Below are positions 1-64,000 of a stretch of DNA of 64,000 nucleotides, one piece after another. The stretch comes from Nemertoderma westbladi (taxonomy: Eukaryota; Animalia; Xenacoelomorpha), in the NCBI GenBank assembly GCA_032718475.1, contig JAUCBJ010006043.1, positions 1,759 to 65,758 of the forward strand, written 5' to 3'. The notes under the pieces were generated by a model, which was not told where the DNA came from, did no database searches, and saw nothing but the letters and a program-made list of their open reading frames with translations. The translations under genes were made by a program, and so were the position numbers. Positions within the stretch are counted from its first letter, which is position 1. Every line of letters begins with the position of its first letter.

Positions 1-169
1 TACGGTCAATTATATTTAAATTTCGCGCTCTTTTCACTTAACTATTTACCAAAATGCGATTTTGCTTCTGGGCGTGCGAAAATTAGAAAAACCAAAAGTT
101 GCCAGATTTGGCAATAAACATTGCCATATGTGGCAACTTTTGAGGTTGCCAGATTTGGCCATTGTACCT

Positions 170-1626
170 AACTGCTGTAGTACAGCTTCAATATCAAGTA
201 TAGGCCTAATCTGATAATACTGCAGTATTTACTTAGTTAAAGTCAATGACTGACTGACTGTACTGCAGTACTGGTACTGGCCAGCTGGCTGACTAGCAGA
301 CTATTATAGATAGGCCCTACTTTAAAAAATTGTAAATGCTATGATTGTACACTGTCAGACTGTACCACTGCAGCCATTTACTTCTGTCATGCCAGCATAC
401 TGCTGTACTGTACTGCAGTACTGGTACACGTTAGGGCTCGATCGGAGCTCCGGCCATTTTGGCACCTCCGGCTCCTGCTCCGGCTCCGGTAAAAATATTG
501 CCGGAGTTAATTTTTTTAATAAAGTATTATATTTCGTGCATATTCTCATCTGAACAATTATTTACACTATAAGTACTGAAGTAAGTAAAGTACTGTAGTA
601 CAGCTTCAATATCAAGAATAATACCGGTACTGCAGTATTTACTTAAAGTCAATGACTGACTGACTGTACTGCAGTACTGGTACTGGGTACTGGCCAGCTG
701 GCTGACTAGCAGACTATTACAGATAGGCCCTACTGTAAAAAATTGTAAATGCTATGAATGTACACTGTAGCTGTACCACTGCAGCCATTTACTGCTGTCA
801 TGCCATGCCAGCATACTGTACTGCAGTACTGGCTGACTGGTACACAGTACACGTACGGTAGGCTACCTACAGTACACACCTCTACCGCAGTTAGTGAGTT
901 AGGTACTGTAGGTAATTTTTAGCGTCAGCGTCAGGCCGTCTGTCCTTGATAAATTAATTACTTAAATTTTAAATTGAAAATTCGTAAATCTATAAATTAT
1001 GAAATTAATTAGACCTACAGTATGATTGATTATGCTGTTATGAGCGATTGGCGTACGATAACCATACTTTATTTTTTTTTAAATAAATAATTAAATTTTT
1101 AAAATTTTTGAAAAACTCCGGCTCCTGCTCCGGCTCCGGCCAAATTGTCCAACTCCGGCTCCTGCTCCGGCTCCGGCCAAATCCCAACTCCGATCGAGCC
1201 CTAGTACACGTACGGTAGGCTACCTACAGTCATGACAGTACAGACCTCTACCACAGTTAGACAGTTAGCGAGTTAGGTACTGTAGGTAATTTTTAGCCGT
1301 CAGTGTCAGGCCGTCGCCGTCAGCATCAGGCCGTCGCCGTCAGCGTCAGGCCGTCTGTCCGTGCTGCCTTGATAAATTAATTACTTAAATTTTAAATTGA
1401 AAATTCGTAAATCTATAAATTATGAAATTAATTAGACCTACAGTATGATTGATTATGAGCGATTGGCGAATGATAACCATACAGCCATACTTTATTTTTT
1501 TTTAAATAAATAATTAAATTTTTAAAATTTTTGAAAAACTCCGGCTCCTGCTCCGGCTCCGGCCAAATTGTCCAACTCCGGCTCCTGCTCCGGCTCCGGC
1601 CAAATCCCAACTCCGATCGAGCCCTA
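170..1626. mobile_element. Older copy of the same MITE family, interrupted by the 432-1203 copy
   Basis: ~170-431 matches ~590-854 and 1204-1626 matches ~847-1203; ends with the same right TIR at 1626; left TIR not seen. Confidence 0.7.
432..1203. mobile_element. Non-autonomous hAT-type MITE
   Basis: 16-bp terminal inverted repeats TAGGGCTCGATCGGAG (432) / CTCCGATCGAGCCCTA (ends 1203); 8-bp target-site duplication GTACACGT at 424-431 and 1204-1211; subterminal CTCCGG repeats; no coding capacity. Confidence 0.85.
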
Positions 1627-1929
1627 GTACATAGTAGTAGTAGTACACCTGTACATATACCAATACTGGTGAACCGGTACAATAAATAACAGTTGACAGT
1701 CAGTCGGGCACTTTGTCAATATTATGATTTGAAAAGTAAGAAATGTTTTTTTGTAAAGAGAATATCTATTTTAATTAAAATATTGTTGAATCCAACCAAT
1801 CTATATTGTTGTTTGTAATAATTTTAATGATATGTTTTATTGCATGTCAATATTGACATCTAATATCAATATTGACATGAACGCTGGGTTCTTATGTATA
1901 TTTCACCCCCACCAAATTTATTTAGAGGC

Positions 1930-3860
1930 CTTCAAGTAACATCACAAATACTGAAAAGAGCTGTCAAAACGCTTCAGTTAGACAGTTAGAGGCATTCTTG
2001 CTGCATTGTAAATACTGAAAAGAGCTTTTGAAACTATTCAGGCCTTCGCGCAGCATGTTAAATACTGAAAAAGAGCTACTAAAACCGTTCAGAGTCCTTT
2101 GTGCAGCATGATAAATGCCGAAAAGTGCAGTTGAAATTGTTCAGAGGGTTTCATGTATCATGAGAAAAACTGAAAAGAACTGATAAAACTGCCCACGCCC
2201 AGGGGCCTTCACACAGTTTGAAAAATACATAAAAGATCTTTCAAAGCTGCTCAGAGACCTTTGTGCAGCATGATAAACGCCGAAAAGAGATGTTGAAACT
2301 ATTCAGAGCTTTGTGCAGCATGATAAATGCTGAAAAGAGCTGTTGAAACTGTTCAGAGGTCTTCGAGCAGCTTGAGAAGGACTGAAAATAAGTTTTGAAA
2401 CTTTCAGCCTTCGCACAGAATCTGAAATTCTGAAGAGTTGATAAAACTGTTCAGAGTTCTTCATGCAGCATGATAAATGCTGAAAATAACATTTGAAGTT
2501 GTTCAGAGTGCTTTGTGCAATATGAGCATGCCGAAAATAGCTGTTGAAACTGTTGTGAGGCCTTCGTGCAGCATGATAAATGCTGAAAAGAGCTGATAAA
2601 ACTGTTCAGAGTCCTTCATGCAGCATGATAAATGCTGAAAATATCATTTGAAGTTGTTCAGAGGGCTTTGTGCAATATGACAATGTCGAAAATAGCTGTT
2701 GAAACTGTTCAGATGCCTTCGTGAATCATGATAAATGCTGAAAAGGGCTTTTAAAACTGCTAAAAAGGCCTTCATGCAGGATGAGAAATACTGAAAAGAG
2801 CTGATGAAACTGTTCAGAGTCCTTCATGCAGCATGATAAATGCAGCATGATAAATGATAAATGCTGAAAATAACATTTGAAGTTATTCAGTTCAGAGGGC
2901 TTTGTGCAATATGAGAATGCCGAAAATAGCTGTTGAAACTGTTGCAGAAGCCTTCGTGCAGCATGATAAATGCTGAAAAGGGCTGTTAAAACTGCTAAAA
3001 GGCCTTCATGCAGCATGAGAAATATTGAAAAGAGCTGATAAAACTGTTCAGAGTCCTTCATGCAGCATGATAAATGCTGAAAATAACATTTGAAGTTGTT
3101 CAGAGGGCTTTGTGCAATATGAGAATGCCGAAAATAGCTGTTGAAACTGTTCAGATGCCTTCATGCAGCATGATAAATGCTGAAAAGGGCTGTTAAAATT
3201 GCTAAAAAGGCATTCATGCAGCATGATAAATACTGAAAAGAGCTGATAAAACTGTTCAGAGTCCTCAAGGCAGCATGATAAATGCTGAAAATAACATTTG
3301 AAGTTGTTCAGAGGACTTCGTGCAGTATGAGAATGCCGAAAATAGCTGTCGAATCTGTTTAGAGGCTTTCGTGCAGCATGGGAAATGCTGAAAAGAGCTG
3401 TTGAAACTGTTAAAAGCCCTCGTGCAGCATGATAAATATCGAGAAGAGCTCATAAAACTGTTCAGAATCCTTCATGCAGCATGATAAATGCTGAAAAGAC
3501 CAGTTGACATTGTTCCTGAGGGCTTCGTGCAACATGAGAAATGTTGAAAATAGCTGTTAGAACTGTTCAGAGACCTTCATGAGTTCATGCAGCATGATAA
3601 ATGCTGAAATGAGCTGTTTAAATTGTTCAGAGGCCTTTGTGCTGTGCAGCTTGATAAATACTGAAATAGCTGCGAAATTATCCAGGCCTTTGCGCAGCAT
3701 GTGAAATGCTTTGAAACTGTAAAAGGTTTTGAAACTGTTCTGAAGCCTTTGCGATCGTCGCAATTTTCCAACCATGCAGACACGAATTGTTGAAACAATT
3801 CAGAGGCCTTCGTGCAGCATGGGAAATACTGAAAAGGACTGTTGAAACGGTTGATAAGGT
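1930..3860. repeat. Satellite, ~52-bp unit, roughly 35 copies
   Basis: Consensus ~GCAGCATGATAAATGCTGAAAAGAGCTGTTGAAACTGTTCAGAGGCCTTCGT, with a higher-order 3-4-mer pattern at ~2440-3360. ORFs here are spurious. Confidence 0.9.
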
Positions 3861-4822
3861 AGGCCTATACTATGACAGATACTTAAACTGAATGCCAAAT
3901 AATATAAATGATCAGACCACCCTGAAAACATACAGTAGCTGTTAACACTGTAACATGCCAAGCCAATCGCCAATACTGATAAACAACAACTATTATTTAT
4001 TTATTTATTACTTCTTTAATAGCTGAATAGGGGGGGGGGGGGGGGGGGACTGGACGCAATACAAATTATTAGTTTCCAGTTACGAATTCGAGCAATCAGT
4101 GTCAGTTAACCTTTTATCATCAGCGTACCATATCGTAGTTGGTTCGGGGAGACAAAGTAGGCCTACCATATGTTAGAGACCCCCCCCCCCCCCCCCCCCA
4201 CCCCCCGTCTCAAGGCAGCAAGCAGGCAAGGAACCAGAGATGCTAAATTTATTGTTACCAAATTATTAAAAGCTGTTACACAGTGTTAAGTGGATAAGAC
4301 TGTAAGTGTAAGATATATTATAAAAACATTAAGCCTACATGTGATCCAGTAATCAGTCAGTATGTAGCTTTGTCAGGTATAAATTATAGTTCTGTAGTTA
4401 TAGTACTGTAGTATAGTCTGTAGTGGGTAGTCTATAGGGTGGCGTGGCCTAACCCCACACTTCTGTTCTCATCATTACATGTCAATTTTGACATGTACGT
4501 CTATTTTAACATGAGAAAAACTTTAAGTATTTATATTAACTTAACGGCACGGTGAAAACAATTTCCGCACGGTCAAAAGTTTCTAATTTACTTATAAATT
4601 CGATTTTTATATTTAAAAAACACTTCTGGAAATATTTGAACACATCACAGCATCAGGTAAAAAAATGTCAATATTGACATGTCCATGTCAATTTTGACAT
4701 GCCCCATCCTGGAGAAACTAGCTCTACATGTCAATACTGCGTGTAATACTGCAGTTGTTAAAAATTCAGTGCCCCTGAAACCGGAAAGAACCGAAATACC
4801 GGTACGAGTATTAAACAATACA

Positions 4823-6812
4823 AGATAGATAGATTTTTATTTATACATTATGTAAAAACAATAACAAATACACCAAACAATGTACCGGTATAAAGGTATT
4901 GTCCAACATAACATATAGGATTACCCCTAAAGCTTTGCAGCTTATTTCCAAGGGGGTCCTTTATGTTACTTGGTTACAAATACAATATTACACTACGCTA
5001 ACCTAAAACCAATATAAAACGTAATTACACTATGTACATGTACAACTTTACCGAGAGCGTGACAATGTCCGACTCAACGATAAAGATGTAATGTCTACAG
5101 AACAATTTATTATAAAACGTAATTACAGTATAAATAGTAAATAATTAATAAACTAATAACTTACTGTAGGACTATTGTACCTATTTTTACATTGCACACG
5201 GAGATGAGATTTAACTGCAGATTTAAAAGAATGTTGATTATCTAGGTTTTTAATTTCATTTGGCAGAGCGTTCCAATTTTTTATGCCGTTAAAAAAGAAA
5301 GTATCAGATTCAAAGGATTTACAATTCGGGAGGTAGAAGTTTGAAGCACTAGCTCTGGTACTGTAAGAGTGTGTATCGCGTACTCTGTTGAATTTTTGTT
5401 TTAGGTAATTGGGACATTTACCATTATACACTTTATGCACATGGTTAAGGCGTAGCTGCTTAACTCTACTATCTAAGTTAAGTAGTCCAGATTCAGAAAA
5501 GTCATCTGGAGTTAGGTGGTGCCTAGGTTTGTAGTCTTTAATAAATCGTACTACTTTATTCTGAGCTACTTGTAATTTACATTTAAGCTGTTTGGTTAAG
5601 CCTTCATACCAAGAAGAGCACGCATAGTCCATGTGACACTGTATTAAAGAAGAGCAAAGTAACTTGCGGGAGTCGGTGTTTAAACTATTTTTATTTCTGT
5701 ATAGAAACCTAAGCCTACTGTTAACTTTCGAGAAAATATTTTTCACTATGCTTTCTCCTGATAAGCAGTTATCCAATGTGGCGCCTAAATATTTAACTTC
5801 CTTTTTATTTTCAATCTTATGTCCATTACTAGTGACTTCAAACTTAGTTACCTTCTTTAACTTTCTTTTGGAACCAAACAAAATACTTTCAGTCTTACCG
5901 TAGTGAATGGATAGCTTATTATCAACCAACCACTCATTACAGGATTCTAGAACTGCACTTAACTTTTGGGAAATATGGATAGGATCTTTATGAGAGAAAA
6001 TAAGAGCACTGTCGTCGGCATATAAAATGAGTTTAAAATCGGGATCTATACTACTTATCATATCATTTACATAGCAAACAAAAAGCAGAGGACCTAATAT
6101 ACTACCTTGCGGTACACCACAGGTAATCTCTTGTACAGTAGACTGCGATTTGCTAATGACTACAGTTTGACCTCTGTCTGACAGGTAGGACTTGAACCAG
6201 TCTATAGAACCTACACCCATCAGGCCTAACTTACCAAGCAGAATTTCGTGATCTACAGTATCGAAAGCCTTTTGTAGGTCCAACATTACCATACCAGTAT
6301 ATAAACCCTTTGCGTTATTACATCTAATTGTATCAGTTAAGTTAATAAGGCAGGTGTCTGTAGAATATGATTTACGAAAACCGGACTGAAGTTCATAGAT
6401 CAGATTTAGCCTACTAAGATGTGCCTCCAGCTGTAGAAAAACAGAACGTTCTAAAATTTTAGATACAATACTTAAGATACTAACAGGTCTGTAATTACAG
6501 GGTTCTACTTTACTATTCTTTTTATACAGAGGAACAACCTTAGCTAATTTCAGTTCGTTTGGTACTACATTATCTACGATAGAGTAATTAATGATAAAAG
6601 TAATAGGCACTTTAAGTACTTCAGCACCATCCTTAAGAAAACGGGCAGGTATTAGGTCTAGACCGGTACTTTTTGAGGCTGATAGGCTAAGTAGATTTTT
6701 AAAAACGAAATCCACAGAAACGGGTTTTAAAAATAACTTTTCTGAATTTTGTAACTTTTCTAAATAAAAATTATTTAGAGTTTCGGACCCTATACTATAT
6801 TTATTACTTGCA
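4823..6812 (-). mobile_element. 5'-truncated LINE (CR1/L2-group)
   Basis: RT ORF, then a 3' UTR ending in an (ATCT)n microsatellite tail at ~4823-4835; no endonuclease or ORF1 present. Confidence 0.85.
5153..6715 (-). CDS. LINE ORF2 reverse transcriptase (C-terminal part)
   Basis: [43 protein letters not shown] and KYLG motifs. Confidence 0.92.
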
Positions 6813-7188
6813 AATTAATTTCACCCTTTTTTGAGGGAAAGGAGCAGATTACATAGGCTAGGCAGGCTATTCTAACTGCCATTTTAGAGTGGAATTTTCA
6901 ACTTAAAAGTTGAATTTAAAAAAAAAAGTTTTAAATTTCAACTCAGTTGAAATTTGAACTTCTCCCGGACTGTTATATTGTGTATTGTAAGTCCTATTAT
7001 GATTATACGAACAGTAGCCTACTAACTTTTACTGTATGCCAGTCAAAATCCTCATGAATCAAAGTTCTATCAGTCTATCAATCATTTCATACTTGACCTA
7101 CTTGACTGGCTATTGACAATGTAGCGGCACATATTTCGGCGCAGTTGCATTTGCTTACAATTAATTATATTTGTATACAAGTGTAGTG

Positions 7189-8502
7189 TAGGGCAGGGCT
7201 CGATCTGTCGATCGGAGTTGGGATTTGGCCGGAGCCGGAGCCCCGGAGCAGGAGTTGGACAATTTGGCCGGAGCCGGAATGGAGCCGGAGTTTTTCAAAA
7301 ATGTAAAAAATTTAATTGCCTAGGCCTAATTAAGCAAAAAAATAAAGTATGGTTATCGTTCGCCAATCGCATGCTCCTAGGCAGCTAGGTCTAATTAATT
7401 TCATAATTTAGGTAGGCCTATAGATTTACGAATTTTCGATTTAAAATTTAAGTAGGCCTAATTAATTTATCACGGACAGGCGGCCTGACACTGACGGCTA
7501 AAAATTACCTACAGTACCTAACTCGTCTAACTGTGATACATACAGAAATAGGTGTGTGTACTGTAGGTACCGTACGCGTACCAGCAGTACTGTATTGTAT
7601 TGTATTGTATTTGCTCTCCATAACATAATTAAACTGCATAAAATGGATAATGGACATTTCAAAATATTATACAGTAAATAAACAATATTATAGTTCATAG
7701 TTATGTTTTGAATAGGAGGGAGAAGACCGCCAAGGCATATAGCACTAATAGTTGTCCCAAGTGAAAGTAAAATATTATCATATATTTAAAATATACTCCA
7801 AAAATATAAAATAAAAATAAAATAGGGGAACGCACCGATCGCAGGCATGACATCAGTAAATGGCTGCAGTGGTACAGTGTACATGTACAAGCATTTACAA
7901 ATTTTTACAGTCAGACAGTAGGGCCTACGCCTACCTACCTGTAATAGTGTCTGCTAGTCAGCAAGTACCAGTACTGCAGTACGGAGTATGATAACCATTA
8001 CATTTATGGTGTAGGCCTATGTGTTGACAGGCCTATTACTGCTGTACAGGTACTGTATTAGGCTATTACATTGCAGCATTGTTAGGCTAGGGCAGTACGG
8101 TACTGTATTACCTACTAAACTGAAACATTTTACAGTTCACATTGTCATACAGACTTGAAGTGCTGGAGTACCAGGCACAGCTGTTGGCAGTTGGACTAAT
8201 AGTGTGTGACTCAGAGTCAGCCAGTCAGACAGTCAGTCAGTCAGTCATTGACTGTAAGTAAATACTGCAGTACCTATTCTGGTATTATGCTTGACTGCTT
8301 GATATTGAATCTGTAGTACAGTACTTATAGCTGTATAGTGTAAATAATTGTCCAGATTAGAATATGTACGAAATATAATACTTTATTAAAAAATTAACTC
8401 CTGCAATATTTTTACTGGAGCCGGAGCCGGAGCAGGAGCTGGAGGTGCCAAAATGGCCTGAGCCGGAGCCGGAGGCCGGAGCTCCGATCGAGCCGAGCCC
8501 TA
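7189..8502. mobile_element. Third copy of the TAGGG MITE, opposite orientation, degenerate and with insertions
   Basis: Starts TAGGGC(AGGGC)TCGATC, ends GATCGAGCC(GAGCC)CTA; interior is the reverse complement of 432-1203; no clean TSD. Confidence 0.75.
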
Positions 8503-8789
8503 GCAGTGCATGTATTGTATAACTGTATAGTGTATAATACTGATCCGTATGGAATCCATCCAAAAAGTGCGCCGGATACAGTCTGGGAAATTAGCCCGAT
8601 AGGGAAACTTATTTATTTCCCTATAGGGAAATTTGTGTTTCCATATAGGGAAATCACAGTTTTCCCTATATAGGGAAATTATGCAAATCTTGGTTTTTAA
8701 TTAATTTTACATGATTTTTATTTATTTTAGACTATACATGTTCTGTTTTATTAATAATGAATAGGCCTCAATATTAAGTAACTGAAATT

Positions 8790-9426
8790 AGCTAAGCTAG
8801 GTTGTTCCTCTGTATAAAAAGAATAGTAAAGTAGAACCCTGTAATTACAGACCTGTTAGTATCTTAAATATGTATCTATAATTCTAGAACGTTCTGTTTT
8901 TCTACAGCTGGAGGAACATCTTAGTAGGCTAAATCTCATCTATGAACTTCAGTCCGGCTTTCGTAAATCATATTCTACAGACACCTACCTGCCTTATTAA
9001 CTTAACTGATACAATTAGATGTAATAACGCAAAGGGTTTATATACTGGTATGGTAATGTTGGACCTACAAAAGGCTTTCGATACTGTAGATCACGAAATT
9101 CTGCTTGGTAAGTTAGGCCTGATGGGTGTAGGTTCTATAGACTGGTTCAAGTCCTACCTGTCAGACAGAGGTCAAACTGTAGTCATTAGCAAATCGCTGT
9201 CTACTGTACAAGAGATTACCTGTGGTGTACCGCAAGGTAGTATATTAGGTCCTCTGCTTTTTGTATGCTATGTAAATGATATGATAAGTAGTATAGATCC
9301 CGATTTTAAACTCATTTTATATGCCGACGACAGTGCTCTTATTTTCTCTCATAAAGATCATATCCATATTTCCCAAAAGTTAAGTCCAGTTCTAGAATCC
9401 TGTAATGAGTGGTTGGTTGATAATAA
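8790..9426 (+). pseudogene. Inverted fragment of the same LINE RT as 5153-6715
   Basis: Near-identical to the reverse complement of ~5915-6550; has a frameshift; cut abruptly at 9426/9427 where TGTTG begins. Confidence 0.9.
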
Positions 9427-9754
9427 TGTTGCCGTTATCCCTACACCAGGGGGGAAAAACGCCGATGCTGGAGACGTGACTTTACAGACCACCGAGCCCC
9501 GGCCAGTCACCGGATATTGATTGTGGAGAAGGAATGATTTCTGAGATGCAGGGTTGCGGTTGAGAAAAAGCTGCATTAGTTGGATATACTCTTTAATGTA
9601 ACTGAACTCTGTTGAACCTTGTTGAACAATATTGAACCCTGTTGAACCCTGATTGAGAATAATTTTGGGCTTCCCCAAATCAATATACACCAAATATTCA
9701 CAATAATTATACACGACAATATAAATCCCTACAGTATATTATTTAATTACCCAC
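9427..9754. repeat. Probable LTR fragment of another element
   Basis: Begins TGTTG exactly where the LINE fragment breaks; internal TGTTGAAC repeats; abuts the E1 LTR. Confidence 0.4.
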
Positions 9755-10854
9755 TGTTCGCTCGGATTTTAGCCTAACTAATGTTCCCCAGATTTTCCCT
9801 CGGTCCTAGTCTTGATGCCGTAGTGTCGGTGTCGGTCGACCCTGTCGCGTGTCCGTTCCACCCCTCACGAACCCCGAAGGGAACGATCATCGAGAACCAG
9901 CACGGCTTGGCTAAGGGTCGGTCCAGTCGGTAGACTCTGTCGCGTGTCCGTTCCACCCCTCACGAACCCCGAAGGGTTCGATCATCGAGAACCAGAACGG
10001 CTTGGCTAGGGGTCCGTCGGTTCATCGCAGAAACCCAACCACCTAGGCTTTCCGAGTCCCTTTCAGGCTCGTAGTCGCTTCGGCAGCCGAGAAACTGCTC
10101 CGAACAGTCGGTAGGCCAGTAGAGTCTAGTCCTTTGTCTTTCGACCCCGTCGCATGTCCGTCCCACCCCTCATGAACCCCGAAGGGAACGATCATCAAGA
10201 ACCAGTACGACTTGGCTAAGGGGTCTGTCGTCGGTTCCCGTCGCAGATCCCCGGTACAAGCAGTTAGCGTTCCGAGTTCTTTTCAGTCTCGTAATAACTG
10301 CTGTTGACCAGAGACCGCTAAGGGCAGTCCTCGTCAAACCCTTCCTCTGTAAGTCGGTAGACCCTTTCGCGTGTCCGTCCCACCCCTCACGAACCCCGAA
10401 GGGAACGATCATCGAGAACCAGTACGGCTTGGCTAGGGGTCTGTCGTGTCGTTTCCCGTCGCAAATCCCTGACACAAGCAGTCAGCGTTCCGAGTTCTTT
10501 TCAGTCTCGTAATAACTGCTGTTGGCCAGGGACCGCTAAGGGCAGTCCTTGTCCTTTAGGCCTGGCGCGTTACCAAATCCACCTCTACAGGCAGCAGGAA
10601 GTTGGCCAGGGCCTAATAGTAATCAGGCTAACCTGAATACTGCTTGAATTTTCCATCCCCCCTGGCCCTTATAAACATGAAATTAGTCCCGTACCCTGTA
10701 AGTCGCCCCAAAGTTCGCCCATAAATCACCCCCAGTGTATAGAATGTGCCCAAAACCCATGGTCCCGCACCCAGTAGTAATATCGGAATAATCATTTTAA
10801 ATAAATACAAAAAATATTCAACTCGCGTTATAAAAAGTTGAAATACCGCGAACA
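9755..10854 (-). repeat. 3' LTR of E1 (1100 bp)
   Basis: Perfect 7-bp terminal inverted repeat TGTTCGC...GCGAACA; preceded on the minus strand by a G-run PPT (GGGGGGGAC); TTTATAAG near 10670 could be a TATA box. No partner LTR in the window. Confidence 0.75.
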
Positions 10855-10864
10855 GTCCCCCCCA
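10855..10864 (-). promoter_or_regulatory. Polypurine tract of E1
   Basis: Minus strand reads TGGGGGGGAC|TGTTCGCG. Confidence 0.75.
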
Positions 10865-11028
10865 ATGACCTTCGTGAAGTCCGTTGGTAGATTGAGTTTG
10901 CGTAGGTCATTCCCAATATAAAAAACCCAAATTTAATATTGCATAGTTTTAATTAATTTGGCCTAGAGTTTATATATATATGTATAAAAATAAATGTTCG
11001 ATAAATGTTCCTGGAATATCCCGATCCA

Positions 11029-13629
11029 CTATTTCTTTCTCTGATACGCCTTTCGTCTCTTCGCCCGTCGACTCTCATCGATCGCTATAGCTGGTAGAGG
11101 AGCGTCAACATCCATCGTGAGTAACGCTTCGGCTTGTCTCCTGGCGGCTCTTCCTTTCGATGGCATAGGGATCATGTTGGTTCGTCTTTCCAACTCAGAC
11201 TTGCGTGCCTCTAGGAACCACTCTCCGTCACCGAACTCCTCTTTATACGAGTATAATCGTCTAATGACTTCAAATGGACCGAATAATCCGGCGCTCAGTA
11301 GCAGATCCACGTAATGGAAAGGTAGCATGGCCGACGTGTGGAGGCGTTCCGGGAAGGAGAAATACCCGCACGCCATCTCATGCGCGATATTCTGAGCGTT
11401 TCTCCGAACCTTGGTCTTTAAGTGGCTGTTTGCGTATGTTTCAAACATGACCATATTTCCCATAGCGGTTACGTCTTTGGTTGGACATTTGATATAGCAG
11501 CGGGGGCTAGAGGAATGTCCACGGAAACCGCACGTGGTGCAGAGGTTATATAGGATCGGACAGACGGAAACGTCGTGGCCCGATGTCGCGCAGTATGGGC
11601 AATAGAGTATCCCGATGAGCTGGAGGCACGAATCGGTAACCCGATTCCTTCTACCGCGTGGGCACTGCTCCGAACCGCAGTTGCCGCAAACCTCCAATTG
11701 CATCTCTCGACCGGGGAATATCGGAATCGGGAGGCCGACGTAATATTCGAGTCGTCGGTCGCTCTTCGGAATATTCGCGGTGGCCGGTAGCCCGCGGAAT
11801 GCTAGGCTTTTGCGTAGTAGGTTCTCGCTCCGATAACCTTCTTTGTGTCCCGTTGGTCTCAACTCAGACGACCGTTTCTGGCGGTGGATCCATTCAGTTT
11901 GCTCGGCGTACCAGCGGGTTAGTCGCATAGGGTCCTGAGGAACGGAGGGTGTAGTAGCCACCGCTGGTCGGCGAAGAGGTGCTGGGGTTTTCGACGGAGG
12001 GATTCCGAGGAGATCGTCGGGAGTCGGCGCAGCGCTGGGGCCCTTCTCGACCAATATCGCTGAGCGGGTCCGTTGATTGCTGGTACTCGGAATCTCCGAC
12101 GACCAGTCTTCGCCACCCGGGAAAGGATACGGGGATAACCTTTGGCACGTATCGCCGAAGTCGTTTAATGCGAAGGTAGTAACCAACTCCCTCGCAGGGC
12201 TACCGAAGCCGAGTGGTGAGGAAACGCCCGCTTCCGTCGTTGGTTCGGCGGAGGCAACCCGTTTGGCGGCCGGTTGGTAAGCGGCCTCCGGCTCGAGTTG
12301 TCGCTTCGGGGTGGAGAGTAGAACACCCTCGTTTAGCCATATTTCTTCCCCTTCCGAAGAGATCAGAGGCTCCTCCGCACCGAGAAGTTCGGTAATCGTA
12401 GGGATGTCGTAAGGTCCGCTCTCGTCCCAGGAATCGATAACGGCGAGCGTTTTCGTCTCTCCCGGTGTAATGTTCTCGACCGCTTTGAACGCGTGGTTTA
12501 TGACCTCGTTCCAGTCGTAGTCGACGAAGGAAAGGGGAACCGCCGTAATGAGGTTATCGAGAGTCTTACAGATAAACTTAGCGACAGTGTAACACTCCAT
12601 AACGACGTAGATATAGCGCCGTCGATCGGGATTCTCCCACCTTTGGTGTATCGTCCACTTCTGATCAACGTCCTTCCATCGACCCTCTCGCTCACTCTTT
12701 ATTTCTAATCCTGGGTATCCACCATATATTTTATTATAGTCCCGGAATTTCTGGGGTTTGAAGTCGATGCCGCCGTTTAGCACAGCGAGGTAGCCGATCC
12801 TGGATTTCTTCGGTCTCACCTCTTGGAATCCTCGCATGAACTCGGCGAATCGTAACCAGGCTAGTAGCGTTTGAGTGTCGATGCAATGGCTAAGGGCATT
12901 GAGGTCGTCTCGTCGGTTTCTTCCTGAAGGAGCGTTCGCGTAGTCGTTCCGGACGTTCGCCTTGATATCTGACCCGATTTTAATGACGTCGAAGTCGAAG
13001 AGGATCTTCTGGATTTCCGGAGGTAGCAACCAGATTGCTCCGGCTGCCTGCACTTCCTGTCTGGGTGTCGGAAATATTCGACACACCAATACCAAACCGT
13101 CCAGGGTTCCGAGGACGACGACCAAGGATCGACCGTATTCTTTCGCCCCGTACTTTTCTTGGTAGTCGTCGCGATTCTGGATGGTCGATATACGTTCCTC
13201 TCGAAGCGTTGCCGTACACTCCGACAGGTTTCCCCAGTGGGCGAGGTACGTACTCTTGTCGTCGACGAAACTTTGACATCTCGCCAACGTAATCGCTTTC
13301 GAGGTGGGCATTGCGTTTCCCTCATTGTCGTAGATCAAACATCGGGATCTGTAGACGCTCTGCCGGAACGTTTCCCAAAACGACGAATCGTCCCCTCCGG
13401 TTGCCTTTGCATTCCGAGTTCTTTTCAGTCTCGTACTAGCATCAGCTAACCGGAGGGCTCGTAGATTCTTGGAATCCGGTCCCTCTCGCCCGGTGAATTT
13501 AACGACTCGCACGTTCTCATTTAGCAGGGTGCTCCAATTTGTATCAAAGTCAGGGGATCCAGGTTGCGAATATTCCAGTAGATCTATCGTGTTACGTAAT
13601 TCGCCGATAATTTGGCGATTTGGATCCAT
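11029..13629 (-). CDS. Accessory protein: DEDDy 3'-5' exonuclease-like domain, low-complexity linker, tandem CCHC zinc knuckles, basic tail
   Basis: Uninterrupted 866 aa. ExoI-like LIYDNE (D101/E103); LPPEIQKILFDFDVIKIGSDIKAN (ExoII region); CIDTQTL; WENPDRRRYIYVVMECY (ExoIII-like YxxxE); CPYCATSGHDVSVCP-x5-CTTCGFRGH; RRAKRRK. Confidence 0.75.
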   Translation of the reverse strand: MDPNRQIIGELRNTIDLLEYSQPGSPDFDTNWSTLLNENVRVVKFTGREGPDSKNLRALRLADASTRLKRTRNAKATGGDDSSFWETFRQSVYRSRCLIYDNEGNAMPTSKAITLARCQSFVDDKSTYLAHWGNLSECTATLREERISTIQNRDDYQEKYGAKEYGRSLVVVLGTLDGLVLVCRIFPTPRQEVQAAGAIWLLPPEIQKILFDFDVIKIGSDIKANVRNDYANAPSGRNRRDDLNALSHCIDTQTLLAWLRFAEFMRGFQEVRPKKSRIGYLAVLNGGIDFKPQKFRDYNKIYGGYPGLEIKSEREGRWKDVDQKWTIHQRWENPDRRRYIYVVMECYTVAKFICKTLDNLITAVPLSFVDYDWNEVINHAFKAVENITPGETKTLAVIDSWDESGPYDIPTITELLGAEEPLISSEGEEIWLNEGVLLSTPKRQLEPEAAYQPAAKRVASAEPTTEAGVSSPLGFGSPARELVTTFALNDFGDTCQRLSPYPFPGGEDWSSEIPSTSNQRTRSAILVEKGPSAAPTPDDLLGIPPSKTPAPLRRPAVATTPSVPQDPMRLTRWYAEQTEWIHRQKRSSELRPTGHKEGYRSENLLRKSLAFRGLPATANIPKSDRRLEYYVGLPIPIFPGREMQLEVCGNCGSEQCPRGRRNRVTDSCLQLIGILYCPYCATSGHDVSVCPILYNLCTTCGFRGHSSSPRCYIKCPTKDVTAMGNMVMFETYANSHLKTKVRRNAQNIAHEMACGYFSFPERLHTSAMLPFHYVDLLLSAGLFGPFEVIRRLYSYKEEFGDGEWFLEARKSELERRTNMIPMPSKGRAARRQAEALLTMDVDAPLPAIAIDESRRAKRRKAYQRKK

Positions 13630-14176
13630 ATTTACGATTATATCCGTTACAAATTAGATCAGTTAATTATAAGTCCAGAAAGTCTGAAACTATAGCGATA
13701 GCAGAATAATTCAGTTTTTTATTTAATTCAGTTTATTAAATAACATTGCTATATAGACATCTATCATCTTATTGCTAATACATTCAGCATTTACAGTTAC
13801 TATAGCTATACATTAATATCCAACCAGTTTTTTATGACTTTTTTGTCCTTTTCTTTTTTCCAATTCTTTTCTTTAGACTTTTTTATACCTTTTTTTGTCT
13901 TTTTTCATTTCATTATTATTTCATCTCATTTTATTTATTTCCACATATATTTCATCACATTTATTTCCACCATTTATTTCACATTTGTTTATTTCCACAT
14001 CATCATTGGGGTTATAGCCCCCCGGCTATCATCATTTGTTATAAGCGCAACACCAGGGTGCGCATCATTACATTTTCATCATCATACGCGTCACCATTCA
14101 GGTTTATAGTAGAGTTGTCTGATCCTTTTCATCATTTCCAACTACATTCAATCATCTTCTTTGGTTAATCTTTGTC

Positions 14177-14610
14177 GTGGAAGGGGTGTTACGCGGCAAT
14201 CTGGGATCTACAGCTGGACTCGTTACACCGCCTACGCCCCAAACTGCGCACGTAACGGACAATGAAGACGCTGGGAGTGAAGTCACGTGGAGTGCACCAG
14301 GGACCCACCAGAATAACATTCCCAACAACATAAAGCTCAGTCGACGAAGTCATGTGGGATGGGGTTACGCAACATTCTGGGATCTACAGCTGGACTCGTT
14401 ACACCGCCTACGCCCCAAAATCCACGCAACGGTCCCACCAGAATAACGCGACTGAGAAACATAAAACCCTCTATCGTCGAAGTCATGTGGATGCACCATG
14501 GACCCACCAGAATAACGGGATAGAGGGGGTGTTGCGCGGCAATCCGGGATCTACAGCTGGACTCGTTACACCGCCTACGCCCCGAACTGCGCACGCAACG
14601 GACAACATAA
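14177..14610. repeat. Three ~170-bp tandem units with a conserved ~65-nt stem-loop core
   Basis: GGGG...GGGATCTACAGCTGGACTCGTTACACCGCCTACGCCCC at ~14183, ~14361 and ~14526. Confidence 0.85.
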
Positions 14611-14877
14611 CATACTGCGATGAATATAATGAATTCCACTTCAAATCTTTACCATTTCCAATAATCCAATATCGTTGGTCCCGATGACCAAAATCAGGGT
14701 AAACAATACATAAACGACCCTGCGTCAGTCGAAACATCTGCAGGGTGACGCTGGACTCCACATAACACACGAGGAAACACAAATACCATTGCATGGTTAC
14801 AGTTGGTTTAAGGGGGTCCATTTTCATTGTCGATAAATCACAGTTTTATAAGAGTTTGTCAACATGATGAGAAGGGT

Positions 14878-15996
14878 CTAAACGCATTTGTAATTGTCAC
14901 CAATGTCCGCAGCAGGATCTTGAGTAGGGAACTTATCACCTCTCGTAGAGTCACCGCTATCATTGCCTTCGAGAAGGCACAGCCTCTGGATAGGGCGTTG
15001 GTAGTGGCCCTTTTTATAATTGTCACCAATGTCCGCAGCAGGATCTTGAGTAGGGAACTTGTCACCTCTCGTAGAGTCACCGCTGTCATTGCCTTCAAGA
15101 AGGCACAGCCTCTGGATAGGGCGTTGGTAGTGGCCCTTTGCCGTTCGTATCGTCACAGTCCTCGCAAGTCCGTCTTTGCTTGGGTGTATGGTCACGACCC
15201 GCGCCACAGGCCAGTGAACGCGGTCTTTGAGATCTTCTTTTACTAGTACCATGTCGCCAACTGCGACGTTCCGGTATGTGTTGTTCCATTTCCTCCTGGT
15301 CCGGAGGGTTATGAGATACTCCTGGGCCCAGATTCTCCACCAATGCGCTGCCAATGCTTGGGCCTTCTTCCAATTTGTATGTCTCGCGAACTCGCTGGGA
15401 TCTGGGAACATGGTCTCTGGGAGAACATGAGTTTTGGGTCTCCCCAGTAGGTGATTAGGAGTAAGGGACTCAACTGAGGCGTTTGCCATCCAGGTATTAC
15501 GGCAGATTAGTCCGTGCTCTCCCGTTAATGGTGTCAATGTTATCAACGTCATTATTATCATCAACAACCTTATTAGCCACCAAAGCATGGGCAAGCGCCA
15601 ATGTCCGTCTTTGGACGTTGCCTGATCAAAAATGTCGGTACAATATTGATCTTCCTCGGACGGATTCTCGTCCTTCTCGGCAAACTCTCGGGTCTCCACA
15701 TTAAAGCATCCGGTCATCTCCCGCTGGGTTCTCTCAGTCTCAAGGAAAAAATCATCGTCCAGGTCTGTAGCTGAGCAATAACCCACGGAGGTTACATTTT
15801 CTTTAATCTGACATTTAGGAAGGTATGTATAGGTGTCAGTAGTCTCTTCCTTGATGCCACAGAGGGTCCATCCCATTATTGTTCGTTCAGCGTAAAAGCC
15901 GTCATCCTTCTTTATGGATCGGGCGACATCTCCGGTTGGTATGTGTAATTCCGGTGTATCAAGTCCGATCAGTAGGGTGATGCGGTTTACGTCCAA
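14878..15996 (-). pseudogene. pol: E1 pol remnant lacking RT, RNase H and integrase core
   Basis: Pre-RT region (TIMGWTL, WRLPMLW) joined near 15580 to the integrase C-terminus (LTPNHLLG, WWRIWAQEYL, VGDMVLV, YQRPIQRLCLL); last 42 aa duplicated. Confidence 0.85.
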
Positions 15997-16023
15997 CTGC
16001 GGACACCTCAGGTCTACATCGTC

Positions 16024-17599
16024 TCAGTCCAATTGTATGAGGGGGGCGTACTCGGCTGATTGTTGGAACCGCACTCGGAGGTCTGTGTGTACCAAGGCGT
16101 TCTTGATGGTTAACTTAACCGTTTCGTAGCCCTTAATCACTCCTTCCATCTGGAGTTGCACCTCCCCGGACTCTACCTCTCTGTTATCGGTGATGGTTTG
16201 TATGGGCCGTTTACAAGGTTCATATTCTAGGCCGAGTTGCTCGAGGAAATCCCGGTCGATGATGGTTCCGTCGGACCCATTATCAAGGAACGCGAGCGTC
16301 GTCAAGGATTTGCCGACTCCTTGAATCCTTACTGGGATTACCTTTGCGAAGACCATGTAGCGGCGATTTATAAGATTAATCGTGGCCGAAATATTTGTTA
16401 CTTGTGATGCGTTAGTGGAGGTTTTGAACGGGTTGGTTTCTCTCCGTTGGGTTGTCCGGGTTCCTTTAGAAACGTGGTTCGTTTCTCCTCTTCGCTTGGC
16501 TTCGATCCGAAAGGGGAGGGTAGTGAAGTCGAAGTTCGCGGGGATGTGGAGGAGCGTGTGATGACGTAGGTCGTTACAAACCGCACAACACGACCTTTGG
16601 TGGCAATCCCGAACGTAGTGACCTGTTCCAAGACACCGGAAGCATCCTCGGTGTTTCGTAATCGCCTCGAAGCGTGGGACGAGTTCAGCAAACTGGAACT
16701 TTCCGCAGAATTCTAACTTATGTTTCTCTCCGCAGAAGAGACATATAGGGGAGGCTGTGGTGCCTTCCCTTTCGGGTGCCCAATTCGCTAGGTAGCATGC
16801 CCATTCTTCTGCTAAGGTCGGTTCCTCGTAATCCTCGTCATCCGAGTCCTCAGCCATACTGACGGCCATCGCACTCACAGGAGTAGGGTGGAAACTTGGG
16901 TTTGGAGTGGGTGCCCTGCTCTGGTAATTGCTCTCCATTGCGTCCAACTTGGCGAGACTCTGTTTCGAGAACATCGAGTCATTCATGGCTTCGGAGATAT
17001 CGTCCAGGAATGCCGACATTTCGAGGAAGCTGGGATCTTGATCTGGATGTCTGCGCCGGAGATGTACGCATTTATAGGCCCACTTACTTTGCAGCCATCC
17101 GGGGAACTTCCGGGCGATCTGTCGGAGGTTTAGAATGTTGTTCACCTGGTCCTCCTTATTTAAGGGTTTCAGAGTGTAGTAGGCATCCTTCATGGAATCT
17201 GAGAATTCCTGGAGGTTCTGTGGGTCCCCTAGTGATCCCGCGTCTTGTATCAGTTTCTCTAGAGTTTTATTAATTATAGTCCCGGTATTTCCGTATCTTT
17301 TGTCTAGAGTTTTCCATGCGTCATAGTATGCTTCATGAGAACCTCCCTCAAAACAAGCGATGATTCGGCGTGGTTTGTCACCCAGGTATTGCGATAAATA
17401 TACCAGTTTCTGTGCGTCGGCTATGTCCGTTGATCCAATCTGCACAAAGAACCGTTTCTTGAATCTGAGGTAATCGACGGGATCTCCTTCGAAGGTGCGG
17501 ATCTCCATCTTAGGCATGGCAAGGTGGTTCTCCAACGCCCGGATAATACTGATGTCGTCTGAACTGGAGTGACTCAGAGGGTTATAGTTATTGGCACTC
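16024..17599 (-). pseudogene. gag: E1 gag core, zinc knuckles and aspartic protease (5' end missing)
   Basis: PKMEIRTFEGDP (BEL gag core); CLFCGEKH, CFRCLGTGH, CAVCNDLRHHTLLH; LDNGSDGT. Fused at 17600 to an unrelated LINE fragment, which creates the chimeric 658-aa ORF call. Confidence 0.85.
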
Positions 17600-19494
17600 A
17601 CATTTGTCGTGGTTAAAAAGAAGTTGCCACAATTTGCTCCAGCGGTCCAGGACATCCAAATCACTTTGTAGTAGGGCAATAGATGTGATGTTCCTGGGGT
17701 CGAATATAGCGCTTTGAGGTCATTGGTGAAAAGATGAATGAGTAGAGTTGGAACATCATTCACATATCCAAGTAATAGGAAAACTCCAGCAACACTTCCC
17801 TGAGGAACACCATTGTCAAAATGTAGCCACAGTGATGCTTTCCCACTGATGACCACGGGTTGGTATCTACAAGATAGAAAGACCTGAAACCAATTTAATA
17901 ACTTGCCAGTTATTCCAAGGGCCTGCAAATTGACAATCAGTCTCTGGTGTGGCACTGAATCAAAGGCTTTCTCTAAGTCCAAGTACACATCGATGCACAT
18001 GCGATCATCTAGTACTTTGAACCAATGGAAGATACAATCAAGTAGTTGCAGAGGGCATGATCGCCATTTCTGCTTTTCTGGAAACAGTATTGGTCATAGG
18101 GTATATATAAGGTTATTTCCCTTCATGTTGCTGTATGTTTCATTGACAATATTTCGTTCCATAAGTTTGCAGACCACTAATGTTAGACTGATAGATGTTA
18201 AGTTTTCACACAAATATTTACTACCATTCTTAAATTGTGGGGAAATGTTGGCGAGCTTCCAAACAACTGTCTGGTAGCGGTCCTTCATTCATTGACTTAT
18301 TAAATAATGAAGCCAGGGGTAAGCCTTTATCTCGTTATTGGCCCCGATAAAGTTGGTACCTTTATCTGATCGCATGGTGTTGCTAGTCCCAAAGCGAGCG
18401 ATTTGTCGGCGTAGGCTGAGTATGAAACTATTAGTAGATAAATCATTCACCATGTCCAGATGAATCGCTCTTACAAAGTCATAAAGTCTTACGAAGTCTT
18501 ACAAACAAATATAACGCACCATCGCTTGACTATAGTTCGAGCGCGGTACACTTCAATAGGGCCAAATAAATCCACACCAGTGTTAGTAAAGGGTGGTTCA
18601 TAACAGCTTACTCTTTCCCTAGGTAATTCTGCCTCTCGCTGGGTTAAAGGCCTAATGCTTTCCTACAGGGTATGCAGTTCCTAAGAACTTGGTTTAGTGC
18701 TTTACGTGGCTTATAAAAATAATAGCGCATTCTAACTTCGCTAAGAAGTCGTTCCCTACTTGCATGATAAAGATTACTATGGACATCTACAATCATCTTG
18801 ATTTGTATTTCAAGATTTTTGATGATGATGGGGTACTTAGTGTCAAAGGAAAGTGGTACATTAGTTAATCTCCCTCCAACACGTATGAGTCTGTCAAACA
18901 TCATACTGGACAAAGAATCCTTTAAGTGCATCTGCGGATTTTTCATCAGCAGGAAATGCTTCTCAGGATCATCATGGCACTGTAGAAGCCTCAGTAGTTG
19001 CTTATTGGTATTGTCATGCTCCTGATGCGTGATCTTGTCCGTTAAAAACTGTGAATTTCTTTAGTCTTGGAATAATGGTGGTGGAAAAGCCGTTTCAAAT
19101 ACGTGATTGCTTTACAATGTCTATTCCAAGCTCTCTTCACTAGTGGTGAGAGTCCTTTAGAGACATCAGGTATCCCAGTCTTCCAATCTTGGTTCTGAAA
19201 ATAGGCCACAGTCCCGTTCGGGGTTCGTGGTGTGGCATCATTGTTGTCATCGGCAGCGTGTAGAATCGATAGATCGAGCATCGGTTTAAACAGCTTGGAT
19301 TTACTCGTCCGCATCTTTGGCTTAACAGTTTCCGCTCCCTTGGCTTGTCTGATCTCGGCAGTGGTGAGATGGGGGGGGGGGGGGCATTCCTCTTCTCCTT
19401 TACTCAGGAAGTCGGGGCCACCTAGGCAATCTGGTGTCTCAGTTAGTTCCTTGGGTGTAGCTCCTCTGGAGGCTATGACAGCAGGATTAATAGT
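17600..19494 (-). repeat. Left arm of a ~1.9-kb inverted duplication (BEL integrase remnant plus LINE RT remnant)
   Basis: Reverse complement of 27913-29829 with few differences; contains RVGGRL, GVDLFGP, LDLEKAFDSVPH and GVPQGS. Confidence 0.9.
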
Positions 19495-21570
19495 CCCAGG
19501 GCAATGTCTACACGGTTAGTTACAAAGACGCTGGACTGGCAGACTTCATTAGTCAAATATTCTAGAACGAGTAATGCATCCATCCAATAAACAGTTTTCT
19601 CCAATGGGTAGTCTACCTGTTTGGTGATATTCCTACCAATGGTGAAAGCGTACAGTGCTGTTTTTAATTCTGCTCTGGGTACCCATAGCTTGTTGATTAG
19701 AGCCTTTGAGGCGGCTAAGAAGACCTTAATTCTGTCTGGTGTTTCGACTCTCAGATAGACTACTATACCTATTCCAATATTGCTGGCGTCTCCAAAGACG
19801 TGTAGTTGATAGGAATAGGTGGGGAGAACATGACCAAAATATGCGCGAGAAATCTTAAAGTCCTCTATAGATGGTAAAGAGTTTTCCCACTTCATCCATT
19901 TCTTCAATAGTTCACCCTTTAGCGGGTCATCCCAAGAATGGTTTTCAAGCCACATTTGCTGGACTAGATTCTGAGCAACTAGGATTACTGGACTAATGAA
20001 TCCTAACGGATCGAAATACATGCTAAGAATACTCACGCAGATCCTTTTAGTCCGAACAGGGTCCTCTTGTTGTTTTAATTGGAAGAACAAAATATCTCTC
20101 TCCGTATCCCACTTTAGTCCGATGGTTTTGGTCTCTGGGAGGTCGTCTTTAATAAGGTCGAGATCTTTCGCACCTCGTTCTTTCTCTGGGATCGCCTCCA
20201 GAAACTCACGGGAGTTGCTGGTGAATTTAGTTAACCGAAATCCACCGCGCTGAAAACACTCTACCGTTCCCTTGGCAACCTCTACAGCTTCTTCCACCAT
20301 AGGTAGAGACTTGAGGTTGTCGTCCATGTAGATGTCCTATTTAATATTATCGATGACCGTTTTGGGGAATGCGTCTCGATTCTCATCTGCAGTAGTATGT
20401 ACTATTGAGCAGGCATTGGATGGACTAGATATAATGCCGAAGGCTTGGATAGTCATCCAATACTCCACAGGTTCCTTACCAAAGTCACCATCAGGCCACC
20501 ATAAGAACTGTAAACTATCTCGGTCTCGTTGTAACGCCTTTACTTGAAGAAACATTCCCCTCGATATTGGAGGCAAAGACGATAGAATACTGCCGGAGTC
20601 GCAGTAGTATTCCCAACAATGATTGCAGTTGGTTGGGTCCCGGCAATAACTCAGAGTTGAGGGATTGTCCCTTATATAACGCAGATCCGTCGAACACCAC
20701 CCGGACTTCATTGGGCTTTCTGGGTTTGGGAACATAGTGGTGTGTTAGATAGTACGTTCTCTCTGTCACACGTGTGTCGATGGGAACTCGCTCTGCGTAT
20801 CCCTTGTCGATGAACTTTTTCAACTGGGTCTTATACATTTCTTTAGCCTTGTCATTCCTTGACAAGCATCGATGTAGCTGTTTGATTCTCTTGATGGCCA
20901 ACGGTCGATTGTTTATGAAGCTGGGTTCTCTCTTCCGGAAAGGTAAGCCAATCTCGTATCGACCCTCCTCCTTTAAGTAACGAGTAGTCGTCGCTTGGAT
21001 CTGTTTAGTTCTTTCTTCCTCTACTGATAGGGCTCTATCATACGAGTTGGGTTCCACAGCTTCTTGCATGAAGAATCGAACGGTGAGTTCATCTCTCAAT
21101 TGAGCCTTGTATCGCTCCACTACCTCATTGAGCTCGTCATCCTCGTAAGCCAACAGCTCGTTATTAGGCTGTATTAAGTTACAGAGTTCGATTTGATTGA
21201 ACCAAGTCTGAGTTTCGGTGAGGGGTTTGATAACATTCTCCTCATCGTATATTGTTTGTATATCATCGTTATCTGATGAGTATGGAGTTTCCTTGGCTGT
21301 TAGAGTTTCATCCATCACAGCCTCTACGATGTTGCACACTTGATGGACATGTTCATCCTCTCCCCTTTCTCGGGGGGTCCGTCCAGAGGGTCCTGTGATG
21401 TACCAACCCACTCTGGTTCTTCCCGCGTATGTTTGTAAAGGTCGCGGTCGTGCGGGTCGTTTTTCGATGGTCTCGAGCGCTTCATGCGCATTTTGGCCGA
21501 TGAGCATCTGAACTCCCGTATAATCGGGTTTGAATCTGGGAACTTGGTGTGACAAATTAGGTTGAGATTT
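18300..21570 (-). pseudogene. pol: Degenerate BEL/Pao pol (RT, RNase H, integrase) related to the E3 family
   Basis: GVQMLIGQNAHEALETIEKRP matches the E3 polyprotein; VRVVFDGS, YMDD, FGDAS; many frameshifts. Confidence 0.85.
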
Positions 21571-21579
21571 CTTAAACAT

Positions 21580-22091
21580 TCATTAAATTACTCTCAATAT
21601 CTATAATATGATAACGGTCTTTATTTTAATGGAATCAATTAAATTATATGATGAGACATCTGTTATCAATCCTTAGTGCTTAATTAGTTACTGTTAATAT
21701 TGTATTGGTGAAGGTGTATCCAATAGCACTTATTTTACATTATTAGTACAGTATGTCGAATAACTATTAAGCTGTAACTAATGCTAGCTAATTTATTTGT
21801 ATTGGGTAATTTGATTTAGTTGATACATAGTTCAATTAGTTGAAATTATTTTTAAGACCCTTTCAATATGTTCAAGAGAACTCAGTGTTTACAGTGTGTG
21901 TAATTCATTTCAATTTTCTATTCAGTTTCTGTGTTTAAATGCTTTATTAAATAATTTTAATGTTGATTCGTAAATAATATTAAATGTCAGAGATTTAATT
22001 ATAAGAAAACGTATTTTAAATTATTCTTATTTACAATTTCTTAAGATACAATAATTATTCACTACATAAAAATGGTGCCTGGACCCGGATC
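21580..22091 (+). repeat. Probable 5' LTR end and tRNA-type PBS of a further BEL element (E5)
   Basis: AT-rich block ending ...ACTACA (~22067), then TGGTGCCTGGACCCGGAT, similar to the complement of tRNA-His/Phe 3' ends. Confidence 0.5.
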
Positions 22092-22269
22092 TAATCAACC
22101 GCTATATTTTTTTTATATTCTTTAATCCAGGCCTAGGCCCATAAAATATTTAGTTATGGCAAAGAAAAAAGACAAAACGGGTACCGGTACGTAAAATAAA
22201 CAAAATACAGTTTTATGTAATAGCACAGCAGAACAAAAGAATATATCTTCGCTTAAGTACAATATTTAA

Positions 22270-25116
22270 TCATGCACAAAAAATTCTAGAATCCTGATGA
22301 CATTCTTTATGGATTGTACGCAAAATACTATTCTCCGTACAGTTTAGACGTTTGGTAAGGCTACAAAGGCTGTTGTACGTTATATGAATCAACATAGGTA
22401 TATTTAATTCTCCACATGTTAATGACATACTCGTTGGTATGTCATCAGTAACTCTAGATATCCGAAAAAACAAACGAATTGCATTATTGTACGCTACTTT
22501 CAGTTTTCTATAAACACAATCAGAGTAGTTCATTCTAGCCCATAAACTATTACAGTAAATCGGCGTACAAAAAGTTCTAAATAGGCATATTTTTACTGCA
22601 CGGGAACAATTTCCAAACTTTCTCATTAACATATTGGCTCTTGCATATAAGGAACACATTTGGGCCTTGATATCGATGTCATCATCTGTACTAGAATGTA
22701 GAATATGGCCTAAATATGAAAATTGCTCAACAATTTCAACTGGTTTATCATACAAGAAAACATTTGTAATTGAAGTTATCCTATTAGATCTCGGAAAGTA
22801 ATATATACATTTACTTTTCTTCACATTAAAAACAATTGAATTCCTATTGGCATAAGATACCGCCGAATCGATCAGTATTTGTAGCCCTACAATTGAATTG
22901 GAAATCAAGCACATATCGTCTGCATATAACAAATTATTTACTCTAATATTGTCAATAAAACACCCTACTCCCGTATTAGTCAGTTCAGTACTTAAATCGT
23001 CAATATATATTATAAATAGCACGGGAGAAAATATACCGCCTTGTTTTGTCGAGTTTGTAACTTTGAACTTTGAAGATAAAATGCCGTCCCATTTAACACA
23101 CATAGATTGATTTCTATACCAAAATAACAATACCCTAACCAAATACCGTGGAACACCTCTATCTAATAATTTCCTAAATAACTTATAGTGGTTTACCCTG
23201 TCGAACGCCTTAGAGGCATCGAGCATACAGACATACACCGGAGAGTCATGAGTTAGATAATGATTTATTAATTCCTTATAAGCATATATACACGTCTCCG
23301 TACCTAAGTTACACTTGAAACCAAACTGGTTATCAACCGTCCTTAATTTACCCCTACAAATATTAAGCATTACGGATTCTAGAATTCTACTAAGCACAGT
23401 AGAGAGACAAATACCCCGATAATTATCCTTTGACGTAATATCACCGGTTCTATCCTTAACTAACGGTATAATAATGCAATCCATCATCCTTACTGGTAGA
23501 TACCCATGTACAAATATAGCATTAATTAGTACACGTAATTTCTTTAATAGGCCAGGACCACATCCGAAAATAAAATGCTCACCCGATACCCCATCTGAAC
23601 CACATGCTTTACCTAGATTTAAGCTATGTAGAGCGTCAAATATATCATTTAAAAATTAACATTAATATCACTGAAAATAATATCATTTAACTTTGGATCT
23701 ACAAAGATGGCATCAGAATCATCATTAACACAGTTATAGATTTTTTCAAAATGCGCACCCCACATTTCGCTTATCTCTTCTGGTCCACAGGCGTCACCAA
23801 CCTTATTAGGGGCTGTGGAGCGCACTGAGCAACGATTGTGTACCTGTGACCAAAACTTACCAATTCCAAATTTTCCAGAACTCGCTGTAATAAAGGATTC
23901 TGCAAGCCTGTCATCTCTATTTTTATTTTCATTGCGTTTGCAATCCCGTAAAACCTGCTTAAAATTTGCTTTGGTTCGCAGGTACTGCTCGTGTAAATAG
24001 CCTTGTTGGTGAGATCCCGACAATCGCCAGGATAAAAATGCCTCCCTTGACTTTTGGTATTCCTGCTTAACATAATCGTTCCATCCTGGAACATGTTTTA
24101 TCTTAGGGCCTCCATTAACTTTGTTTTTAAAAACCGTTTTACTAGCTAATTTTATGCCATCAATAATAGAATCATATAATGAATCAATTTGCACCCTACA
24201 ATTTGTACACGATGTATTAGCACAATTAATTAAATAATCCTCACTGAGAAGGGATTCACTAAATATATCATTGACCACTTTGTTATACTCACTCAACTGG
24301 TCCTTACTTATAGTCTCCCAGTGCGGACAATCTACAGCAGATTTAGCACCAACTGGAGGAGTATACTCGGTTATTATCGGAGTAAGACTGAAACTACAGC
24401 CAATCGGGATATGGTCATCAATTGCGTACTGGTACCCAACTGATAACTGTGATATATATGAGTCTAATATGGTAGAACACTGAACAAATTATGTGGTCCA
24501 GCCATGAAGTAGTGCTATGCGCTGCACTTATAAATGTACATGTCGAAGCAGGTAGCCTATCAACATCGCTAATAATTATGTGATTCAAATTGCACCACAT
24601 TTTTAGTTCACGGAAATAAGCACGCTTAACATCGGCATTAAAGTCACCTATTATACATAAGTGAGTAAATGAACAAGACTCATATATACTTTTAATATTA
24701 CCTAAACATGACGAAAATAATTCATCATTTTCAGGGCTCTCATATGGTAGATAAACGTTTAGAATGAATAAACTCTGTTTATTTTCAAGCTTTACAGTTA
24801 ATCCTAGCATTCTATCATCGCCACAGGGCACACACTCCAACGCCTTCGCTAACTTTTTATGCCACAAGAAACCCAGTCCTCCATAAGGCCTACCCGTAAG
24901 TAGACCGTGCGAGTAATTAACAGGCGATATACCAAATTTTAGGTAGTCGCCATCTATGGTATCGAGAAACCCTAATTCTTGACAGGGCAACATGTGCTCC
25001 TGTAGAGCGACGATATTAATACCACTAGTACATATATCGGTTACGGTCTTTAATGCAACCGGTCTACGTATAGAGTTACAGTTGTAGGACACCAGATTAA
25101 TGTTTGTATCAGCCAT
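22270..25116 (-). pseudogene. LINE ORF2 (endonuclease + RT) split by frameshifts
   Basis: YNCNS, LQEH, GRPYGG, NVYLP, GDFNAD, WLDH; NYRGI, LDASKAFDRV, KQGGIFSP, YADD, YLGH. Confidence 0.88.
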
Positions 25117-25212
25117 AATTATTTAGTGATTAATTACAAAACCTATATATATATAAAATTTATATAAAAAATATAATTGATACAAAAATGAAAAATATAT
25201 ATTAAACCCCTC

Positions 25213-26805
25213 TTACTCCTTGTCACAGTCCACTTGCACACTCCTGTTACTCCCGTCATCACCCGGACTTGCTGGCTCGATACCCAGACTTCGAGAGACT
25301 GGATTACGCTCTAAACCTCCAAGTGTACCTGCGGCCCGTGTACTCCCAAAGTTAGCTCTCCCATAATACGGTCTTATCTGCGTGTTCATAGGCCAAAATT
25401 CACCAACCATCAATTCCATACGTTCCTCCTCCTTACATGTTATAAGGAATGATCTAGACCAAGACCCCGACTGTGAGATAAGTTCACATTTAACGTCATA
25501 CCCCTTCCCAACCTTTATGTAATCAATGATTGTTGCAGGTACAACATCAGCTCCACACCCAGTAAGAAATAGCCTCGCAAAAGGTCGCGAACTCGGAAAG
25601 GCCACCACACTAGATTTACCTTTAACAACTTCAGACCGCCTGTCACGCCACAACTGTCTCTCAGGCTTGTAGGAGGCTCTTCCAACCTGCCGTTGATCAC
25701 GACCTGGTTTTACAGGTTTACCCTTTACTCCCATTCTTGTATACCCAACATCCACCGAGTCAACCTCACTCTCCGATATGTCACGATGTCGAACTCTAAC
25801 TATATCGTCATCAGTTCCCTCTAGAACCTGGTATCTGTTGCGGTTACGGTTCTCTCCACCCATACGTTGTTGTCGGAATTGCTGTTGACCTTGACGGTGT
25901 TCTGAGACCAGCACCTCTGAATAACTCTGCCGCGAGCGGGTGCGATTGAGGTCATTGCCGATAGCGGTCCCACCGCGTTGAGAACTACTGCTGCCATTTC
26001 CAGACCCGTTAACAGCTGATGCACACACGCCACCCGGAGGAACTGGCAATTCTCTTGTCATCATAGACCTATCCCTGTCACCAGAGTCTGGGATACCGAT
26101 TACTTCAGTTGATCTCTTTAGCGCCAACCCAACTGATTCAACCAGCTCAGCACCTGGGGTCAATTTACTTGGCTCCTGTTCCAGACCTAATTGGTTCAAG
26201 CAAAAAGGTAGACATATTGCCTCGAGAACCGCCAAGCGGTCCTGTAGAAAGCTAGTTCTCTGTAATAATACTGCAGTATCTGACTGAGACAATGAATACG
26301 GAGGTAGAATAGTAAGATCAAAAGGAATAAAAATCGATCGATTCTCTCTGACATTATTACCAGCTATGAACGGCTGATAATCAAATATATCTAATATGTC
26401 CCCAATCAGGTTGCGACGTAATGACTCACCAGATTGTCTACTTTTAGCAAATGATTGCTTCTGTTTTTCCTTATCTGTCGAGGGTATTAAGCCTAATATA
26501 ACCTGTTTGGCTTCCTTCAACATGAGATCCGTAAACTTTGGCCACACTGACGCTATTGAGACAATACTGTCCCTATGATATCCTTTAAGGTGACCCAACC
26601 ATAGATATGCTAGAATATCGTTTAGCACATGAACTCCGCACGGACCGCTATGTGGGCGCGGTGGCAGTACACCATCGGGATTCATTATTGCGTTCCCTTT
26701 CCTCAAGCTTATGCCGTTGCCAGTTGCAGGCCTCCGCCTACTATTAAAGTATTGCACTAGCTGATATACCGGTACCAACAATATAAGTCCAGAAGTAGTC
26801 AGCAT
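25213..26805 (-). CDS. LINE ORF1 protein
   Basis: 530-aa ORF directly upstream of the endonuclease; N-terminal LNDILAY...DILDIF...DLTILPP and C-terminal LFLTG...SFLI...FWP pattern resembling invertebrate LINE ORF1s. Confidence 0.7.
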   Translation of the reverse strand: MLTTSGLILLVPVYQLVQYFNSRRRPATGNGISLRKGNAIMNPDGVLPPRPHSGPCGVHVLNDILAYLWLGHLKGYHRDSIVSIASVWPKFTDLMLKEAKQVILGLIPSTDKEKQKQSFAKSRQSGESLRRNLIGDILDIFDYQPFIAGNNVRENRSIFIPFDLTILPPYSLSQSDTAVLLQRTSFLQDRLAVLEAICLPFCLNQLGLEQEPSKLTPGAELVESVGLALKRSTEVIGIPDSGDRDRSMMTRELPVPPGGVCASAVNGSGNGSSSSQRGGTAIGNDLNRTRSRQSYSEVLVSEHRQGQQQFRQQRMGGENRNRNRYQVLEGTDDDIVRVRHRDISESEVDSVDVGYTRMGVKGKPVKPGRDQRQVGRASYKPERQLWRDRRSEVVKGKSSVVAFPSSRPFARLFLTGCGADVVPATIIDYIKVGKGYDVKCELISQSGSWSRSFLITCKEEERMELMVGEFWPMNTQIRPYYGRANFGSTRAAGTLGGLERNPVSRSLGIEPASPGDDGSNRSVQVDCDKE

Positions 26806-26836
26806 GTATTCAGTCAGTCAGTAGTACAGTTCTATA

Positions 26837-27912
26837 ATGTCTACACTTCAAAAATCACGATCTGGGTTAAAGAGCGTTATAACAAGAACATTCAAGGATG
26901 TCAATGAGTGGCTACTGACAACCTCAATACCCGAATTACGAGCACGTTTAGTGTCCATTGAGAAAACTTACGCGAAGTTTCAAAAGGTTAGTGAAGAATT
27001 ACTACCAGAAATCAATGAAACTGATACTGACAGATATTTTTACGATAATTCTGAATATGAATCACAATGTGAACTTATTATTGAGTATTTAAAACACAGA
27101 ATCAAAGAATTGGAGCCTCCAGACCTCCCTTCTACACCTCCGGCTCCCCTTACTTCTAATCTTACTGGTTCGTTACACATTAAATTAGAAAACTTACAAT
27201 AGCAGATTCATTTGATGGAAATCCTTTGAAATACCATCATTTTGGGACAGATTTGAAGCTAGATATCATTTAAATCCTAATTTATCAGACATAGATAGGT
27301 TCGATTATCTTCTTCAATCTTTAACTGGCACTGCAAAAAGTGCCATTTCCGGATTGAAACCCACACAAAATAATTACACTAATGCTATTGCTATAATACA
27401 CAGGCGATTCGGAAAACGAATGCCAAGATTAAACGCACATGTTATGGCTTTATTCGACCTTCCAAAAGGAGGACAGGCCTTGAACTATCAAAATACGCAA
27501 GAGGATATTCCTTAAATTCTAATCATGGTTCATCCTCATTCAAGGCATTTGAACAAAAGGCTAAAACGGATTATAAACATAAAAATAAAGTGACGACCTT
27601 ACACACCTCCATAAAACCTACTAACCAGATCAATACCACAGAAAAATCACAAGGATTTTCCCTACAGTCCGGTTATCAAAATGGTAATAGAAACTTAAAT
27701 CCTAAACATCCATGTCCATTCTGTAATACAGACCTTTATCCAGGGAAATGTTCTGTAGGTCTTACTCTAAACTCAAATGAAGTCATCAATAAACTCAAAT
27801 CTGGGCATCTGGGCTTTGTTGTCTAAATCATGGACATTATTCAAACCATTGCAAATTCAAACCTATCTGTTCTCTCTGTAGAGGAGGACACTTATTAATT
27901 CCTTATTAATAC
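26837..27912 (+). pseudogene. gag: Degenerate BEL/Pao gag (E5)
   Basis: N-terminus SRSGLKSVITR; FDGNP; CPFC and CRGGH knuckle remnants; stops and frameshifts. Confidence 0.75.
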
Positions 27913-29829
27913 ACTATTAATCCTGCTGTCATAGCCTCCAGAGGAGCTACACCCAAGGAACTAACTGAGACACCAGATTGCCTAGGTGGCCCCGACTTCC
28001 TGAGTAAAGAAGAAGAGGAATGCCCCCCCCCCCCCCCCCCCGCCCCCATCTCACCACTGCCGAGATCAGACAAGCCAAGGGAGCGGAAACTGTTAAGCCA
28101 AAGATGCGGACGAGTAAATCCAAGCTGTTTAAACCGATGCTCGATCTATCGATTCTACACGCTGCCGATGACAACAATGATGCCACACCAACCGGGATGA
28201 ACCGGGACTGTGGCCTATATTCAGAACCAAGATTGGAAGACTGGGATACCTGATGTCTCTAAAGGACTCTCACCACTAGTGAAGAGAGCTTGGAATAGAC
28301 ATTGTAAAGCAATCACGTATTTGAAACGGCTTTTCCACCACCATTATTCCAAGACTAAAGAAATTCACAGTTTTTAACGGACAAGATCACGCATCAGGAG
28401 CATGACAATACCAATAAGCAACTACTGAGGCTTCTACAGTGCCATGATGATCCTGAGAAGCATTTCCTGCTGATGAAAAATCCGCAGATGCACTTAAAGG
28501 ATTCTTTGTCCAGTATGATGTTTGACAGACTCATACGTGTTGGAGGGAGATTAACTAATGCACCACTTTCCTTTGACACTAAGTACCCCATCATCATCAA
28601 AAATCTTGAAATACAAATCAAGATGATTGTAGATGTCCATAGTAATCTTTATCATGCAAGTAGGGAACGAGTTCTTAGCGAAGTTAGAATGCGCTATTAT
28701 TTTTATAAGCCACATAAAGCACTAAACCAAGTTCTTAGGAACTGCATACCCTGTAGGAAAGCATTAGGCCTTTAACCCAGCGAGAGGCAGAATTACCTAG
28801 GGAAAGAGTAAGCTGTTATGAACCACCCTTTACTAACACTGGTGTGGATTTATTTGGCCCTATTGAAGTGTACCGCGCTCGAACTATAGTCAAGCGATGG
28901 TGCGTTATATTTGTTTGTAAGACTTCGTAAGACTTTATGACTTTGTAAGAGCGATTCATCTGGACATGGTGAATGATTTATCTACTAATAGTTTCATACT
29001 CAGCCTACGCCGACAAATCGCTCACTTTGGGACTAGCAACACCATGTGATCAGATAAAGGTACCAACTTTATCGGGGCCAATAACGAGATAAAGGCTTAC
29101 CCCTGGCTTCCCCTGGCTTCATTTTTTAATAAGTCAATGAATGAAGGAGCGCTACCAGACAGTTGTTTGGAAGCTCGCCAACATTTCCCCACAATTTAAG
29201 AATGGTGGTAAATATTTGTGTGAAAACTTAACATCTATCAGTCTAACATTAGTGGTCTGCAAACTTATGGAACGAAATATTGTCAATGAAACATACAGCA
29301 ACATGAAGGGAAATAACCTTATATATACCCTATGACCAATACTGTTTCCAGAAAAGCAGAAATGGCGATCATGCCCTCTGCAACTACGTGATTGTATCTT
29401 CCATTGGTTCAAAGTACTAGATGATCGCATGTGCATCGATGTGTACTTGGACTTAGAGAAAGCCTTTGATTCAGTGCCACACCAGAGACTGATTGTCAAT
29501 TTGCAGGCCCTTGGAATAACTGGCAAGTTATTAAATTGGTTTCAGGTCTTTCTATCTTGTAGATACCAACCCGTGGTCATCAGTGGGAAAGCATCACCGT
29601 GGCTACATTTTGACAATGGTGTTCCTCAGGGAAGTGTTGCTGGAGTTTTCCTATTCCTTGGATACGTGAATGATGTTCCAACTCTACTCATTCATCTTTT
29701 CACCAATGACATCAAAGCGCTATATTCGACCCCAGGAACATCACATCTATTGCCCTACTACAAAGTAATTTGGATGTCCTGGACCGCTGGAGCAAATTGT
29801 GGCAACTTCTTTTTAACCACGACAAATGT
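27913..29829 (+). repeat. Right arm of the ~1.9-kb inverted duplication
   Basis: Mirror of 17600-19494; paired ORFs (100 aa, 64 aa, 124 aa) differ by only a few residues. Confidence 0.9.
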
Positions 29830-30104
29830 AAGGTAATGCTCGACCACTCACTAACAGACTAAAGTCCACAGATTTACAAAAATACTTGGGAGTCCTGTAG
29901 AGAACATGACATTGGTGATTGGTTTGTCAACACATTAATTCAACACATTACCCTTTCTGTCTTTGAGACTATTATCATGTAATCTTTAGTCAATCAATGT
30001 GCAATGCAATGCAATGTGCAATGCAAAGTGTGTGCAAGGGAATTGCCATAAAGGGTGAAGGAATATTGTAAGGGGATGGTGATGTTTTAGATGGAAATAA
30101 ACAA

Positions 30105-30633
30105 TGTTAGCTTATTCAATCCCGCTAACACCCCATAAAGTTAAGCCGATAAGCAATATTGGGGGCCACGAGATTGGGTAATCACCAACTCGTGTCACCC
30201 CAACAAAATGGGAAGGAGAAACACAATAAGGGTAAGGGGCCAAACCCCTAACAGAGAGAGAACAGGTGGAGTGAACGGGAACACTCCAAAGGGTGCCAAC
30301 AAGGGTATCAACCAATCAGAGGGGGGAAAGGCATCGATTAGGTAGAGTAACAAGGCCAACCCATGCAATATAGCCAGTTGGCAGTAATCATTTTACTCAG
30401 TTATCTCAGTATCATATTGGTGCTAGTTAGGTTAGTTAGTTTAGCTAGGGAAGGACCGGGACTTTAATTACCGTATCCCACCTTCCGTGTACGACATCAT
30501 ATATCTATATCTGTATCTTATACCTGAACATTATACGTGACAAACAACGTAAACCCTTTCACTCTTCACACACGGCGGGGACGCGTGAATTAACAAACCG
30601 GATAAACCGGGATTCTCCCTGGATCCCGTCACA
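30105..30633 (+). repeat. E2 5' LTR
   Basis: Matches 48663-49191; about 8 substitutions counted by eye. Confidence 0.95.
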
Positions 30634-30728
30634 GTAATTAAACCCGTCGGTGGCACAGTAATTAAATCCGAGCTGCCACCCCAGCTAGCTACCAGTGACT
30701 ACCAACCTCCAATCTAAAGTTAAAGGAG

Positions 30729-33700
30729 ATGAGTCAGTCGGGAGAGACAACACCGACGCGGACCCCGGATGAAGAACTAACGATCCGCGAGGCCGCGACC
30801 AGGCGGTATACACCCACGACGCCGGACCCATCGGTAACGGGCGATCCGGAAGTTCAGGATGAGGGGGGCCGTCTGGAGTCAGAGGTCGAGTCGAGAAGAT
30901 AGGGCGAGTTGGAGGGAGAAGGAGACGAGTCGACACGGAATGAGGGTCGACGCACCGATGTCGCCAGCCAGCCACAGGCCGAGGGTGACGAACGGCCCAC
31001 CGAAACGGCGACGGTGGGCCCGACGGTACGACATCGGACCCAGAGAGATGGAGGAGATGTCGGTACCGATGTCGCCGGCCAGCCACAGGCCGAGGGCGTC
31101 GAACAGCCCACCGGAACGGCGACGGTGGGGCCGCCGGTACGACGTCGGACCCGGAGGGACGGAGGAGAGGTCGGCGACGAGGACGTCGGGGTTTCTGAGC
31201 GACTTCGACGGGCCTACATCACGACCCGGAGACTATTAGAGGAGGCCAGAGGAGGGGCGACGATATACGAGGTAAAACTAAAGAAAGGACTAGGTGAGTC
31301 GAATAGACATTTTAACTATTTAATGCGATTCGGACAGAGAGAAATGGCCGAAGAGAGAGCGAGAGGGGTTGCCAAGGAACTGTGTGACCTATGGCGGTGT
31401 AGGGATATGGGGCCTGGTGCAGTGTACATAGGGCCATACTTAGTCGGTGCCCAGGGTATAAAATTAGTGGGTTGGAAGAGACCTGAGGAGGGCGAATCCG
31501 AGGTTGACCCTGAGGATTCGGTCTCGTCGGTCGGAGGGAGTTCCGGGAGGAGGGGGAAAGTTAGTAGATCAGGAAGGCGGAGGGAATCCGTCACAACTGA
31601 TAAGTCTGCTACATCCTCCGTGAAAGAAAGACGGGTGAGAGAGATAAATGCTACATACCAGCTCGGTCTAATAGCACAAGGCCATAGAGAAGTAGATAGA
31701 CGGCTAGAGGAGGGGAGGGTGTTGCTAGAAAGGGAAATGGTGCTGATTAGAGAGACAAGAGAGAGGGCCGAAAGGGCCGCGAGAAGCCTTGGGGAGTGTG
31801 AGGAAATAGAGAGGAAGGAACAAGAGGGGCGTGTGGCGGAACATAAGGAGCGTGAGGCGAGAGAAGAAAAGGAACGCAAAGAGCGTGAGGCGAGAGGAGA
31901 AAAGGAACACAAAGAGCGTGAGGCGGAACGTAAGGAACGTGAGGCGAGAGAGGAAAAGGAACGCAAGGAGCGTGAGGCGAGGCGAAGGGAGAGAGCTAGG
32001 AGAGTGGCAGAGTTGGCCGACCAGGACGCGCGGGAGTGTGAGGAGAGAATGGCAAGAGCAGAGCGAGAGCAAAAGGAATTGGAGAAACAACAAATTGGGT
32101 TTATAGAGTACAAAGCTAGACACACGCGCGAACTGGAACTGGCGCAGATAGGGGCGTCTGGGAGCGAGGCTGGCTCGAATACTTTCGAGGGGCCAAGGGC
32201 CGTGGATACGTTTATTAATACCCCACTAACAGGGACCGCACGACAGACCCAAAACTGGTGTGACCGTACGGGCGGGGGGGGGGGGGGTAATAACAATAAT
32301 GCTACAGTAGACGTTGTTAATATTAATAGTACCGTATTGGATAACTCTAACCAAACCTTTATTGCAGGAAATACTTTGCCTAGTGGTAGTAATTTAAACT
32401 TAAATCAGAACGATTCTAATGTTAACGTAGGAAATAATCCGAACAATGTAGTTACGCAATATAATCCAAATAATTTAAATAACGATCCAAACCAGAATTT
32501 ACTAAATAATTCAAATAACGTAGTTACGCAAAATAATCCAAATAATTTAAATAATGATCCAAACCAGAATTTACAAAATAATTCAAATAACGTAGTTACG
32601 CAAAATAATCCAAATAATTTAAATAATGATCCAAGCCCGAATTTACAAAATAATTCAGATAGTGTAGTCGCGCAAAATAATTCAAATGATTTTATTTCGA
32701 ACGAACAAAATAATTCCGTTTCCAATATGGGTGCTATTAACGTGAACACGTCGGGCGTGTATGGCCAGGCAGATGGGGGCCTAGTAGGCCACGTAGTTGG
32801 TAGGCAGGGAGTGGCTGGGTTGGGTAGACCCAGCGAGGGCCTGGTAGGCCACGTAGTTGGTAGGAAGGGAGTGGCTGGGTTGGGTAAACCCAGCGAGGGC
32901 CTGGTAGGCCACGTAGCTGGTAGGCAGGTAGTGGCTGGGTTGGGTAGACCCAGCGAGGGCCTGGTAGGCCACGTAGTTGATAGGCAGGGAGTAGAGGGCC
33001 TGGTAGGCCACGCAATAGCGGAGGGAGAGGTGGGGGTGAATGGGCCCGACCGCGGTAGGGTTGATGTGTCGACTAGAGGGGGATATAGCAGCGGGATGAG
33101 AGATAGCGAGGTTAGATGTGGCGAGTGGGGGGGGGGGGGCTACAGGGGCCCCACAACAGCGAGTTAGCGGCGAAAGGGGGGGGGGGGCAGAGAGTGCCCC
33201 ACAGGCGTCAACGGATAATGCGCGGGCCGAAGTAGGTAAACCGCAACACCCGGCGACGGAGAGTAATAGGGGGATTGCGAGTATCCCCAGCGGCGTGCGA
33301 CCGAGCAGAGAGAGACAGGTTGACGTCGTGAGAGGGCGGACGAAGCGTCGAGCCCGATCAGAAGAGGGAAGAAGAGTAGTGGAATTTAACCGGGAGGTCA
33401 ACGAGAGATCTCACGAGCGGGAATACTCCACTGAAAGGAGAAGAAGAGAAGCCAGTAGTAGAAGTATCGCCGCGAACTATAGAAGAGCGAGGACGGATAG
33501 CGAGCCGTCGGTAGTCGAGATGAGAACAGAGAGTCAGTGGGGTCGAACTCCGGGAGATTGCCATCGCCCCGGAGAGATGCGACCTGGCGAGGCGCATTAC
33601 GCGCCGATGGAGGGGTACGCGATGTACCGGTACGAAGATGAGAACAGTAGAGAGGGGGGTCGAAGAGAAACTTTCCGACGGAATATACCTACCGATCGAG

Positions 33701-35767
33701 AGTACGGTAGCCACGGGGAGGACTATTCGAGAAGAATAAACTTCGATCCTGAGCGACACATGCAGACTGTAGGACATACTGTAGGCCTTACTGCACATAC
33801 CATAGGCCATGCTGACAGAGGCAATGTAGGCGATAGGATAGCGCGGACAACGGGATTAAACCCGGAAGTCGCGGAATACATACCGGCGGGTAGGCCAGAA
33901 GCTGATAGGCCTATACCGGTACCAGTACAGCAGTATGACTACAGCATGCAGGGACATAACATATACCCAGGGGAGGGGGGAATTATTGCGGATAGGTGTA
34001 TGGGCCCCAATATATTAACATCAACCCCAGTACCAAACATACCGGTGGGGGGGGGGGGGGACAGGGTGACATTCCCCCATCACAATATCAACAATATACC
34101 CCGATAGGAGCAAGAACAACGAGACCCTTGGATGAAAATAGGTCGTGCGACACGGAAATATGGAGGGGGCCGCTACCCCCGATGACATATCCAAGTCAAA
34201 GAAAGTCAAGAAATAGGACGGACGGACCGCATCAGACAGGAGAAACCATACAGCATCCATCGAACCCATTGGAAGCGCAGGCGATGGGGATGGCCACGTT
34301 AATCGATGCGTTGAAAACGAGGATCGAGTTACCACCCGTGGAACCATTCAAATTCGATGGGAGTAGGCCGGAAGAATATCTACAGTTTCGGCGCATGTAT
34401 AGTAACGAAATACTAACAAAGAATTTGACGCAGGCGGAGTGCCTAAAGTATCTGCAAGTATACACGGGAGGCCCAGCATACGATATCGTGAGGCAATATC
34501 AAGGCATAAAGGGCGGCTTCACGACAGCATGGCGGGCACTGGACAGGGAATACGGGCACCCGGCCAAGATCATCAGACAGACACTGAGAGGCATAACATC
34601 GGGTGGCCTACAGGATAATCCCGTTAGCATTAAGACGTTCGCTAACAAAGTCGAAAAGGTGCTAATCGTGCTGAAGACGCTAGACGCGCCATACGAGCTC
34701 AACGCGTCCAATAACATCACCACGATAGCGCAGGCACTACCGAACTGGCTGCGCAACAAGTGGAGGAAGATCGCTTTCTCCACTCGAGACAAGAAGGGTG
34801 TGGAACCGGGTTTAGAAGAAATGTCAAGTTTCTTAAACTACGAAGCTGAACTAATAACCGACCCAGTCTATAGCGAAGATAGCCTGGGAAAGGGACCGAA
34901 GACGGACTACCATAGACCGAAACCAGAGCACAACACATCAAACGCACTACCGAGGCTCAGGCAATCATTGCCATATGCAGCGACGCAGGGGACTGCAAGT
35001 CCACAGATAGCCGAAAGTGAGACCACACCATGGAACGGACAGGGGAATAATAACAACACAAATAAATATAACCCCAATACGTCCAGTAGGCCGAATCCAA
35101 ACAATAAGAATAGTAGGGACTTTGGCACAAACGCAGCTGCGATACGCGATGCACTGTATAAGGAGGGCTACGACCCAAAGAGCAAATGCCAGCTACACGC
35201 AAATGCGCTTCATCAAACCATGAACTGCAGATACTGGCAAGCGCTACCTAGGCAAGATCAGATAGATTATGCGTCGAGCAATAAGATCTGCTCGCGATGT
35301 GTGATGAGTGGACATAAAGCTAGGGAATGCAAGGAGAAGCCGGTCAAGTTTGGTCAAAGGAGAGGCCAAACGATGGCAACGAGCACAGTAGGGGCGAAGA
35401 AGAGAGGAACGGTGTTGCTTGGAGTAGTACCCGTGCGAGTGATTGGAGAAGGCAATCGATCAGTAACAACACTAATGCTGGTTGATAGTGGAGCTGCCTT
35501 CACATTAGTCGAGGAATGGGTGGCCGAAGAGATAGGATTGAGAACGAGGCCAAGCAGAATGGCGGTAACAACCATCTCTAGCAAAGATGAGATCCTGGAG
35601 ATGAGAACCGGACGGTGCGCAATTGCAGCAGTGGCACCGGGATGCGACTATGGGGCAACCATCGACCCCATCCAAGTGATAGAGTCAATTAATATCAATG
35701 CCAGGCGGCCAACCAACATCGAGGTCGAGCAATATAAATTCCTGGACGACATTGACTTCTCAATCCC
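30729..35767 (+). pseudogene. gag: E2 gag-protease with a very long N-terminal extension
   Basis: ATG at 30729; in-frame TAG at 30900; frame changes at poly-G runs (~33130, ~34050); LPPVEPFKFDG, CSRCVMSGHKAREC, LVDSGA. Joins 42403 in frame once the nested element is removed (…DFSIP|DVDVRK…). Confidence 0.85.
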
Positions 35768-36030
35768 TATAGCGTACTCATGGTTTTAGAGAATACTATA
35801 GTGATTCAATGTATTAAAGATTCCACTAGGTGGTGTTAGCGATGTAAAAGTTTGATTCTTTGCCAAGTTGTGTAGTAGTTATTCAATGGTATATTGTTTT
35901 TTCTATTGTTGTTGTGGAGTTAACCTATTGCAAGTATTCAATATGTAAGTTAATTAAATTGTTTTCAAGCTAATAAATTTATCATTTTATTTTATACATA
36001 ATTTGTGATCAAAGAGATAAGATCACTAAA

Positions 36031-36041
36031 TGGCGCCCGAT
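36031..36041 (+). promoter_or_regulatory. tRNA-Lys-type primer-binding site of the nested element
   Basis: TGGCGCCCGA directly after the 5' LTR. Confidence 0.85.
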
Positions 36042-36252
36042 ATAAATTTAAATAACTGTATTCAATATTTTAATTAACTGAGATATTATAATTGAATTAT
36101 TTTAATGGAAAATAATTAACTATAATGGATCTGTAATGGAACAGAGGAGATTTGACTCTGACAAACATGAGAAACGGGAACTGACGTCAATCAAGAGTGT
36201 TAAGCATAAGGTGAGTCACAAATAGAGTGTTACATGTGTCAACATCGATTCA

Positions 36253-39200
36253 ATGGCAACTAAATTACGCAATAAGCGTGCTGGAATCAAAAGTTACTTG
36301 AAACAGTTGATGGCAAAAAAGTATGAGGAATTGTCTAGCATCGATGTTGAAGCAGCGTTAGAGTCAACTCAAAAACGGTTACAAATAATTTTAGACCTAG
36401 ATGATGAGATATTGAGTGAAATAGATGAAGATCTAGTAGAAGAGGAAACTTTAAAAAATTCAAACTATGTACTGAATGTTGAGTATTTCATTGTCTATCT
36501 AAAAAATATTCTAGGTATTGGTTTAAAATCCAAACCATTCACAAGTAGTCCCGCCATTATTGGTGGAGATTCTGAAGTCAATACAACGAAACGTGTTACT
36601 AAGTTACCAAAGTTAGAGTTAAAGAAATTCAATGGAAAAATTACCGAATGGCAAGGCTTTATAGAGAGTTTTGATTCTGCAATTGGTACAAATAATTCTT
36701 TAAATGGAGTGGATAAATTCAATTATTTAAAAACTCTTTTAGAAGGCCCAGCTTTATCGGCAATCCAAGGATTATCTTTATCAGAAGATAATTATCACGT
36801 TGCACTAACCACTCTTAGAAATCGCTATGGTCAAACAGAAGTAATAGTGAATGCACATTTGGAATTAATTGTTAATTACCCAAGATTTTTCAATTGTGAT
36901 GACGCAAAGAAATTTCGTGCGTTTTATGATTTTTTAAATATGCATGTTTTACAACTTGAATCATTAGGAATTTCGTGCGAAAACTATGAATTGGTAATTT
37001 TTCAAAAGATCATGACAAAATTACCAGACGACATTAAATTAAAAATGGGTCGAGATTTAGAATCAAAGACAGATATCAATTTACTTTTAAAACATTTAGA
37101 ACAAGAGGTAATATTAAGAGAGAGATTGAGTGCATATGCAGAAATGTCGAGAACTGGATCAACTACAAAAGACAAGGAAACGAGTAAAACTTCAATCCAC
37201 ACAAATAACACTGCTGGCACTTACCACAATGAGTCAATTAATCAAATTTCAACAATAGCAGCAACAATGAGACCCCCCCAGCATCAAAGTTTTTATCCGA
37301 GTTCCAAGTATTCCAAATCAAATTTGTGTTGTGTATTGTCACGGGAGTCATTATGCTGATTTATGTGATGTATTTACAAATGTAGAATCGCGTACAGTAC
37401 ATCTACGTAAAGAAGGTCGGTGCTTTAATTGTTTAAGAAAGGACCACGATGCTACAAATTGTATTTCTAAAAAGTGCTGTTACTTTTGCAAGAAACATCA
37501 CCATTCGTCATTGTGCTATAAACATTTTAGAACACAAAAACCAGCTGAGAGTAGCATGTGTAATAGAGATCAAATTCAAAAACCCAAATTGGAAGCAGGT
37601 AAGAAAGCTGAGAATAAAATAAATTCAGGAAATACAACGTCACAGCTGCTAATTCCTAATGCAAGCAACTCAAACTCAAATGCGATGTCAATTATTCTAC
37701 AATTAGCTCGAGGTAATATATCGAATGACGATGATATCTCTAATGTTCAAAAAGTAAATAGATTTTTTGACAAAGGCAGCCAACGAAGTTTTATATCAAC
37801 GAAATTGGCCAATAATTTATCCTGTACTGTAATTGGTAAAGAAAATATTGAAGTTAATTCATTTGGAGATAAAATAGTTGAAATATCATGTCCTATTGTT
37901 GAACTTTATTTATTTGGAAAAAATGGTGAAAAGCTACATTTAAGTGCATTAGTATATGACAAAATATGTGGTTCTATCCATGCTGATGAAGTTGAAATAA
38001 ACAGATATAACCATTTACGAGATTTAGATGTTGCATACCCTATTGAAGGAGGTGTGTTCAATGTTGATATATTAGTAGGACTCGATCACTATTGGAAAAT
38101 CGTACAGGATGACATTTTAAAGGGAGATGGAGGTCCTATAGCAATGAGTAGCATAATAGGTTGGTTAATATCAGGTCCAAAATCAACCGAACCAATATTA
38201 AATATAGAAGAGAATGAGTTCAATGAGACAAGTTCAACTCACAACTTGTTGTGTTCCATTGATTCAACTGAGTCACAAATTCAAATTATTGGTTCAAACT
38301 TAAATGTGGAAGAGAAATCAAATTCAATGGTGGATGAGTTCCAACAATTTTGGGAGACCAGCATCAATAAAGATTCTGAATCAGATTCTAGTATTATAAT
38401 TCAAGAGTTAACAAATTCAGCAAAATATGACGAGACAAATAAACGATGGACTGTTGCAATACCATGGAAAGATAATATTCATAAGCTTTTAGATAATTAT
38501 GGATTAGCAAAGAAAAGACTCATAACATTACTCAAAAAGTTAAATACCGATCCAAAGTTATTCAAAATGTATAAGGATACATTAGAAGAACATATACGGC
38601 TAAATATGATTGAGGTCATTCCACATAATGAGATCTATTCAACCAAAAATATCGTATATTACATACCTCACTTTGGAGTCCTTGACGAAACGCGTTTAAC
38701 AACAAAACTCCGTGTTGTTATGAATGCATCACAGAATGATAAGAATGGTCTTTCATTAAATAAGTGTATTTATAATGGGCCAAATCTCTTACCACTTATT
38801 ATAGATATGCTTCTGAGATTAAGATCCTACAAAATAGCAATTGTAGCGGATATTGCAAAAGCCTTTTTGCAAGTAGCAGTGAATAAAGAACAATGTGACA
38901 CCTTGCGTATACTTTGGATTGATGACTCGGGAAATATTATACATCTTCGCTACGTGAGGTTGGTGATGGGAGTCGGATCAAGTTCATTCTGTTTGAATGC
39001 CATTATTAAGATTCACATTGAGAAATTCAAACACCTTGCACCTGATTTCATTAAAAAATTGCTTCGTGACATCTATGTTGATGACTTAACAACAGGGGAG
39101 AACACAGTGGAATCAGCAATTCAATTATATAATCAATCAAAACAAATAATGTCAGAGGGTAATTTTGAACTGAGAAAATGGAAGAGTAATGACCCTGCTG

Positions 39201-41745
39201 TTATGGCACATATAAATAATGTAGAACAATTTGAGCCACAACCACGAGAGGATTTCAATGATAGTTATGCAAAAGCAACATTGGGACCATCTGCAAGCTC
39301 TGAAATTAACAACACCACGAAAGTTCTTGGATTAACATGGAAATATGATGTAGATAAATTCATGTTTCATATTTCAAACCTACCGCACCAACTAGATGCA
39401 ACCAAGAGGAACTTACTCAAATTTTCGGCACACATATATGATCCCTTGGGAATATTGAGCCCATTTACTATTCAGATCAAAATACTATTTCAAGAACTAT
39501 GTATTTCTAAAATAGATTGGGATGTTCAATTGGAAGGTCAACATTTCAATAAATATAAGAAATTCTACTCCGACTTAAGATTTTTAAAAAAATGATGAAT
39601 TCTTATTTCCCCGATATTGTCTAAGCCCTCACCATAATGACAGTATATCTCAAGTAACTTTGCATATATTTGGGGATGCTTCAGCGAAAGCATTTGCAAC
39701 AGCAGTTTACATTAGAACAGAAACTAATAACGAGGTTGAAGTCAATTTATTGGCTGCTAAAAGTAAAGTTGCCCCTATACAGAAAACAAAAAACAACTTC
39801 ACCTGCACTCCACGTCTTGAGCTGCTCGCAGCAGTTCTTTGTATAGATATCCATAATATTATTATCAATGCATATAATAACGTATTAAAAATTTTCAAAG
39901 TCTACTTCTGGTCCGACAATCGGACAGTTTTATGTTGGATAAAGAATGATACTGACTATGTGGCTTTTGTTCAAAATCGAGTTTCCAAGATCAGACATTT
40001 CTCAAACCCATCACAATGGAACCACTGTCCTGGATGTGAGAATCCGGCTGATCCCCCATCAAGAGGTACTTGCGCCAAAGAGTTACTTTCACATCCCATT
40101 TGGCTTAATGGTCCAAAATGGTTAGCTTCACCAGAAAAGTTCTGGCCACATTCAAATGAGGAGGGAATGCTAACCGAAGATTATTATAAAGAGGTAAAAA
40201 AGAAAACAAACTTTCCAGTTTGTATAGTATCAGTATCAAACAAACAACCAATTTTTGATGTAACAAGATACTCAACATTAAACAAAGTGATTCGTATTAC
40301 ACATATTATATTTAAATTCCTACAAAATGTGAGTTCATCCAAGTGTTGTCCAACATTAACATCAATAAGTCTCTCTCCAGAACAATATTGGATTAAAATT
40401 ATACAAGAAGAACATTTCCCCCACGAATTGGAATATCTCCATTCTAAAAGTGGATCGTGTCCGCAGAAGGTACATCAATTGGGTTTAGAACTAGATTCCC
40501 ATGGAATAATAACTTGCAAAACGAGATTAGAGAGTGCCGACTTACCTTATGCCATGAAACATCCAATATTGTTACCTAGAGCAAAAGATTCTTATTTTAC
40601 TAAACTACTAATTGAACAAATACATGTAGATGTATTACATGCTGGGACATCTGGAACGTTAAGCCATACTAGAGAACAATTCTGGATTCTCGAGGGTAGA
40701 CGAAGTGTGAGGAGCTCAATATCAAATTGCAAGCATTGCAAAAAAATAGTTGGAAAATCATACCCCACTCCACTTCTTCCTCCACTTCCAATCGAGAGGA
40801 TATCTGAATGTTTACCTTTTATATGTACTGGTGTTGATTTTGCTGGTCCCTTAAATGTCAAGCGAACCAGCAACAGGGGAGAAAATGGAGTTATAGAAAA
40901 ATATAAAGCATGGATTTCGATATTCACCTGCGCAAGTACACGTGCAGTTCACCTTGAAGTTGCTGAGGATCTAACTGGAGAAGGATTTTTAAGTTGTTTT
41001 CGTCGATTTGTTGCTCGAAGGTCTTGGCCAGAACAAATGTGGTCAGACAATGGATCAAATTTCAAAAGTAACACTGTCAAGAAATTTATGGAAAAACACA
41101 ACATTAGATTCGAGCACATTGTCGAGAAAGCCCCTTGGTGGGGTGGACTGTGGGAACGAATAGTAAAGATGATAAAAGAGAATTTACAAAAAGTGTTGGG
41201 ACGCTCATTACTAACATTGATTGAGTTAATAACAGTTTTATCAGAAATTGAAAGTATACTGAATGATAGACCACTTACATATGTTGATTCCGATCTACAT
41301 AGTCCAACAATATTAACCCCATCTCATATTTTAGTTGGAAAAAGGAATTTCACTAAACCTATCGTTGTGTCTACTACTGAAAGCATACCTGATAGTACCC
41401 AGAAACAAGTACAACAACGCTGGGAGTACATATCTAAATTGCGTAGAAACTTCCAGAAGAATTTCCGAATGACATATTTAACTAGCCTGAGAGAACGTTT
41501 TTGGCCACGATATCAACTGTCGGGTCCAAAGATCGCCAAAGATGATGTTGTACTTATAGAGAATGAAGATGTATCAAACAGAGCGTTGGCGTTTGGGAAT
41601 TATAGACGACCTAATAGAAAGCCGTGATAAAGTGGTTAGAGCGGCAAATGTAAGAACTATTACTCAAGGAAAGTTGCCTAAACCGATATATATAAAGCGG
41701 CCGATTCAAGCCCTATATCCATTGGAGATTAACTGTAATGATTAG
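36253..41745 (+). pseudogene. pol: gag-pol of the nested BEL, three frameshifts
   Basis: LPKLELKKFNG; CCHC knuckles; DKGSQRS protease; YVDD; FGDAS; VDFAGP/SDNG/WERIV integrase; frameshifts at ~37330, ~39590 and ~41575. Confidence 0.92.
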
Positions 41746-42402
41746 ATTTATTAAATTGTCTAATTAGAAATGTTAATTATTGAACTAAGTGTAAAATTAA
41801 CTATTTGTGGGATTCGTAATATTCATACTATATCATATGGTTTTGTTCTAAGTTTTATAATTAAAACAAGGTTTAATTAAGAATTTTAACTTGAGATTTA
41901 TAGTGAAGTGAAGTTTAAGATCTCAAACTGCACTACATAATACGTAAGTTACATTAATTGTATTAACATTTGCGTTAAATTGAAGCTATTCGTATCATTT
42001 ATGTGAGCATGTAAATATTGTATATTATTATTTTTTAGTATTTTGGTGACAGTTATCAATATAGTGATACGAATTGATTTTACATATTGTGTTTCAAAAG
42101 TAAATAAACTTACATAATACAGTTTACAGGGGAGTATAGCGTACTCATGGTTTTAGAGAATACTATAGTGATTCAATGTATTAAAGATTCCACTAGGTGG
42201 TGTTAGCGATGTAAAAGTTTGATTCTTTGCCAAGTTGTGTAGTATTTATTCAATGGTATATTGTTTTTTCTATTGTTGTTGTGGAGTTAACCTATTGCAA
42301 GTATTCAATATGTAAGTTAATTAAATTGTTTTCAAGCTAATAAATTTATCATTTTATTTTATACATAATTTGTGATCAAAGAGATAAGATCACTAAAATC
42401 CC

Positions 42403-45400
42403 AGATGTGGACGTTAGGAAGGTATCCATCATAGTAGGAATGGACTGCCCAACGGCCCACGAAAGAATGCAAACGGTCTTCGGCGAAGACAAGCAGTGTG
42501 ACCCGGTGGCGATATTAACACCATTCGGGTGGACGATGAGTGGCCCAATCAAGAGCAAGATACCGTTTAGGATGTCGGAGACATCAGGATGCATGTTCGC
42601 GGGAACAATGCAGGAAATGAGTGATGAGAGAGCAGAAGAGCAACTTAAAAGACTGCTCAGACAGGATTTTGAAGGATTAAAGGAGACCGGGGTCGGGACC
42701 TCGGTAGAAGACAAGCAGGCTTTACAAAGTGTGGAGGAATCGATGACATGCGATGAGGGGCGGTACACCATAGGAATGGTGTGGAAACTACCGAAGTTAC
42801 CACTGCCCGATAATAGAGGGATGGTACTCACGAGACTCCGCAAGCTGAAACAAACACTAAAACGGAGCCCCGAGAAGAATGAGTACATCCACAGAACAAT
42901 TAAGAAGTACGTCGAGAAAGGATGGGCCGTGGAGTTACCGGTCGACGAGCCGAACACGGACAGGACATATTACCTGCCACTCCACGTGGCTTTAGACCCA
43001 AAGAAAGGTAAACTGCGGGTGGTAGTTGACGCATCGGCAAAGACCAACGGAAAATGCTTAAACGACTATCTGTTAGAAGGTCCAAACATATATAACTCGG
43101 GCATAGAGGTCCTACTTAGATTTAGGAATGGGAAACACGCCTTCACGTGTGACATAGAAGGCATGTTCAACCAAGTCCGTGTAACGGAGGAAGATAGCGA
43201 CAGTCAACGCTTCTTATGGTATAACAGCGAGGAAGAACCGTCGATAATACCGGCATATAAGATGGTAGTACAAAACATGGGAGCCAAGTCGTCTTCATTT
43301 ACGACGACTATGGCAGTGAGAGATACAGTGAAGGGGAAGGAAGATAGATACAGCACTAGGGCCGTCGATATGATTCGACGCGGCTTCTACGTAGACGACG
43401 GAATGGAGTCTGGAAATACGGTTAAAGAGATACTGGACACAGGGCGCGAGGTTCGCGACATCCTAAAAGGATCCGGCTTTAACCTGACCAAATTCCAATC
43501 CAGTTCGGAAGAATTTATCAAGGCGATAGAGGACAAGAGACCAGAATCGACCATGGATAATCCCACAACAGCCAAAGGGCAGGACATGGCGAACAAGAGA
43601 ACAGAATCTCAACAGAAGGCATTGGGAATCGTGTGGAACAGGGAGACAGACGAACTGAAGTATCAGCTGAGCCAGGAGGGCGCAGACATCCACACGAAGA
43701 GGGGCTATGTATCGTATATAGCAAGGATATACGATCCCCTAGGCCTAGCATCCCCATTATTAGTCACGGGGAAACAGATACTCAAGAGAGTATACAAATT
43801 GAAGGATGAGTGGGACGTAGAGGTACCAGAGGAAATCAAGAAACAGTGGAGTAAGTGGACAGGAGACTTGGAGAAGATGGGAACATACAACATGCCACGA
43901 GTGTATTTCCCGGATGGGAACATGACGAATCTGGACCTACACATGTTCTCCGATGCGTCGTTGGAGGCGTACGGAGCGGCACTCTATTTAGTACAACGAG
44001 AGGGGGCTCATAAGCCCAGACTGGCCTTTAGCAAAGCAAAGTCAACGCCGCCAGATTCAGCATCAGTTCCCAAGTTAGAATTGACAGCTGCGAGACTAGG
44101 AGTTAGAGCCACAGCCTACCTAGTGGATACTATTCCCAACATAGTGGAGACACACTACTGGACGGACTCCATGGTAGTGCTTGGTTGGCTACATAACGAA
44201 AGGACGAGATACCCAATATTCGTCGCGAATAGAGTGGACGAAATAAGGGTGACGACAGAGCTAGGAAGGTGGCACTACTGCCCTACGGACGAGAACCCAG
44301 CGGACTTGTTATCGAGGGGCATGGCACGCCACACTTTCTTGAAGAAGGAAGTATTGTGGCAACACGGGCCACAATTTCTGAGCGATAAGGAGGCCTGGCC
44401 GCCGATGAGAAAGGTGGACCCGGGCTCAGAAGTAGTGTCAGAAGGAGAAGAGGCAGATTCAGAGGGAGAAGAGATATACTCCCAGATGGTGAGGGAGATA
44501 AGGGACGTGCAACCTAGACCAGAAGAACTGTGCGATAACCCGACGGATAAACTCCTCAGCTACAGCTCTAGTTGGTATAAGACCAAGAAATTAGTGGCGT
44601 ACTGGAGAGCCTTCGGGAATTTCCTCGCGGGAGTCGGCAAAGACAAGAAGATCAGGACATCCATAGTTCTGGAAGGAGCGGCCAAGGCAGTCATCCGCTA
44701 TGAACAACGGAAGAACTATGGCGACGAGGTGGAACGCGTCGGTAAGCAACAGCATCTTCGACGGGACAGCGAGCTGATCACGCTGTCACCACAACTTAAT
44801 GATGACGGGATTCTAGTAATGAACTCTAGTGTGGGATACAACAATAGCATCGTGGTACCACCGAAGCCCATCATCATCCCTACAGGATCGCCGATAGTCC
44901 ACCAGATTATCTGGGACTCCCATAAGTCAATATTGCACGGAGGCACCAACCGAACCCTCACGGAGATAAGGAGGACCTTTTGGGTCAAACAGTTGAGGAA
45001 GAAGGTAAAAGCGGTAGTGGGGCAGTGCCAGACCTGCCGACAAGCGAAGAAGGAGAGAGCCATACAAGAGATGGCACCACTACCAGCGAGTAGAGTAAGA
45101 CAGCACGACCCGCCATTTACGCATTGCGGTGTGGACATGTTCGGGCCGATAAAGATCAAAGTGATGCGACACACGGAGAAACGCTATGGCATTATCTTCG
45201 TATGCAACAACACACGGGCAGTAGGGATAGAACTCACCCAAGATGCAACCGCATCAGCATTCATTAATGCTTTAGAAAGGTTTAGAGACCGCAAAGGTGG
45301 GACGATCGCAGTGATATACAGCGACAATGGCACCAATTTTGTGGGGGCAGAGAACGAGATGGCAGAGGCCTTGGATATCCTGGAAGGAGAAGAAGTCAGG

Positions 45401-46030
45401 GCAGCCATGAGGCGACGACAAGTAAAGTGGGAGAGAAGGACGCCGTATGCACCACATACACTAGGGTGCGTCGAGAGACTGGTGGGCAGTTCGAAGCGTC
45501 TTATGACGAAATTAATGAACACCCATATGGTCACAGAGGACGTCTTGAGAACAGTATTAGCGAAGTGTGAGGATATCATTAATAGCAGACCACTATATCC
45601 GGAGAATGATGACCCTGAGTCACTAGACGTGCTGACGCCTAGCCATTTTCTAATGGAAAGACCAGCGACCATCGATATGCGGGGTGTAGATCCAGACGAC
45701 ATACACTCCCGCCAAAGTTGGAAAGTCGCTAAAGCAATAAGCGCAGAGTATTGGAGGAGGTGGGTAGAAGAATACCTACCCACGCTCCATAAAAGAAGCA
45801 AGTGGAGGAAGCCGAATAGGGAGTTAAGAGTAGGAGATCTCGTAATCGTTACGGATGATACTATCATCAACAACCAGTGGCGGTTGGCGAGAGTTGTAGG
45901 CACTTACTCCGATGAGGACGGAAGAGTCCGATCGGTAGAAGTGCGGATAGGTGGTAAGATAGGTGCGAAGGACAGAAAAACCTACAGGAGAGCTGTAGGG
46001 AAATGCTGTCTGTTAGAAGGGGCACCTTAG
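42403..46030 (+). CDS. pol: E2 pol (RT, RNase H, integrase), open frame
   Basis: LRVVVDAS, DIEGMF, YVDD, FSDAS, NPADLLSRG, HHCC, VDMFGP, SDNGTNF, VERLV, VGDLV. Confidence 0.95.
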
Positions 46031-46149
46031 TGGAGTTAGAGAAGAGTTTAGTCGTCCAAGCTTTGGACTGAGGGGGGTGGGATTGAGGGCGAGACGCCCT
46101 TCCCACACAAAAAAAAAATAGAAAATAAAAATAAAATAATAGTACATAG

Positions 46150-46645
46150 TAGGTACGCAGTTAGTAGGCAGAAGTTAGTCAGTAAGAAGGTACGTAGTAC
46201 CTAGAGTACGTAGTTAAGAGGTACGTAGTACCTAGAGTTAGTTAGTTAGTTAGGAGGTACGTAGTACCGTTAGTTAGGAGAGAGTTAAAGGGTACGTAGT
46301 ACCGCTAGTTAGGAGAGAGTTAGAAGGTACATAGTACCGTGAGTTAGAGGGTACGTAGTACCGTTAGTTAGAGAGTTAGAGGGTACGTAGTACCGCTAGT
46401 TAGAGAGTTAGAGGGTACGTAGTACCGCTAGTTAGAGAGTTAGAGGGTACGTAGTACCGTTAGTTAGAGAGTTAGAGGGTACGTAGTACCGTTAGTTAGA
46501 GAGTTAGAGGGTACGTAGTACCGTTAGTTAGAGAGCAGTGAGAGGGTACGTAGTACCGTTAGTTAGAGAAGAGTTAGAGGGTACGTAGTACCATTAGTTA
46601 GTTAAAGAGAGCAAGAGTTAGTTAGAAAGTACGTAGTACTAGTTA
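46150..46645 (+). repeat. ~32-bp tandem array with GGTAC-GTA-GTACC hairpin, about 15 copies
   Basis: Unit GGGTACGTAGTACCGTTAGTTAGAGAGTTAGA, between pol and the accessory ORF. Confidence 0.9.
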
Positions 46646-47025
46646 GTGAGAGATAGAGATAGAGGTAGTAGGGTATATAAAAGATATAGATATTAGTTAG
46701 CAGTTAGTAGCGAGAGGGGGGCATATGAGTACAGCTGGGTAAATCGTGTGGCCACGCGACGCATACTGCTGTACTGCACAGGCCCACAGAGTAGGCCAGA
46801 ATGTGGATTAGGAGATAGAATAATCCATAGGCAGTAGCAAGTAATAGGAAACAGTAAGGTAGTAGGATTAAAATCAGATCAAAACAAATAGGATAGATAG
46901 GGCTAAGAAGGGGAACAAATTATGGTAACAGTAATAAGAAAATATAGGCTATTTAACTCAGAAATTCAGAAAGAGATAGGCCATCGAACTGAACTTAAAC
47001 CACCTAAACCCATCACTCATCACGT

Positions 47026-47973
47026 TTGCGCCTTGGCAAGGCACCACCTACTGGTGAGCGATCGGGCAGAGTTCGAGATGGCAGGCAAACTAGATGGGAG
47101 AGGAGAGAAGCAGAAGAGAGGGAGGAGGAAGCTAGGGCGCAGAGCTACGGCTTTGAGGAACAAACGACCTTAGACGAACTTCGTTGGGCTTCGTCAGGGA
47201 GTTCGGGGGAGTCTCTAGGGAAAGAACTGGGGTGGACGGTGGGATCACTGAGACAGTCGACGTCGGGATTGCAAGCGATGCCCATACCAGCGGGCGCCGA
47301 GGGCGATCAACCGCAAAGGAAGCTAGGGGAGCTTGAGGAATGGAGAGTTACGGGCAAGAACCAAGGTGGGAAGGGACATAGTGGGTCCACCGAGATACCG
47401 GGGTTGGGACCACTGCGAGAGGAGGACGAGGACGACGACGAGTTCGGAGAGATGCCGCCCATCGAGAGGATAGGCCACTCGGACACGGACTGGGTTGGCG
47501 GGAGGGTGGTGACGGCCAGTGGGGCGAGAGCCTTCTGGGACAAACCCGGCAAGCGGGCCTGGGTGCACGAGGGGCCGGCGATGGATTTCGCCGGGAGCAC
47601 TATCAGGTTGGGCAAGCAACCGGGGACGGCACCACGGGTAGTATTCGGAGAGACGATGCCCGGGAGGGGCGAGGAGATCGACGTAGACAGGGACGCTAAC
47701 GTCCAGAAGTTCGCCTATCAGCGACTCCACAGACCGCGGAGATCGCTTGGGATGAAAGACGACGTGGGGCGGGAGACATTGGTACTCGGTTGCGACTACT
47801 GTGGGAGACAGACCCACCAGGAAAGGAGCTGTTTGTACCGGTTCCAGAAAGGGACCAGCTGTCTCTACTGCCACGAGACGAGCCACAGGATGGGAGCGTG
47901 TCCACGGTTGCAGAACCGATGTCCGAAGTGCAACTTTCGGGGACACCACGGACGCCAAGGAGGGATGGACTGA
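47026..47973 (+). CDS. E2 accessory ORF with three zinc-knuckle motifs (possibly truncated)
   Basis: CDYCGRQTHQERSC and CLYCHETSHRMGACPRLQNRCPKCNFRGH, matching the E1 and E4 accessory motif; start codon uncertain. Confidence 0.7.
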   Translation: MRLGKAPPTGERSGRVRDGRQTRWERREAEEREEEARAQSYGFEEQTTLDELRWASSGSSGESLGKELGWTVGSLRQSTSGLQAMPIPAGAEGDQPQRKLGELEEWRVTGKNQGGKGHSGSTEIPGLGPLREEDEDDDEFGEMPPIERIGHSDTDWVGGRVVTASGARAFWDKPGKRAWVHEGPAMDFAGSTIRLGKQPGTAPRVVFGETMPGRGEEIDVDRDANVQKFAYQRLHRPRRSLGMKDDVGRETLVLGCDYCGRQTHQERSCLYRFQKGTSCLYCHETSHRMGACPRLQNRCPKCNFRGHHGRQGGMD

Positions 47974-48662
47974 GGCTTTGATGTAGTGCGCCTGGAAGGC
48001 GCCACGCGAGACGTGCGAACTATGTACAAATTTAATTAATGTAAATAATCATATAAGTACAATTTGTATGTACGTACGTAGTAATCAGTAATCTACAAAT
48101 ATATACGTTCGGAGTAAGTACTATAGTCATACAACCTTTCTCAATTAGCTACTGGGACTGGGGGGTAAACTGACTATGGCACTATGGACGAGACACCAGA
48201 CGATCTCACACTTCTTGAGTGCGACGGCATGGGAAGGGGGGTGAGATTCGTCAGAAGGGATGAGGTAGTCAAAGTGGGGTTGAGGGATGGAGTAATAGTG
48301 CGGAGTGCGGAGAGAGTGCGGATGCAATTCTAGTGTGGGGGGGAGGAATAAGAGGCTGAGTGAGGGACAAGGAAGTCCGAGAGTTAGAGCGGGAGAGAGG
48401 AGAGTCCATATGAGAGAAGAGTAGAGTCAGGGCGAAAGTGTTGGGGAAACAAAATCGTGTGAGAGGTGAGCACGGTCGGCCCGACATGGGACGCCAGGCG
48501 TACAGGGTAGCATTATCATACCCATAGGGAGCGGCCTGGAAAGCCGGCTCCGAGAGAAAAGAATTCCACCCCACACCCGATACTAGATCGGGATCCAGCG
48601 GGATTGTAGCGCACTTTGAGGTGGATGCTATCTTCTCACCAGGAAGATAGCATGGGGGGGAG

Positions 48663-49191
48663 TGTTAGCTTATTCAATCCCGCTAACACCCCATAAAGTT
48701 AAGCCGATAAGCAATATTGGGGGCCACGAGATTGGGTGATCACCAACTCATGTCACCCCAACAAAATGGGAAGGAGAAACACAATAAGGGTCAGGGGCCA
48801 AACCCCTAACAGAGAGAGAACAGGTGGAGTGAACGGGAACACTCCAAAGGGCGCCAACAAGGGTATCAACCAATCAGAGGGGGGAAAGGCATCGATTAGG
48901 TAGAGTAACAAGGCCAACCCGTGCAATATAGCCAGTTGGCAGTAATCATTTTACTCAGTTATCTCAGTATCATATTGGTGCTAGTTAGGTTAGTTAGTTT
49001 AGCTAGGGAAGGACCGGGACTTTAATTACCGTATCCCGCCTTCCGTGTACGACATCATATATCTATATCTGTATCTTATACCTGAACATTATACGCGACA
49101 AACAACGTAAACCCTTTCACTCTTCACACACGGCGGGGACGCGTGAATTAACAAACCGGATAAACCGGGATCCTCCCTGGATCCCGTCACA
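48663..49191 (+). repeat. E2 3' LTR
   Basis: TGTTAG...GTCACA, preceded by PPT and followed by the TSD. Confidence 0.95.
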
Positions 49192-49267
49192 AACAACCTC
49201 TGATTAAAAGTAAATGACTGTCGTGTAGGTAGTGTACCAATATTCAGTATTCTTAATCATAGAACTT

Positions 49268-49366
49268 AGATAGATAGATAGATAGATTTATTTATACATT
49301 ATGTAAAAACAATAACAAATACACCAAACAATGTACCGGTATAAAGGTATTGTCCAACATAACACA
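49268..49366 (-). repeat. Extreme 3' end of the 4823-6812 LINE family
   Basis: (GATA)n plus ~80 bp near-identical to ~4838-4913. Confidence 0.85.
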
Positions 49367-49795
49367 TAGACTATGCCTCAGTGAGGCATAGTCTAAGCCT
49401 CAGTGAGTCATAGTCTATGCCTCAGTGAGGCATAGTCTATGCCTCAGTGAGTCATAGTCTATGCCTCAGTGCCCCAGTGAGGCATAGTCTATGCCTCAGT
49501 GAGGCATAGTCTATGCCTCAGTGAGTCATAGTCTATGCCTCAGTGCCTCAGTGAGGCATAGTCTATGCCTCAGTGCCTCAGTGAAGCATAGTCTATGCCT
49601 CAGTGAGTCATAGTCTATGCCTCAGTGCCTCAGTGAGGCAGAGTCTATGCCTCAGTGAGGCATAGTCTATGCCTCAGTGCCTCAATGAGGCATAGTCTAT
49701 GCCTCAGTGAGGCATAGTCTATGCCTCAGTGCCTCAATGAGGCATAGTCTATGCCTCAGTGAGTCATAGTCTATGCCTCAGTGAGGCATAGTCTG
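49367..49795. repeat. Minisatellite, ~22-bp unit
   Basis: CATAGTCTATGCCTCAGTGAGG repeats with GCCTCAGT sub-duplications. Confidence 0.9.
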
Positions 49796-49862
49796 TGTCA
49801 GGTCTTAAATGAGAGTCTTACAAATTCGAACGTCAACGAACAAATTCGATGGTTACTGTTAC

Positions 49863-49932
49863 ACTTTGGTGTAGTGGTTGCATTAAATTCACATCTCCCG
49901 TATGTCATGGGTTCGATCCCTGCATGAACCAG
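49863..49932 (+). other. tRNA-derived sequence (SINE head or tRNA pseudogene)
   Basis: Pol III A-box TGGTGTAGTGG (49867) and B-box GGTTCGATCCC (49910) at tRNA-like spacing; no full cloverleaf. Confidence 0.5.
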
Positions 49933-50195
49933 GGCAGTTTTCGTTCGGTCAGCAATAGGCCTAACGTTGCAAAATGTAGTATTATTGCCTAGTAACCAAT
50001 TCATGGCTACCATATGGTTTTCACTTTGAGACATTTCGCCCTCTAGCGGCAGACTGGGGAACTTCAGACTACTCTGTGACTCCGCAAAAAATATAGCCCA
50101 TATTGTAATAGATACCGATTGAGGGGTCAAAATTAAGTAATAATATATCTAAATAAGTCTCAAACATCTTGCCTCATGGCTCGCCCCTTAGAACT

Positions 50196-51325
50196 TGTTC
50201 GCGCTTTTAGACCTAATTTAGGTGTCTTTTAGTTTGTAAATCGACTTTAGCCTACGACGAGTATTTGATACACTACATTAGCCGAAGCCAGCCTATGCGC
50301 GATCATTCACCCGCTGGATATACCCGGGAGACTGGATTCGGGGGCTCTGACCTTATTGCGGTGTAGGCCTATTGTATTATTCGATTGATCGTTAATATAT
50401 AATCTCTGACAAATATTATTCACTTTTGGGAAATATTAACAGTTCCCTTTGGACGTGGCGCTCTAAATATATAAACAGAGCTATGACTTACACTAAACAC
50501 AACGGGATGGCTAATGATTCACGTATAAGGCGCATTCTTTAGGAGATGCTTTGTTATCTGTCACAGTCATGCACACTACCGGTACCGCACAATACTGCAC
50601 ACTGATCTGCCGACCTTCACTAATTTTAGTCACATATAAAGAGAACAGCAATTGACCCATGTAGTAACTATGAAATAGCATTAGATTCACTCCAAAACCA
50701 ATATCATATAAGTCGCAATTGCTATATGTAACCGGTCTCTTACCTTCAGTATATCAAGAAGATGGGGTTTTATGATTATTTCTTGATATTATCCAAATAT
50801 AACAATTTTCCATCAACAGATACAATTAATAACCGACAGTAAATAGCAGTAAAATAATGCGGTGAAAGATATGTATAGCATTTGACAGGCAGGATAACAG
50901 TTATACGTTCCGGTAATCAAAGCCGTTCTAATGTTTTGGCTAAAGTCTGAAACAGAATAATTCCATAGCCGATGTTCATGGCATCAGGAAAACCAACACA
51001 CTGAAACCTGTGGGCTGTTGTAGGCAGCTTTCAACACAAAGAGAAATAGCTCTCATTGGCAGAACTCCAGATTCTATAGGTTCCACGAACGTCTAAATGC
51101 CAAACCTCCCTAGCCTTTGCAGCCCATAGCCAACACAAGGCTAAATCGCTCTGATTGGTCGATCATTGTTCTGATTGGTTAATCGAACAGAACAAACAGC
51201 AAATCGGCCAATCAGCCAGCAGAATGCATCACTCGAGCAAGGCAGTTTTAGAGTATTTGAGCGCATTGAGGGAAAACTGGATTGCGGAGAAAAAGGGCCA
51301 GTTACATCCTGCAAAAGCTTTTACA
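50196..51325 (-). repeat. E3 3' LTR (1130 bp)
   Basis: Near-identical to 60174-61335 apart from two short indels. Confidence 0.93.
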
Positions 51326-51403
51326 CCGCTCCCAGAAAATGGGATTTAATTCTATAAAATATAAAAAATCACAGTTTCTAAAATATAAAAATACTCTAAA
51401 CAG

Positions 51404-52730
51404 TCAGTCTCTCCCGCGCGGACGGCGTTTACGCAGTTTTTTGAGGCTAGCGAGAGTCCTTTTCTCTTTGGGGCGAGCCACTTTACTAGGAGGGCTATAA
51501 CTCCTGGGCGAAGGGTGCAATACCATTGCATCAGAAGGTTAGGGTTACGGTCTGTGTCTCGTCCATTTCGATATGCTTCTCCTCGAGCTGATTTTCCTCC
51601 GCTTGTCGTTGGATGTGTCCGTCCAAAAATTCTCGCGGAGAATAGGGTCGTCCAAGTTCGATAACTTCTTAGAGATTCTGGTCACTCTGGTGACAGGTTG
51701 TATCGGTGTTAAACCGGGACGATGGCAAGGGTCAAACGGCGACATTAAATGTCCGCATCCCAATCCGGCTAGGTAGGATGGGCTAATATCTAGGAAGACC
51801 ACAACCGGGGTGCCACCGACTAACTCTTCAGGTAACACTAGATCTTTGAACAGTGAGTACAGCTCGGGAGGATCCGTCATACTAATAGGATCAAGAGTCT
51901 GAGGTCTCACTAGGGAATGAGGAGGTCTGATCGAGTATTCCGGAACTCTGATCATTGGTTTATTTAAGGATCGTCTGAGTCGAACGAGCGTAGGTGATAC
52001 GTCAAACAAATTTCGCTCGAAACTCCCGTAAGTATAGCGAGTAAAACCGTGTTTAGTGCAACGTCTCCGCGGATGTTTAGGTCTTTCCGTTTGTTGGTTG
52101 GGTCTAGGGCACCATCGCAATAATACCAAAGATGCACGTCTTGTAGGGGAAACGCGAGTGATCTCTCTCCAGTTCACAACACTCCCCCATCTGCTCGAAG
52201 CCATCTGGTACAACAGGTAGCGGTCGATCGGCGGTAAGATACATCATAGTGGAACAGAGCCGCTTGAGTTCCACCATGCGGTCATGATGTATACCTTGAG
52301 GATATCGAGTTTCTAGATTCTGTTGACTGGTAATATTGAGATATGTTTCTCTCAAGAATTCCAGATATTTGTTGAAGTCGCTGCGTTTATCCGGCTCTTC
52401 AACATCTTCACTTTCGAGTCGGTTTCGAATAGAATTTTCGTGTTCGAGTCTCAGTTTATCGTTCCGCTTCCGCTGGGTATGATATTTAAATAAAACCATT
52501 TCCCTTTCGGTGTCTATATCGTCCGTATCGTGTAGGTCGATAGGATGACCAGTAGTTAAGAAGTCCATATACGTACCATTACGATGCGTATAGCGAGCGG
52601 TGAATTTTCTATAGTCCAACTCACGCGTGAGCTGCTCTTGGGACATTGGTGGTTCAATATAACGACCATCGTCCTCCGCAGCAGTTGGACCAGCATCGCC
52701 GCGTATTAAGCTATCAACAAACGCCTGCAA
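51404..52730 (-). pseudogene. E3 accessory ORF, frameshifted
   Basis: C-terminal ~45 codons nearly identical to the E4 ORF end (PSDA..LHPSPRSYSPPSKVARPKEKRTLAS.KKLRKRRPR); N-terminal AAEDDGRYIEPP resembles E4 AARVDGILVEPP. Confidence 0.65.
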
Positions 52731-53613
52731 CGGTAGAGTATATCTCCCCTGACACCAAGATCATCTTCTATCAACTCAGTCATATCTGCTATATGAGTTT
52801 ATTAATATTATAATGAGTTTATATTTAGGCTAGCGGGCGTCGCTGCCTACCCCTCTCTGCCCCCGGACAGTGCAAGATCCTCAGCGCTGGTGTACTTTCG
52901 CCGATGTGCCTATCGCCAACGTCGTAGCTGCACAACGACCACAACAACCAGCACGAGTCACTCCACCGTCCGTCCCAAAGGCTTAGATATACTTCAGGTT
53001 CTTACTGGAGTTAGGGCTACTTTCACAATTGCGACTCGCTACTGTAAACACACTTTAGTAGTAACATTCACCTATAAACGCACAAATTCCACACAACTGT
53101 CACAAACCGCACATATTCGGGCCATTTGTCCTTTAGTCAGTGCCTTCCAGAATGCCACGTTATTATTGGGTATCCTGGGATACTAGCAATGTGCTATTTA
53201 TTCCTTATGCTATTCAATGGGCAAGCTTTATTGTTCTTTTAACTCACTTCTAATTCTAGTGTGGTTGTTGCCATGGTGACATTATGGAAAGCTAGCGGTA
53301 GAATTAGGGTAATTCTCATACATACAGATCTGGGATGCTATTTAATAGTAATTATTTAATTCTCAATATTTCTCTTTATACATGATTTTATGAATTTTAT
53401 CGGCTATTGACTATATATTGGAGATTCTCGCACACTAATATACTTAATAGGGTGAATCTCCACTCCCATGATCTATTAATTGGAATCTATTAATTTATGG
53501 AATTTTGGGAATGTTATAAATTGTATAAAAATGACAATTTATCAAATTCATTAAAATATGAATTTAAATTTATTCCCGTAAATTTTATTATTTAATATTA
53601 AATAGACACAATT

Positions 53614-53900
53614 TTATTCCAGAACATGTCTGGGGACTAGGATCCTTGATTCTAGGAAATTGGTCTTTTTAAGAATATCGGTAAGTGCTACGATATCTTA
53701 ATAGACTAGAATTTTAAAGGATCTAAAATTTGACAGATTTTGTAAATATTAATAATTAATATTTAGGATGGGCACCAGTTTATTCCAGAACTTGTCTGGG
53801 GACGTTAACCACTGATTCTAGAATTTTGTCTTTCAAGTATATCGGTGGGTGCCGCGATATCTTAATCGACTAGAATTGCAGATGGTCAAAGGGTTTAACA
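53614..53900. repeat. Two diverged ~115-nt multi-stem repeats
   Basis: TTATTCCAGAAC.TGTCTGGGGAC...ATTCTAG...ATATCG-loop-CGATAT...CTAGAAT at 53614 and 53780. Confidence 0.8.
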
Positions 53901-54728
53901 GATTTATTTGCGTTGTATGCTACTGTTAAAGGGACATCACGCTACTATATGTATTATTTAATATACGGTATGAGAGCAATATCGCACGAAGCAATGTCAG
54001 TGAGAAGAGGCAAGTCGTTTCCAAGGTCTACCCAGAGATTGGTTTAGCCGAGACACGAGGATCTGAACTTTGCATTCCAAATACTCTGCTTACCAATAAT
54101 ACTTGAATATAGTAGGAGCTTTATTGTACTTTAATAAGTACGGATATTTATCTTACTGTAGTCACGTATTTATAATGTAATACGGACAGTAAGGAAAGAG
54201 AAAAAGAATTATTTCTCGCCGTCGCACTAAATATAATATACAGGTAATTAAGTAATAAACGCTAATATATATTGCACTAATCTACTAAATAATCGCTAAA
54301 ATAACATTCTACTAAATAAAATTAAAGAAAACGATTATAATAAAATTACATAATAATACATACATAATATAAAATAATAAAAATAAATATAAAATAATAT
54401 AGTCACACACCCACTCCGTATGTTGTTACGTTATGGAGTCCCTAGATATTTGTTGGATTAGGGAGGTGGTCGTGGGAAGAGTATCTTTCCTTCCATAGTT
54501 TCCGGACAGTTTTCGGTCTCTTTCCAGTAAACATAAACGACCAGCTGGGCGATTGAGTGGTTGTGTTACTTTCTCCGCTCCCTTGGCCTGTCTAATCTTC
54601 GCCGGGGTAAGATGAGGAGGCCATTCATCTTCTTTACTTAGGAAGTCGGGTCCACCTAACCGGTCTGGAGCATCTGTCAGTTCTTGAGGAGTTGCTCCTC
54701 TGGAAGCGATGTCGGCTAGATTAATCGT

Positions 54729-57700
54729 CTAGGGGCAATGTCTCCATTGATCTACATTGGAGTTAATATCGTCATTATCTGAGGAGTATGGTGTTCCCTC
54801 AGTTGGGTCGTCAACTTCACTGCTCTCCACTTCCCATTCACTTAATTGATATACCTGTTCTTTTGGTAATCTTTCCATTAGAGTTCTACGGGAAGGGCCA
54901 GTAAAGTACCAACCTACTCTAGTTCTTCCCGCATAGACTTGTAATGGTTGCGGTTGAGCAGGCCGTTTCTCCAATGTCTCAAGCGCTTCATGCCCATTTT
55001 GGCCGATGAGTATTTGCACTCCAGGGTAATCTGTGTTGAATCTAGGTATATTAAGCTGCTGGGTGGAATCGTCCTCATCCCAGTTATAAGGTTCTACTTG
55101 GCTGGTAGCGAAGTTCTTTATCGCCACCATTTTTACTGACCTTATACTATGTTCTCCTAGTTCATCCTGGGGGGTGGACAACGCACCTACATAATAATCC
55201 GCTATTACTGTAGATTTCCAAACCTGCATAATTCCTGACATGTTTAACTTAGTTCGGAACTTGGGTTGTCCAGCAAAGATGTCTTCGGCTAGTTCTTTGT
55301 CGATGAATGTTCCTGTGCTACCGGAGTCAAGGAGGGCGTTCACTATATAACTCCTTTTAGGTCCGTGGACCCTTAATTGCACTACAGGAAATTCACGGAT
55401 TCCTACATTGGAAGTTGGCGCTTTCCAAGATGGTTGTCGATCAGATGTAGTTAGGGTGAGGTCGCAGTCTGTGTCTTTTTCATACGTAAGTGCTCGATAC
55501 ACTGCGGTATTTATCAGGTAACAGGATTCGTTTTCGTTGGAGAATTCGTCCGTATAGAATCCTTCCATCTCAGAACATTGGTCAGTGTCGTTCACATCAC
55601 TGAATTGGACATGTAGTTCGGACTCACTTACCTGACTCGGGCTGTTTCGTTCGAATTCCGTGTGCAACAAGATATGATGTTTTGCGCCGCACTTTGCACA
55701 CCTTGCGTCGGAGTAACAGGTTCGCCGTTGGTGTCCTCGTCTGAGGCAATTATAACACAACCGCTTATCCCACATGACTTCACGTCTGTCCTTTAGTGAT
55801 TTCCTCAGGAATTCATCACACGCACTTAAACGGTGGGGCCCGTCGCACAGCACACATTTTGGTTTGATGTTACTTACCTTACTTTGAGTAACGTTGTGCA
55901 CACTCGTTCTTTCTTCGGGCTTTCTTACATGAATTTTCTTAGGAGACGTAGGAGGAGTTTTTCTTACCTGTTCTCTCCTGTCATTGGTTCGAGACTTGAA
56001 TTTACTTACGTCCTTAGGCGCTGTGTTGTCATAGTAAGATCTTTCAGTGTCTTTCCCGCTGTCTTCCTCTTGAGAAGCCTGGCTTTCGCCATCGTCTGTA
56101 TAACACACTGGTATTACCTTTCTCCTAGAAACGGGTTTCTCACTTACCTTATTTTCCGGTGTCTTCTCTCTGGACTGTTTTAGAAGCTGTAATTTTACCT
56201 CTCCATCTAAGAATGACATGAGATCAGGCATGGTAGGGTCTCTTCGTTGTTGTTCCATCATATATAACACTTTCTTGTCCCAGCGTGTACCTACTCCACC
56301 CTTGGGCAAAGTAGATGCTAAGGCTCCTACAACCATAGAATTCTGGTATTCATGAGACTTACCTAACCAATCTAGTTGTCTACAGATCTCTTGAATCTCA
56401 TCGGAAAACTCTATAATCCCGCTGCTAAGAAACTTTCGGGGCGCCATTAATTTCGCATATAAATACCTAGCTATGTTATTCCTATTACCATACCTGATGT
56501 TTAGGGTATCCCAAACTTGTCTTAATCCATCGGGATGTCCAATAAACTTTAACGCCATTAACTTGGGAGATCCTTCCAAGCACTCGATGAGGAATCTAAG
56601 TTTCTCTCCGTTAGATAGCACAGAGTTCTGTATGTTATCTTTGTAATATTCATTAAAAGGTAACCATTTCATCTCATCTCCATTGAACTTGACGATCTCT
56701 CCCACCTTTACCGCTTGACGGGCTTCGGTTCTAGCCATTTGACGCGTAAAACTTTCTTGGGCCATCGTATTATTTAATATCGAGTTATCGGTATATAAAT
56801 TTCTCGGATTATTATCAAGTCTATATGGAATATCACTGTCAACAGGTTTATAATTACCCTTAATAGGGTTTACTATAGGAGTTTCTACTTCACTAGCAGT
56901 ATAGATGCATGTAGGCTCCACACCTTGCGCATGAAATACTTCAGACCTAACAGGTTGACACATTGTTACAGGGGGTGGTGGTATACCCTTTTGTGTATTT
57001 ACTAATTTATCGAGTTCTAACGCGATACTTTGCTGCACTTCTTGCAACGCTAACCTACCCTCTCTTACTGCTCCCTTTAACTGCTGAACAGTCCCTTCCA
57101 ACTCCCGGACCTGCTGGGAGGAACATTTACAATGTTCCCTCAGCTGCCCGAGCAGGAGACCCATCTCCCGTCGTCCCTCAGCTACCCACTCGACCGCCGA
57201 AGAGGGAGTCGCCAACATAGTAGCGGGCAAGCGAGAGACGACGGGCGATAAATTCTTGATATCTCGCTCGGCGTCCAGGATGGGTTCGGACTCGGGAACA
57301 GTCCTACTGGGCACAGGTAGTTTTGTGCTGTGCAAAGGGAATTTAGAGGTAGGTTCTGGGAGTACAGGTGTCTCTATCACCGAAGGGGTGGCTTCGAGAA
57401 CAGGCCTAATTATTTCAGGCTCATCTACTATAGTAGGGAGTCTTTCTACTGTAATAATTTGGTCTGTGGGTTCTGTACCACAGCGAGTTCTGTAATACAC
57501 TGGATAGTCTACACTATCCAGTTGCATTCTCACCTCAGGAGGTACCGTCCGCTTGAGCATCCGTCTACGTCCGCTTGAACGAGATTTATTACCTCTACCT
57601 TCGGGATCTCTTATATCACCTTCATCGGAGGAGGCAAATCCCTGTCTTCTGGTTTGTTTCTTCAAGTAATCTTGTTTCGCCTGAAGGTTTTCCAGCTCTA

Positions 57701-57896
57701 GTTGGGTAGTCGCTTCAGACGCCTTCCGTTCTGCTTCTGCCACTGCCTCTGCCGCTTTTCTTTCCGCTTCTGCCGCTGCTACTTTTCTTTCCGCTTCTTT
57801 TCTGTCTTCTATCCTTTCAAGACACTGTCCAAGTCGAAGACTCATTCTAACACCTTTCAAAAGACTATCTGACAGTGCCCGTTTTGTGTCAGACAT
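54729..57896 (-). CDS. gag: E3 gag-protease (1055 aa), followed by deletion of RT/RH/IN
   Basis: IVKFNGD; CVLCDGPH, CYNCLRRGH, CAKCGAKHHILLH; LLDSGSTGT; jumps to post-RNase H WRHCP...IASRG. Confidence 0.88.
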   Translation of the reverse strand: MSDTKRALSDSLLKGVRMSLRLGQCLERIEDRKEAERKVAAAEAERKAAEAVAEAERKASEATTQLELENLQAKQDYLKKQTRRQGFASSDEGDIRDPEGRGNKSRSSGRRRMLKRTVPPEVRMQLDSVDYPVYYRTRCGTEPTDQIITVERLPTIVDEPEIIRPVLEATPSVIETPVLPEPTSKFPLHSTKLPVPSRTVPESEPILDAERDIKNLSPVVSRLPATMLATPSSAVEWVAEGRREMGLLLGQLREHCKCSSQQVRELEGTVQQLKGAVREGRLALQEVQQSIALELDKLVNTQKGIPPPPVTMCQPVRSEVFHAQGVEPTCIYTASEVETPIVNPIKGNYKPVDSDIPYRLDNNPRNLYTDNSILNNTMAQESFTRQMARTEARQAVKVGEIVKFNGDEMKWLPFNEYYKDNIQNSVLSNGEKLRFLIECLEGSPKLMALKFIGHPDGLRQVWDTLNIRYGNRNNIARYLYAKLMAPRKFLSSGIIEFSDEIQEICRQLDWLGKSHEYQNSMVVGALASTLPKGGVGTRWDKKVLYMMEQQRRDPTMPDLMSFLDGEVKLQLLKQSREKTPENKVSEKPVSRRKVIPVCYTDDGESQASQEEDSGKDTERSYYDNTAPKDVSKFKSRTNDRREQVRKTPPTSPKKIHVRKPEERTSVHNVTQSKVSNIKPKCVLCDGPHRLSACDEFLRKSLKDRREVMWDKRLCYNCLRRGHQRRTCYSDARCAKCGAKHHILLHTEFERNSPSQVSESELHVQFSDVNDTDQCSEMEGFYTDEFSNENESCYLINTAVYRALTYEKDTDCDLTLTTSDRQPSWKAPTSNVGIREFPVVQLRVHGPKRSYIVNALLDSGSTGTFIDKELAEDIFAGQPKFRTKLNMSGIMQVWKSTVIADYYVGALSTPQDELGEHSIRSVKMVAIKNFATSQVEPYNWDEDDSTQQLNIPRFNTDYPGVQILIGQNGHEALETLEKRPAQPQPLQVYAGRTRVGWYFTGPSRRTLMERLPKEQVYQLSEWEVESSEVDDPTEGTPYSSDNDDINSNVDQWRHCP

Positions 57897-59244
57897 ATTT
57901 GATTTGTACAGTTGAATGCCTACTGCTATATTACAGTTAAAGCAAATCTAGTAATTCAGTATCAATTGTTAGCCTAGTGATTAATTACCGATATCGTTAC
58001 TCTATGTAACGTGTTATATATACAATATATTAGAATACCGGTATGCTTATAGTATATATAAGTATTATTACAGACTAGGTTTGTCATAGGATACCGGTAT
58101 GTAATTTCAGCACAAATATATATAAATATATAATAGGCCTATCGTGAATACCGGTATACAGCTTACACTTATAGTATATATATAAGTATAATTACAGACT
58201 AGAATTGATTACAGAATACCGGTATGATTTCAGCCTAAATTTATAGAAATAAATATAATAAGCCTATGGTAAATACCGGTATGTCAATTATTTTGGAATA
58301 ATTTAATTTCTGAATTTTAGGGGTTACTTGGTTACTTTAACTTACTTTATTACCGTTATTTAAGCAGTAGTCCAACTGATATTAAGACCTAATTGTTGTA
58401 TGGCAGGCCTACTATTTTATAAATCGGTTTGAGTTGATTTATAATATATATACCCGTTTTAATGGGTTTTTGTCAATATTTGAAATAAATGTTATTATTT
58501 CTGGGAAAGAGTCACCTCACAGAAGCTGTGCGCTCTCAGTGAAGTGCTACTTGTTGGACACTAAAACAAATAATTATAATTTACCTAAGTTACTTAATAC
58601 TACAAATTACATACAATTCGGGGTGAGATTACAATCTCTAAATAAACACAAAAATTACACGTACGAATTTTTAGGCTAATTTTACAAGAAGTCTACAAAC
58701 CAGCCTAACAAAGGGTTAGATTATCTGGTTATTACAACGGACAGAGTACTACGGTATTTGAAAATAACTAAGCAGTAGTAAATATACTGCGTTGTCCAGA
58801 TAGGAAAATACCACCGTCTGACGACTTATAGCCGTATCGCTATAAGTACTACGTTATGTATCACGGAGTGTTCCTACCTACAGACCTAGAAGTTAATTAC
58901 CGCAGTCTACCAGAACCAACGTGCCTATTAACCACTTTACAACACAAATATACTGCCTATACACTAATTACCTTCGGGAAGCACTGTACACTAAACCCTA
59001 AATTAGGTACAAGTACTTATACAACAAATAATCAGTAGTTAAAATACTTGAACAGCTAAAAGAACCACGGTATCTGCTGGAGTGACCGGGGCACAAAATC
59101 ACCAGTCTTTACCTACGCCAAGCAGCCCTGATGTAGTACCGGGGTTAATTTAACTATAACGGTATATATAACAAGCACAATTACTGTAGGAATAAACTTG
59201 GGGGTATGAATGTTGCGAATAATCGCATAAACTCTGAATAATAA

Positions 59245-59833
59245 ATATTACGCTACCCGTACAAACTACTCAAACAAAATACAAACCAAACGCTGGCAGA
59301 CTACTATCAAGCCTAAATAAACTACAGTATGTGCAGACTCCGAAATGGTTAGTTAGTATGCGTTCTAACCGAGTAGTACGACTTATTCTTTCGGGGGGGG
59401 GGGGGGATTTACCTTACAGTACTGGATGCCCCTACTTTCCTAACCGGCACTTTATCGGACATACACTCCACACACACTACAATCTCTTCAGACCTAACAA
59501 CAGCCAGACAACAATCTAGCCTATAAATTATCTGAATAAGAAATATTACGGTACCTGTACAGACTACACAAACAAAATACAGACTAAACGCTGGCAGACT
59601 ACTATCAAGTCTAAATAAATTACAGTACATGCAGACTCCGAAATGGTTAGTTAGTATGCGTTCTAACCTAGTAGTACGACTTATTCTTTCGGGGGGGGGG
59701 ATTTACCTTACAGTACTGGATGCCCCTACTTTCCTAACCGGCACTTTATCGGACATACACTCTACATGCACTGCAATCCGTTCAGACCTATCAACAGTCA
59801 GACAACAGTCCAGCCTACAAATTATCTGTACGA
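59245..59833. repeat. 298-bp tandem duplication in the E3 5' leader
   Basis: Near-identical blocks offset by 298 bp (59331 vs 59629). Confidence 0.85.
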
Positions 59834-60173
59834 TCTGAGCAGGCTTACACGTCTTCTGCTCAATATTAGCCTACAGATGAATAAAACTGACAGAAATAAG
59901 TAAACCATACAAAGGAATAAGGGGTGATCAATCCCTAATCCCCTAACAGCCTACAATATACAATATATCACAATCGAAATATACTAGTACCTTTACTGCT
60001 GTAAGTACCGGTTCCGGTGGTTAGGTAGTTAGGCCTACAGGTTACCGGTCGACCGGTACTTTTCAACTTTATTGCTTACTGCAATAAAGAAGCAATAACT
60101 GTTACTGTTCTTACCAGAACAATAGTAAACTGTATTTATTGCCTACACTGCAATCAGAGTTTATAACTGTTAT

Positions 60174-61335
60174 TGTTCGCGCTTTTAGACCTTAGGCAGT
60201 TTAACCCGCCTAATTTAGGTGTCTTTTAGTTTGTAAATCGACTTTAGCCTACGACGAGTATTTGATACACAACATTAGCCGAAGCCAGCCTATGCGCGAT
60301 CATTCACCCGCTGGATATACCCGGGAGACTGGATTCGGGGGCTCTGACCTTATTGCGGTGTAGGCCTACTGTATTATTCGATTGATCATTAATATATAAT
60401 CTCTGACAAATATTATTCACTTTCGGGAAATATTAACAGTTCCCTTTGGACATGGCGCTCTAAATATATAAACAGAGCTATGACTTACACTAAACACAAC
60501 GGGATGGCTAATGATTCACGTATAAGGCGCATTCTTTAGGAGATGCTTTGTTATCTGTCACAGTCATGCACACTACCGGTACCGCACAAAACTGCACACT
60601 GATCTGCCGACCTTCACTAATTTTAGTCACATATAAAGAGAACAGCAATTGACCCATGTAGTACCTATGAAATAGCATTAGATTCACTCCAAAACCAATA
60701 TCATATAAGTCGCAATTGCTATATGTAACCGGTCTCTTACCTTCAGTATATCAAGAAGATGGGGTTTTATGATTATTTCTCGATATTATCCAAATATAAC
60801 AATTTTCCATCAATAGATACAATTAATAACCGACAGTAAATAGCAGTAAAATAATGCGGTGAAAGATATGTATTGCATTTGACAGGCAGGATAACAGTTA
60901 TACGTTCCGGTAATCAAAGCCGTTCTAATGTTTTGGCTAAAGTCTGAAACAGAATAATTCCATAGCCGATGTTCATGGCATCAGGAAAACCAACACACTG
61001 AAACCTGTGGGCTGTTGTAGGCAGCTTTCAACACAAAGAGAAATAGCTCTCATTGGCAGAACTCCAGATTCTATAGGTTCCACGAACGTCTAAATGCCAA
61101 ACCTCCCTAGCCTTTGCAGCCCATAGCCAACACAAGGCTAAATCGCTCTGATTGGTCGATCATTGTTCTGATTGGTTAATCGAACAGAACAAAGAGGCCA
61201 TACGTACAGCAAATCGGCCAATCAGCCAGCAGAATGCATCACTCGAGCAAGGCAGTTTTAGAGTATTTGAGCGCATTGAGGGAAAACTGGATTGCGGAGA
61301 AAAAGGGCCAGTTACATCCCGCAAAAGCTTTTACA
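60174..61335 (-). repeat. E3 5' LTR (1162 bp)
   Basis: TG...CA termini, TSD, match to the 3' LTR. Confidence 0.93.
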
Positions 61336-61636
61336 GAACTCTTAAGCAATATAACTTCATAGTTTTGCGGATTGTAAATAACAAAGCTAGAGAAGATGTT
61401 AATTTTCAAATAATACGCCCTCTAGCGGCAGACAGGGGAACTTCAGACTACTCTATGACTCCGCAAAAGATATGGCCTATGCCGTAGCAGATGCCGATTG
61501 GGGGGGGGGGGGGGGTCAAAATTAAGTAATAATATATCTAAATAAGCCTCAAACATCTTAGAACTCTTAAGCAATATAACTTCATAGTTTTTAAGTAAAA
61601 CTGGTAAATGAGATGTGTTAATTACGCATACCTCGC

Positions 61637-62865
61637 TGTTCGCGCTTTCGAAGACCTTTAGCAGTTTAACCTGCCAAAATTTATATGTCTTTTAGTTAAT
61701 TAAAACCACTTTAGCATACGACAATAATTTATGCTAATACGCAAAACATTAGCCGAAGTCAGCCCATGCGCGATCATTCACCCGATGGATCTACACCCGG
61801 GAGACTGAATTCGGATGCTTGAATTGTATTATTACAGTGTAAGGTTGCAGTGTATACCTAATGTATTATTCGATAGATAGTTAATGATTAATCTCTGACA
61901 GGTATTATTGGCTTTCGGGAAATATTAACAGTTCCTTTAGGACGTGGCGCTTTATCTATTTAAACAGAACTAGGACTTATACTAAACGCAACGATACTGC
62001 TTGGGATTGAAGTATAAAGCGTATTCTTTAGGAAATACTTTGTTACCAATCACAATCATACACACTATTCTGCCGACAGTCAGTACATTTGATCACACAT
62101 AAAGAGAGCAGTAATTGACTCACGTAGGGTCTGCTAAATAACATTGGATTCAATACACACCACATTAATATAAATCGCAATTGTTATATATAGCCGGTCT
62201 CTCTAACCTGTAGTGTTATCAAGAAAATTGGGAATTGGGTGATTTATCCGTATTATCCAAATAGCAATATTTCCATCAACAAATATTTACAATTAATAAC
62301 TGACGGTAAAATAACAGTACAAACAATATGATTAATGAGTTAGGTGATATTCGATTCGTGAGATTAGGTAACAGTTTATACTTTCGATAATTCAAGCAGT
62401 TTACGGTACAGCAGTATCTATCCAAAATGCCGGTGTTTCTGGCTTAGACAGCAATAACAACAAAGTATCAAGAAAAAACAGTAAGACTGAACACTCTCCT
62501 TATGATCGGCAGAAAAGCTACACGTCGACAGGAAAAACCGCCCTGATTGGCCCAAGCCAAACAAAGAACCACGCGGCCAATGGCTGTTTCCATGTCAGCA
62601 ACCAGCTGCTAGATGTCGTAATATGAATCATCACGGCTAAACTGTGAAAGGTGGTTGATGCATTACAAGTTTTTTGTCTTACCATGTCCGCTAAAACACG
62701 TATATAGCAGAATGATTTTTATGTCCGTTAAAACACCTGTAAAGGTACCTTGCGGGCGAGGGGAATATATATACAGTTAGAAAACCTTTTTTAGAGTATT
62801 CCAGCGCCTGGGGGGAACTGGCCAGCATAGGCAAACGTATCAGTTATCCCACAAAAGCTTTTACA
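61637..62865 (-). repeat. 3' LTR of E4, a diverged relative of E3
   Basis: Same termini (TGTTCGCG...AAAAGCTTTTACA on plus) and same PPT; clearly alignable to the E3 LTR over the first ~750 bp. Confidence 0.85.
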
Positions 62866-62943
62866 CCGCTCCCAGAAAATGGGATTTAAGTCTATAAAAT
62901 ATACAAAATCACAGTTTCTAAAATACAAAAATACTCTAAACAG

Positions 62944-64000
62944 TTAGTCTTTCTTGCGCGGACGGCGTTTACGCAGTTTTTTGAAGCTAGCAAGAGTCCT
63001 TTTCTCTTTGGGGCGAGCCACTTTACTAGGAGGGCTATAACTCCTGGGTGAAGGGTGCAATATGATTGCATCAGAAGGTATGGGATTGCGATCGGTATAT
63101 CCGCCGGTCGAAGTACCGGGTTGATGGACATCAACGTCCGGGGAGAGGGGTCTAACGGCTTTGAGAGCTCGTTTCAAGACAGCCGCTCTTACGGGTCCTT
63201 TACGAGTGGTCTGAACGAGGGCCGTGGGTGGACCATAGGCAGTTAGAAACTTCCTTGGTTTAATGGTTCTTTCTAACTCGCGTTCGCGGGCTCGATACTC
63301 GTAAGGCCGTCGATATACCTCTTGTAACTCAGGGTGTGAGTTGACGAATAAGTCTCCATAGGCAGGGTCTTGACGGATAAAGTTTATTAAGTTGTAAGAC
63401 TGGATGTCACTCGGATTAATGCTCCTGAGAAATTTACGCACATATTTGGTTGAAATACATTCTCCAACGCGCTTCAATAGTTCATAACTTGATAGGCGCG
63501 ATTTCTGCTCGACGGAGGCAAACAAATATGGATGGAACGCATAAACTCCTTCATAGGCGCGTCCGGGATAATAGCGATGGCGTGAGTCACAATGTAAATC
63601 AGCGTTCGCTTCCCAAGCTCTTATATAACGTAGTACAATCATTTCATCTACGCTCTCTAAATCATGGTTAAAGGGACAATCAAAGCTGGCGTGTCCTTTT
63701 AATTGACAATGATGGCATTGAGTCATAAATTGGGGGCAGACGGCAAAAATGTGCAAATTATTAAGCCGACAATATGCACAATAGATTTCCATCGACGGTT
63801 GCTCGTGGAAATAAGAACAAAGATCGTTGGTGTCCATAGACGTAATAAGGGTGATCTTTAATTCCATAAAAAGAGTTCTGTAAAGGTCTAGCGCGTATGT
63901 TGACATCGTGTACCATACGACGGACAAGATCCGCTCGATTGTCCGGAGGTTCAACGAGTATACCGTCAACTCGAGCGGCCTCGATTGGCGGACGCTGTAA
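62944..64000 (-). CDS. E4 accessory ORF with tandem zinc knuckles (runs off the window; probable frameshift near 63800)
   Basis: CAYCRLNNLHIFAVCPQFMTQCHHCQLKGHASFDC; WEANADLH resembles E1 FETYANSH; basic C-terminal tail. Confidence 0.7.
   Translation of the reverse strand, partial: YSVRQSRPLELTVYSLNLRTIERILSVVWYTMSTYALDLYRTLFMELKITLITSMDTNDLCSYFHEQPSMEIYCAYCRLNNLHIFAVCPQFMTQCHHCQLKGHASFDCPFNHDLESVDEMIVLRYIRAWEANADLHCDSRHRYYPGRAYEGVYAFHPYLFASVEQKSRLSSYELLKRVGECISTKYVRKFLRSINPSDIQSYNLINFIRQDPAYGDLFVNSHPELQEVYRRPYEYRARERELERTIKPRKFLTAYGPPTALVQTTRKGPVRAAVLKRALKAVRPLSPDVDVHQPGTSTGGYTDRNPIPSDAIILHPSPRSYSPPSKVARPKEKRTLASFKKLRKRRPRKKD

Follow-up and report, generated by a model that had tools for sequence, protein, structure and literature searches.

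BEL/Pao elements with an accessory gene in Nemertoderma westbladi probably prime reverse transcription with their own RNA

The window analysed here is a stretch of 64,000 nt from Nemertoderma westbladi (assembly GCA_032718475.1, contig JAUCBJ010006043.1, positions 1,759-65,758 of the forward strand). As an earlier note on this DNA had described, it contains four BEL/Pao copies (E1-E4) with an extra sense ORF region between pol and the PPT/3' LTR, together with a nested ordinary BEL element. Their LTRs and their gag and pol regions are arranged as follows.

9755..10854, minus strand: E1 LTR, 1100 bp, TGTTCGC...GCGAACA; 3' LTR of E1, with PPT
14878..17597, minus strand: E1 gag-protease fused to the integrase C-terminus, with RT and RNase H deleted and other insertions cutting the 5' end
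30105..30633, plus strand: E2 5' LTR
30903..35767, plus strand: E2 gag-protease, in three frames
35768..42396, plus strand: nested ordinary BEL with short LTRs, 6-bp TSD and tRNA-Lys-type site, without extra ORF
42344..46030, plus strand: E2 pol (RT, RNase H, integrase), one open frame of 1228 codons, the first 18 from the nested LTR
48663..49191, plus strand: E2 3' LTR
50196..51325, minus strand: E3 3' LTR (site copy 50905-50894)
54729..57947, minus strand: E3 gag-protease; most of pol deleted
60174..61335, minus strand: E3 5' LTR
61637..62865, minus strand: E4 3' LTR

The two E2 LTRs (529 bp; TSD AACAA) differ by 8 mismatches, and those of E3 (1162/1130 bp; TSD AGTTC) by 11 mismatches and 32 gap columns. 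The E1 LTR probably doubles as the 5' LTR of a tandem copy that is truncated. Pol is complete in E2 only, E1 and E3 having internal deletions; specifically, E2 matches PF03564, PF05380, PF17921 and PF18701 across Gag and Pol in PR-RT-RH-IN order, and the deleted E1 and E3 match subsets of these. The best of the 120 relatives listed for E2 pol, from echinoderms, fish, molluscs, flatworms and others, reach 32-38% identity. A Pfam domain search gives no chromodomain match, and the pol is of the BEL/Pao type, not that of a Ty3/gypsy chromovirus. In the Gag tree, E1, E2 and E3 group with two outside proteins at a support of 0.93 and by themselves at 0.16, and in the RT tree E2 does not join the E3-like pol fragment; the trees thus lend weak support to a single lineage for E1-E3. 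Rfam and ARAGORN return 0 matches and 0 tRNAs, respectively, and a ribozyme finds no support.

The structural traits of BEL/Pao elements are present, with LTRs of 529-1229 bp (about 0.2-1.2 kb being usual in the family), PPTs, and 5-bp TSDs for E2 and E3. In line with the Belpaoviridae profile, which includes host-tRNA priming and an optional env-like third gene (PMC8742986), the elements have a DUF1759 Gag, a Pao peptidase A17, PR-RT-RH-IN order, DUF5641, TG..CA LTRs, a PPT and a 5-bp TSD. Distinct from that profile, E2 and E3 lack the host-tRNA PBS, which the nested element has and for which E1 is ambiguous, and the third gene encodes a Cys/His protein without env match. We class these elements as a variant of the Belpaoviridae rather than ordinary members.

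The bases that follow the 5' LTR and their partners within the LTR lie at the following positions.

9427..9754, minus strand: E1-family leader, ending at a LINE fragment; the presumed primer site is its first 14 nt (9754-9741), beginning G-TGG
10565..10578, minus strand: best E1 self-pairing site, imperfect, LTR position 277-290
30463..30471, plus strand: E2 self-primer candidate TTTAATTAC, LTR position 359; 3' LTR copy at 49021-49029
30634..30666, plus strand: E2 primer site GTAATTAAA at 30634-30642 and its duplicate at 30658-30666; no TGG
60095..60173, minus strand: E3 primer site ATAACAGTTATA at 60173-60162 and a partial duplicate at 60105-60095; no TGG
60891..60902, minus strand: E3 self-primer candidate TATAACTGTTAT, LTR position 434
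62368..62380, minus strand: E4 self-primer candidate TATAAACTGTTAC, LTR position 486

In both E2 and E3, TGG is absent after the 5' LTR and the post-LTR bases are complementary to the element's own LTR, as first read. The anchored complement is 12 nt long in E3 (0/2000 dinucleotide shuffles) and 9 nt long in E2 (30/2000); the E2 match is short and AT-rich, and the energy of its 18-nt duplex is ordinary (72/300 shuffles). Self-pairing always begins at the first post-LTR base (offset 0), and the opposite-strand match beats the direct match in E3 (12 versus 6) and in E2 (9 versus 6). Both sites are near-palindromes and therefore carry less information. Among other E3-type copies (runs X1-X3), precisely 11 nt are retained at 9 of 15 listed joints, a further 36 joints lying outside that listing. 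The unit of LTR end plus site is duplicated in E2 and in E3, the E3 duplication being absent from other E3-type copies. In single-chain folding, the helix does not form in E1 or E3 (pair probability 0.01 or less), and the E2 site pairs with the duplicate instead of the first primer-site copy. The nested BEL serves as the internal control that it had been taken for: it has LTRs of 261-263 bp, a tRNA-Lys-type primer site TGGCGCCC, a best anchored self-complement of 4 nt (1885/2000 shuffles) and just short stop-bounded frames downstream of pol.

The E4 family provides the most telling comparison. In one X6 contig, the end of the E4 LTR is followed by bases with 13/13 pairs to the E4 LTR site, against at best 9/13 Watson-Crick pairs between these bases and the E3 LTR. 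Conversely, the E3 primer site pairs with the E4 LTR over 8 nt only (315/2000 shuffles). The E4-family primer site is known from this one contig, whose run is labelled as another organism and which does not show its own LTR site. It mirrors both differences between the E3 and E4 LTR sites, a substitution and an indel, as would be expected if a self-primer were copied into the PBS in the way of Tf1. These mirrored differences support the tRNA-independent self-priming that the earlier note had proposed, and do so more strongly than the note's own evidence. Additionally, in an X3 contig an E4-type LTR continues into an E3-like leader, with the E3 primer site skipped. Along the LTR, E3/E4 identity in 60-nt bins is 0.46-0.59 in the six bins before that of the site; of the 12 bins beyond it, 11 have 0.62-0.83. 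R-U5 is generally better conserved than U3 (PMC3601003), and this step in identity would fit a site at the U3/R border. The E4 3' flank is rejected as a primer site, pairing over 6 nt only (1032/2000 shuffles), and the gap of X6, a run guessed to be RNA, over the E3 U3 is uninformative as a start-site signal because DNA runs show the same trend.

A visible 5' LTR had been ascribed to E2 and E3 only. This overlooks E1, whose leader lies in the window: contigs of 4/4 runs continue from the E1 LTR end into 9754 and beyond. Self-pairing is weakest in E1 among the window copies, the best being 12/14 including G-U (50/300 shuffles, not above chance); it rises to 13/14 (5 and 2 of 300) with letters from other copies, and two differences in other E1-family copies both give better pairing to the E1 site. 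This leaves some room for a different host primer in some or all families, namely an RNA that is not a standard tRNA 3' end, such as a tRNA fragment, an organellar tRNA or a small RNA; this reading could hold for E1 and E2. The E1 leader begins G-TGG, and the 9-mer GTAATTAAA, common to the leaders of the two distant families E1 and E2, suggests a shared outside partner; moreover, copia lineages are known to use half-tRNAs as primers (PMC6317226). However, the mirrored E3/E4 changes would be left unexplained, and the T of the E1 TGG is variable (3217/39307 depth in X3 and the sole X6 contig), though invariant in X4 and X5. Nor does a tRNA ending in ACCCA occur in the eLife 108449 supplements, whose table is not a full tRNA set. 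Overall, we consider priming by such a host RNA unlikely.

The extra ORFs between pol and the 3' LTR are the following.

11029..13629, minus strand: E1 accessory ORF, 866 aa, with DEDDy-like domain (12568-13122), disordered linker and Cys/His domain (11299-11688)
47008..47973, plus strand: E2 accessory ORF, 321 codons, with the first part of the Cys/His domain (47785-47958) and no exonuclease
51407..52760, minus strand: E3 extra ORF pieces, matching E4 only at 51544-51407, without Cys/His or exonuclease domain
62944..63999, minus strand: E4 accessory ORF, truncated at the window end, with Cys/His domain (63792-63466)

The Cys/His motif reported for E1, E2 and E4 is indeed common to them, with pairwise scores of 96/79/65 (each 0/300 shuffles), and is distinct from the Gag knuckles, six comparisons with Gag scoring 29-45. 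What E3 shares with the E4 C-terminus is its last 46 codons (87%) and nothing more. The accessory gene family is real. Five extra-ORF pieces match no Pfam family and no env, and the sole strongly hydrophobic 19-mer lies within the exonuclease-like beta strands of E1. Word-based protein searches with the E1 ORF return nothing, and a full HMMER scan recovers seven unnamed outside relatives, with a DEDDy-like domain in front in four and none in three. Neither accessory domain occurs within the chain of any of 120 BEL polyproteins, and no genomic loci were found for E2 pol, P0121 or P0123 in viral contigs or for P0122 in genome contigs. ESM matches for the Cys/His part, all under 0.9, are leads only; a single metagenome pattern match (L001) sits in a bacterial SusD-like gene and is due to chance.

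The DEDDy exonuclease-like domain noted in E1 is present, yet E1 is the only window copy with it (the E4 N-terminus lies beyond the window end), and it is damaged at two motifs. In the family alignment, read by eye, the strand of motif I is missing and the motif II aspartate is replaced by N, and the domain is predicted to be inactive; YDNE at residues 100-103, a candidate for motif I, is dropped on the same alignment. Of the outside relatives, P0121 and P0124 keep the D-x-E, D and Y-x3-E motifs, and those of P0122 and P0125 look degenerate. The DnaQ/RNase D-like signals agree with one another and are individually weak, both for E1 (ESM features 0.92, 24/30 matches in PF01612 clusters, 160 shared features) and for P0121 (Pfam match, E 0.2). 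The family profile matches the CCHC fingers of TbRND (E 0.0012) and, over the exonuclease part, weakly and generically, Egalitarian (E 0.03) and EXD2 (E 1.7). A phmmer search of the E1 domain against PDB gives nothing useful, and two single-sequence AlphaFold models have pLDDT 34 and 33, fold searches with the second being meaningless.

These features bear on the role of the accessory protein. One reading is that a BEL/Pao lineage left tRNA priming and that its own RNase D-like/zinc-knuckle protein matures or chaperones the self-primer, the nuclease acting in trans from intact members and the knuckles building the long-range primer helix, which folding predictions do not yield unaided; we regard it as quite unlikely, and if true it would provide the first element-encoded primer-biogenesis factor besides RT/RNase H. 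The scheme of the earlier note, also when widened to an exonuclease supplied in trans by intact family members, appears improbable; in it, the LTR site lies within R, its 3' copy pairs with the PBS and the element's exonuclease trims the overhang with help from the knuckles. The LTR-PBS pairing itself, the motifs retained in P0121 and P0124, the proven RNA-trimming layout of exonuclease plus CCHC fingers in TbRND (PMC7797062), and the joint occurrence of accessory domain and odd PBS in E2 and E4, with neither in the nested control, would agree with it. However, AATAAA and ATTAAA occur in none of the LTRs and the sites lie 171-824 nt upstream of the LTR end, so a 3' R copy would require a long trim. 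Additionally, E2 and E3 self-pair without an exonuclease, and E3 also without knuckles, so that a link between accessory gene and self-priming lacks support. With the domain in one of four copies, damaged, and missing from three of the seven outside relatives, primer production by an element exonuclease is unlikely as judged from the sequences.

The matches might instead be near-palindromic DNA motifs, for promoter function or factor binding, that recur in LTR and leader and play no part in priming. The duplicated LTR-end-plus-site unit would suit such motifs, as would a resemblance of the E3/E4 sites to what we take to be TATA or CNGTTA-type motifs. Nevertheless, the match is on the opposite strand, invariably begins right after the LTR and follows an indel, and young elements (LTRs 98-99% alike) would be left without any primer site; we give this reading little credence. 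A primer formed as a splice junction within the LTR, hinted at by donor-like GTAAG/GTTAG downstream of the site in the E3/E4 LTRs, is rejected as scarcely credible, since no GT/GC..AG junction tried is above chance for E1 (57, 12 and 19/60), E2 (26/60) or E3 (14/60), and the best for E4 (0/60) is the contiguous site plus 2 nt.

Taken together, 9-13 post-LTR bases complementary to the element's own LTR take the place of a tRNA site, and we propose, with a probability of about 0.6, that this LTR piece of its own RNA primes reverse transcription in the manner of Tf1 and that the Cys/His gene is a separate accessory factor rather than the primer maker. By analogy, a Tf1-like release of the primer by RNase H is the best model. 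Transcription would start at the LTR site, the first 11-13 nt of the transcript would fold over onto the PBS, the element RNase H would cut them free and RT would extend the released primer. Plus-strand synthesis would then copy the primer into a new PBS, whereby a change in the LTR site would reappear in the PBS. The accessory protein may bind structured RNA via its knuckles, as a chaperone, in packaging or against silencing, and its RNase D-like domain would be optional and often lost.

Self-priming has been shown for Tf1-type gypsy elements (PMC7175516) and predicted for one copia lineage, TAR (Houba, Osr-1), which the E-elements resemble in this respect (PMC6317226); our literature search found no paper on self-priming BEL/Pao elements. 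Like Tf1/Tf2 of S. pombe and the Tf1/sushi group, they lack a tRNA site and have a PBS right after the 5' LTR, which there pairs with about 11 nt of the own LTR, the Tf1 primer being 11 nt long (PMC7175516); here the pairing covers 11-12 nt in E3, 13 in E4 and 9 in E2. Tf1/Tf2 likewise form tandem copies with one LTR in common (PMC11042837), an arrangement that E1 seems to show. In contrast to Tf1/sushi, they have BEL/Pao proteins, no chromodomain match and a site 171-824 nt from the LTR end; unlike in Tf1, primer length varies by family, and transcript start and RNase H cut are here only predicted. By this comparison, the E-elements would work like Tf1 as non-members of the Tf1/sushi group.

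The LTR retrotransposons Juno and Vesta are gypsy-type. In bdelloid Juno, Vesta and Athena/Terminon, a DEDDy ORF3 has been proposed to act in 3'-end processing or silencing (PMC5408684). The accessory gene, with its putative RNase D-like domain, resembles the Juno/Vesta ORF3 in being an extra ORF after pol, and a Cys-His-Cys motif is noted in Vesta2/5; those retrovirus-like rotifer clades have a DEED motif and intact residues (PMC5408684). The present gene, by contrast, sits in a BEL/Pao element, its conserved core is a 130-aa Cys/His domain, and E is the last residue of its motif III. The combination of exonuclease and zinc fingers also recalls TbRND, whose own fingers grip RNA (PMC7797062). 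Unlike it, TbRND, Egalitarian and EXD2 are cellular, and the weak, generic matches imply no orthology.

The accessory protein represents an as yet unnamed domain family that also occurs in other public assemblies, the nuclease being kept in some members and lost in others. If the proposed priming is true, self-priming would have a third independent origin, suggesting that the switch is easy, and the elements would be free of the host tRNA supply and of silencing by tRNA fragments, a concept outlined in PMC7472051. It would also account for calls of 'no PBS found' in animal repeat annotation, and the mirrored E3/E4 pair yields exact predictions of cap sites and primer length.

Self-comparison, open reading frames (ORFs) and Pfam matches resolve the window into a nest of retroelements, comprising four BEL/Pao copies (E1 to E4) and a fifth nested in E2:

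30105-49191, + strand: E2; 529-bp LTRs with 8 mismatches, TSD AACAA, gag frameshifted, pol open
61335-50196, - strand: E3; 1.1-kb LTRs, TSD AGTTC, most of pol lost
10854-9755, - strand: single LTR of E1, whose gag-protease is fused to an integrase tail
minus strand: E4; 3' end of the element only
within E2: nested BEL; short LTRs, primer site TGGCGCCC, which agrees with the first 8 bases that the Lys tRNA end given in the supplement of eLife 108449 would predict

The LTR of the nested BEL (35768-36029) has non-canonical TA..(A)A ends, with a 6-bp TSD and LTRs differing at 1/261 sites. A LINE (22270-26817) is flanked by a 1.9-kb inverted duplication (17597-19494 and 27913-29832; 97.5%) made up of pieces of BEL integrase and LINE RT. 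A family related to E3 has left a frameshifted pol at 18328-21579, and the E1 LTR carries GC-rich repeats of 95 and 218 bp with a CCCTTCGGGG hairpin (9831-10553; no Rfam match).

Neither E2 nor E3 has TGG after its 5' LTR. The longest complement to the own LTR that starts at most 3 nt from the LTR end, set against 2000 dinucleotide shuffles, is 12 nt at offset 0 in E3 (equalled in 0/2000) and 9 nt at offset 0 in E2 (30/2000), and only 4 nt in the nested control, while direct-strand matches of the E2 and E3 post-LTR bases are 6 nt each, the chance level. The E2 pairing can be prolonged beyond a 2-nt bulge; the energy of the 18-nt duplex is ordinary in E2 (72/300 shuffles) and unusual in E3 (4/300). 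These results bear out the earlier note, which had described E2 and E3 as self-complementary without a tRNA site and the nested BEL as an ordinary control. The LTR end and primer site are locally duplicated in E2 (30627-30680, +) and E3 (60180-60085, -), the duplication being missing in other E3-type copies; by analogy with Tf1, it might stem from a primer copy kept on the cDNA end. The E3 primer site begins with ATAAC (60173-60169, -), the five bases given for the Tf1 PBS in an excerpt of PMC11042837, an identity that is probably chance.

E3 and E4 represent sister families with 73% identity over the LTR 3' part in the self-comparison, and their LTR sites, the segments able to pair with the leader, are one substitution and one inserted base apart. 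The E4 leader lies outside the window and was sought by matching contigs of four outside sequencing runs to 59900-63200. In one contig of run X6, the E4 LTR end is followed by bases complementary to the E4 site at 13/13 positions and to the E3 LTR at 9/13 at best, a covariation given by this single contig from a run labelled as a different organism, at a locus with at least 1033 further loose contig ends. Reciprocally, the E3 primer site finds only 8 complementary nt in the E4 LTR (315/2000 shuffles). In an X3 contig, an E4-type LTR is linked to an E3-like leader and the E3 primer site is skipped, and 9 among the 15 joints listed (of 51) are E3-type copies with exactly 11 nt of the site and without the duplication present in the window copy. 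The primer of an LTR element serves as template for its new PBS. The same is described for Tf1 (PMC11042837, excerpt), and mirrored E3/E4 changes, including an indel, are therefore the expected trace of a self-primer.

We propose, with a probability of roughly 0.6, that these elements prime themselves: the transcript would begin at the site, its first 11-13 nt would pair with the PBS, RNase H would release them, and RT would extend them. E3/E4 LTR identity climbs around the site from about 0.5 to 0.6-0.8, which would fit a position where U3 meets R, provided that R-U5 is the more conserved portion of the LTR, as an excerpt of PMC3601003 has it; none of the four LTRs contains AATAAA or ATTAAA. 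Folding from five start points did not form the primer helix in E1 or E3, and in the printed E2 structure the partner of the site is the duplicate of the primer site; these predictions, poor for long AU-rich helices, count against unaided helix formation.

The earlier note counted E2 and E3 as the copies with a visible 5' LTR. Over 9715-9830, contigs of all four runs continue across the E1 LTR end into the adjoining window bases, which therefore represent the family leader rather than unique flank. The E1 leader begins G-TGG, and its best self-pairing (LTR position 277-290) is 12/14 including G-U, reached in 50/300 shuffles. Variants of other E1-family copies at 9748 (X3, X4, X6) and 9753 (X3, X6) each better the pairing, to 13/14 (5 and 2 of 300), a figure that mixes other copies' leaders with the window copy's LTR. 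E1 comes closest to being a counter-example. A host RNA as primer of E1 and E2 is unlikely. The E1 3' LTR passes directly into the leader (9427-10854, -), likely reflecting tandem copies with one common LTR, cut by a LINE fragment. E1 and E2 share GTAATTAAA between leaders (9750-9742, -; 30634-30642, +) and AAATCCGAGC between E1 LTR end (9771-9760, -) and E2 leader (30664-30673, +), their LTRs being otherwise unalike.

The extra ORF between pol and the PPT belongs, in E1, E2 and E4, to a real, apparently unnamed gene family, as judged from sequence comparison. Pfam recognizes no family in five pieces of extra ORF, and a HMMER scan of 1.84 billion representatives (E ≤ 0.001) yields seven relatives, all unnamed, on 1.9-11.3-kb contigs from ENA, JGI, NCBI and Logan. 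All seven contain a domain of about 130 aa with the pattern C-x-Y-C-x4-H-x4-C-x2-L-x3-C-x2-C-x2-RGH, behind which come FE-x-(F/Y/W/H)-A and an aromatic G-F motif. A profile built solely from them scores E1, E2 and E4 at 70.9, 40.0 and 27.3 bits and Gag knuckles at 1.3 or less, confirming the shared Cys/His motif; the E2 domain stops after RGH. The extra ORF of E3 does not match this profile; its claimed likeness to the E4 C-terminus holds for the 46 codons adjoining the PPT only. One relative (P0122) has two complete Cys/His copies behind a degenerate exonuclease-like part. Donor-like motifs at equivalent LTR positions of E3 (AG|GTAAG, 60745-60735, -) and E4 (AG|GTTAG, 62215-62203, -) could serve a spliced accessory-gene mRNA.

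A second domain precedes the Cys/His domain in 4/7 relatives; E1 is the sole window copy to match it (41 bits). The proposed DEDDy identity of this domain is based on ESM features (0.92; 24/30 matches in PF01612 clusters), weak profile matches to Egalitarian and EXD2, and D-x-E, D and Y-x3-E motifs in P0121 and P0124; E1 itself lacks the first motif strand and carries N at the second motif, and is predicted to be inactive. The E1-type layout is reminiscent of TbRND (PMC7797062, excerpt). That the element's own nuclease trims an RNA into the primer, as first suggested, is quite improbable: the model needs a nuclease, which E2 and E3 lack and which is damaged in E1, the copy with the weakest pairing, although supply in trans is conceivable. 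A causal link from accessory gene to self-primer is accordingly unlikely. That the sites are a DNA motif is equally improbable, and a spliced primer is very improbable, as no splice junction accounts for any site in E1-E4.

BEL/Pao elements are described as tRNA-primed with optional env (PMC8742986), Achilles having a tRNA-Tyr site (PMC4580426, excerpt). Excerpts report self-priming for Tf1 (PMC7175516) and for Tf1/sushi, Tcn1 and copia TAR (PMC6317226), a DEDDy ORF3 (PMC5408684) and a DEDDy domain in Dada transposases (PMC3706591); term look-ups in PMC3118150 and PMC554778 returned no 'PBS' or primer-binding wording. Among titles and abstract starts, we found no published self-priming BEL/Pao and no DEDDy/zinc ORF in BEL/Pao; Repbase reports, GyDB, subscription journals, bioRxiv supplements and the PMC3118150 supplement element sets may hold such cases.

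The 120 best E2 pol relatives (of 840 matches) are 32-38% identical. FastTree groups E1, E2 and E3 with outside proteins P0003 and P0050 at 0.93 on Gag (44 rows), and E1 and E2 with P0003 at 0.73 on integrase tails (99 rows). On RT (123 rows), E2 and the E3-like pol fragment do not come together. Because the trees have long branches, contain outside rows selected for resembling E2 and include no named BEL/Pao clades, one new lineage is plausible rather than shown. Overall, the observations of the earlier note are confirmed in part. Taken together, the E2/E3 self-complementarity and the mirrored E3/E4 changes make tRNA-independent self-priming, as the earlier note had proposed, likely in these BEL/Pao elements.

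Follow-up and report, generated by a model that had tools for sequence, protein, structure and literature searches.

A zinc-knuckle third gene with a predicted DEDDy-like exonuclease domain in a BEL/Pao retrotransposon of Nemertoderma westbladi

Within the window, the 64,000-nucleotide stretch of contig JAUCBJ010006043.1 analyzed here, positions 11029-13629 of the minus strand form one uninterrupted open reading frame of 866 amino acids, designated ORF3 (protein P0001). Upstream on the same strand lie a BEL/Pao-type gag (DUF1759), a protease, and an integrase C-terminus (DUF5641), while the 3' LTR of the element measures 1.43 kb, bears TG...CA ends, and slightly exceeds the 0.2-1.2 kb described for these metazoan elements (PMC8742986). 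ORF3 is thus flanked by the integrase C-terminus on one side and the 3' LTR on the other, within a BEL/Pao element present in many copies (Table 1). The copy in the window lacks the reverse transcriptase, RNase H, and integrase core, which have been deleted or displaced, and the pol of a second BEL/Pao element, element B, matches it by tblastn only at 15477-15091. No 5' LTR of the ORF3 element is found within the window, nor are paired LTRs or a target-site duplication for this copy. The hairpin repeats that separate pol from ORF3 match no family in an Rfam search, and ARAGORN finds no tRNA.

Element B is bounded by LTRs (30105-30633 and 48663-49191) that share 98.5% identity, with a 5-bp target-site duplication on either side, and it carries, between pol and its 3' LTR, an ORF homologous to the knuckle-bearing portion of ORF3. 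Because this ORF sits inside an LTR-bounded element, it shows directly that BEL/Pao elements carry this gene family as cargo. A further homologue, in element E, resembles that of element B in that the C-terminal module is present and the nuclease domain absent.

Table 1. Features of the ORF3 element and of related genes in the window
Feature	Position	Strand	Basis or remark
BEL/Pao gag-protease: DUF1759, CCHC, aspartyl protease; 5' end cut by LINE fragment	16024..17595	-	DUF1759 E 1.5e-14
pol remnant, comprising the last part of the protease, the first part of the RT region, and the integrase C-terminus/DUF5641	14878..16023	-	DUF5641 E 6e-31 (Pfam)
Three hairpin repeats of ~83 nt in the pol-ORF3 spacer	14180..14605	-	folding z about -3 (2 copies folded)
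Predicted DEDDy-like 3'-5' exonuclease domain	12460..13386	-	aa ~82-390
ExoI strand, D101 and E103	13321..13341	-	top of 848 windows against 4 relatives
Post-ExoI insertion, ~55 aa (about aa 104-166)	13132..13320	-	E-INS-i alignment and colinear copies
ExoII D-x4-K-x7-[D], Asn225 here, acidic elsewhere	12955..12996	-	RNase D/P0002/P0005 register and copy comparison
IDTQxL motif, common to RNase D, P0002, and P0005	12865..12882	-	register alignment
ExoIII Y341-x3-E345, with the same Glu in P0002 and P0005	12595..12609	-	register alignment
Low-complexity linker, aa 393-640, 46% P/S/T/E/A, unconserved	11710..12453	-	family comparison
Three knuckle-like units	11485..11688	-	degenerate C648-C668; canonical CX2CX4HX4C 677-690; CX2CX4HX5C 697-711
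Conserved predicted helical module, FE-x-[FYW]A...T..R...G[FY]F, 3' of knuckles	11230..11484	-	no Pfam family
Basic C-terminal tail, putatively NLS-like	11032..11073	-	K/R content of family proteins
Polypurine-tract-like G run 5' of LTR	10855..10863	-	layout as in element B
3' LTR TGTT...AACA, within LINE RT fragment; structured internal repeats	9427..10854	-	repeat analysis and rise in depth
Element B, knuckle ORF3 homologue, no exonuclease domain	47008..47970	+	profile E 1.6e-12
Element E, knuckle and helical-module ORF3 homologue, 5' of LTR-like repeat	62947..63999	-	E 7e-10; leaves window edge

Evidence that the unit containing ORF3 is repeated comes from four public runs of one organism (three samples) mapped onto positions 9000-18200, of which run X1 comprises 11,359 contig pieces. 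In X1, summed depth, which is not equivalent to copy number by the tool's own warning, reaches 14,600-46,900 over gag, the pol remnant, and ORF3 and 58,000-116,000 over the LTR, as compared with 330-370 just past position 17596; this step at the element edge shows a multi-copy unit that includes ORF3. Depth in X1 falls to 3,500 at 15447-15753, with loose contig ends at 15471-15769, so that most copies differ from the window copy at its pol deletion. Contigs of run X4 join the start of ORF3 to the upstream spacer (12929-14033) and its end to the LTR (10827-11121); since none of the listed contigs spans 14033-14878, the link between ORF3 and pol across that interval is drawn from even depth.

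Comparison of the copies further indicates that the N-terminal part of ORF3 is maintained as a protein. Among the 40 best-supported of 176 differences in 12440-13640 (amino acids 1-396), 30 are silent, as opposed to the 33.5% expected from random transitions (p=1e-7); 30 of these same 40 fall at third positions, none creates a stop, and the codons for D101 and E103 are untouched. In addition, a contig only 82% identical to the window (122 differences in ~674 nt) remains in frame, its sole listed indel being 3 nt. The region encoding amino acids 1-396 is under purifying selection, and the excess of silent changes together with the preserved frame argues that the exonuclease-like domain is kept as a protein.

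An earlier, sequence-only reading of this stretch had described ORF3 as a DEDDy 3'-5' exonuclease-like protein of the WRN/EXD2/RNase D type fused to CCHC knuckles, constituting an extra BEL/Pao gene, and the present sequence comparisons support that description. The reading frame is intact, and every motif claimed is present in the order given: IYDNE (D101/E103), VVVLGTLDGLVLV, LPPEI, VIKIGSDIKAN (N225), IDTQTL, IGYLA, and YVVME (Y341/E345), followed by the CCHC knuckles and the basic tail. E. coli RNase D aligns without gaps to P0001 and to its database relatives P0002 and P0005 over D-x4-K-x7-[D/N], IDTQxL, and Y-x3-[D/E]. When an 18-amino acid ExoI window was scored against four relatives, with P0012 excluded as a near-duplicate, the segment at D101 ranked first of 848 with a score of 46, the next scoring 9 (mean -76, SD 25). 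On these sequence grounds the motif pattern of P0001 is not explicable by chance.

Residues 80-390 were assigned by Atlas, a language-model search, to a PF01612 cluster at 0.92, with that family set found in 24 of 30 hits, though scores of 0.9 are also obtained with shuffled proteins in 4-10 of 100 trials; for P0001 the three best hits are unnamed clusters and 161 of 256 features are shared, whereas true family members typically share 170. With P0002 as query, a Euglenozoan cluster combining PF01612 and zf-CCHC came first (0.86) and an EXD1-like cluster second (0.77). The Pfam match to PF01612 that had been proposed as a check did not materialize, P0001 having no Pfam match at E<=1, and P0002 matched PF01612 at E=0.2, with 11.9 bits against a curated threshold of 23.6. 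Nothing in Pfam, NCBIfam, or PHROGs matches the exonuclease domain at threshold, EXD2 is the last of four hits in a PDB profile search (E=0.74), and RNase D, to which hhalign gives a probability of 15%, ranks sixth of 2001 against its own shuffles. AlphaFold yielded no usable fold either from the single sequence (pLDDT 34.1) or from alignment A7 (five sequences, chosen since D101 falls at ExoI there; pLDDT 34.6), and Foldseek and VIA-align (best Z 4.0) on the latter model are uninformative rather than negative. Taken together, these data make the predicted DEDDy-like fold of P0001 quite probable, though by its ExoIII glutamate and sub-threshold scores the domain is best classed as DEDDy-like in sequence and not as a strict member of the family.

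The positions assigned to ExoI, ExoII, and ExoIII by the sequence-only reading proved correct. At ExoI, a hydrophobic strand ends in the D-x-E motif, here D101/E103. Standard MAFFT places D101 correctly in only one of 30 settings per mode, but E-INS-i does place it there, and X4 contigs 12929-14033 and 12890-13563 are colinear over the post-ExoI insertion, which is accordingly common to other copies; P0006 also has an insertion in the same loop. A deletion of ExoI in the window copy, as implied by alignments A1, A2, and A6, is rejected: the window score, the E-INS-i alignment, and the colinear copies argue that ExoI is intact with an insertion behind it. At ExoII, the K-x7-D register is occupied by N225 and not by D229. 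In all five runs compared (X1-X4 and X6), nearly all of the depth (23,368 of 23,376 in X1) differs from the window at this codon, which is acidic there, and Asp is likewise present in P0002 and P0005; Asn225 is thus private to the window copy, which it has likely crippled. At ExoIII, the tyrosine is kept and P0001, P0002, and P0005 all have Glu in place of Asp (3/3), a substitution that is a shared family trait and not decay. The acidic ExoII in other copies and relatives, combined with Glu at ExoIII in all three proteins, gives a family signature of D-E-D-E. The earlier suggestion that the nuclease may be altered or inactive therefore holds for the copy in the window, but not clearly for the family, in which ExoII is acidic elsewhere and the ExoIII Glu is shared. 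Klenow enzyme with Glu at ExoIII (D501E) retains part of its activity, a parallel that is not relied on here.

A phmmer search of 1.84 billion representatives recovered seven relatives of P0001 at E<=0.001, each of which lies on a short contig and is either unnamed or labelled "hypothetical", and a profile search added P0012, a near-duplicate of P0006. A word-indexed protein search with P0001 found no relative among 7994 candidates, the only proteins retrieved with the A2 profile were P0006 and P0012 from the longer ones and P0002 from those of similar length, and no related locus occurs in the viral or metagenome contigs searched. A profile of four relatives (P0002, P0003, P0005, and P0006) built without P0001 retrieves P0001 at E=2.6e-18 from 1027 six-frame segments of the window. 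All seven relatives possess the C-terminal module, in which three knuckle-like units are joined to a segment predicted to be helical, whereas the N-terminal domain can be aligned with P0001 in these four, weakly so in P0003. The remaining three (P0004/P0009, P0007, and P0008/P0010), like element B, have the knuckle module without an exonuclease domain. By this comparison the most conserved part of P0001 is its triple-knuckle and helical module. The knuckles and basic tail of the earlier description are present, the former now refined to three units of which one is degenerate, and the tail is echoed in the family, with 8-14 K/R residues in the last 30 amino acids of seven of the ten proteins examined. 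Against the family profile, HIV-1 nucleocapsid scores E 4.5e-4, and the trypanosome RNase D TbRND (7C42) matches in its knuckles only (E 0.039).

Retention of the active site varies across these proteins. All four acidic positions are intact in two of the four domain-bearing relatives, as well as in other copies of the ORF3 element, and acidic residues are lost in P0003 and P0006/P0012. Given such losses, and the absence of the domain from other members, the wider family can do without the nuclease.

Several known systems resemble ORF3 in part, and the novelty assumed at the outset is reduced by two of them. Firstly, Rodriguez et al. (2017) described DEDDy ORF3s in the Vesta/Juno LTR elements, as well as in Athena elements, of bdelloid rotifers, with catalytic residues intact, DEDD changed to DEED according to the text of that paper, and near-neutral variation within the genome (PMC5408684). 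These genes are similarly extra ORFs behind pol in LTR elements, encode an RNase D/WRN/mut-7-like domain with one acidic position changed to Glu, and are found in only some families. As judged from the published description, the gene presented here differs in its BEL/Pao host, its D-E-D-E rather than DEED signature, its purifying selection, and the three knuckles, helical module, and basic tail that are joined to the domain in proteins 630-1040 amino acids long. Terminons likewise bear DEDDy domains (PMC6431247), and a later opinion paper includes the DnaQ-like domain among the accessory domains known from LTR elements (PMC6338049). Dada DNA transposons also encode a DEDDy exonuclease, which, unlike that of ORF3, lies inside the transposase of a DNA transposon and has all four DEDD residues (PMC3706591).

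Secondly, the combination of an exonuclease domain with CCHC fingers is known from TbRND (PDB 7C42), in which an N-terminal 3'-5' Exo domain is followed by fingers that grip RNA upstream of its 3' end and bind U-rich sequences (PMC7797062); the enzyme prefers U (PMC3357391). P0001 shares this order of parts, yet TbRND belongs to the cell, works in the mitochondrion, and has four fingers and a linker of 28 amino acids (PMC7797062), while the linker of P0001 is ~250 amino acids long and an extra helical module is present. The Exo domain of TbRND gives no significant match, 7C42 being absent among the four hits of the PDB profile search, and the common layout may therefore be convergent. With the PF01612 proteins EXD2, WRN, Nibbler, Mut-7, and EXD1, ORF3 shares motif order and spacing, the EXD2 match being weak, and it departs from them in its sub-threshold Pfam score, ExoIII Glu, long post-ExoI insertion, and transposon-borne setting. 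Finally, ORF3 lies where BEL/Pao elements carry their env-like third genes, after pol and before the 3' LTR, these being the only third genes named in the ICTV Belpaoviridae profile (PMC8742986), but its architecture is that of a soluble nucleic acid-binding protein: no transmembrane anchor is conserved across P0001, P0002, and P0005, and the single hydrophobic peak of P0001 is a predicted beta hairpin (amino acids 168-186) unmatched in the other two. The main text of a 62-genome BEL/Pao survey does not contain the word "exonuclease" (PMC3118150), and a literature search by title and opening of the abstract found no exonuclease gene of this kind in BEL/Pao elements; Repbase, Dfam, and GyDB lay outside its scope and may annotate one.

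By analogy with the trypanosome enzyme, the leading, if tentative, interpretation, to which a probability of about 0.45 is attached, is that ORF3 encodes an accessory RNA 3'-trimming enzyme. Single-stranded RNA would be gripped by the zinc knuckles, and the predicted two-metal D-E-D-E site, presumably catalytically competent with Glu at ExoIII, would remove nucleotides from the RNA 3' end. The protein would probably be expressed from a subgenomic message; run X6, presumed to be RNA, covers part of ORF3 at a depth of 3-4, which bears neither way on expression. Such an enzyme would most likely serve to protect or mature the RNA of the element, either by stripping 3' tails added by the host or by trimming the small RNAs of host silencing, this choice of target being the least certain part of the proposal. 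Uridylation is one means by which retrotransposons are restricted.

The strongest competing explanation, considered rather unlikely, holds that the domain is a DEDDy fold that is catalytically dead or weak and acts as an RNA-binding adaptor in the manner of EXD1, Maelstrom, and Egalitarian, the last of which is a precedent for a dead adaptor of this fold, the knuckle module performing the main job of RNP assembly, packaging, or transport of the element RNA. The shared ExoIII Glu (3/3), the degenerate sites of P0003 and P0006/P0012, the large post-ExoI insertion, and the occurrence of the knuckle module alone in P0004/P0009, P0007, P0008/P0010, and element B are all consistent with such a role, as is the status of EXD1 and Maelstrom as inactive DEDD derivatives (PMC5408684). 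Against it, the joint retention of four acidic positions and the tyrosine in three lineages that are only 26-33% identical is difficult to account for in the absence of metal binding. Less probable again is a 3'-5' exonuclease acting on DNA in the nucleus, where it would proofread or trim the ends of reverse-transcribed cDNA or the intermediates of integration, a role already proposed in the case of Dada transposons (PMC3706591). That precedent, the conserved basic, NLS-like tail, and the weak match to EXD2 fit a DNA substrate, but knuckles of the retroviral CCHC type typically bind single-stranded RNA, ORF3 is separate from pol, and most BEL/Pao elements (PMC8742986), including element C of the window, have no such gene. 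That the exonuclease resemblance is coincidental, or that ORF3 is a neutral passenger or an env-like gene of other function, is very improbable: despite the lack of a curated-threshold match in Pfam, NCBIfam, and PHROGs and of a usable fold, three divergent proteins share four motifs in the order and with the spacing of RNase D, both Atlas queries lead to PF01612, the region is under purifying selection, and no membrane segment is conserved.

The RNA-trimming interpretation can be extended to a BEL/Pao lineage that, across several animal hosts, encodes a counter-silencing ribonuclease, a knuckle-guided D-E-D-E exonuclease that would strip host-added tails from element RNA or destroy piRNAs or siRNAs. 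The scaffold of this enzyme would be a hitherto undescribed module of knuckles and helix that BEL/Pao elements would widely carry as an accessory gene in its own right. This extension is speculative and, on balance, doubtful.

Descriptions of BEL/Pao elements list gag, pol, and no more than an env-like gene in addition, and ORF3 represents a conserved, selected third gene of another kind. The presence of a DEDDy-like domain in a second superfamily of LTR elements suggests a recurring need. Moreover, nature supplies versions of the ORF3 family, under selection, in which the domain is intact, degenerate, or missing, which would allow a direct test of whether animal retrotransposons carry enzymes acting on RNA ends, including against small-RNA silencing.

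Within ORF3, the gene of the multi-copy BEL/Pao element for which an exonuclease-like domain is predicted, a 24-nt stretch of coding DNA is identical to two internal repeats of the 3' LTR, and on the element sense strand these LTR copies form the tip of a long stem-loop (z scores of -3.9 and -3.4). It is possible that this match represents a cis-acting RNA signal or, alternatively, the relic of a template switch. The internal repeats of the LTR comprise a unit of approximately 100 nt with a UUCG-capped hairpin, present four times, and a second unit present three times; a comparison of these units with Rfam returned no match.

Coordinates of the elements and repeats in the window
Feature	Position	Strand	Description
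Satellite	1896-3867		52-nt period
Inverted duplication, pair 2	5916-6555 / 8780-9426		97-98%
LTR internal repeats	9831-10553
24-nt stretch, LTR	10270-10293; 10488-10511
24-nt stretch, ORF3	13412-13435
Pol-ORF3 repeats	14180-14605
Inverted duplication, pair 1	17597-19494 / 27913-29832		97-98%
Element B	30105-49191		Contains nested element C
Element C	LTRs 35768-36030, 42135-42397		BEL/Pao; LTRs 99.6%
Palindromic tandem array	49300-49819		22/30-nt
Element D	50212-61335	-	1.1-kb LTRs, 97.9%; BEL/Pao gag-protease; pol deleted; extra ORF
Element D extra ORF	about 52760-51355		Frameshifted

The extra ORF of element D has a basic tail in common with the ORF3 of element E, and it showed no match to the knuckle profile. 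The gag of element B has a very long, low-complexity N-terminus; element C carries no extra ORF downstream of pol. In P0003, a database relative of the ORF3 protein, a degenerate exonuclease-like domain is followed by two tandem copies of the knuckle and helical module.

The ORF3 element is itself flanked or cut by the inverted duplications, both of which contain mixed BEL/Pao and LINE fragments, pointing to a recent rearrangement or an assembly problem. Between its pol and ORF3, a repeat of approximately 83 nt occurs three times and folds into hairpins (z about -3; two copies folded), which could bear on ORF3 expression.

Follow-up and report, generated by a model that had tools for sequence, protein, structure and literature searches.

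A BEL/Pao retrotransposon of Nemertoderma westbladi whose primer-binding site pairs with its own LTR

We describe a BEL/Pao retrotransposon of Nemertoderma westbladi, hereafter E2, whose primer-binding site (PBS) pairs with a site in its own long terminal repeat (LTR), and which probably primes reverse transcription with a piece of its own RNA. E2 lies in a stretch of 64,000 nucleotides (assembly GCA_032718475.1, contig JAUCBJ010006043.1, positions 1,759 to 65,758), hereafter the window, in whose numbering all positions are given. We observe the identity and the ends of the element, the lack of TGG at its PBS, a pairing of nine plus four bases anchored at the LTR edge, and the recurrence of such pairing in a second element of the window (E4) and in 14 of 15 distant relatives. 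The use of the pairing as a primer is our interpretation of these observations.

Results

E2 spans positions 30105-49191 on the plus strand. Its 5' LTR (30105..30633, 529 nt, TG...CA) is 98.5% identical to its 3' LTR (48663..49191), with 8 differences in 529 nt, and a 5-bp target site duplication, AACAA, flanks the element (30100..30104 and 49192-49196). Since the 3' LTR and the duplication on both sides delimit E2, the end of the 5' LTR (...GTCACA, at 30633) is fixed. A polypurine tract (48654..48662) abuts the 3' LTR, and this feature, the target duplication and the LTR length, within the 0.2-1.2 kb of the group, are those of BEL/Pao elements. The gag-protease region (30729..35767, plus strand) matches DUF1759 and Asp_protease_2, in a frame broken by a stop codon and frameshifts, and pol (42398..46030, plus strand) has matches to RT, RNase H (Peptidase_A17), integrase (Integrase_H2C2, rve) and DUF5641. 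The order is that of the group, gag followed by PR-RT-RNase H-integrase with Pao-type domains. The co-occurrence of DUF1759, an aspartic protease, Peptidase_A17, integrase and DUF5641 therefore identifies E2 as a BEL/Pao element. Among the matches listed, PF05380 is carried by 120 of 120 homologues of E2, and the 119 of 120 that fall below the top match show 35-39% identity to its pol. Named BEL/Pao clades are BEL, Pao, Tas, Suzu, Sinbad, Sailor and others; in our tree E2 forms a long branch with poor support, and all the relatives scored below fall in a clade that excludes it. The copy is interrupted by a nested BEL/Pao element, E3 (35768-42397), and its gag is broken. An extra 3' reading frame (47008..47973, plus strand) gave no significant match in Pfam and contains a Cys/His module common to E1 and E5, two other elements of the window (tblastn E-values of 6e-7 and 0.005, respectively).

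The original prediction, made from the letters alone, was that E2 has no tRNA-type PBS and that the bases following the LTR pair with the LTR itself. Re-examination of the sequence found all its coordinates correct. Directly 3' of ...GTCACA stands GTAATTAAA (30634-30642), without TGG, and it is the exact reverse complement of TTTAATTAC at 30463-30471 in the LTR. The pairing extends across a 2-nt bulge (AC, 30461-30462) into a second helix, in which CGGG (30457-30460) pairs with CCCG (30643-30646), such that the LTR partner of the second helix, with its bulge, covers 30457..30462 and the whole PBS covers 30634..30646. On the other side the pairing ends exactly at the LTR edge, with a mismatch between C30472 and A30633, and this is where the 3' end of a primer must sit; the last C of the candidate self-primer (30463..30471, plus strand) would carry the priming 3' OH. 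The motif CACAGTAATTAAA occurs only at 30630 and 30654, and its second copy is flanked by GGTGGCA (30649-30655) and TGCCACC (30674-30680), the ends of a leader hairpin (30649..30680) whose loop holds a second copy of the LTR end and PBS (30654-30666). Pairing of the primer with this second copy has a model probability below 0.08, and any role of the copy is putative. The initiator-like TCAGT said to precede the LTR site is present twice, at 30397 and 30406, 66 and 57 nt before it.

Complementarity between the PBS and the element's own LTR is the feature known from the Tf1/sushi group. In place of the 18-nt PBS complementary to a host tRNA 3' end, which the ICTV describes, E2 has a junction without TGG. 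ARAGORN found no tRNA in the 64-kb window, and Rfam returned no tRNA-like RNA in 29900-31000, only one match at chance level. In the available part of the PMC13524379 supplement, the tRNA-end table, which is limited to the mature tRNA ends that Ty3/gypsy elements use, lacks TTTAATTAC and includes the control, the tRNA-Lys end that matches E3.

A deleted TGG site in this particular copy would leave an intact one in others. Four public DNA runs, from no more than three samples, supplied contigs that we compared with 30050-30900; contigs of three runs were compared with 30436-30676. Same-species contigs enter the same PBS start after the LTR, and none of the rows listed has TGG at the junction. 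That these contigs share the PBS start, and that none of the 15 readable relatives starts with TGG, argues against the missing TGG being a lesion of this copy. Among the rows listed, 10 of 14 joints start at 30635-30642 and rejoin near the start of gag, four of them exactly at 30642 (the joint sides measure 23-47 nt, and those under 30 are less reliable). Four joints lie at 30635-30637, and therefore some same-species copies diverge after 2-4 nt of the PBS, their partners being outside these data. Contig depth drops about tenfold past 30642 in all three runs: summed over 30634-30642 it is 11162, 12730 and 238, and over the next 9 nt 1143, 995 and 31.5. It also declines past the LTR site. In two runs, one contig type has the 9-mer a third time, within the leader. 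Within the E2 family we saw no phased compensatory change, in contig data that cannot phase both sites. The lack of substitutions at both 9-mers in the 30436-30676 comparison was set aside, given that rows at 30480 and 30662 in the 30050-30900 comparison vanish there; its end positions are apparently hidden.

An anchored contiguous match of at least 9 nt arose in 24 of 5000 dinucleotide shuffles of E2 and at 67 of 9053 pseudo-junctions of the window. Nine pairs followed by four after a bulge of up to 5 nt arose in 1 of 20000 shuffles, by a criterion set post hoc, once the site had been seen. When the search is loosened to an offset of 0-4 and one intron, 28 of 306 swapped pairs score at least 9. 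Scores of this size being common under the looser search, the 9-mer of E2 alone is modest evidence, and it takes its weight from the exact anchoring, from E4 and from the relatives. Anchored matches in the controls were 3-6 nt long, both for E3, whose site is TGG, and for the 3' flanks of E2, E3 and E5. Taken singly, E2 with its 9 bp is one of the weaker cases; the signal across the group is strong.

Three 5' junctions can be read in the window, the 5' LTR of E1 being absent from it and that of E5 lying beyond it. Two are self-complementary (E2 and E4) and the third, that of E3, has TGG. E3 (35768..42397, plus strand, LTRs 35768-36030 and 42135-42397) thus serves as an internal control with an ordinary site: its PBS, TGGCGCCCGA at 36031, matches the tRNA-Lys end, and its match to its own LTR is only 4 nt. 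The E3 LTRs start with TA and end with AA, not TG...CA, and its target duplication is ATCCC. In E4 (minus strand) the PBS, ATAACAGTTATA (60162..60173), stands directly 3' of the 5' LTR (61335 to 60174), has no TGG, and is the exact complement, over 12 nt, of a candidate self-primer at 60891..60902. Such a match was found in 1 of 5000 shuffles and at 12 of 8963 pseudo-junctions. The LTRs of E4 and E2 have no detectable similarity, and the 12 paired bases of E4 differ from those of E2. Like E2, E4 has in its leader, about 70 nt on (60105), a near copy of LTR end and PBS; its target duplication is AGTTC. E5, which is 73% alike to E4, keeps the candidate self-primer site at the homologous place (62368-62380). 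E4 as a whole (50196-61335) has lost nearly all of pol; gag-protease, a long leader and the LTRs at both ends are retained, and a GT...AG intron-like stretch is common to the E4 and E5 LTRs downstream of the primer site.

A profile of the RT-RNase H of E2 and 24 relatives retrieved 99 BEL/Pao loci from metagenome and genome collections. The 52 without a direct repeat were dropped, as were 29 of the remaining 47 in which the repeat did not fix the LTR end, L028 (coding repeat, score 7), L091 (another element, with the RT outside its LTRs, score 5) and L099 (damaged 3' LTR end, score 12). This left 15 loci whose 5' LTR end is fixed by the divergence of both copies, independently of any pairing. 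The LTR of each was scored against its own leader, with an offset of 0-4 and one GT-AG intron allowed. The pairing recurs with other letters in E4 and in 14 of the 15 relatives, with matches of 10-13 nt to their own LTR; the fifteenth scores 8, with 10/11 at a junction. None of the 15 starts its PBS with TGG, although L083 has one a single base in, within an 11-nt self-match. Not one of the relatives' own 3' flanks reaches 10 (0/15), and swapped LTR-PBS pairs do so in 8 of 306 cases, or 3 of 268 once sister pairs and E3 are removed. Four further loci with an inferred LTR end score 10-13. Helix length in the relatives clusters at 11 nt, and self-pairing is spread over their tree. Since E2 lies outside the clade of the scored relatives, a mechanism shared with them is drawn by analogy. 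A duplicated PBS in the leader was not seen in the 15 relatives (best 7/9), the viral collection gave no relatives, and the LTR-end motif was not found in metagenomes. Twenty-two of the loci (L078-L099) come from contigs filed as bacterial genomes and are most likely animal DNA in bins.

In 11 of the 14 pairing relatives the partner is complete only across a predicted GT-AG intron of 76-697 nt, and in 3 it is contiguous. The donors, chosen by pairing only, are mostly consensus-like: GTAAGT in five cases, GTAAGC in two, and GTAAGA, GTGAGT, GTACGT and GTAGCG. These LTR introns are predictions from DNA. In L006 the 5' LTR has an acceptor and the 3' LTR the contiguous form, possibly a snapshot of the origin of intron-less forms such as E2. 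In the sisters L079 and L081, three primer and three PBS bases have changed together at a homologous donor. We take this case as illustrative and not as proof, given that the loose search cross-scores 11 through other GT sites. Splicing inside the E2 primer was rejected: the site is preceded by AC, a spliced search adds nothing, and five divergent contigs span the promoter region to the site with small gaps only. As a separate observation, E2 has no AG for 181 nt (30450-30634, plus strand) up to the LTR-PBS junction, where CACA is followed by G. A gap of this kind arose in 1 of 20000 shuffles, is the second longest of 4336 in the window (post hoc), and has no counterpart in relatives. With the donor-like GTTAGT at 30431, a splice to this junction would strip the primer site from the mRNA.

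Upstream of the primer site, a predicted promoter (30312..30410, plus strand) comprises CCAAT at 30312, an AT-rich AATATAG at 30367 and the initiator-like TCAGT at 30397 and 30406. The spacing of these motifs suggests a start near 30399. The candidate primer would then be internal to the transcript and not its 5' end, as the original prediction supposed, and for this there is indirect support of two kinds. A second helix of at least 3 bp after a primer-side bulge of 1-5 nt is found in 8 of 21 elements, two of which are sisters, against a null mean of 1.8; this count was reached in 3 of 20000 derangements. A bulge on the PBS side occurs in 3 of 21, and the strict 3-bp helix is absent in 13 of 21, including E4. 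The recurrence of the bulged second helix implies that sequence upstream of the main helix is transcribed. In addition, the spliced relatives have only 3-6 nt of the helix in their upstream exon, and an internal primer is favoured because the predicted first exons must be transcribed.

Folding from 30398 predicts an outer stem, a U5 hairpin and the leader hairpin. The outer, long-range stem (5' arm 30418..30431, 3' arm about 30680-30694, duplex -17.2 kcal/mol) belongs to the minimum-energy fold. The U5 hairpin, of 8 bp (30608..30628, -12.7 kcal/mol), lies just before the LTR end, and hairpins of 8-9 bp are predicted near the LTR end of E4 and E5 too. In all three elements the predicted U5 stem-loop adjoins the PBS as in the Tf1/sushi group. 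The core primer helix of E2, at 9 bp, is AU-rich and shorter than the usual 11, with -12.1 kcal/mol including its extension. The minimum-energy fold (z -1.47) lacks it; with the RNA beginning at the predicted start, the model assigns it a probability of 0.2-0.3, and a fold that contains it costs only 1.0 kcal/mol. AATAAA does not occur in the LTR of E2 or of E4.

Several further features of the window are worth recording. E1 is scrambled and has no 5' LTR within the window; its 3' LTR (9755-10854, minus strand, 1100 nt) includes four GC-rich repeats, each about 99 nt long and containing palindromes. An extra 3' frame of E1 (11029-13653, minus strand, 874 aa) has no Pfam match and resembles 3'-5' exonuclease clusters (Atlas 0.92), and its Cys/His module is the one shared with E2 (47008-47973) and E5 (about 63630-63880). 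An inverted duplication of 1.9 kb (17597-19494 and 27913-29832, 97.5%), made of BEL/Pao pol, flanks a LINE-like element at about 22270-26817. Tandem arrays lie at 1900-3850, 46200-46600 and 49300-49820, with units of about 52, 32 and 22 nt.

Discussion

The sequence of events that we favour for E2 is as follows. Transcription would start near 30399, and the 5' part of the RNA would fold back so that 30463-30471 lands on 30634-30642, held in place by the bulged second helix, the outer stem and the U5 hairpin. The cut after C30471 would be made by a nuclease, which the Tf1 precedent suggests is the element's own RNase H. The resulting 5' piece of about 70 nt would prime minus-strand DNA on A30633 and be extended back to 30472, and the strand would then jump to the 3' LTR copy, a step for which the poly(A) site must lie beyond the primer site. 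Splicing of the LTR intron would finish the primer in most relatives, and E2 and E4 would have the primer ready-made. The 3' copy would serve to restore the LTR sequence that lies upstream of the cut, which would also explain how relatives keep an intron there. We also consider a wider proposal, which we hold to be an even bet: much of BEL/Pao would replicate without tRNA, by means of an internal self-primer, long and capped, that host splicing of an LTR intron normally completes at its 3' end, such that splicing gates replication, with E2 and E4 carrying a hard-wired version of the spliced primer and a duplicated landing site in the leader.

The same pairing can be read in other ways. E2 might operate exactly as Tf1, its transcript starting at or just before 30457-30463, its primer being the RNA 5' end and TCAGT being irrelevant. 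The 11 nt at which helix length clusters in the relatives is the length of the Tf1 primer, Tf2 has alternative start sites of which only one includes the self-primer (PMC5341516, in part), and the modelled pairing rises to as much as 0.7 if the RNA starts at 30450. However, CCAAT, the AT-rich box and TCAGT stand at promoter spacing 57-66 nt upstream, the second helix and the outer stem use bases further upstream, and a 5'-terminal 11-mer in the spliced relatives would need a first exon of 3-6 nt, so that we find this reading unlikely. We give slightly less credit still to a primer supplied in trans by a separate short LTR transcript, or formed where the RNA 3' end has been trimmed to the copy of the site in the 3' LTR (49021-49029). 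The site has no poly(A) signal ahead of it, the strand jump would require repeat sequence to follow the site at the 3' end of the RNA, and the local stems favour pairing in cis. It is true that the site is identical in both LTRs, and DNA therefore cannot separate the two copies. The resemblance of the E1 extra frame to 3'-5' exonucleases (Atlas 0.92) is a lead in the same direction through the Cys/His module shared with E2, but the extra frame of E2 has no exonuclease-like part.

A host RNA (a tRNA half, a mitochondrial tRNA or a small RNA) might prime instead, with the LTR pairing acting as a masking structure for regulation or packaging. Priming by half-tRNAs is known in Ty1/copia lineages (PMC6317226, in part), and the TGG at 30651 agrees with an insect tRNA-Ser end at 8 of its last 9 nt (PMC13524379 supplement, in part). 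Priming at 30651 would nevertheless put 30634-30650 into the 3' LTR, which ends in CACA ahead of the target duplication, and this TGG sits where contig depth has dropped; Rfam, moreover, gave nothing tRNA-like around the junction (29900-31000). Across the 17 scored elements, the many PBS sequences are nearly all matched by the element's own LTR and rarely by another's, and since they differ one host RNA cannot serve them all. We thus regard this explanation as improbable. The least credible reading, now largely refuted, is that this copy once had an ordinary TGG site and lost it, the pairing being due to chance. This copy is indeed broken in gag and interrupted by E3, and the 9-mer taken alone has a p of about 0.005-0.007; against this stand the independent pairing of E4, the same junction in the same-species contig rows listed, and the 15 relatives, none of which begins with TGG. 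Internal self-priming by a 5' piece of the E2 RNA hence remains our preferred reading.

Should the pairing indeed serve as the primer, self-priming would reach a third superfamily of LTR elements and take in an internal primer; for most of the readable relatives it would depend on splicing, an arrangement that we did not find described for any LTR element in the literature covered. This would explain why PBS-dependent annotation fails on self-pairing BEL/Pao elements, and would mean that such self-primers escape control by tRNA fragments. It also predicts the RNA-DNA junction exactly, C30471 being joined to the complement of A30633. We found no report of BEL/Pao self-priming or of a splice-built primer in the literature covered, most subscription papers and Repbase notes being outside its scope. 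A term search found no text on PBS or priming in PMC3118150, PMC554778 and PMC12440569, and there is nothing on BEL/Pao priming in the available parts of PMC8220671, PMC3286476, PMC5408684 and PMC13524379. The ICTV calls BEL/Pao replication "poorly understood" and gives for Belpaoviridae an 18-nt PBS complementary to host tRNA-Arg or tRNA-Gly (PMC8742986).

Self-priming has been reported for Tf1/sushi, Tj1, Tcn1 and plant TAR elements (available parts of PMC7175516, PMC4600332, PMC6317226, PMC5341516, PMC3601003, PMC6934838 and PMC5443660), and Tf1 uses for this the first 11 nt of its RNA, freed by an RNase H cut (PMC7175516, in part). The E2 feature is real and in our best reading would work like that of Tf1; E2 is not a member of the Tf1 group and departs from the BEL/Pao description. 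Like Tf1 and Tf2 of Schizosaccharomyces pombe, Tj1, and the Tf1/sushi and Tcn1 chromoviruses of Ty3/gypsy, E2 lacks a tRNA site and its PBS is complementary to its own LTR; like the Tf1 group, E2-type elements have a helix near 11 nt with a U5 stem-loop alongside (PMC7175516, PMC4600332, both in part). Unlike that group, E2 is a BEL/Pao element, with a Pao-type pol in place of the polymerase of Ty3/gypsy chromoviruses. Its site is predicted to lie 57-66 nt inside the transcript, whereas the Tf1 primer is the very start of the RNA, and most relatives of E2, unlike Tf1, would need splicing to form the primer. Self-priming is proven for Tf1, and for E2 it is predicted from sequence alone. In this respect E2 resembles the TAR lineage of plant Ty1/copia (Houba, Osr-1), where self-priming outside the Tf1 group was likewise predicted from PBS-LTR complementarity; TAR belongs to another superfamily and another host kingdom, and the available part of the source describes no intron-split primer (PMC6317226). 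With Belpaoviridae (Semotivirus), E2 shares its LTRs, gag, the PR-RT-RH-IN order, the polypurine tract and animal-type relatives. In contrast to the ICTV description of that family, a tRNA-type PBS is absent from E2, from E4 and from 15 of 15 readable relatives, while the nested E3 has its TGG. Because the protein-based assignment of E2 is clear, its missing tRNA PBS calls this description into question.

Follow-up and report, generated by a model that had tools for sequence, protein, structure and literature searches.

BEL/Pao elements in the analyzed window

The window analyzed here is a 64,000-nt stretch of the Nemertoderma westbladi assembly (GCA_032718475.1, contig JAUCBJ010006043.1, positions 1,759 to 65,758). 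It is animal DNA that is dense in BEL/Pao LTR retrotransposons and LINEs, as indicated by Pfam matches to DUF1759, Peptidase_A17, DUF5641 and RVT_1. The element at the center of this study, E3, has the following features, all on the minus strand:

60174–61335, 5′ LTR, TG...CA, 1162 nt
60891–60902, candidate self-primer (LTR nt 434–445), a contiguous exact complement of the PBS
60162–60173, PBS position, 12 nt, no TGG, immediately after the 5′ LTR end
60095–60105, second PBS-like copy, after another AACA, with 10 Watson-Crick pairs and one G·U to the primer site
54732–57947, gag-protease frame, 1072 aa, with DUF1759, Cys/His knuckles and a protease-like motif
51326–51333, polypurine-tract position GGGAGCGG, adjoining the 3′ LTR
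50196–51325, 3′ LTR, 1130 nt, with a copy of the primer site

E3 is flanked on both sides by the target-site duplication GAACT, and its two LTRs differ by 11 substitutions in 1130 aligned nt. With its paired TG...CA LTRs, target-site duplication and polypurine tract, E3 presents the structural features of the Belpaoviridae, with which it shares TG...CA LTRs of 0.2–1.2 kb, a DUF1759 gag and a PPT (PMC8742986). The Gag matches DUF1759 (E = 2e-12), there are also matches to the gag-protease regions of BEL/Pao loci, and the Pfam matches are of BEL/Pao type, not Ty3/gypsy type. From the Belpaoviridae pol order PR-RT-RH-IN, E3 retains only the protease and, 3′ of the gag-protease frame, an end fragment of RNase H. 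Because comparison with 120 related proteins gave no RT or integrase match inside E3, we regard it as non-autonomous; E3 is a young BEL/Pao element without most of pol.

The E3 family is very high-copy and diverse in the contigs of four DNA runs (22,175 contigs in X1), and no relatives were found among viral contigs. E3 and the neighboring, related element E4 lie in or beside copies of one and the same short repeat of the host (50037–50195, 61336–61636), which hints at a target preference or a tandem structure.

The E3 PBS pairs with its own LTR

On the sense strand the 5′ LTR ends in GCGCGAACA at 60174 and is followed directly by ATAACAGTTATA, with TGG absent. Plus-strand positions 60162–60173 and 60891–60902 are exact reverse complements over 12 nt, as the preliminary description had claimed, and the complement recurs in the 3′ LTR at 50894–50905, where it had been placed at about 50894. 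The claim that pairing stops exactly at the LTR boundary was likewise borne out: the perfect helix ends there on one side and at 12 nt on the other, past which a weak 4-bp extension is possible beyond a 3 × 3 loop. The putative primer thereby has its 3′ end exactly at the LTR boundary. The available passages of PMC7175516 place the RNase H cut of Tf1 between bases 11 and 12; by extension from that work, the predicted E3 cut would fall between 60891 and 60890.

Whereas the ICTV account describes the Belpaoviridae as primed by host tRNA, through an 18-nt PBS for tRNA-Arg or tRNA-Gly, and their replication as poorly understood (PMC8742986), E3 and E2, a second BEL/Pao element in the window, have no such PBS and no TGG after their LTRs. 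No further TGG site was found after the E3 LTR, and no tRNA genes were found in the window.

The significance of the match, on which the preliminary description had made its claim depend, stood up to two composition-aware comparisons. A match of 12 nt or more arose in 3 of 20,000 dinucleotide-shuffled E3 LTRs (about 1.5e-4) and, for window positions sampled together with an upstream stretch of LTR size, in 18 of 17,946 cases (about 1e-3). None of 1,000 shuffled E3 PBSs reached 12 nt. On the same strand, no match from the PBS start is longer than 6 nt, which makes the 12-nt match specific to one strand, and host flanks behind 3′ LTRs gave matches of 4–7 nt only (11/11).

Second PBS-like copies, each behind an imitation of the LTR end (..ACA), lie about 69 nt downstream in E3 and 24 nt downstream in E2; other E3-family copies in the contigs lack about 70 nt at this place. 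Joints at 60162–60163 were considered as a sign of constraint and rejected, because the duplicated PBS-like copy at 60095–60105 explains them; joints from 60186 to the E4 LTR, with sides under 30 letters, were left out. No splice junction was found that lengthens the primer of E3 or E2.

Predicted transcript layout and folding

Motifs that bear on the layout of the E3 transcript, all on the minus strand, are:

near 61175 and 61155, CCAAT boxes, about 260–270 nt upstream of the primer site, motif only
60996–61001, TCAGTG resembling an initiator, about 100 nt upstream of the primer site, motif only
60734–60743, candidate splice donor AAG/GTAAGAG, consensus-like, downstream of the primer site

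A similar motif order is present in E4 and E2, where an initiator-like motif precedes the primer site by about 110 and 65 nt, respectively. If the CCAAT and initiator motifs mark the RNA start, the E3 primer lies inside R, unlike that of Tf1, whose RNA begins with its 11-nt primer in the source passages available to us. By these motifs the E3 primer is probably about 100 nt inside the transcript and not at its 5′ end. The primer and PBS form a duplex of −11.4 kcal/mol when taken alone. ViennaRNA folds of R-U5-PBS give the E3 helix a probability of 0.03 or less across its 717-nt loop, which splicing from the candidate donor at 60740 could shorten; the corresponding probability for E2 is 0.3–0.4.

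Other elements in the window

Four further sites allow comparison with E3:

30463–30471, plus strand, E2 candidate self-primer, 9 nt, contiguous, inside LTR 30105–30633
30634–30642, plus strand, E2 PBS position, no TGG, with a second copy at 30658–30666
36031–36040, plus strand, PBS of element N, TGG tRNA-type, no self-complement (k = 4)
62368–62380, minus strand, site in the E4 3′ LTR (62865–61637) homologous to the E3 primer; the E4 PBS lies beyond the window

E2 had been described as pairing at its LTR boundary in the same manner. It does carry a 9-nt match there with letters unlike those of E3, but the match is weaker, being reached in 89 of 20,000 shuffles and at 123 of 18,126 background positions. 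In Pfam the E2 pol shows Peptidase_A17, then integrase and DUF5641, with RNase H preceding integrase. Element N (35768–42397, plus strand) is a BEL/Pao element nested in the protease region of E2; its 263-nt LTRs (35768–36030 and 42135–42397) begin TA and end AA, not TG...CA, and its target-site duplication is ATCCC. Because N has a TGG site and a self-match of 4 nt only, it serves as an internal negative control. The E4 site keeps 11 of 13 columns aligned to the E3 primer site, from which it differs by one substitution and one insertion, and this difference predicts a different PBS for E4.

Several observations concern the remaining content of the window. The 3′ LTR of a further element, E1 (9755–10854, minus strand, 1100 nt), has internal tandem repeats of about 95–217 nt, and its 5′ LTR is outside the window. 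Frames with no Pfam match lie between pol and the 3′ LTR in E1 (11029–13653, minus strand), E2 (47008–47973, plus strand), E3 (52104–52760, minus strand) and E4 (62944–63999, minus strand); those of E1 and E2 have a common Cys/His-rich stretch, and that of E4 is also Cys/His-rich. An inverted duplication (17597–19494 and 27913–29832; 1.9 kb, 97.5%) contains BEL/Pao integrase fragments and a piece of LINE RT. Satellite-like arrays are found at 1921–3852 (unit about 52 nt), at 46173–46658 inside E2 (unit 32–35 nt) and at 49300–49819 (22/8-nt units with inverted symmetry).

PBSs without TGG pair with their own LTR in loci with delimited LTRs

We surveyed 80 BEL/Pao loci from metagenome contigs, of which 34 contain long-range direct repeats; the repeat of L018 is a tandem coding repeat. 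Both LTR ends are visible in ten loci, and nine were kept after L060, whose repeat is not LTR-like, was dropped. The LTR end of L023 was set by eye where its two copies diverge, after its match was known. All seven of these nine loci that lack TGG pair over 11–15 nt with their own LTR. Six of the seven do so only across a GT-AG junction in that LTR (11–15 nt), with introns of 76–186 nt and a helix that begins 0–4 nt past the LTR end; the other pairs contiguously over 11 nt. The two TGG loci have 4-nt matches only, and one of their PBSs is identical to a tRNA-type PBS quoted in the available part of PMC5445492.

To this set we added E2 and E3, giving nine non-TGG elements, and built a 12 × 12 swap matrix that also holds three TGG elements. 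Along the diagonal, the nine non-TGG elements pair over 9–15 nt and the three TGG elements over 4 nt. Off the diagonal, the 132 foreign LTR/PBS pairs reach at most 9 nt, and 9 nt once. Shuffled PBSs attained the observed value in 0 of 1,000 trials for eight of the nine non-TGG elements and in 7 of 1,000 for E2. Each non-TGG PBS thus pairs with its own LTR only, and the proposal that pairing, not letters, is common to the families is sustained. The matrix also supports the earlier reading of tRNA-independent self-priming, although priming itself is inferred, with all the evidence coming from DNA sequence.

The PBS begins with GT in L004, L005, L012, L072, L075, L003, L007 and L019, which are all the loci with the helix right at the LTR end. 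The E2 PBS likewise begins with GT; that of E3 begins with AT and its second copy with GT.

Further locus sets

For ten loci only the LTR start is known. Strict settings gave matches in three of the ten, and settings relaxed post hoc gave eight spliced matches and one contiguous match, in a set where two rows repeat a family and one is not an LTR. Under the relaxed settings, shuffled nulls reached 1–7 in 200 and the opposite strand gave none.

Among the 60 remaining loci, 26 had enough upstream DNA to form a held-out set, which was scanned with settings fixed beforehand. It yielded 2 spliced and 3 contiguous matches against 0.22 and 0.34 expected; both spliced matches are kin of earlier ones. 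The other 21 of 26 had no match, and many of them may lack a whole LTR. A fixed scan of twelve terminal-overlap contigs gave 1 match where 0.8 was expected, so there was no enrichment. Five of these contigs were afterwards read by eye: L003 and L042 each pair contiguously over 11 nt, L019 pairs over 14 nt spliced with a donor outside the scan pattern, and L010 and L050 showed no pairing. The held-out scans gave weaker results.

An intron inside the primer

Two close relatives differ by the presence of an intron within the primer:

L007:480–870 and L003:1–200, intron presence/absence pair, precise 171-nt GT..AG insert

L007 and L003 have 95% RT-RH identity and a common PBS, and the insert lies inside the primer of L007 only. 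In L072, the 5′ piece bears the acceptor and the 3′ LTR is without the intron. These cases indicate that split and ready-made primers both occur among close relatives, and, as L003 and L007 differ by the exact presence of the intron, the contiguous primer of E3 is probably an intron-less form.

By the same analogy, intron loss probably gave rise to the contiguous primers of both elements, E3 and E2. An intron-bearing ancestor of the two is suggested by analogy only, since the trees leave their placement unfixed. E2 is nested among the spliced-primer loci under LG+G4, but a mixture model, which raised a long-branch warning, places it outside them; long branches lead to both E2 and the E3-like pol fragment. 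No intron-bearing form of the E3 primer itself was seen.

A wider proposal is that, in a broad animal BEL/Pao lineage, an internal self-primer assembled by the spliceosome from two LTR exons replaces tRNA, so that splicing would gate reverse transcription and E3 and E2 would be escapees by intron loss. We hold the odds on this proposal to be about even.

A self-priming model and its alternatives

As E3 has no tRNA site and its PBS pairs exactly with its own LTR, as in many relatives, self-primed copying is likely. We estimate a probability of roughly three in four that E3 primes reverse transcription from a 12-nt stretch of its own LTR RNA in place of a host tRNA, in the manner of Tf1. By analogy with Tf1, the E3 transcript would fold back and bring LTR nt 434–445 into pairing with the PBS, an autonomous relative would provide in trans the RNase H that cuts 3′ of the paired stretch, and the freed 3′-OH, exactly at the LTR end, would prime a minus-strand strong-stop DNA about 717 nt long. 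RT would extend from the LTR boundary, and after strand transfer the 3′ LTR would supply anew the stretch upstream of the cut; an intron would be preserved if the 3′ copy is unspliced and precisely lost if it is spliced. In each cycle the PBS would be written anew when the primer is copied during plus-strand synthesis, so that the match stays perfect despite drift of the letters. Weighing against the model are the low probability of the E3 helix in the folds, the 21 held-out loci with no match and the terminal-overlap contigs, in which matches were not enriched.

An alternative is that the helix is real and serves packaging, dimerization or a splicing/translation switch, while a host RNA or a nearby site does the priming. 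Retroviruses use U5-leader stems. Such stems lend this alternative some support (a U5-IR stem is named in the title of one paper), as do the second PBS-like copy further down in both E2 and E3 and the start of the helix 2–6 nt past the LTR end in several relatives. We consider it unlikely, given that the helix sits in the PBS slot, terminates 0–6 nt from the LTR end, is 9–15 nt long and is missing in all three TGG-primed elements, and that E3 offers no alternative TGG site after its LTR. Priming by a host small RNA, a tRNA half or internal tRNA stretch of which the LTR site is a captured copy, has a precedent in the half-tRNA priming described for several copia lineages in the passages available from PMC6317226. 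Against it, the PBS letters vary by family and track the element's own LTR, and a captured DNA copy would not explain why six of seven loci have the complement only across a splice junction. Neither E3 site is covered by any Rfam family; the one Rfam match is at chance level and away from both the primer site and the PBS. We judge this second alternative very unlikely.

The two sites might also agree by chance or through an AT-rich, near-palindromic protein-binding DNA motif (TAAC[AT]GTTA) present in both places. The site is indeed near-palindromic, and its core TAACAGTT occurs 13 times in the window, two strands together. With shuffle and background P values of about 1.5e-4 and 1e-3, and with unrelated, non-palindromic letters in the same slot of E2 and the outside loci, this explanation is strongly disfavored and we give it very little weight.

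Relation to known self-priming elements

On the self-priming reading, E3 works like Tf1, yet it is not a member of the Tf1/sushi group. The C. elegans element Cer7 reportedly encodes its own tRNA-like primer. Self-priming has been described for Tf1 and Tf2 (S. pombe), Tj1 (S. japonicus), sushi and Tcn1, as given in the passages available from PMC7175516, PMC4600332, PMC6317226 and PMC6934838. Like E3, Tf1/Tf2, Tj1 and the Tf1/sushi and Tcn1 chromoviruses (Ty3/gypsy) have no tRNA PBS and carry one complementary to about 11 nt of their own LTR transcript in these passages; the E3 complementarity likewise ends at the LTR boundary, and the helix lengths resemble the 11 nt of Tf1 (PMC7175516, available passages). 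E3 differs in superfamily (BEL/Pao, with a DUF1759 gag) and in its 717-nt loop. Its relatives differ in that their primer spans a GT-AG junction, of which the passages covered for Tf1 make no mention.

The plant Ty1/copia TAR lineage (Houba, Osr-1) has been predicted to self-prime from complementarity in the available part of PMC6317226. Both that prediction and ours fall outside the gypsy group, TAR being plant copia and E3 animal BEL/Pao. The Conserved Hairpin Site of the fungal GalEa copia elements is, like the E3 PBS, a non-tRNA, near-palindromic site directly after the 5′ LTR, but its partner lies 12–41 nt downstream with no LTR complement, whereas that of E3 is in the LTR, 717 nt upstream (PMC5445492, passages available).

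Neither PBS, tRNA nor self-priming turned up in term look-ups in the accessible text of two BEL/Pao surveys (PMC3118150, PMC554778). BEL/Pao self-priming is also absent from the passages covered of PMC8220671, PMC3601003 and PMC5443660, with one self-priming passage of PMC3601003 lying outside that coverage. We found no prior paper on it among the titles and abstract openings searched; subscription journals, Repbase Reports and supplements may hold a mention. Self-priming in BEL/Pao would be a variant of a known mechanism, here predicted in a superfamily described as tRNA-primed.

If this reading is true, self-priming extends to a third superfamily, after gypsy (Tf1/sushi-type) and one copia lineage (predicted), which would explain why many BEL/Pao elements have no recognizable PBS. 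A primer that is internal and often built by splicing would connect splicing with the onset of reverse transcription in a new way, and the elements would no longer depend on host tRNA and might also escape control by tRNA fragments.
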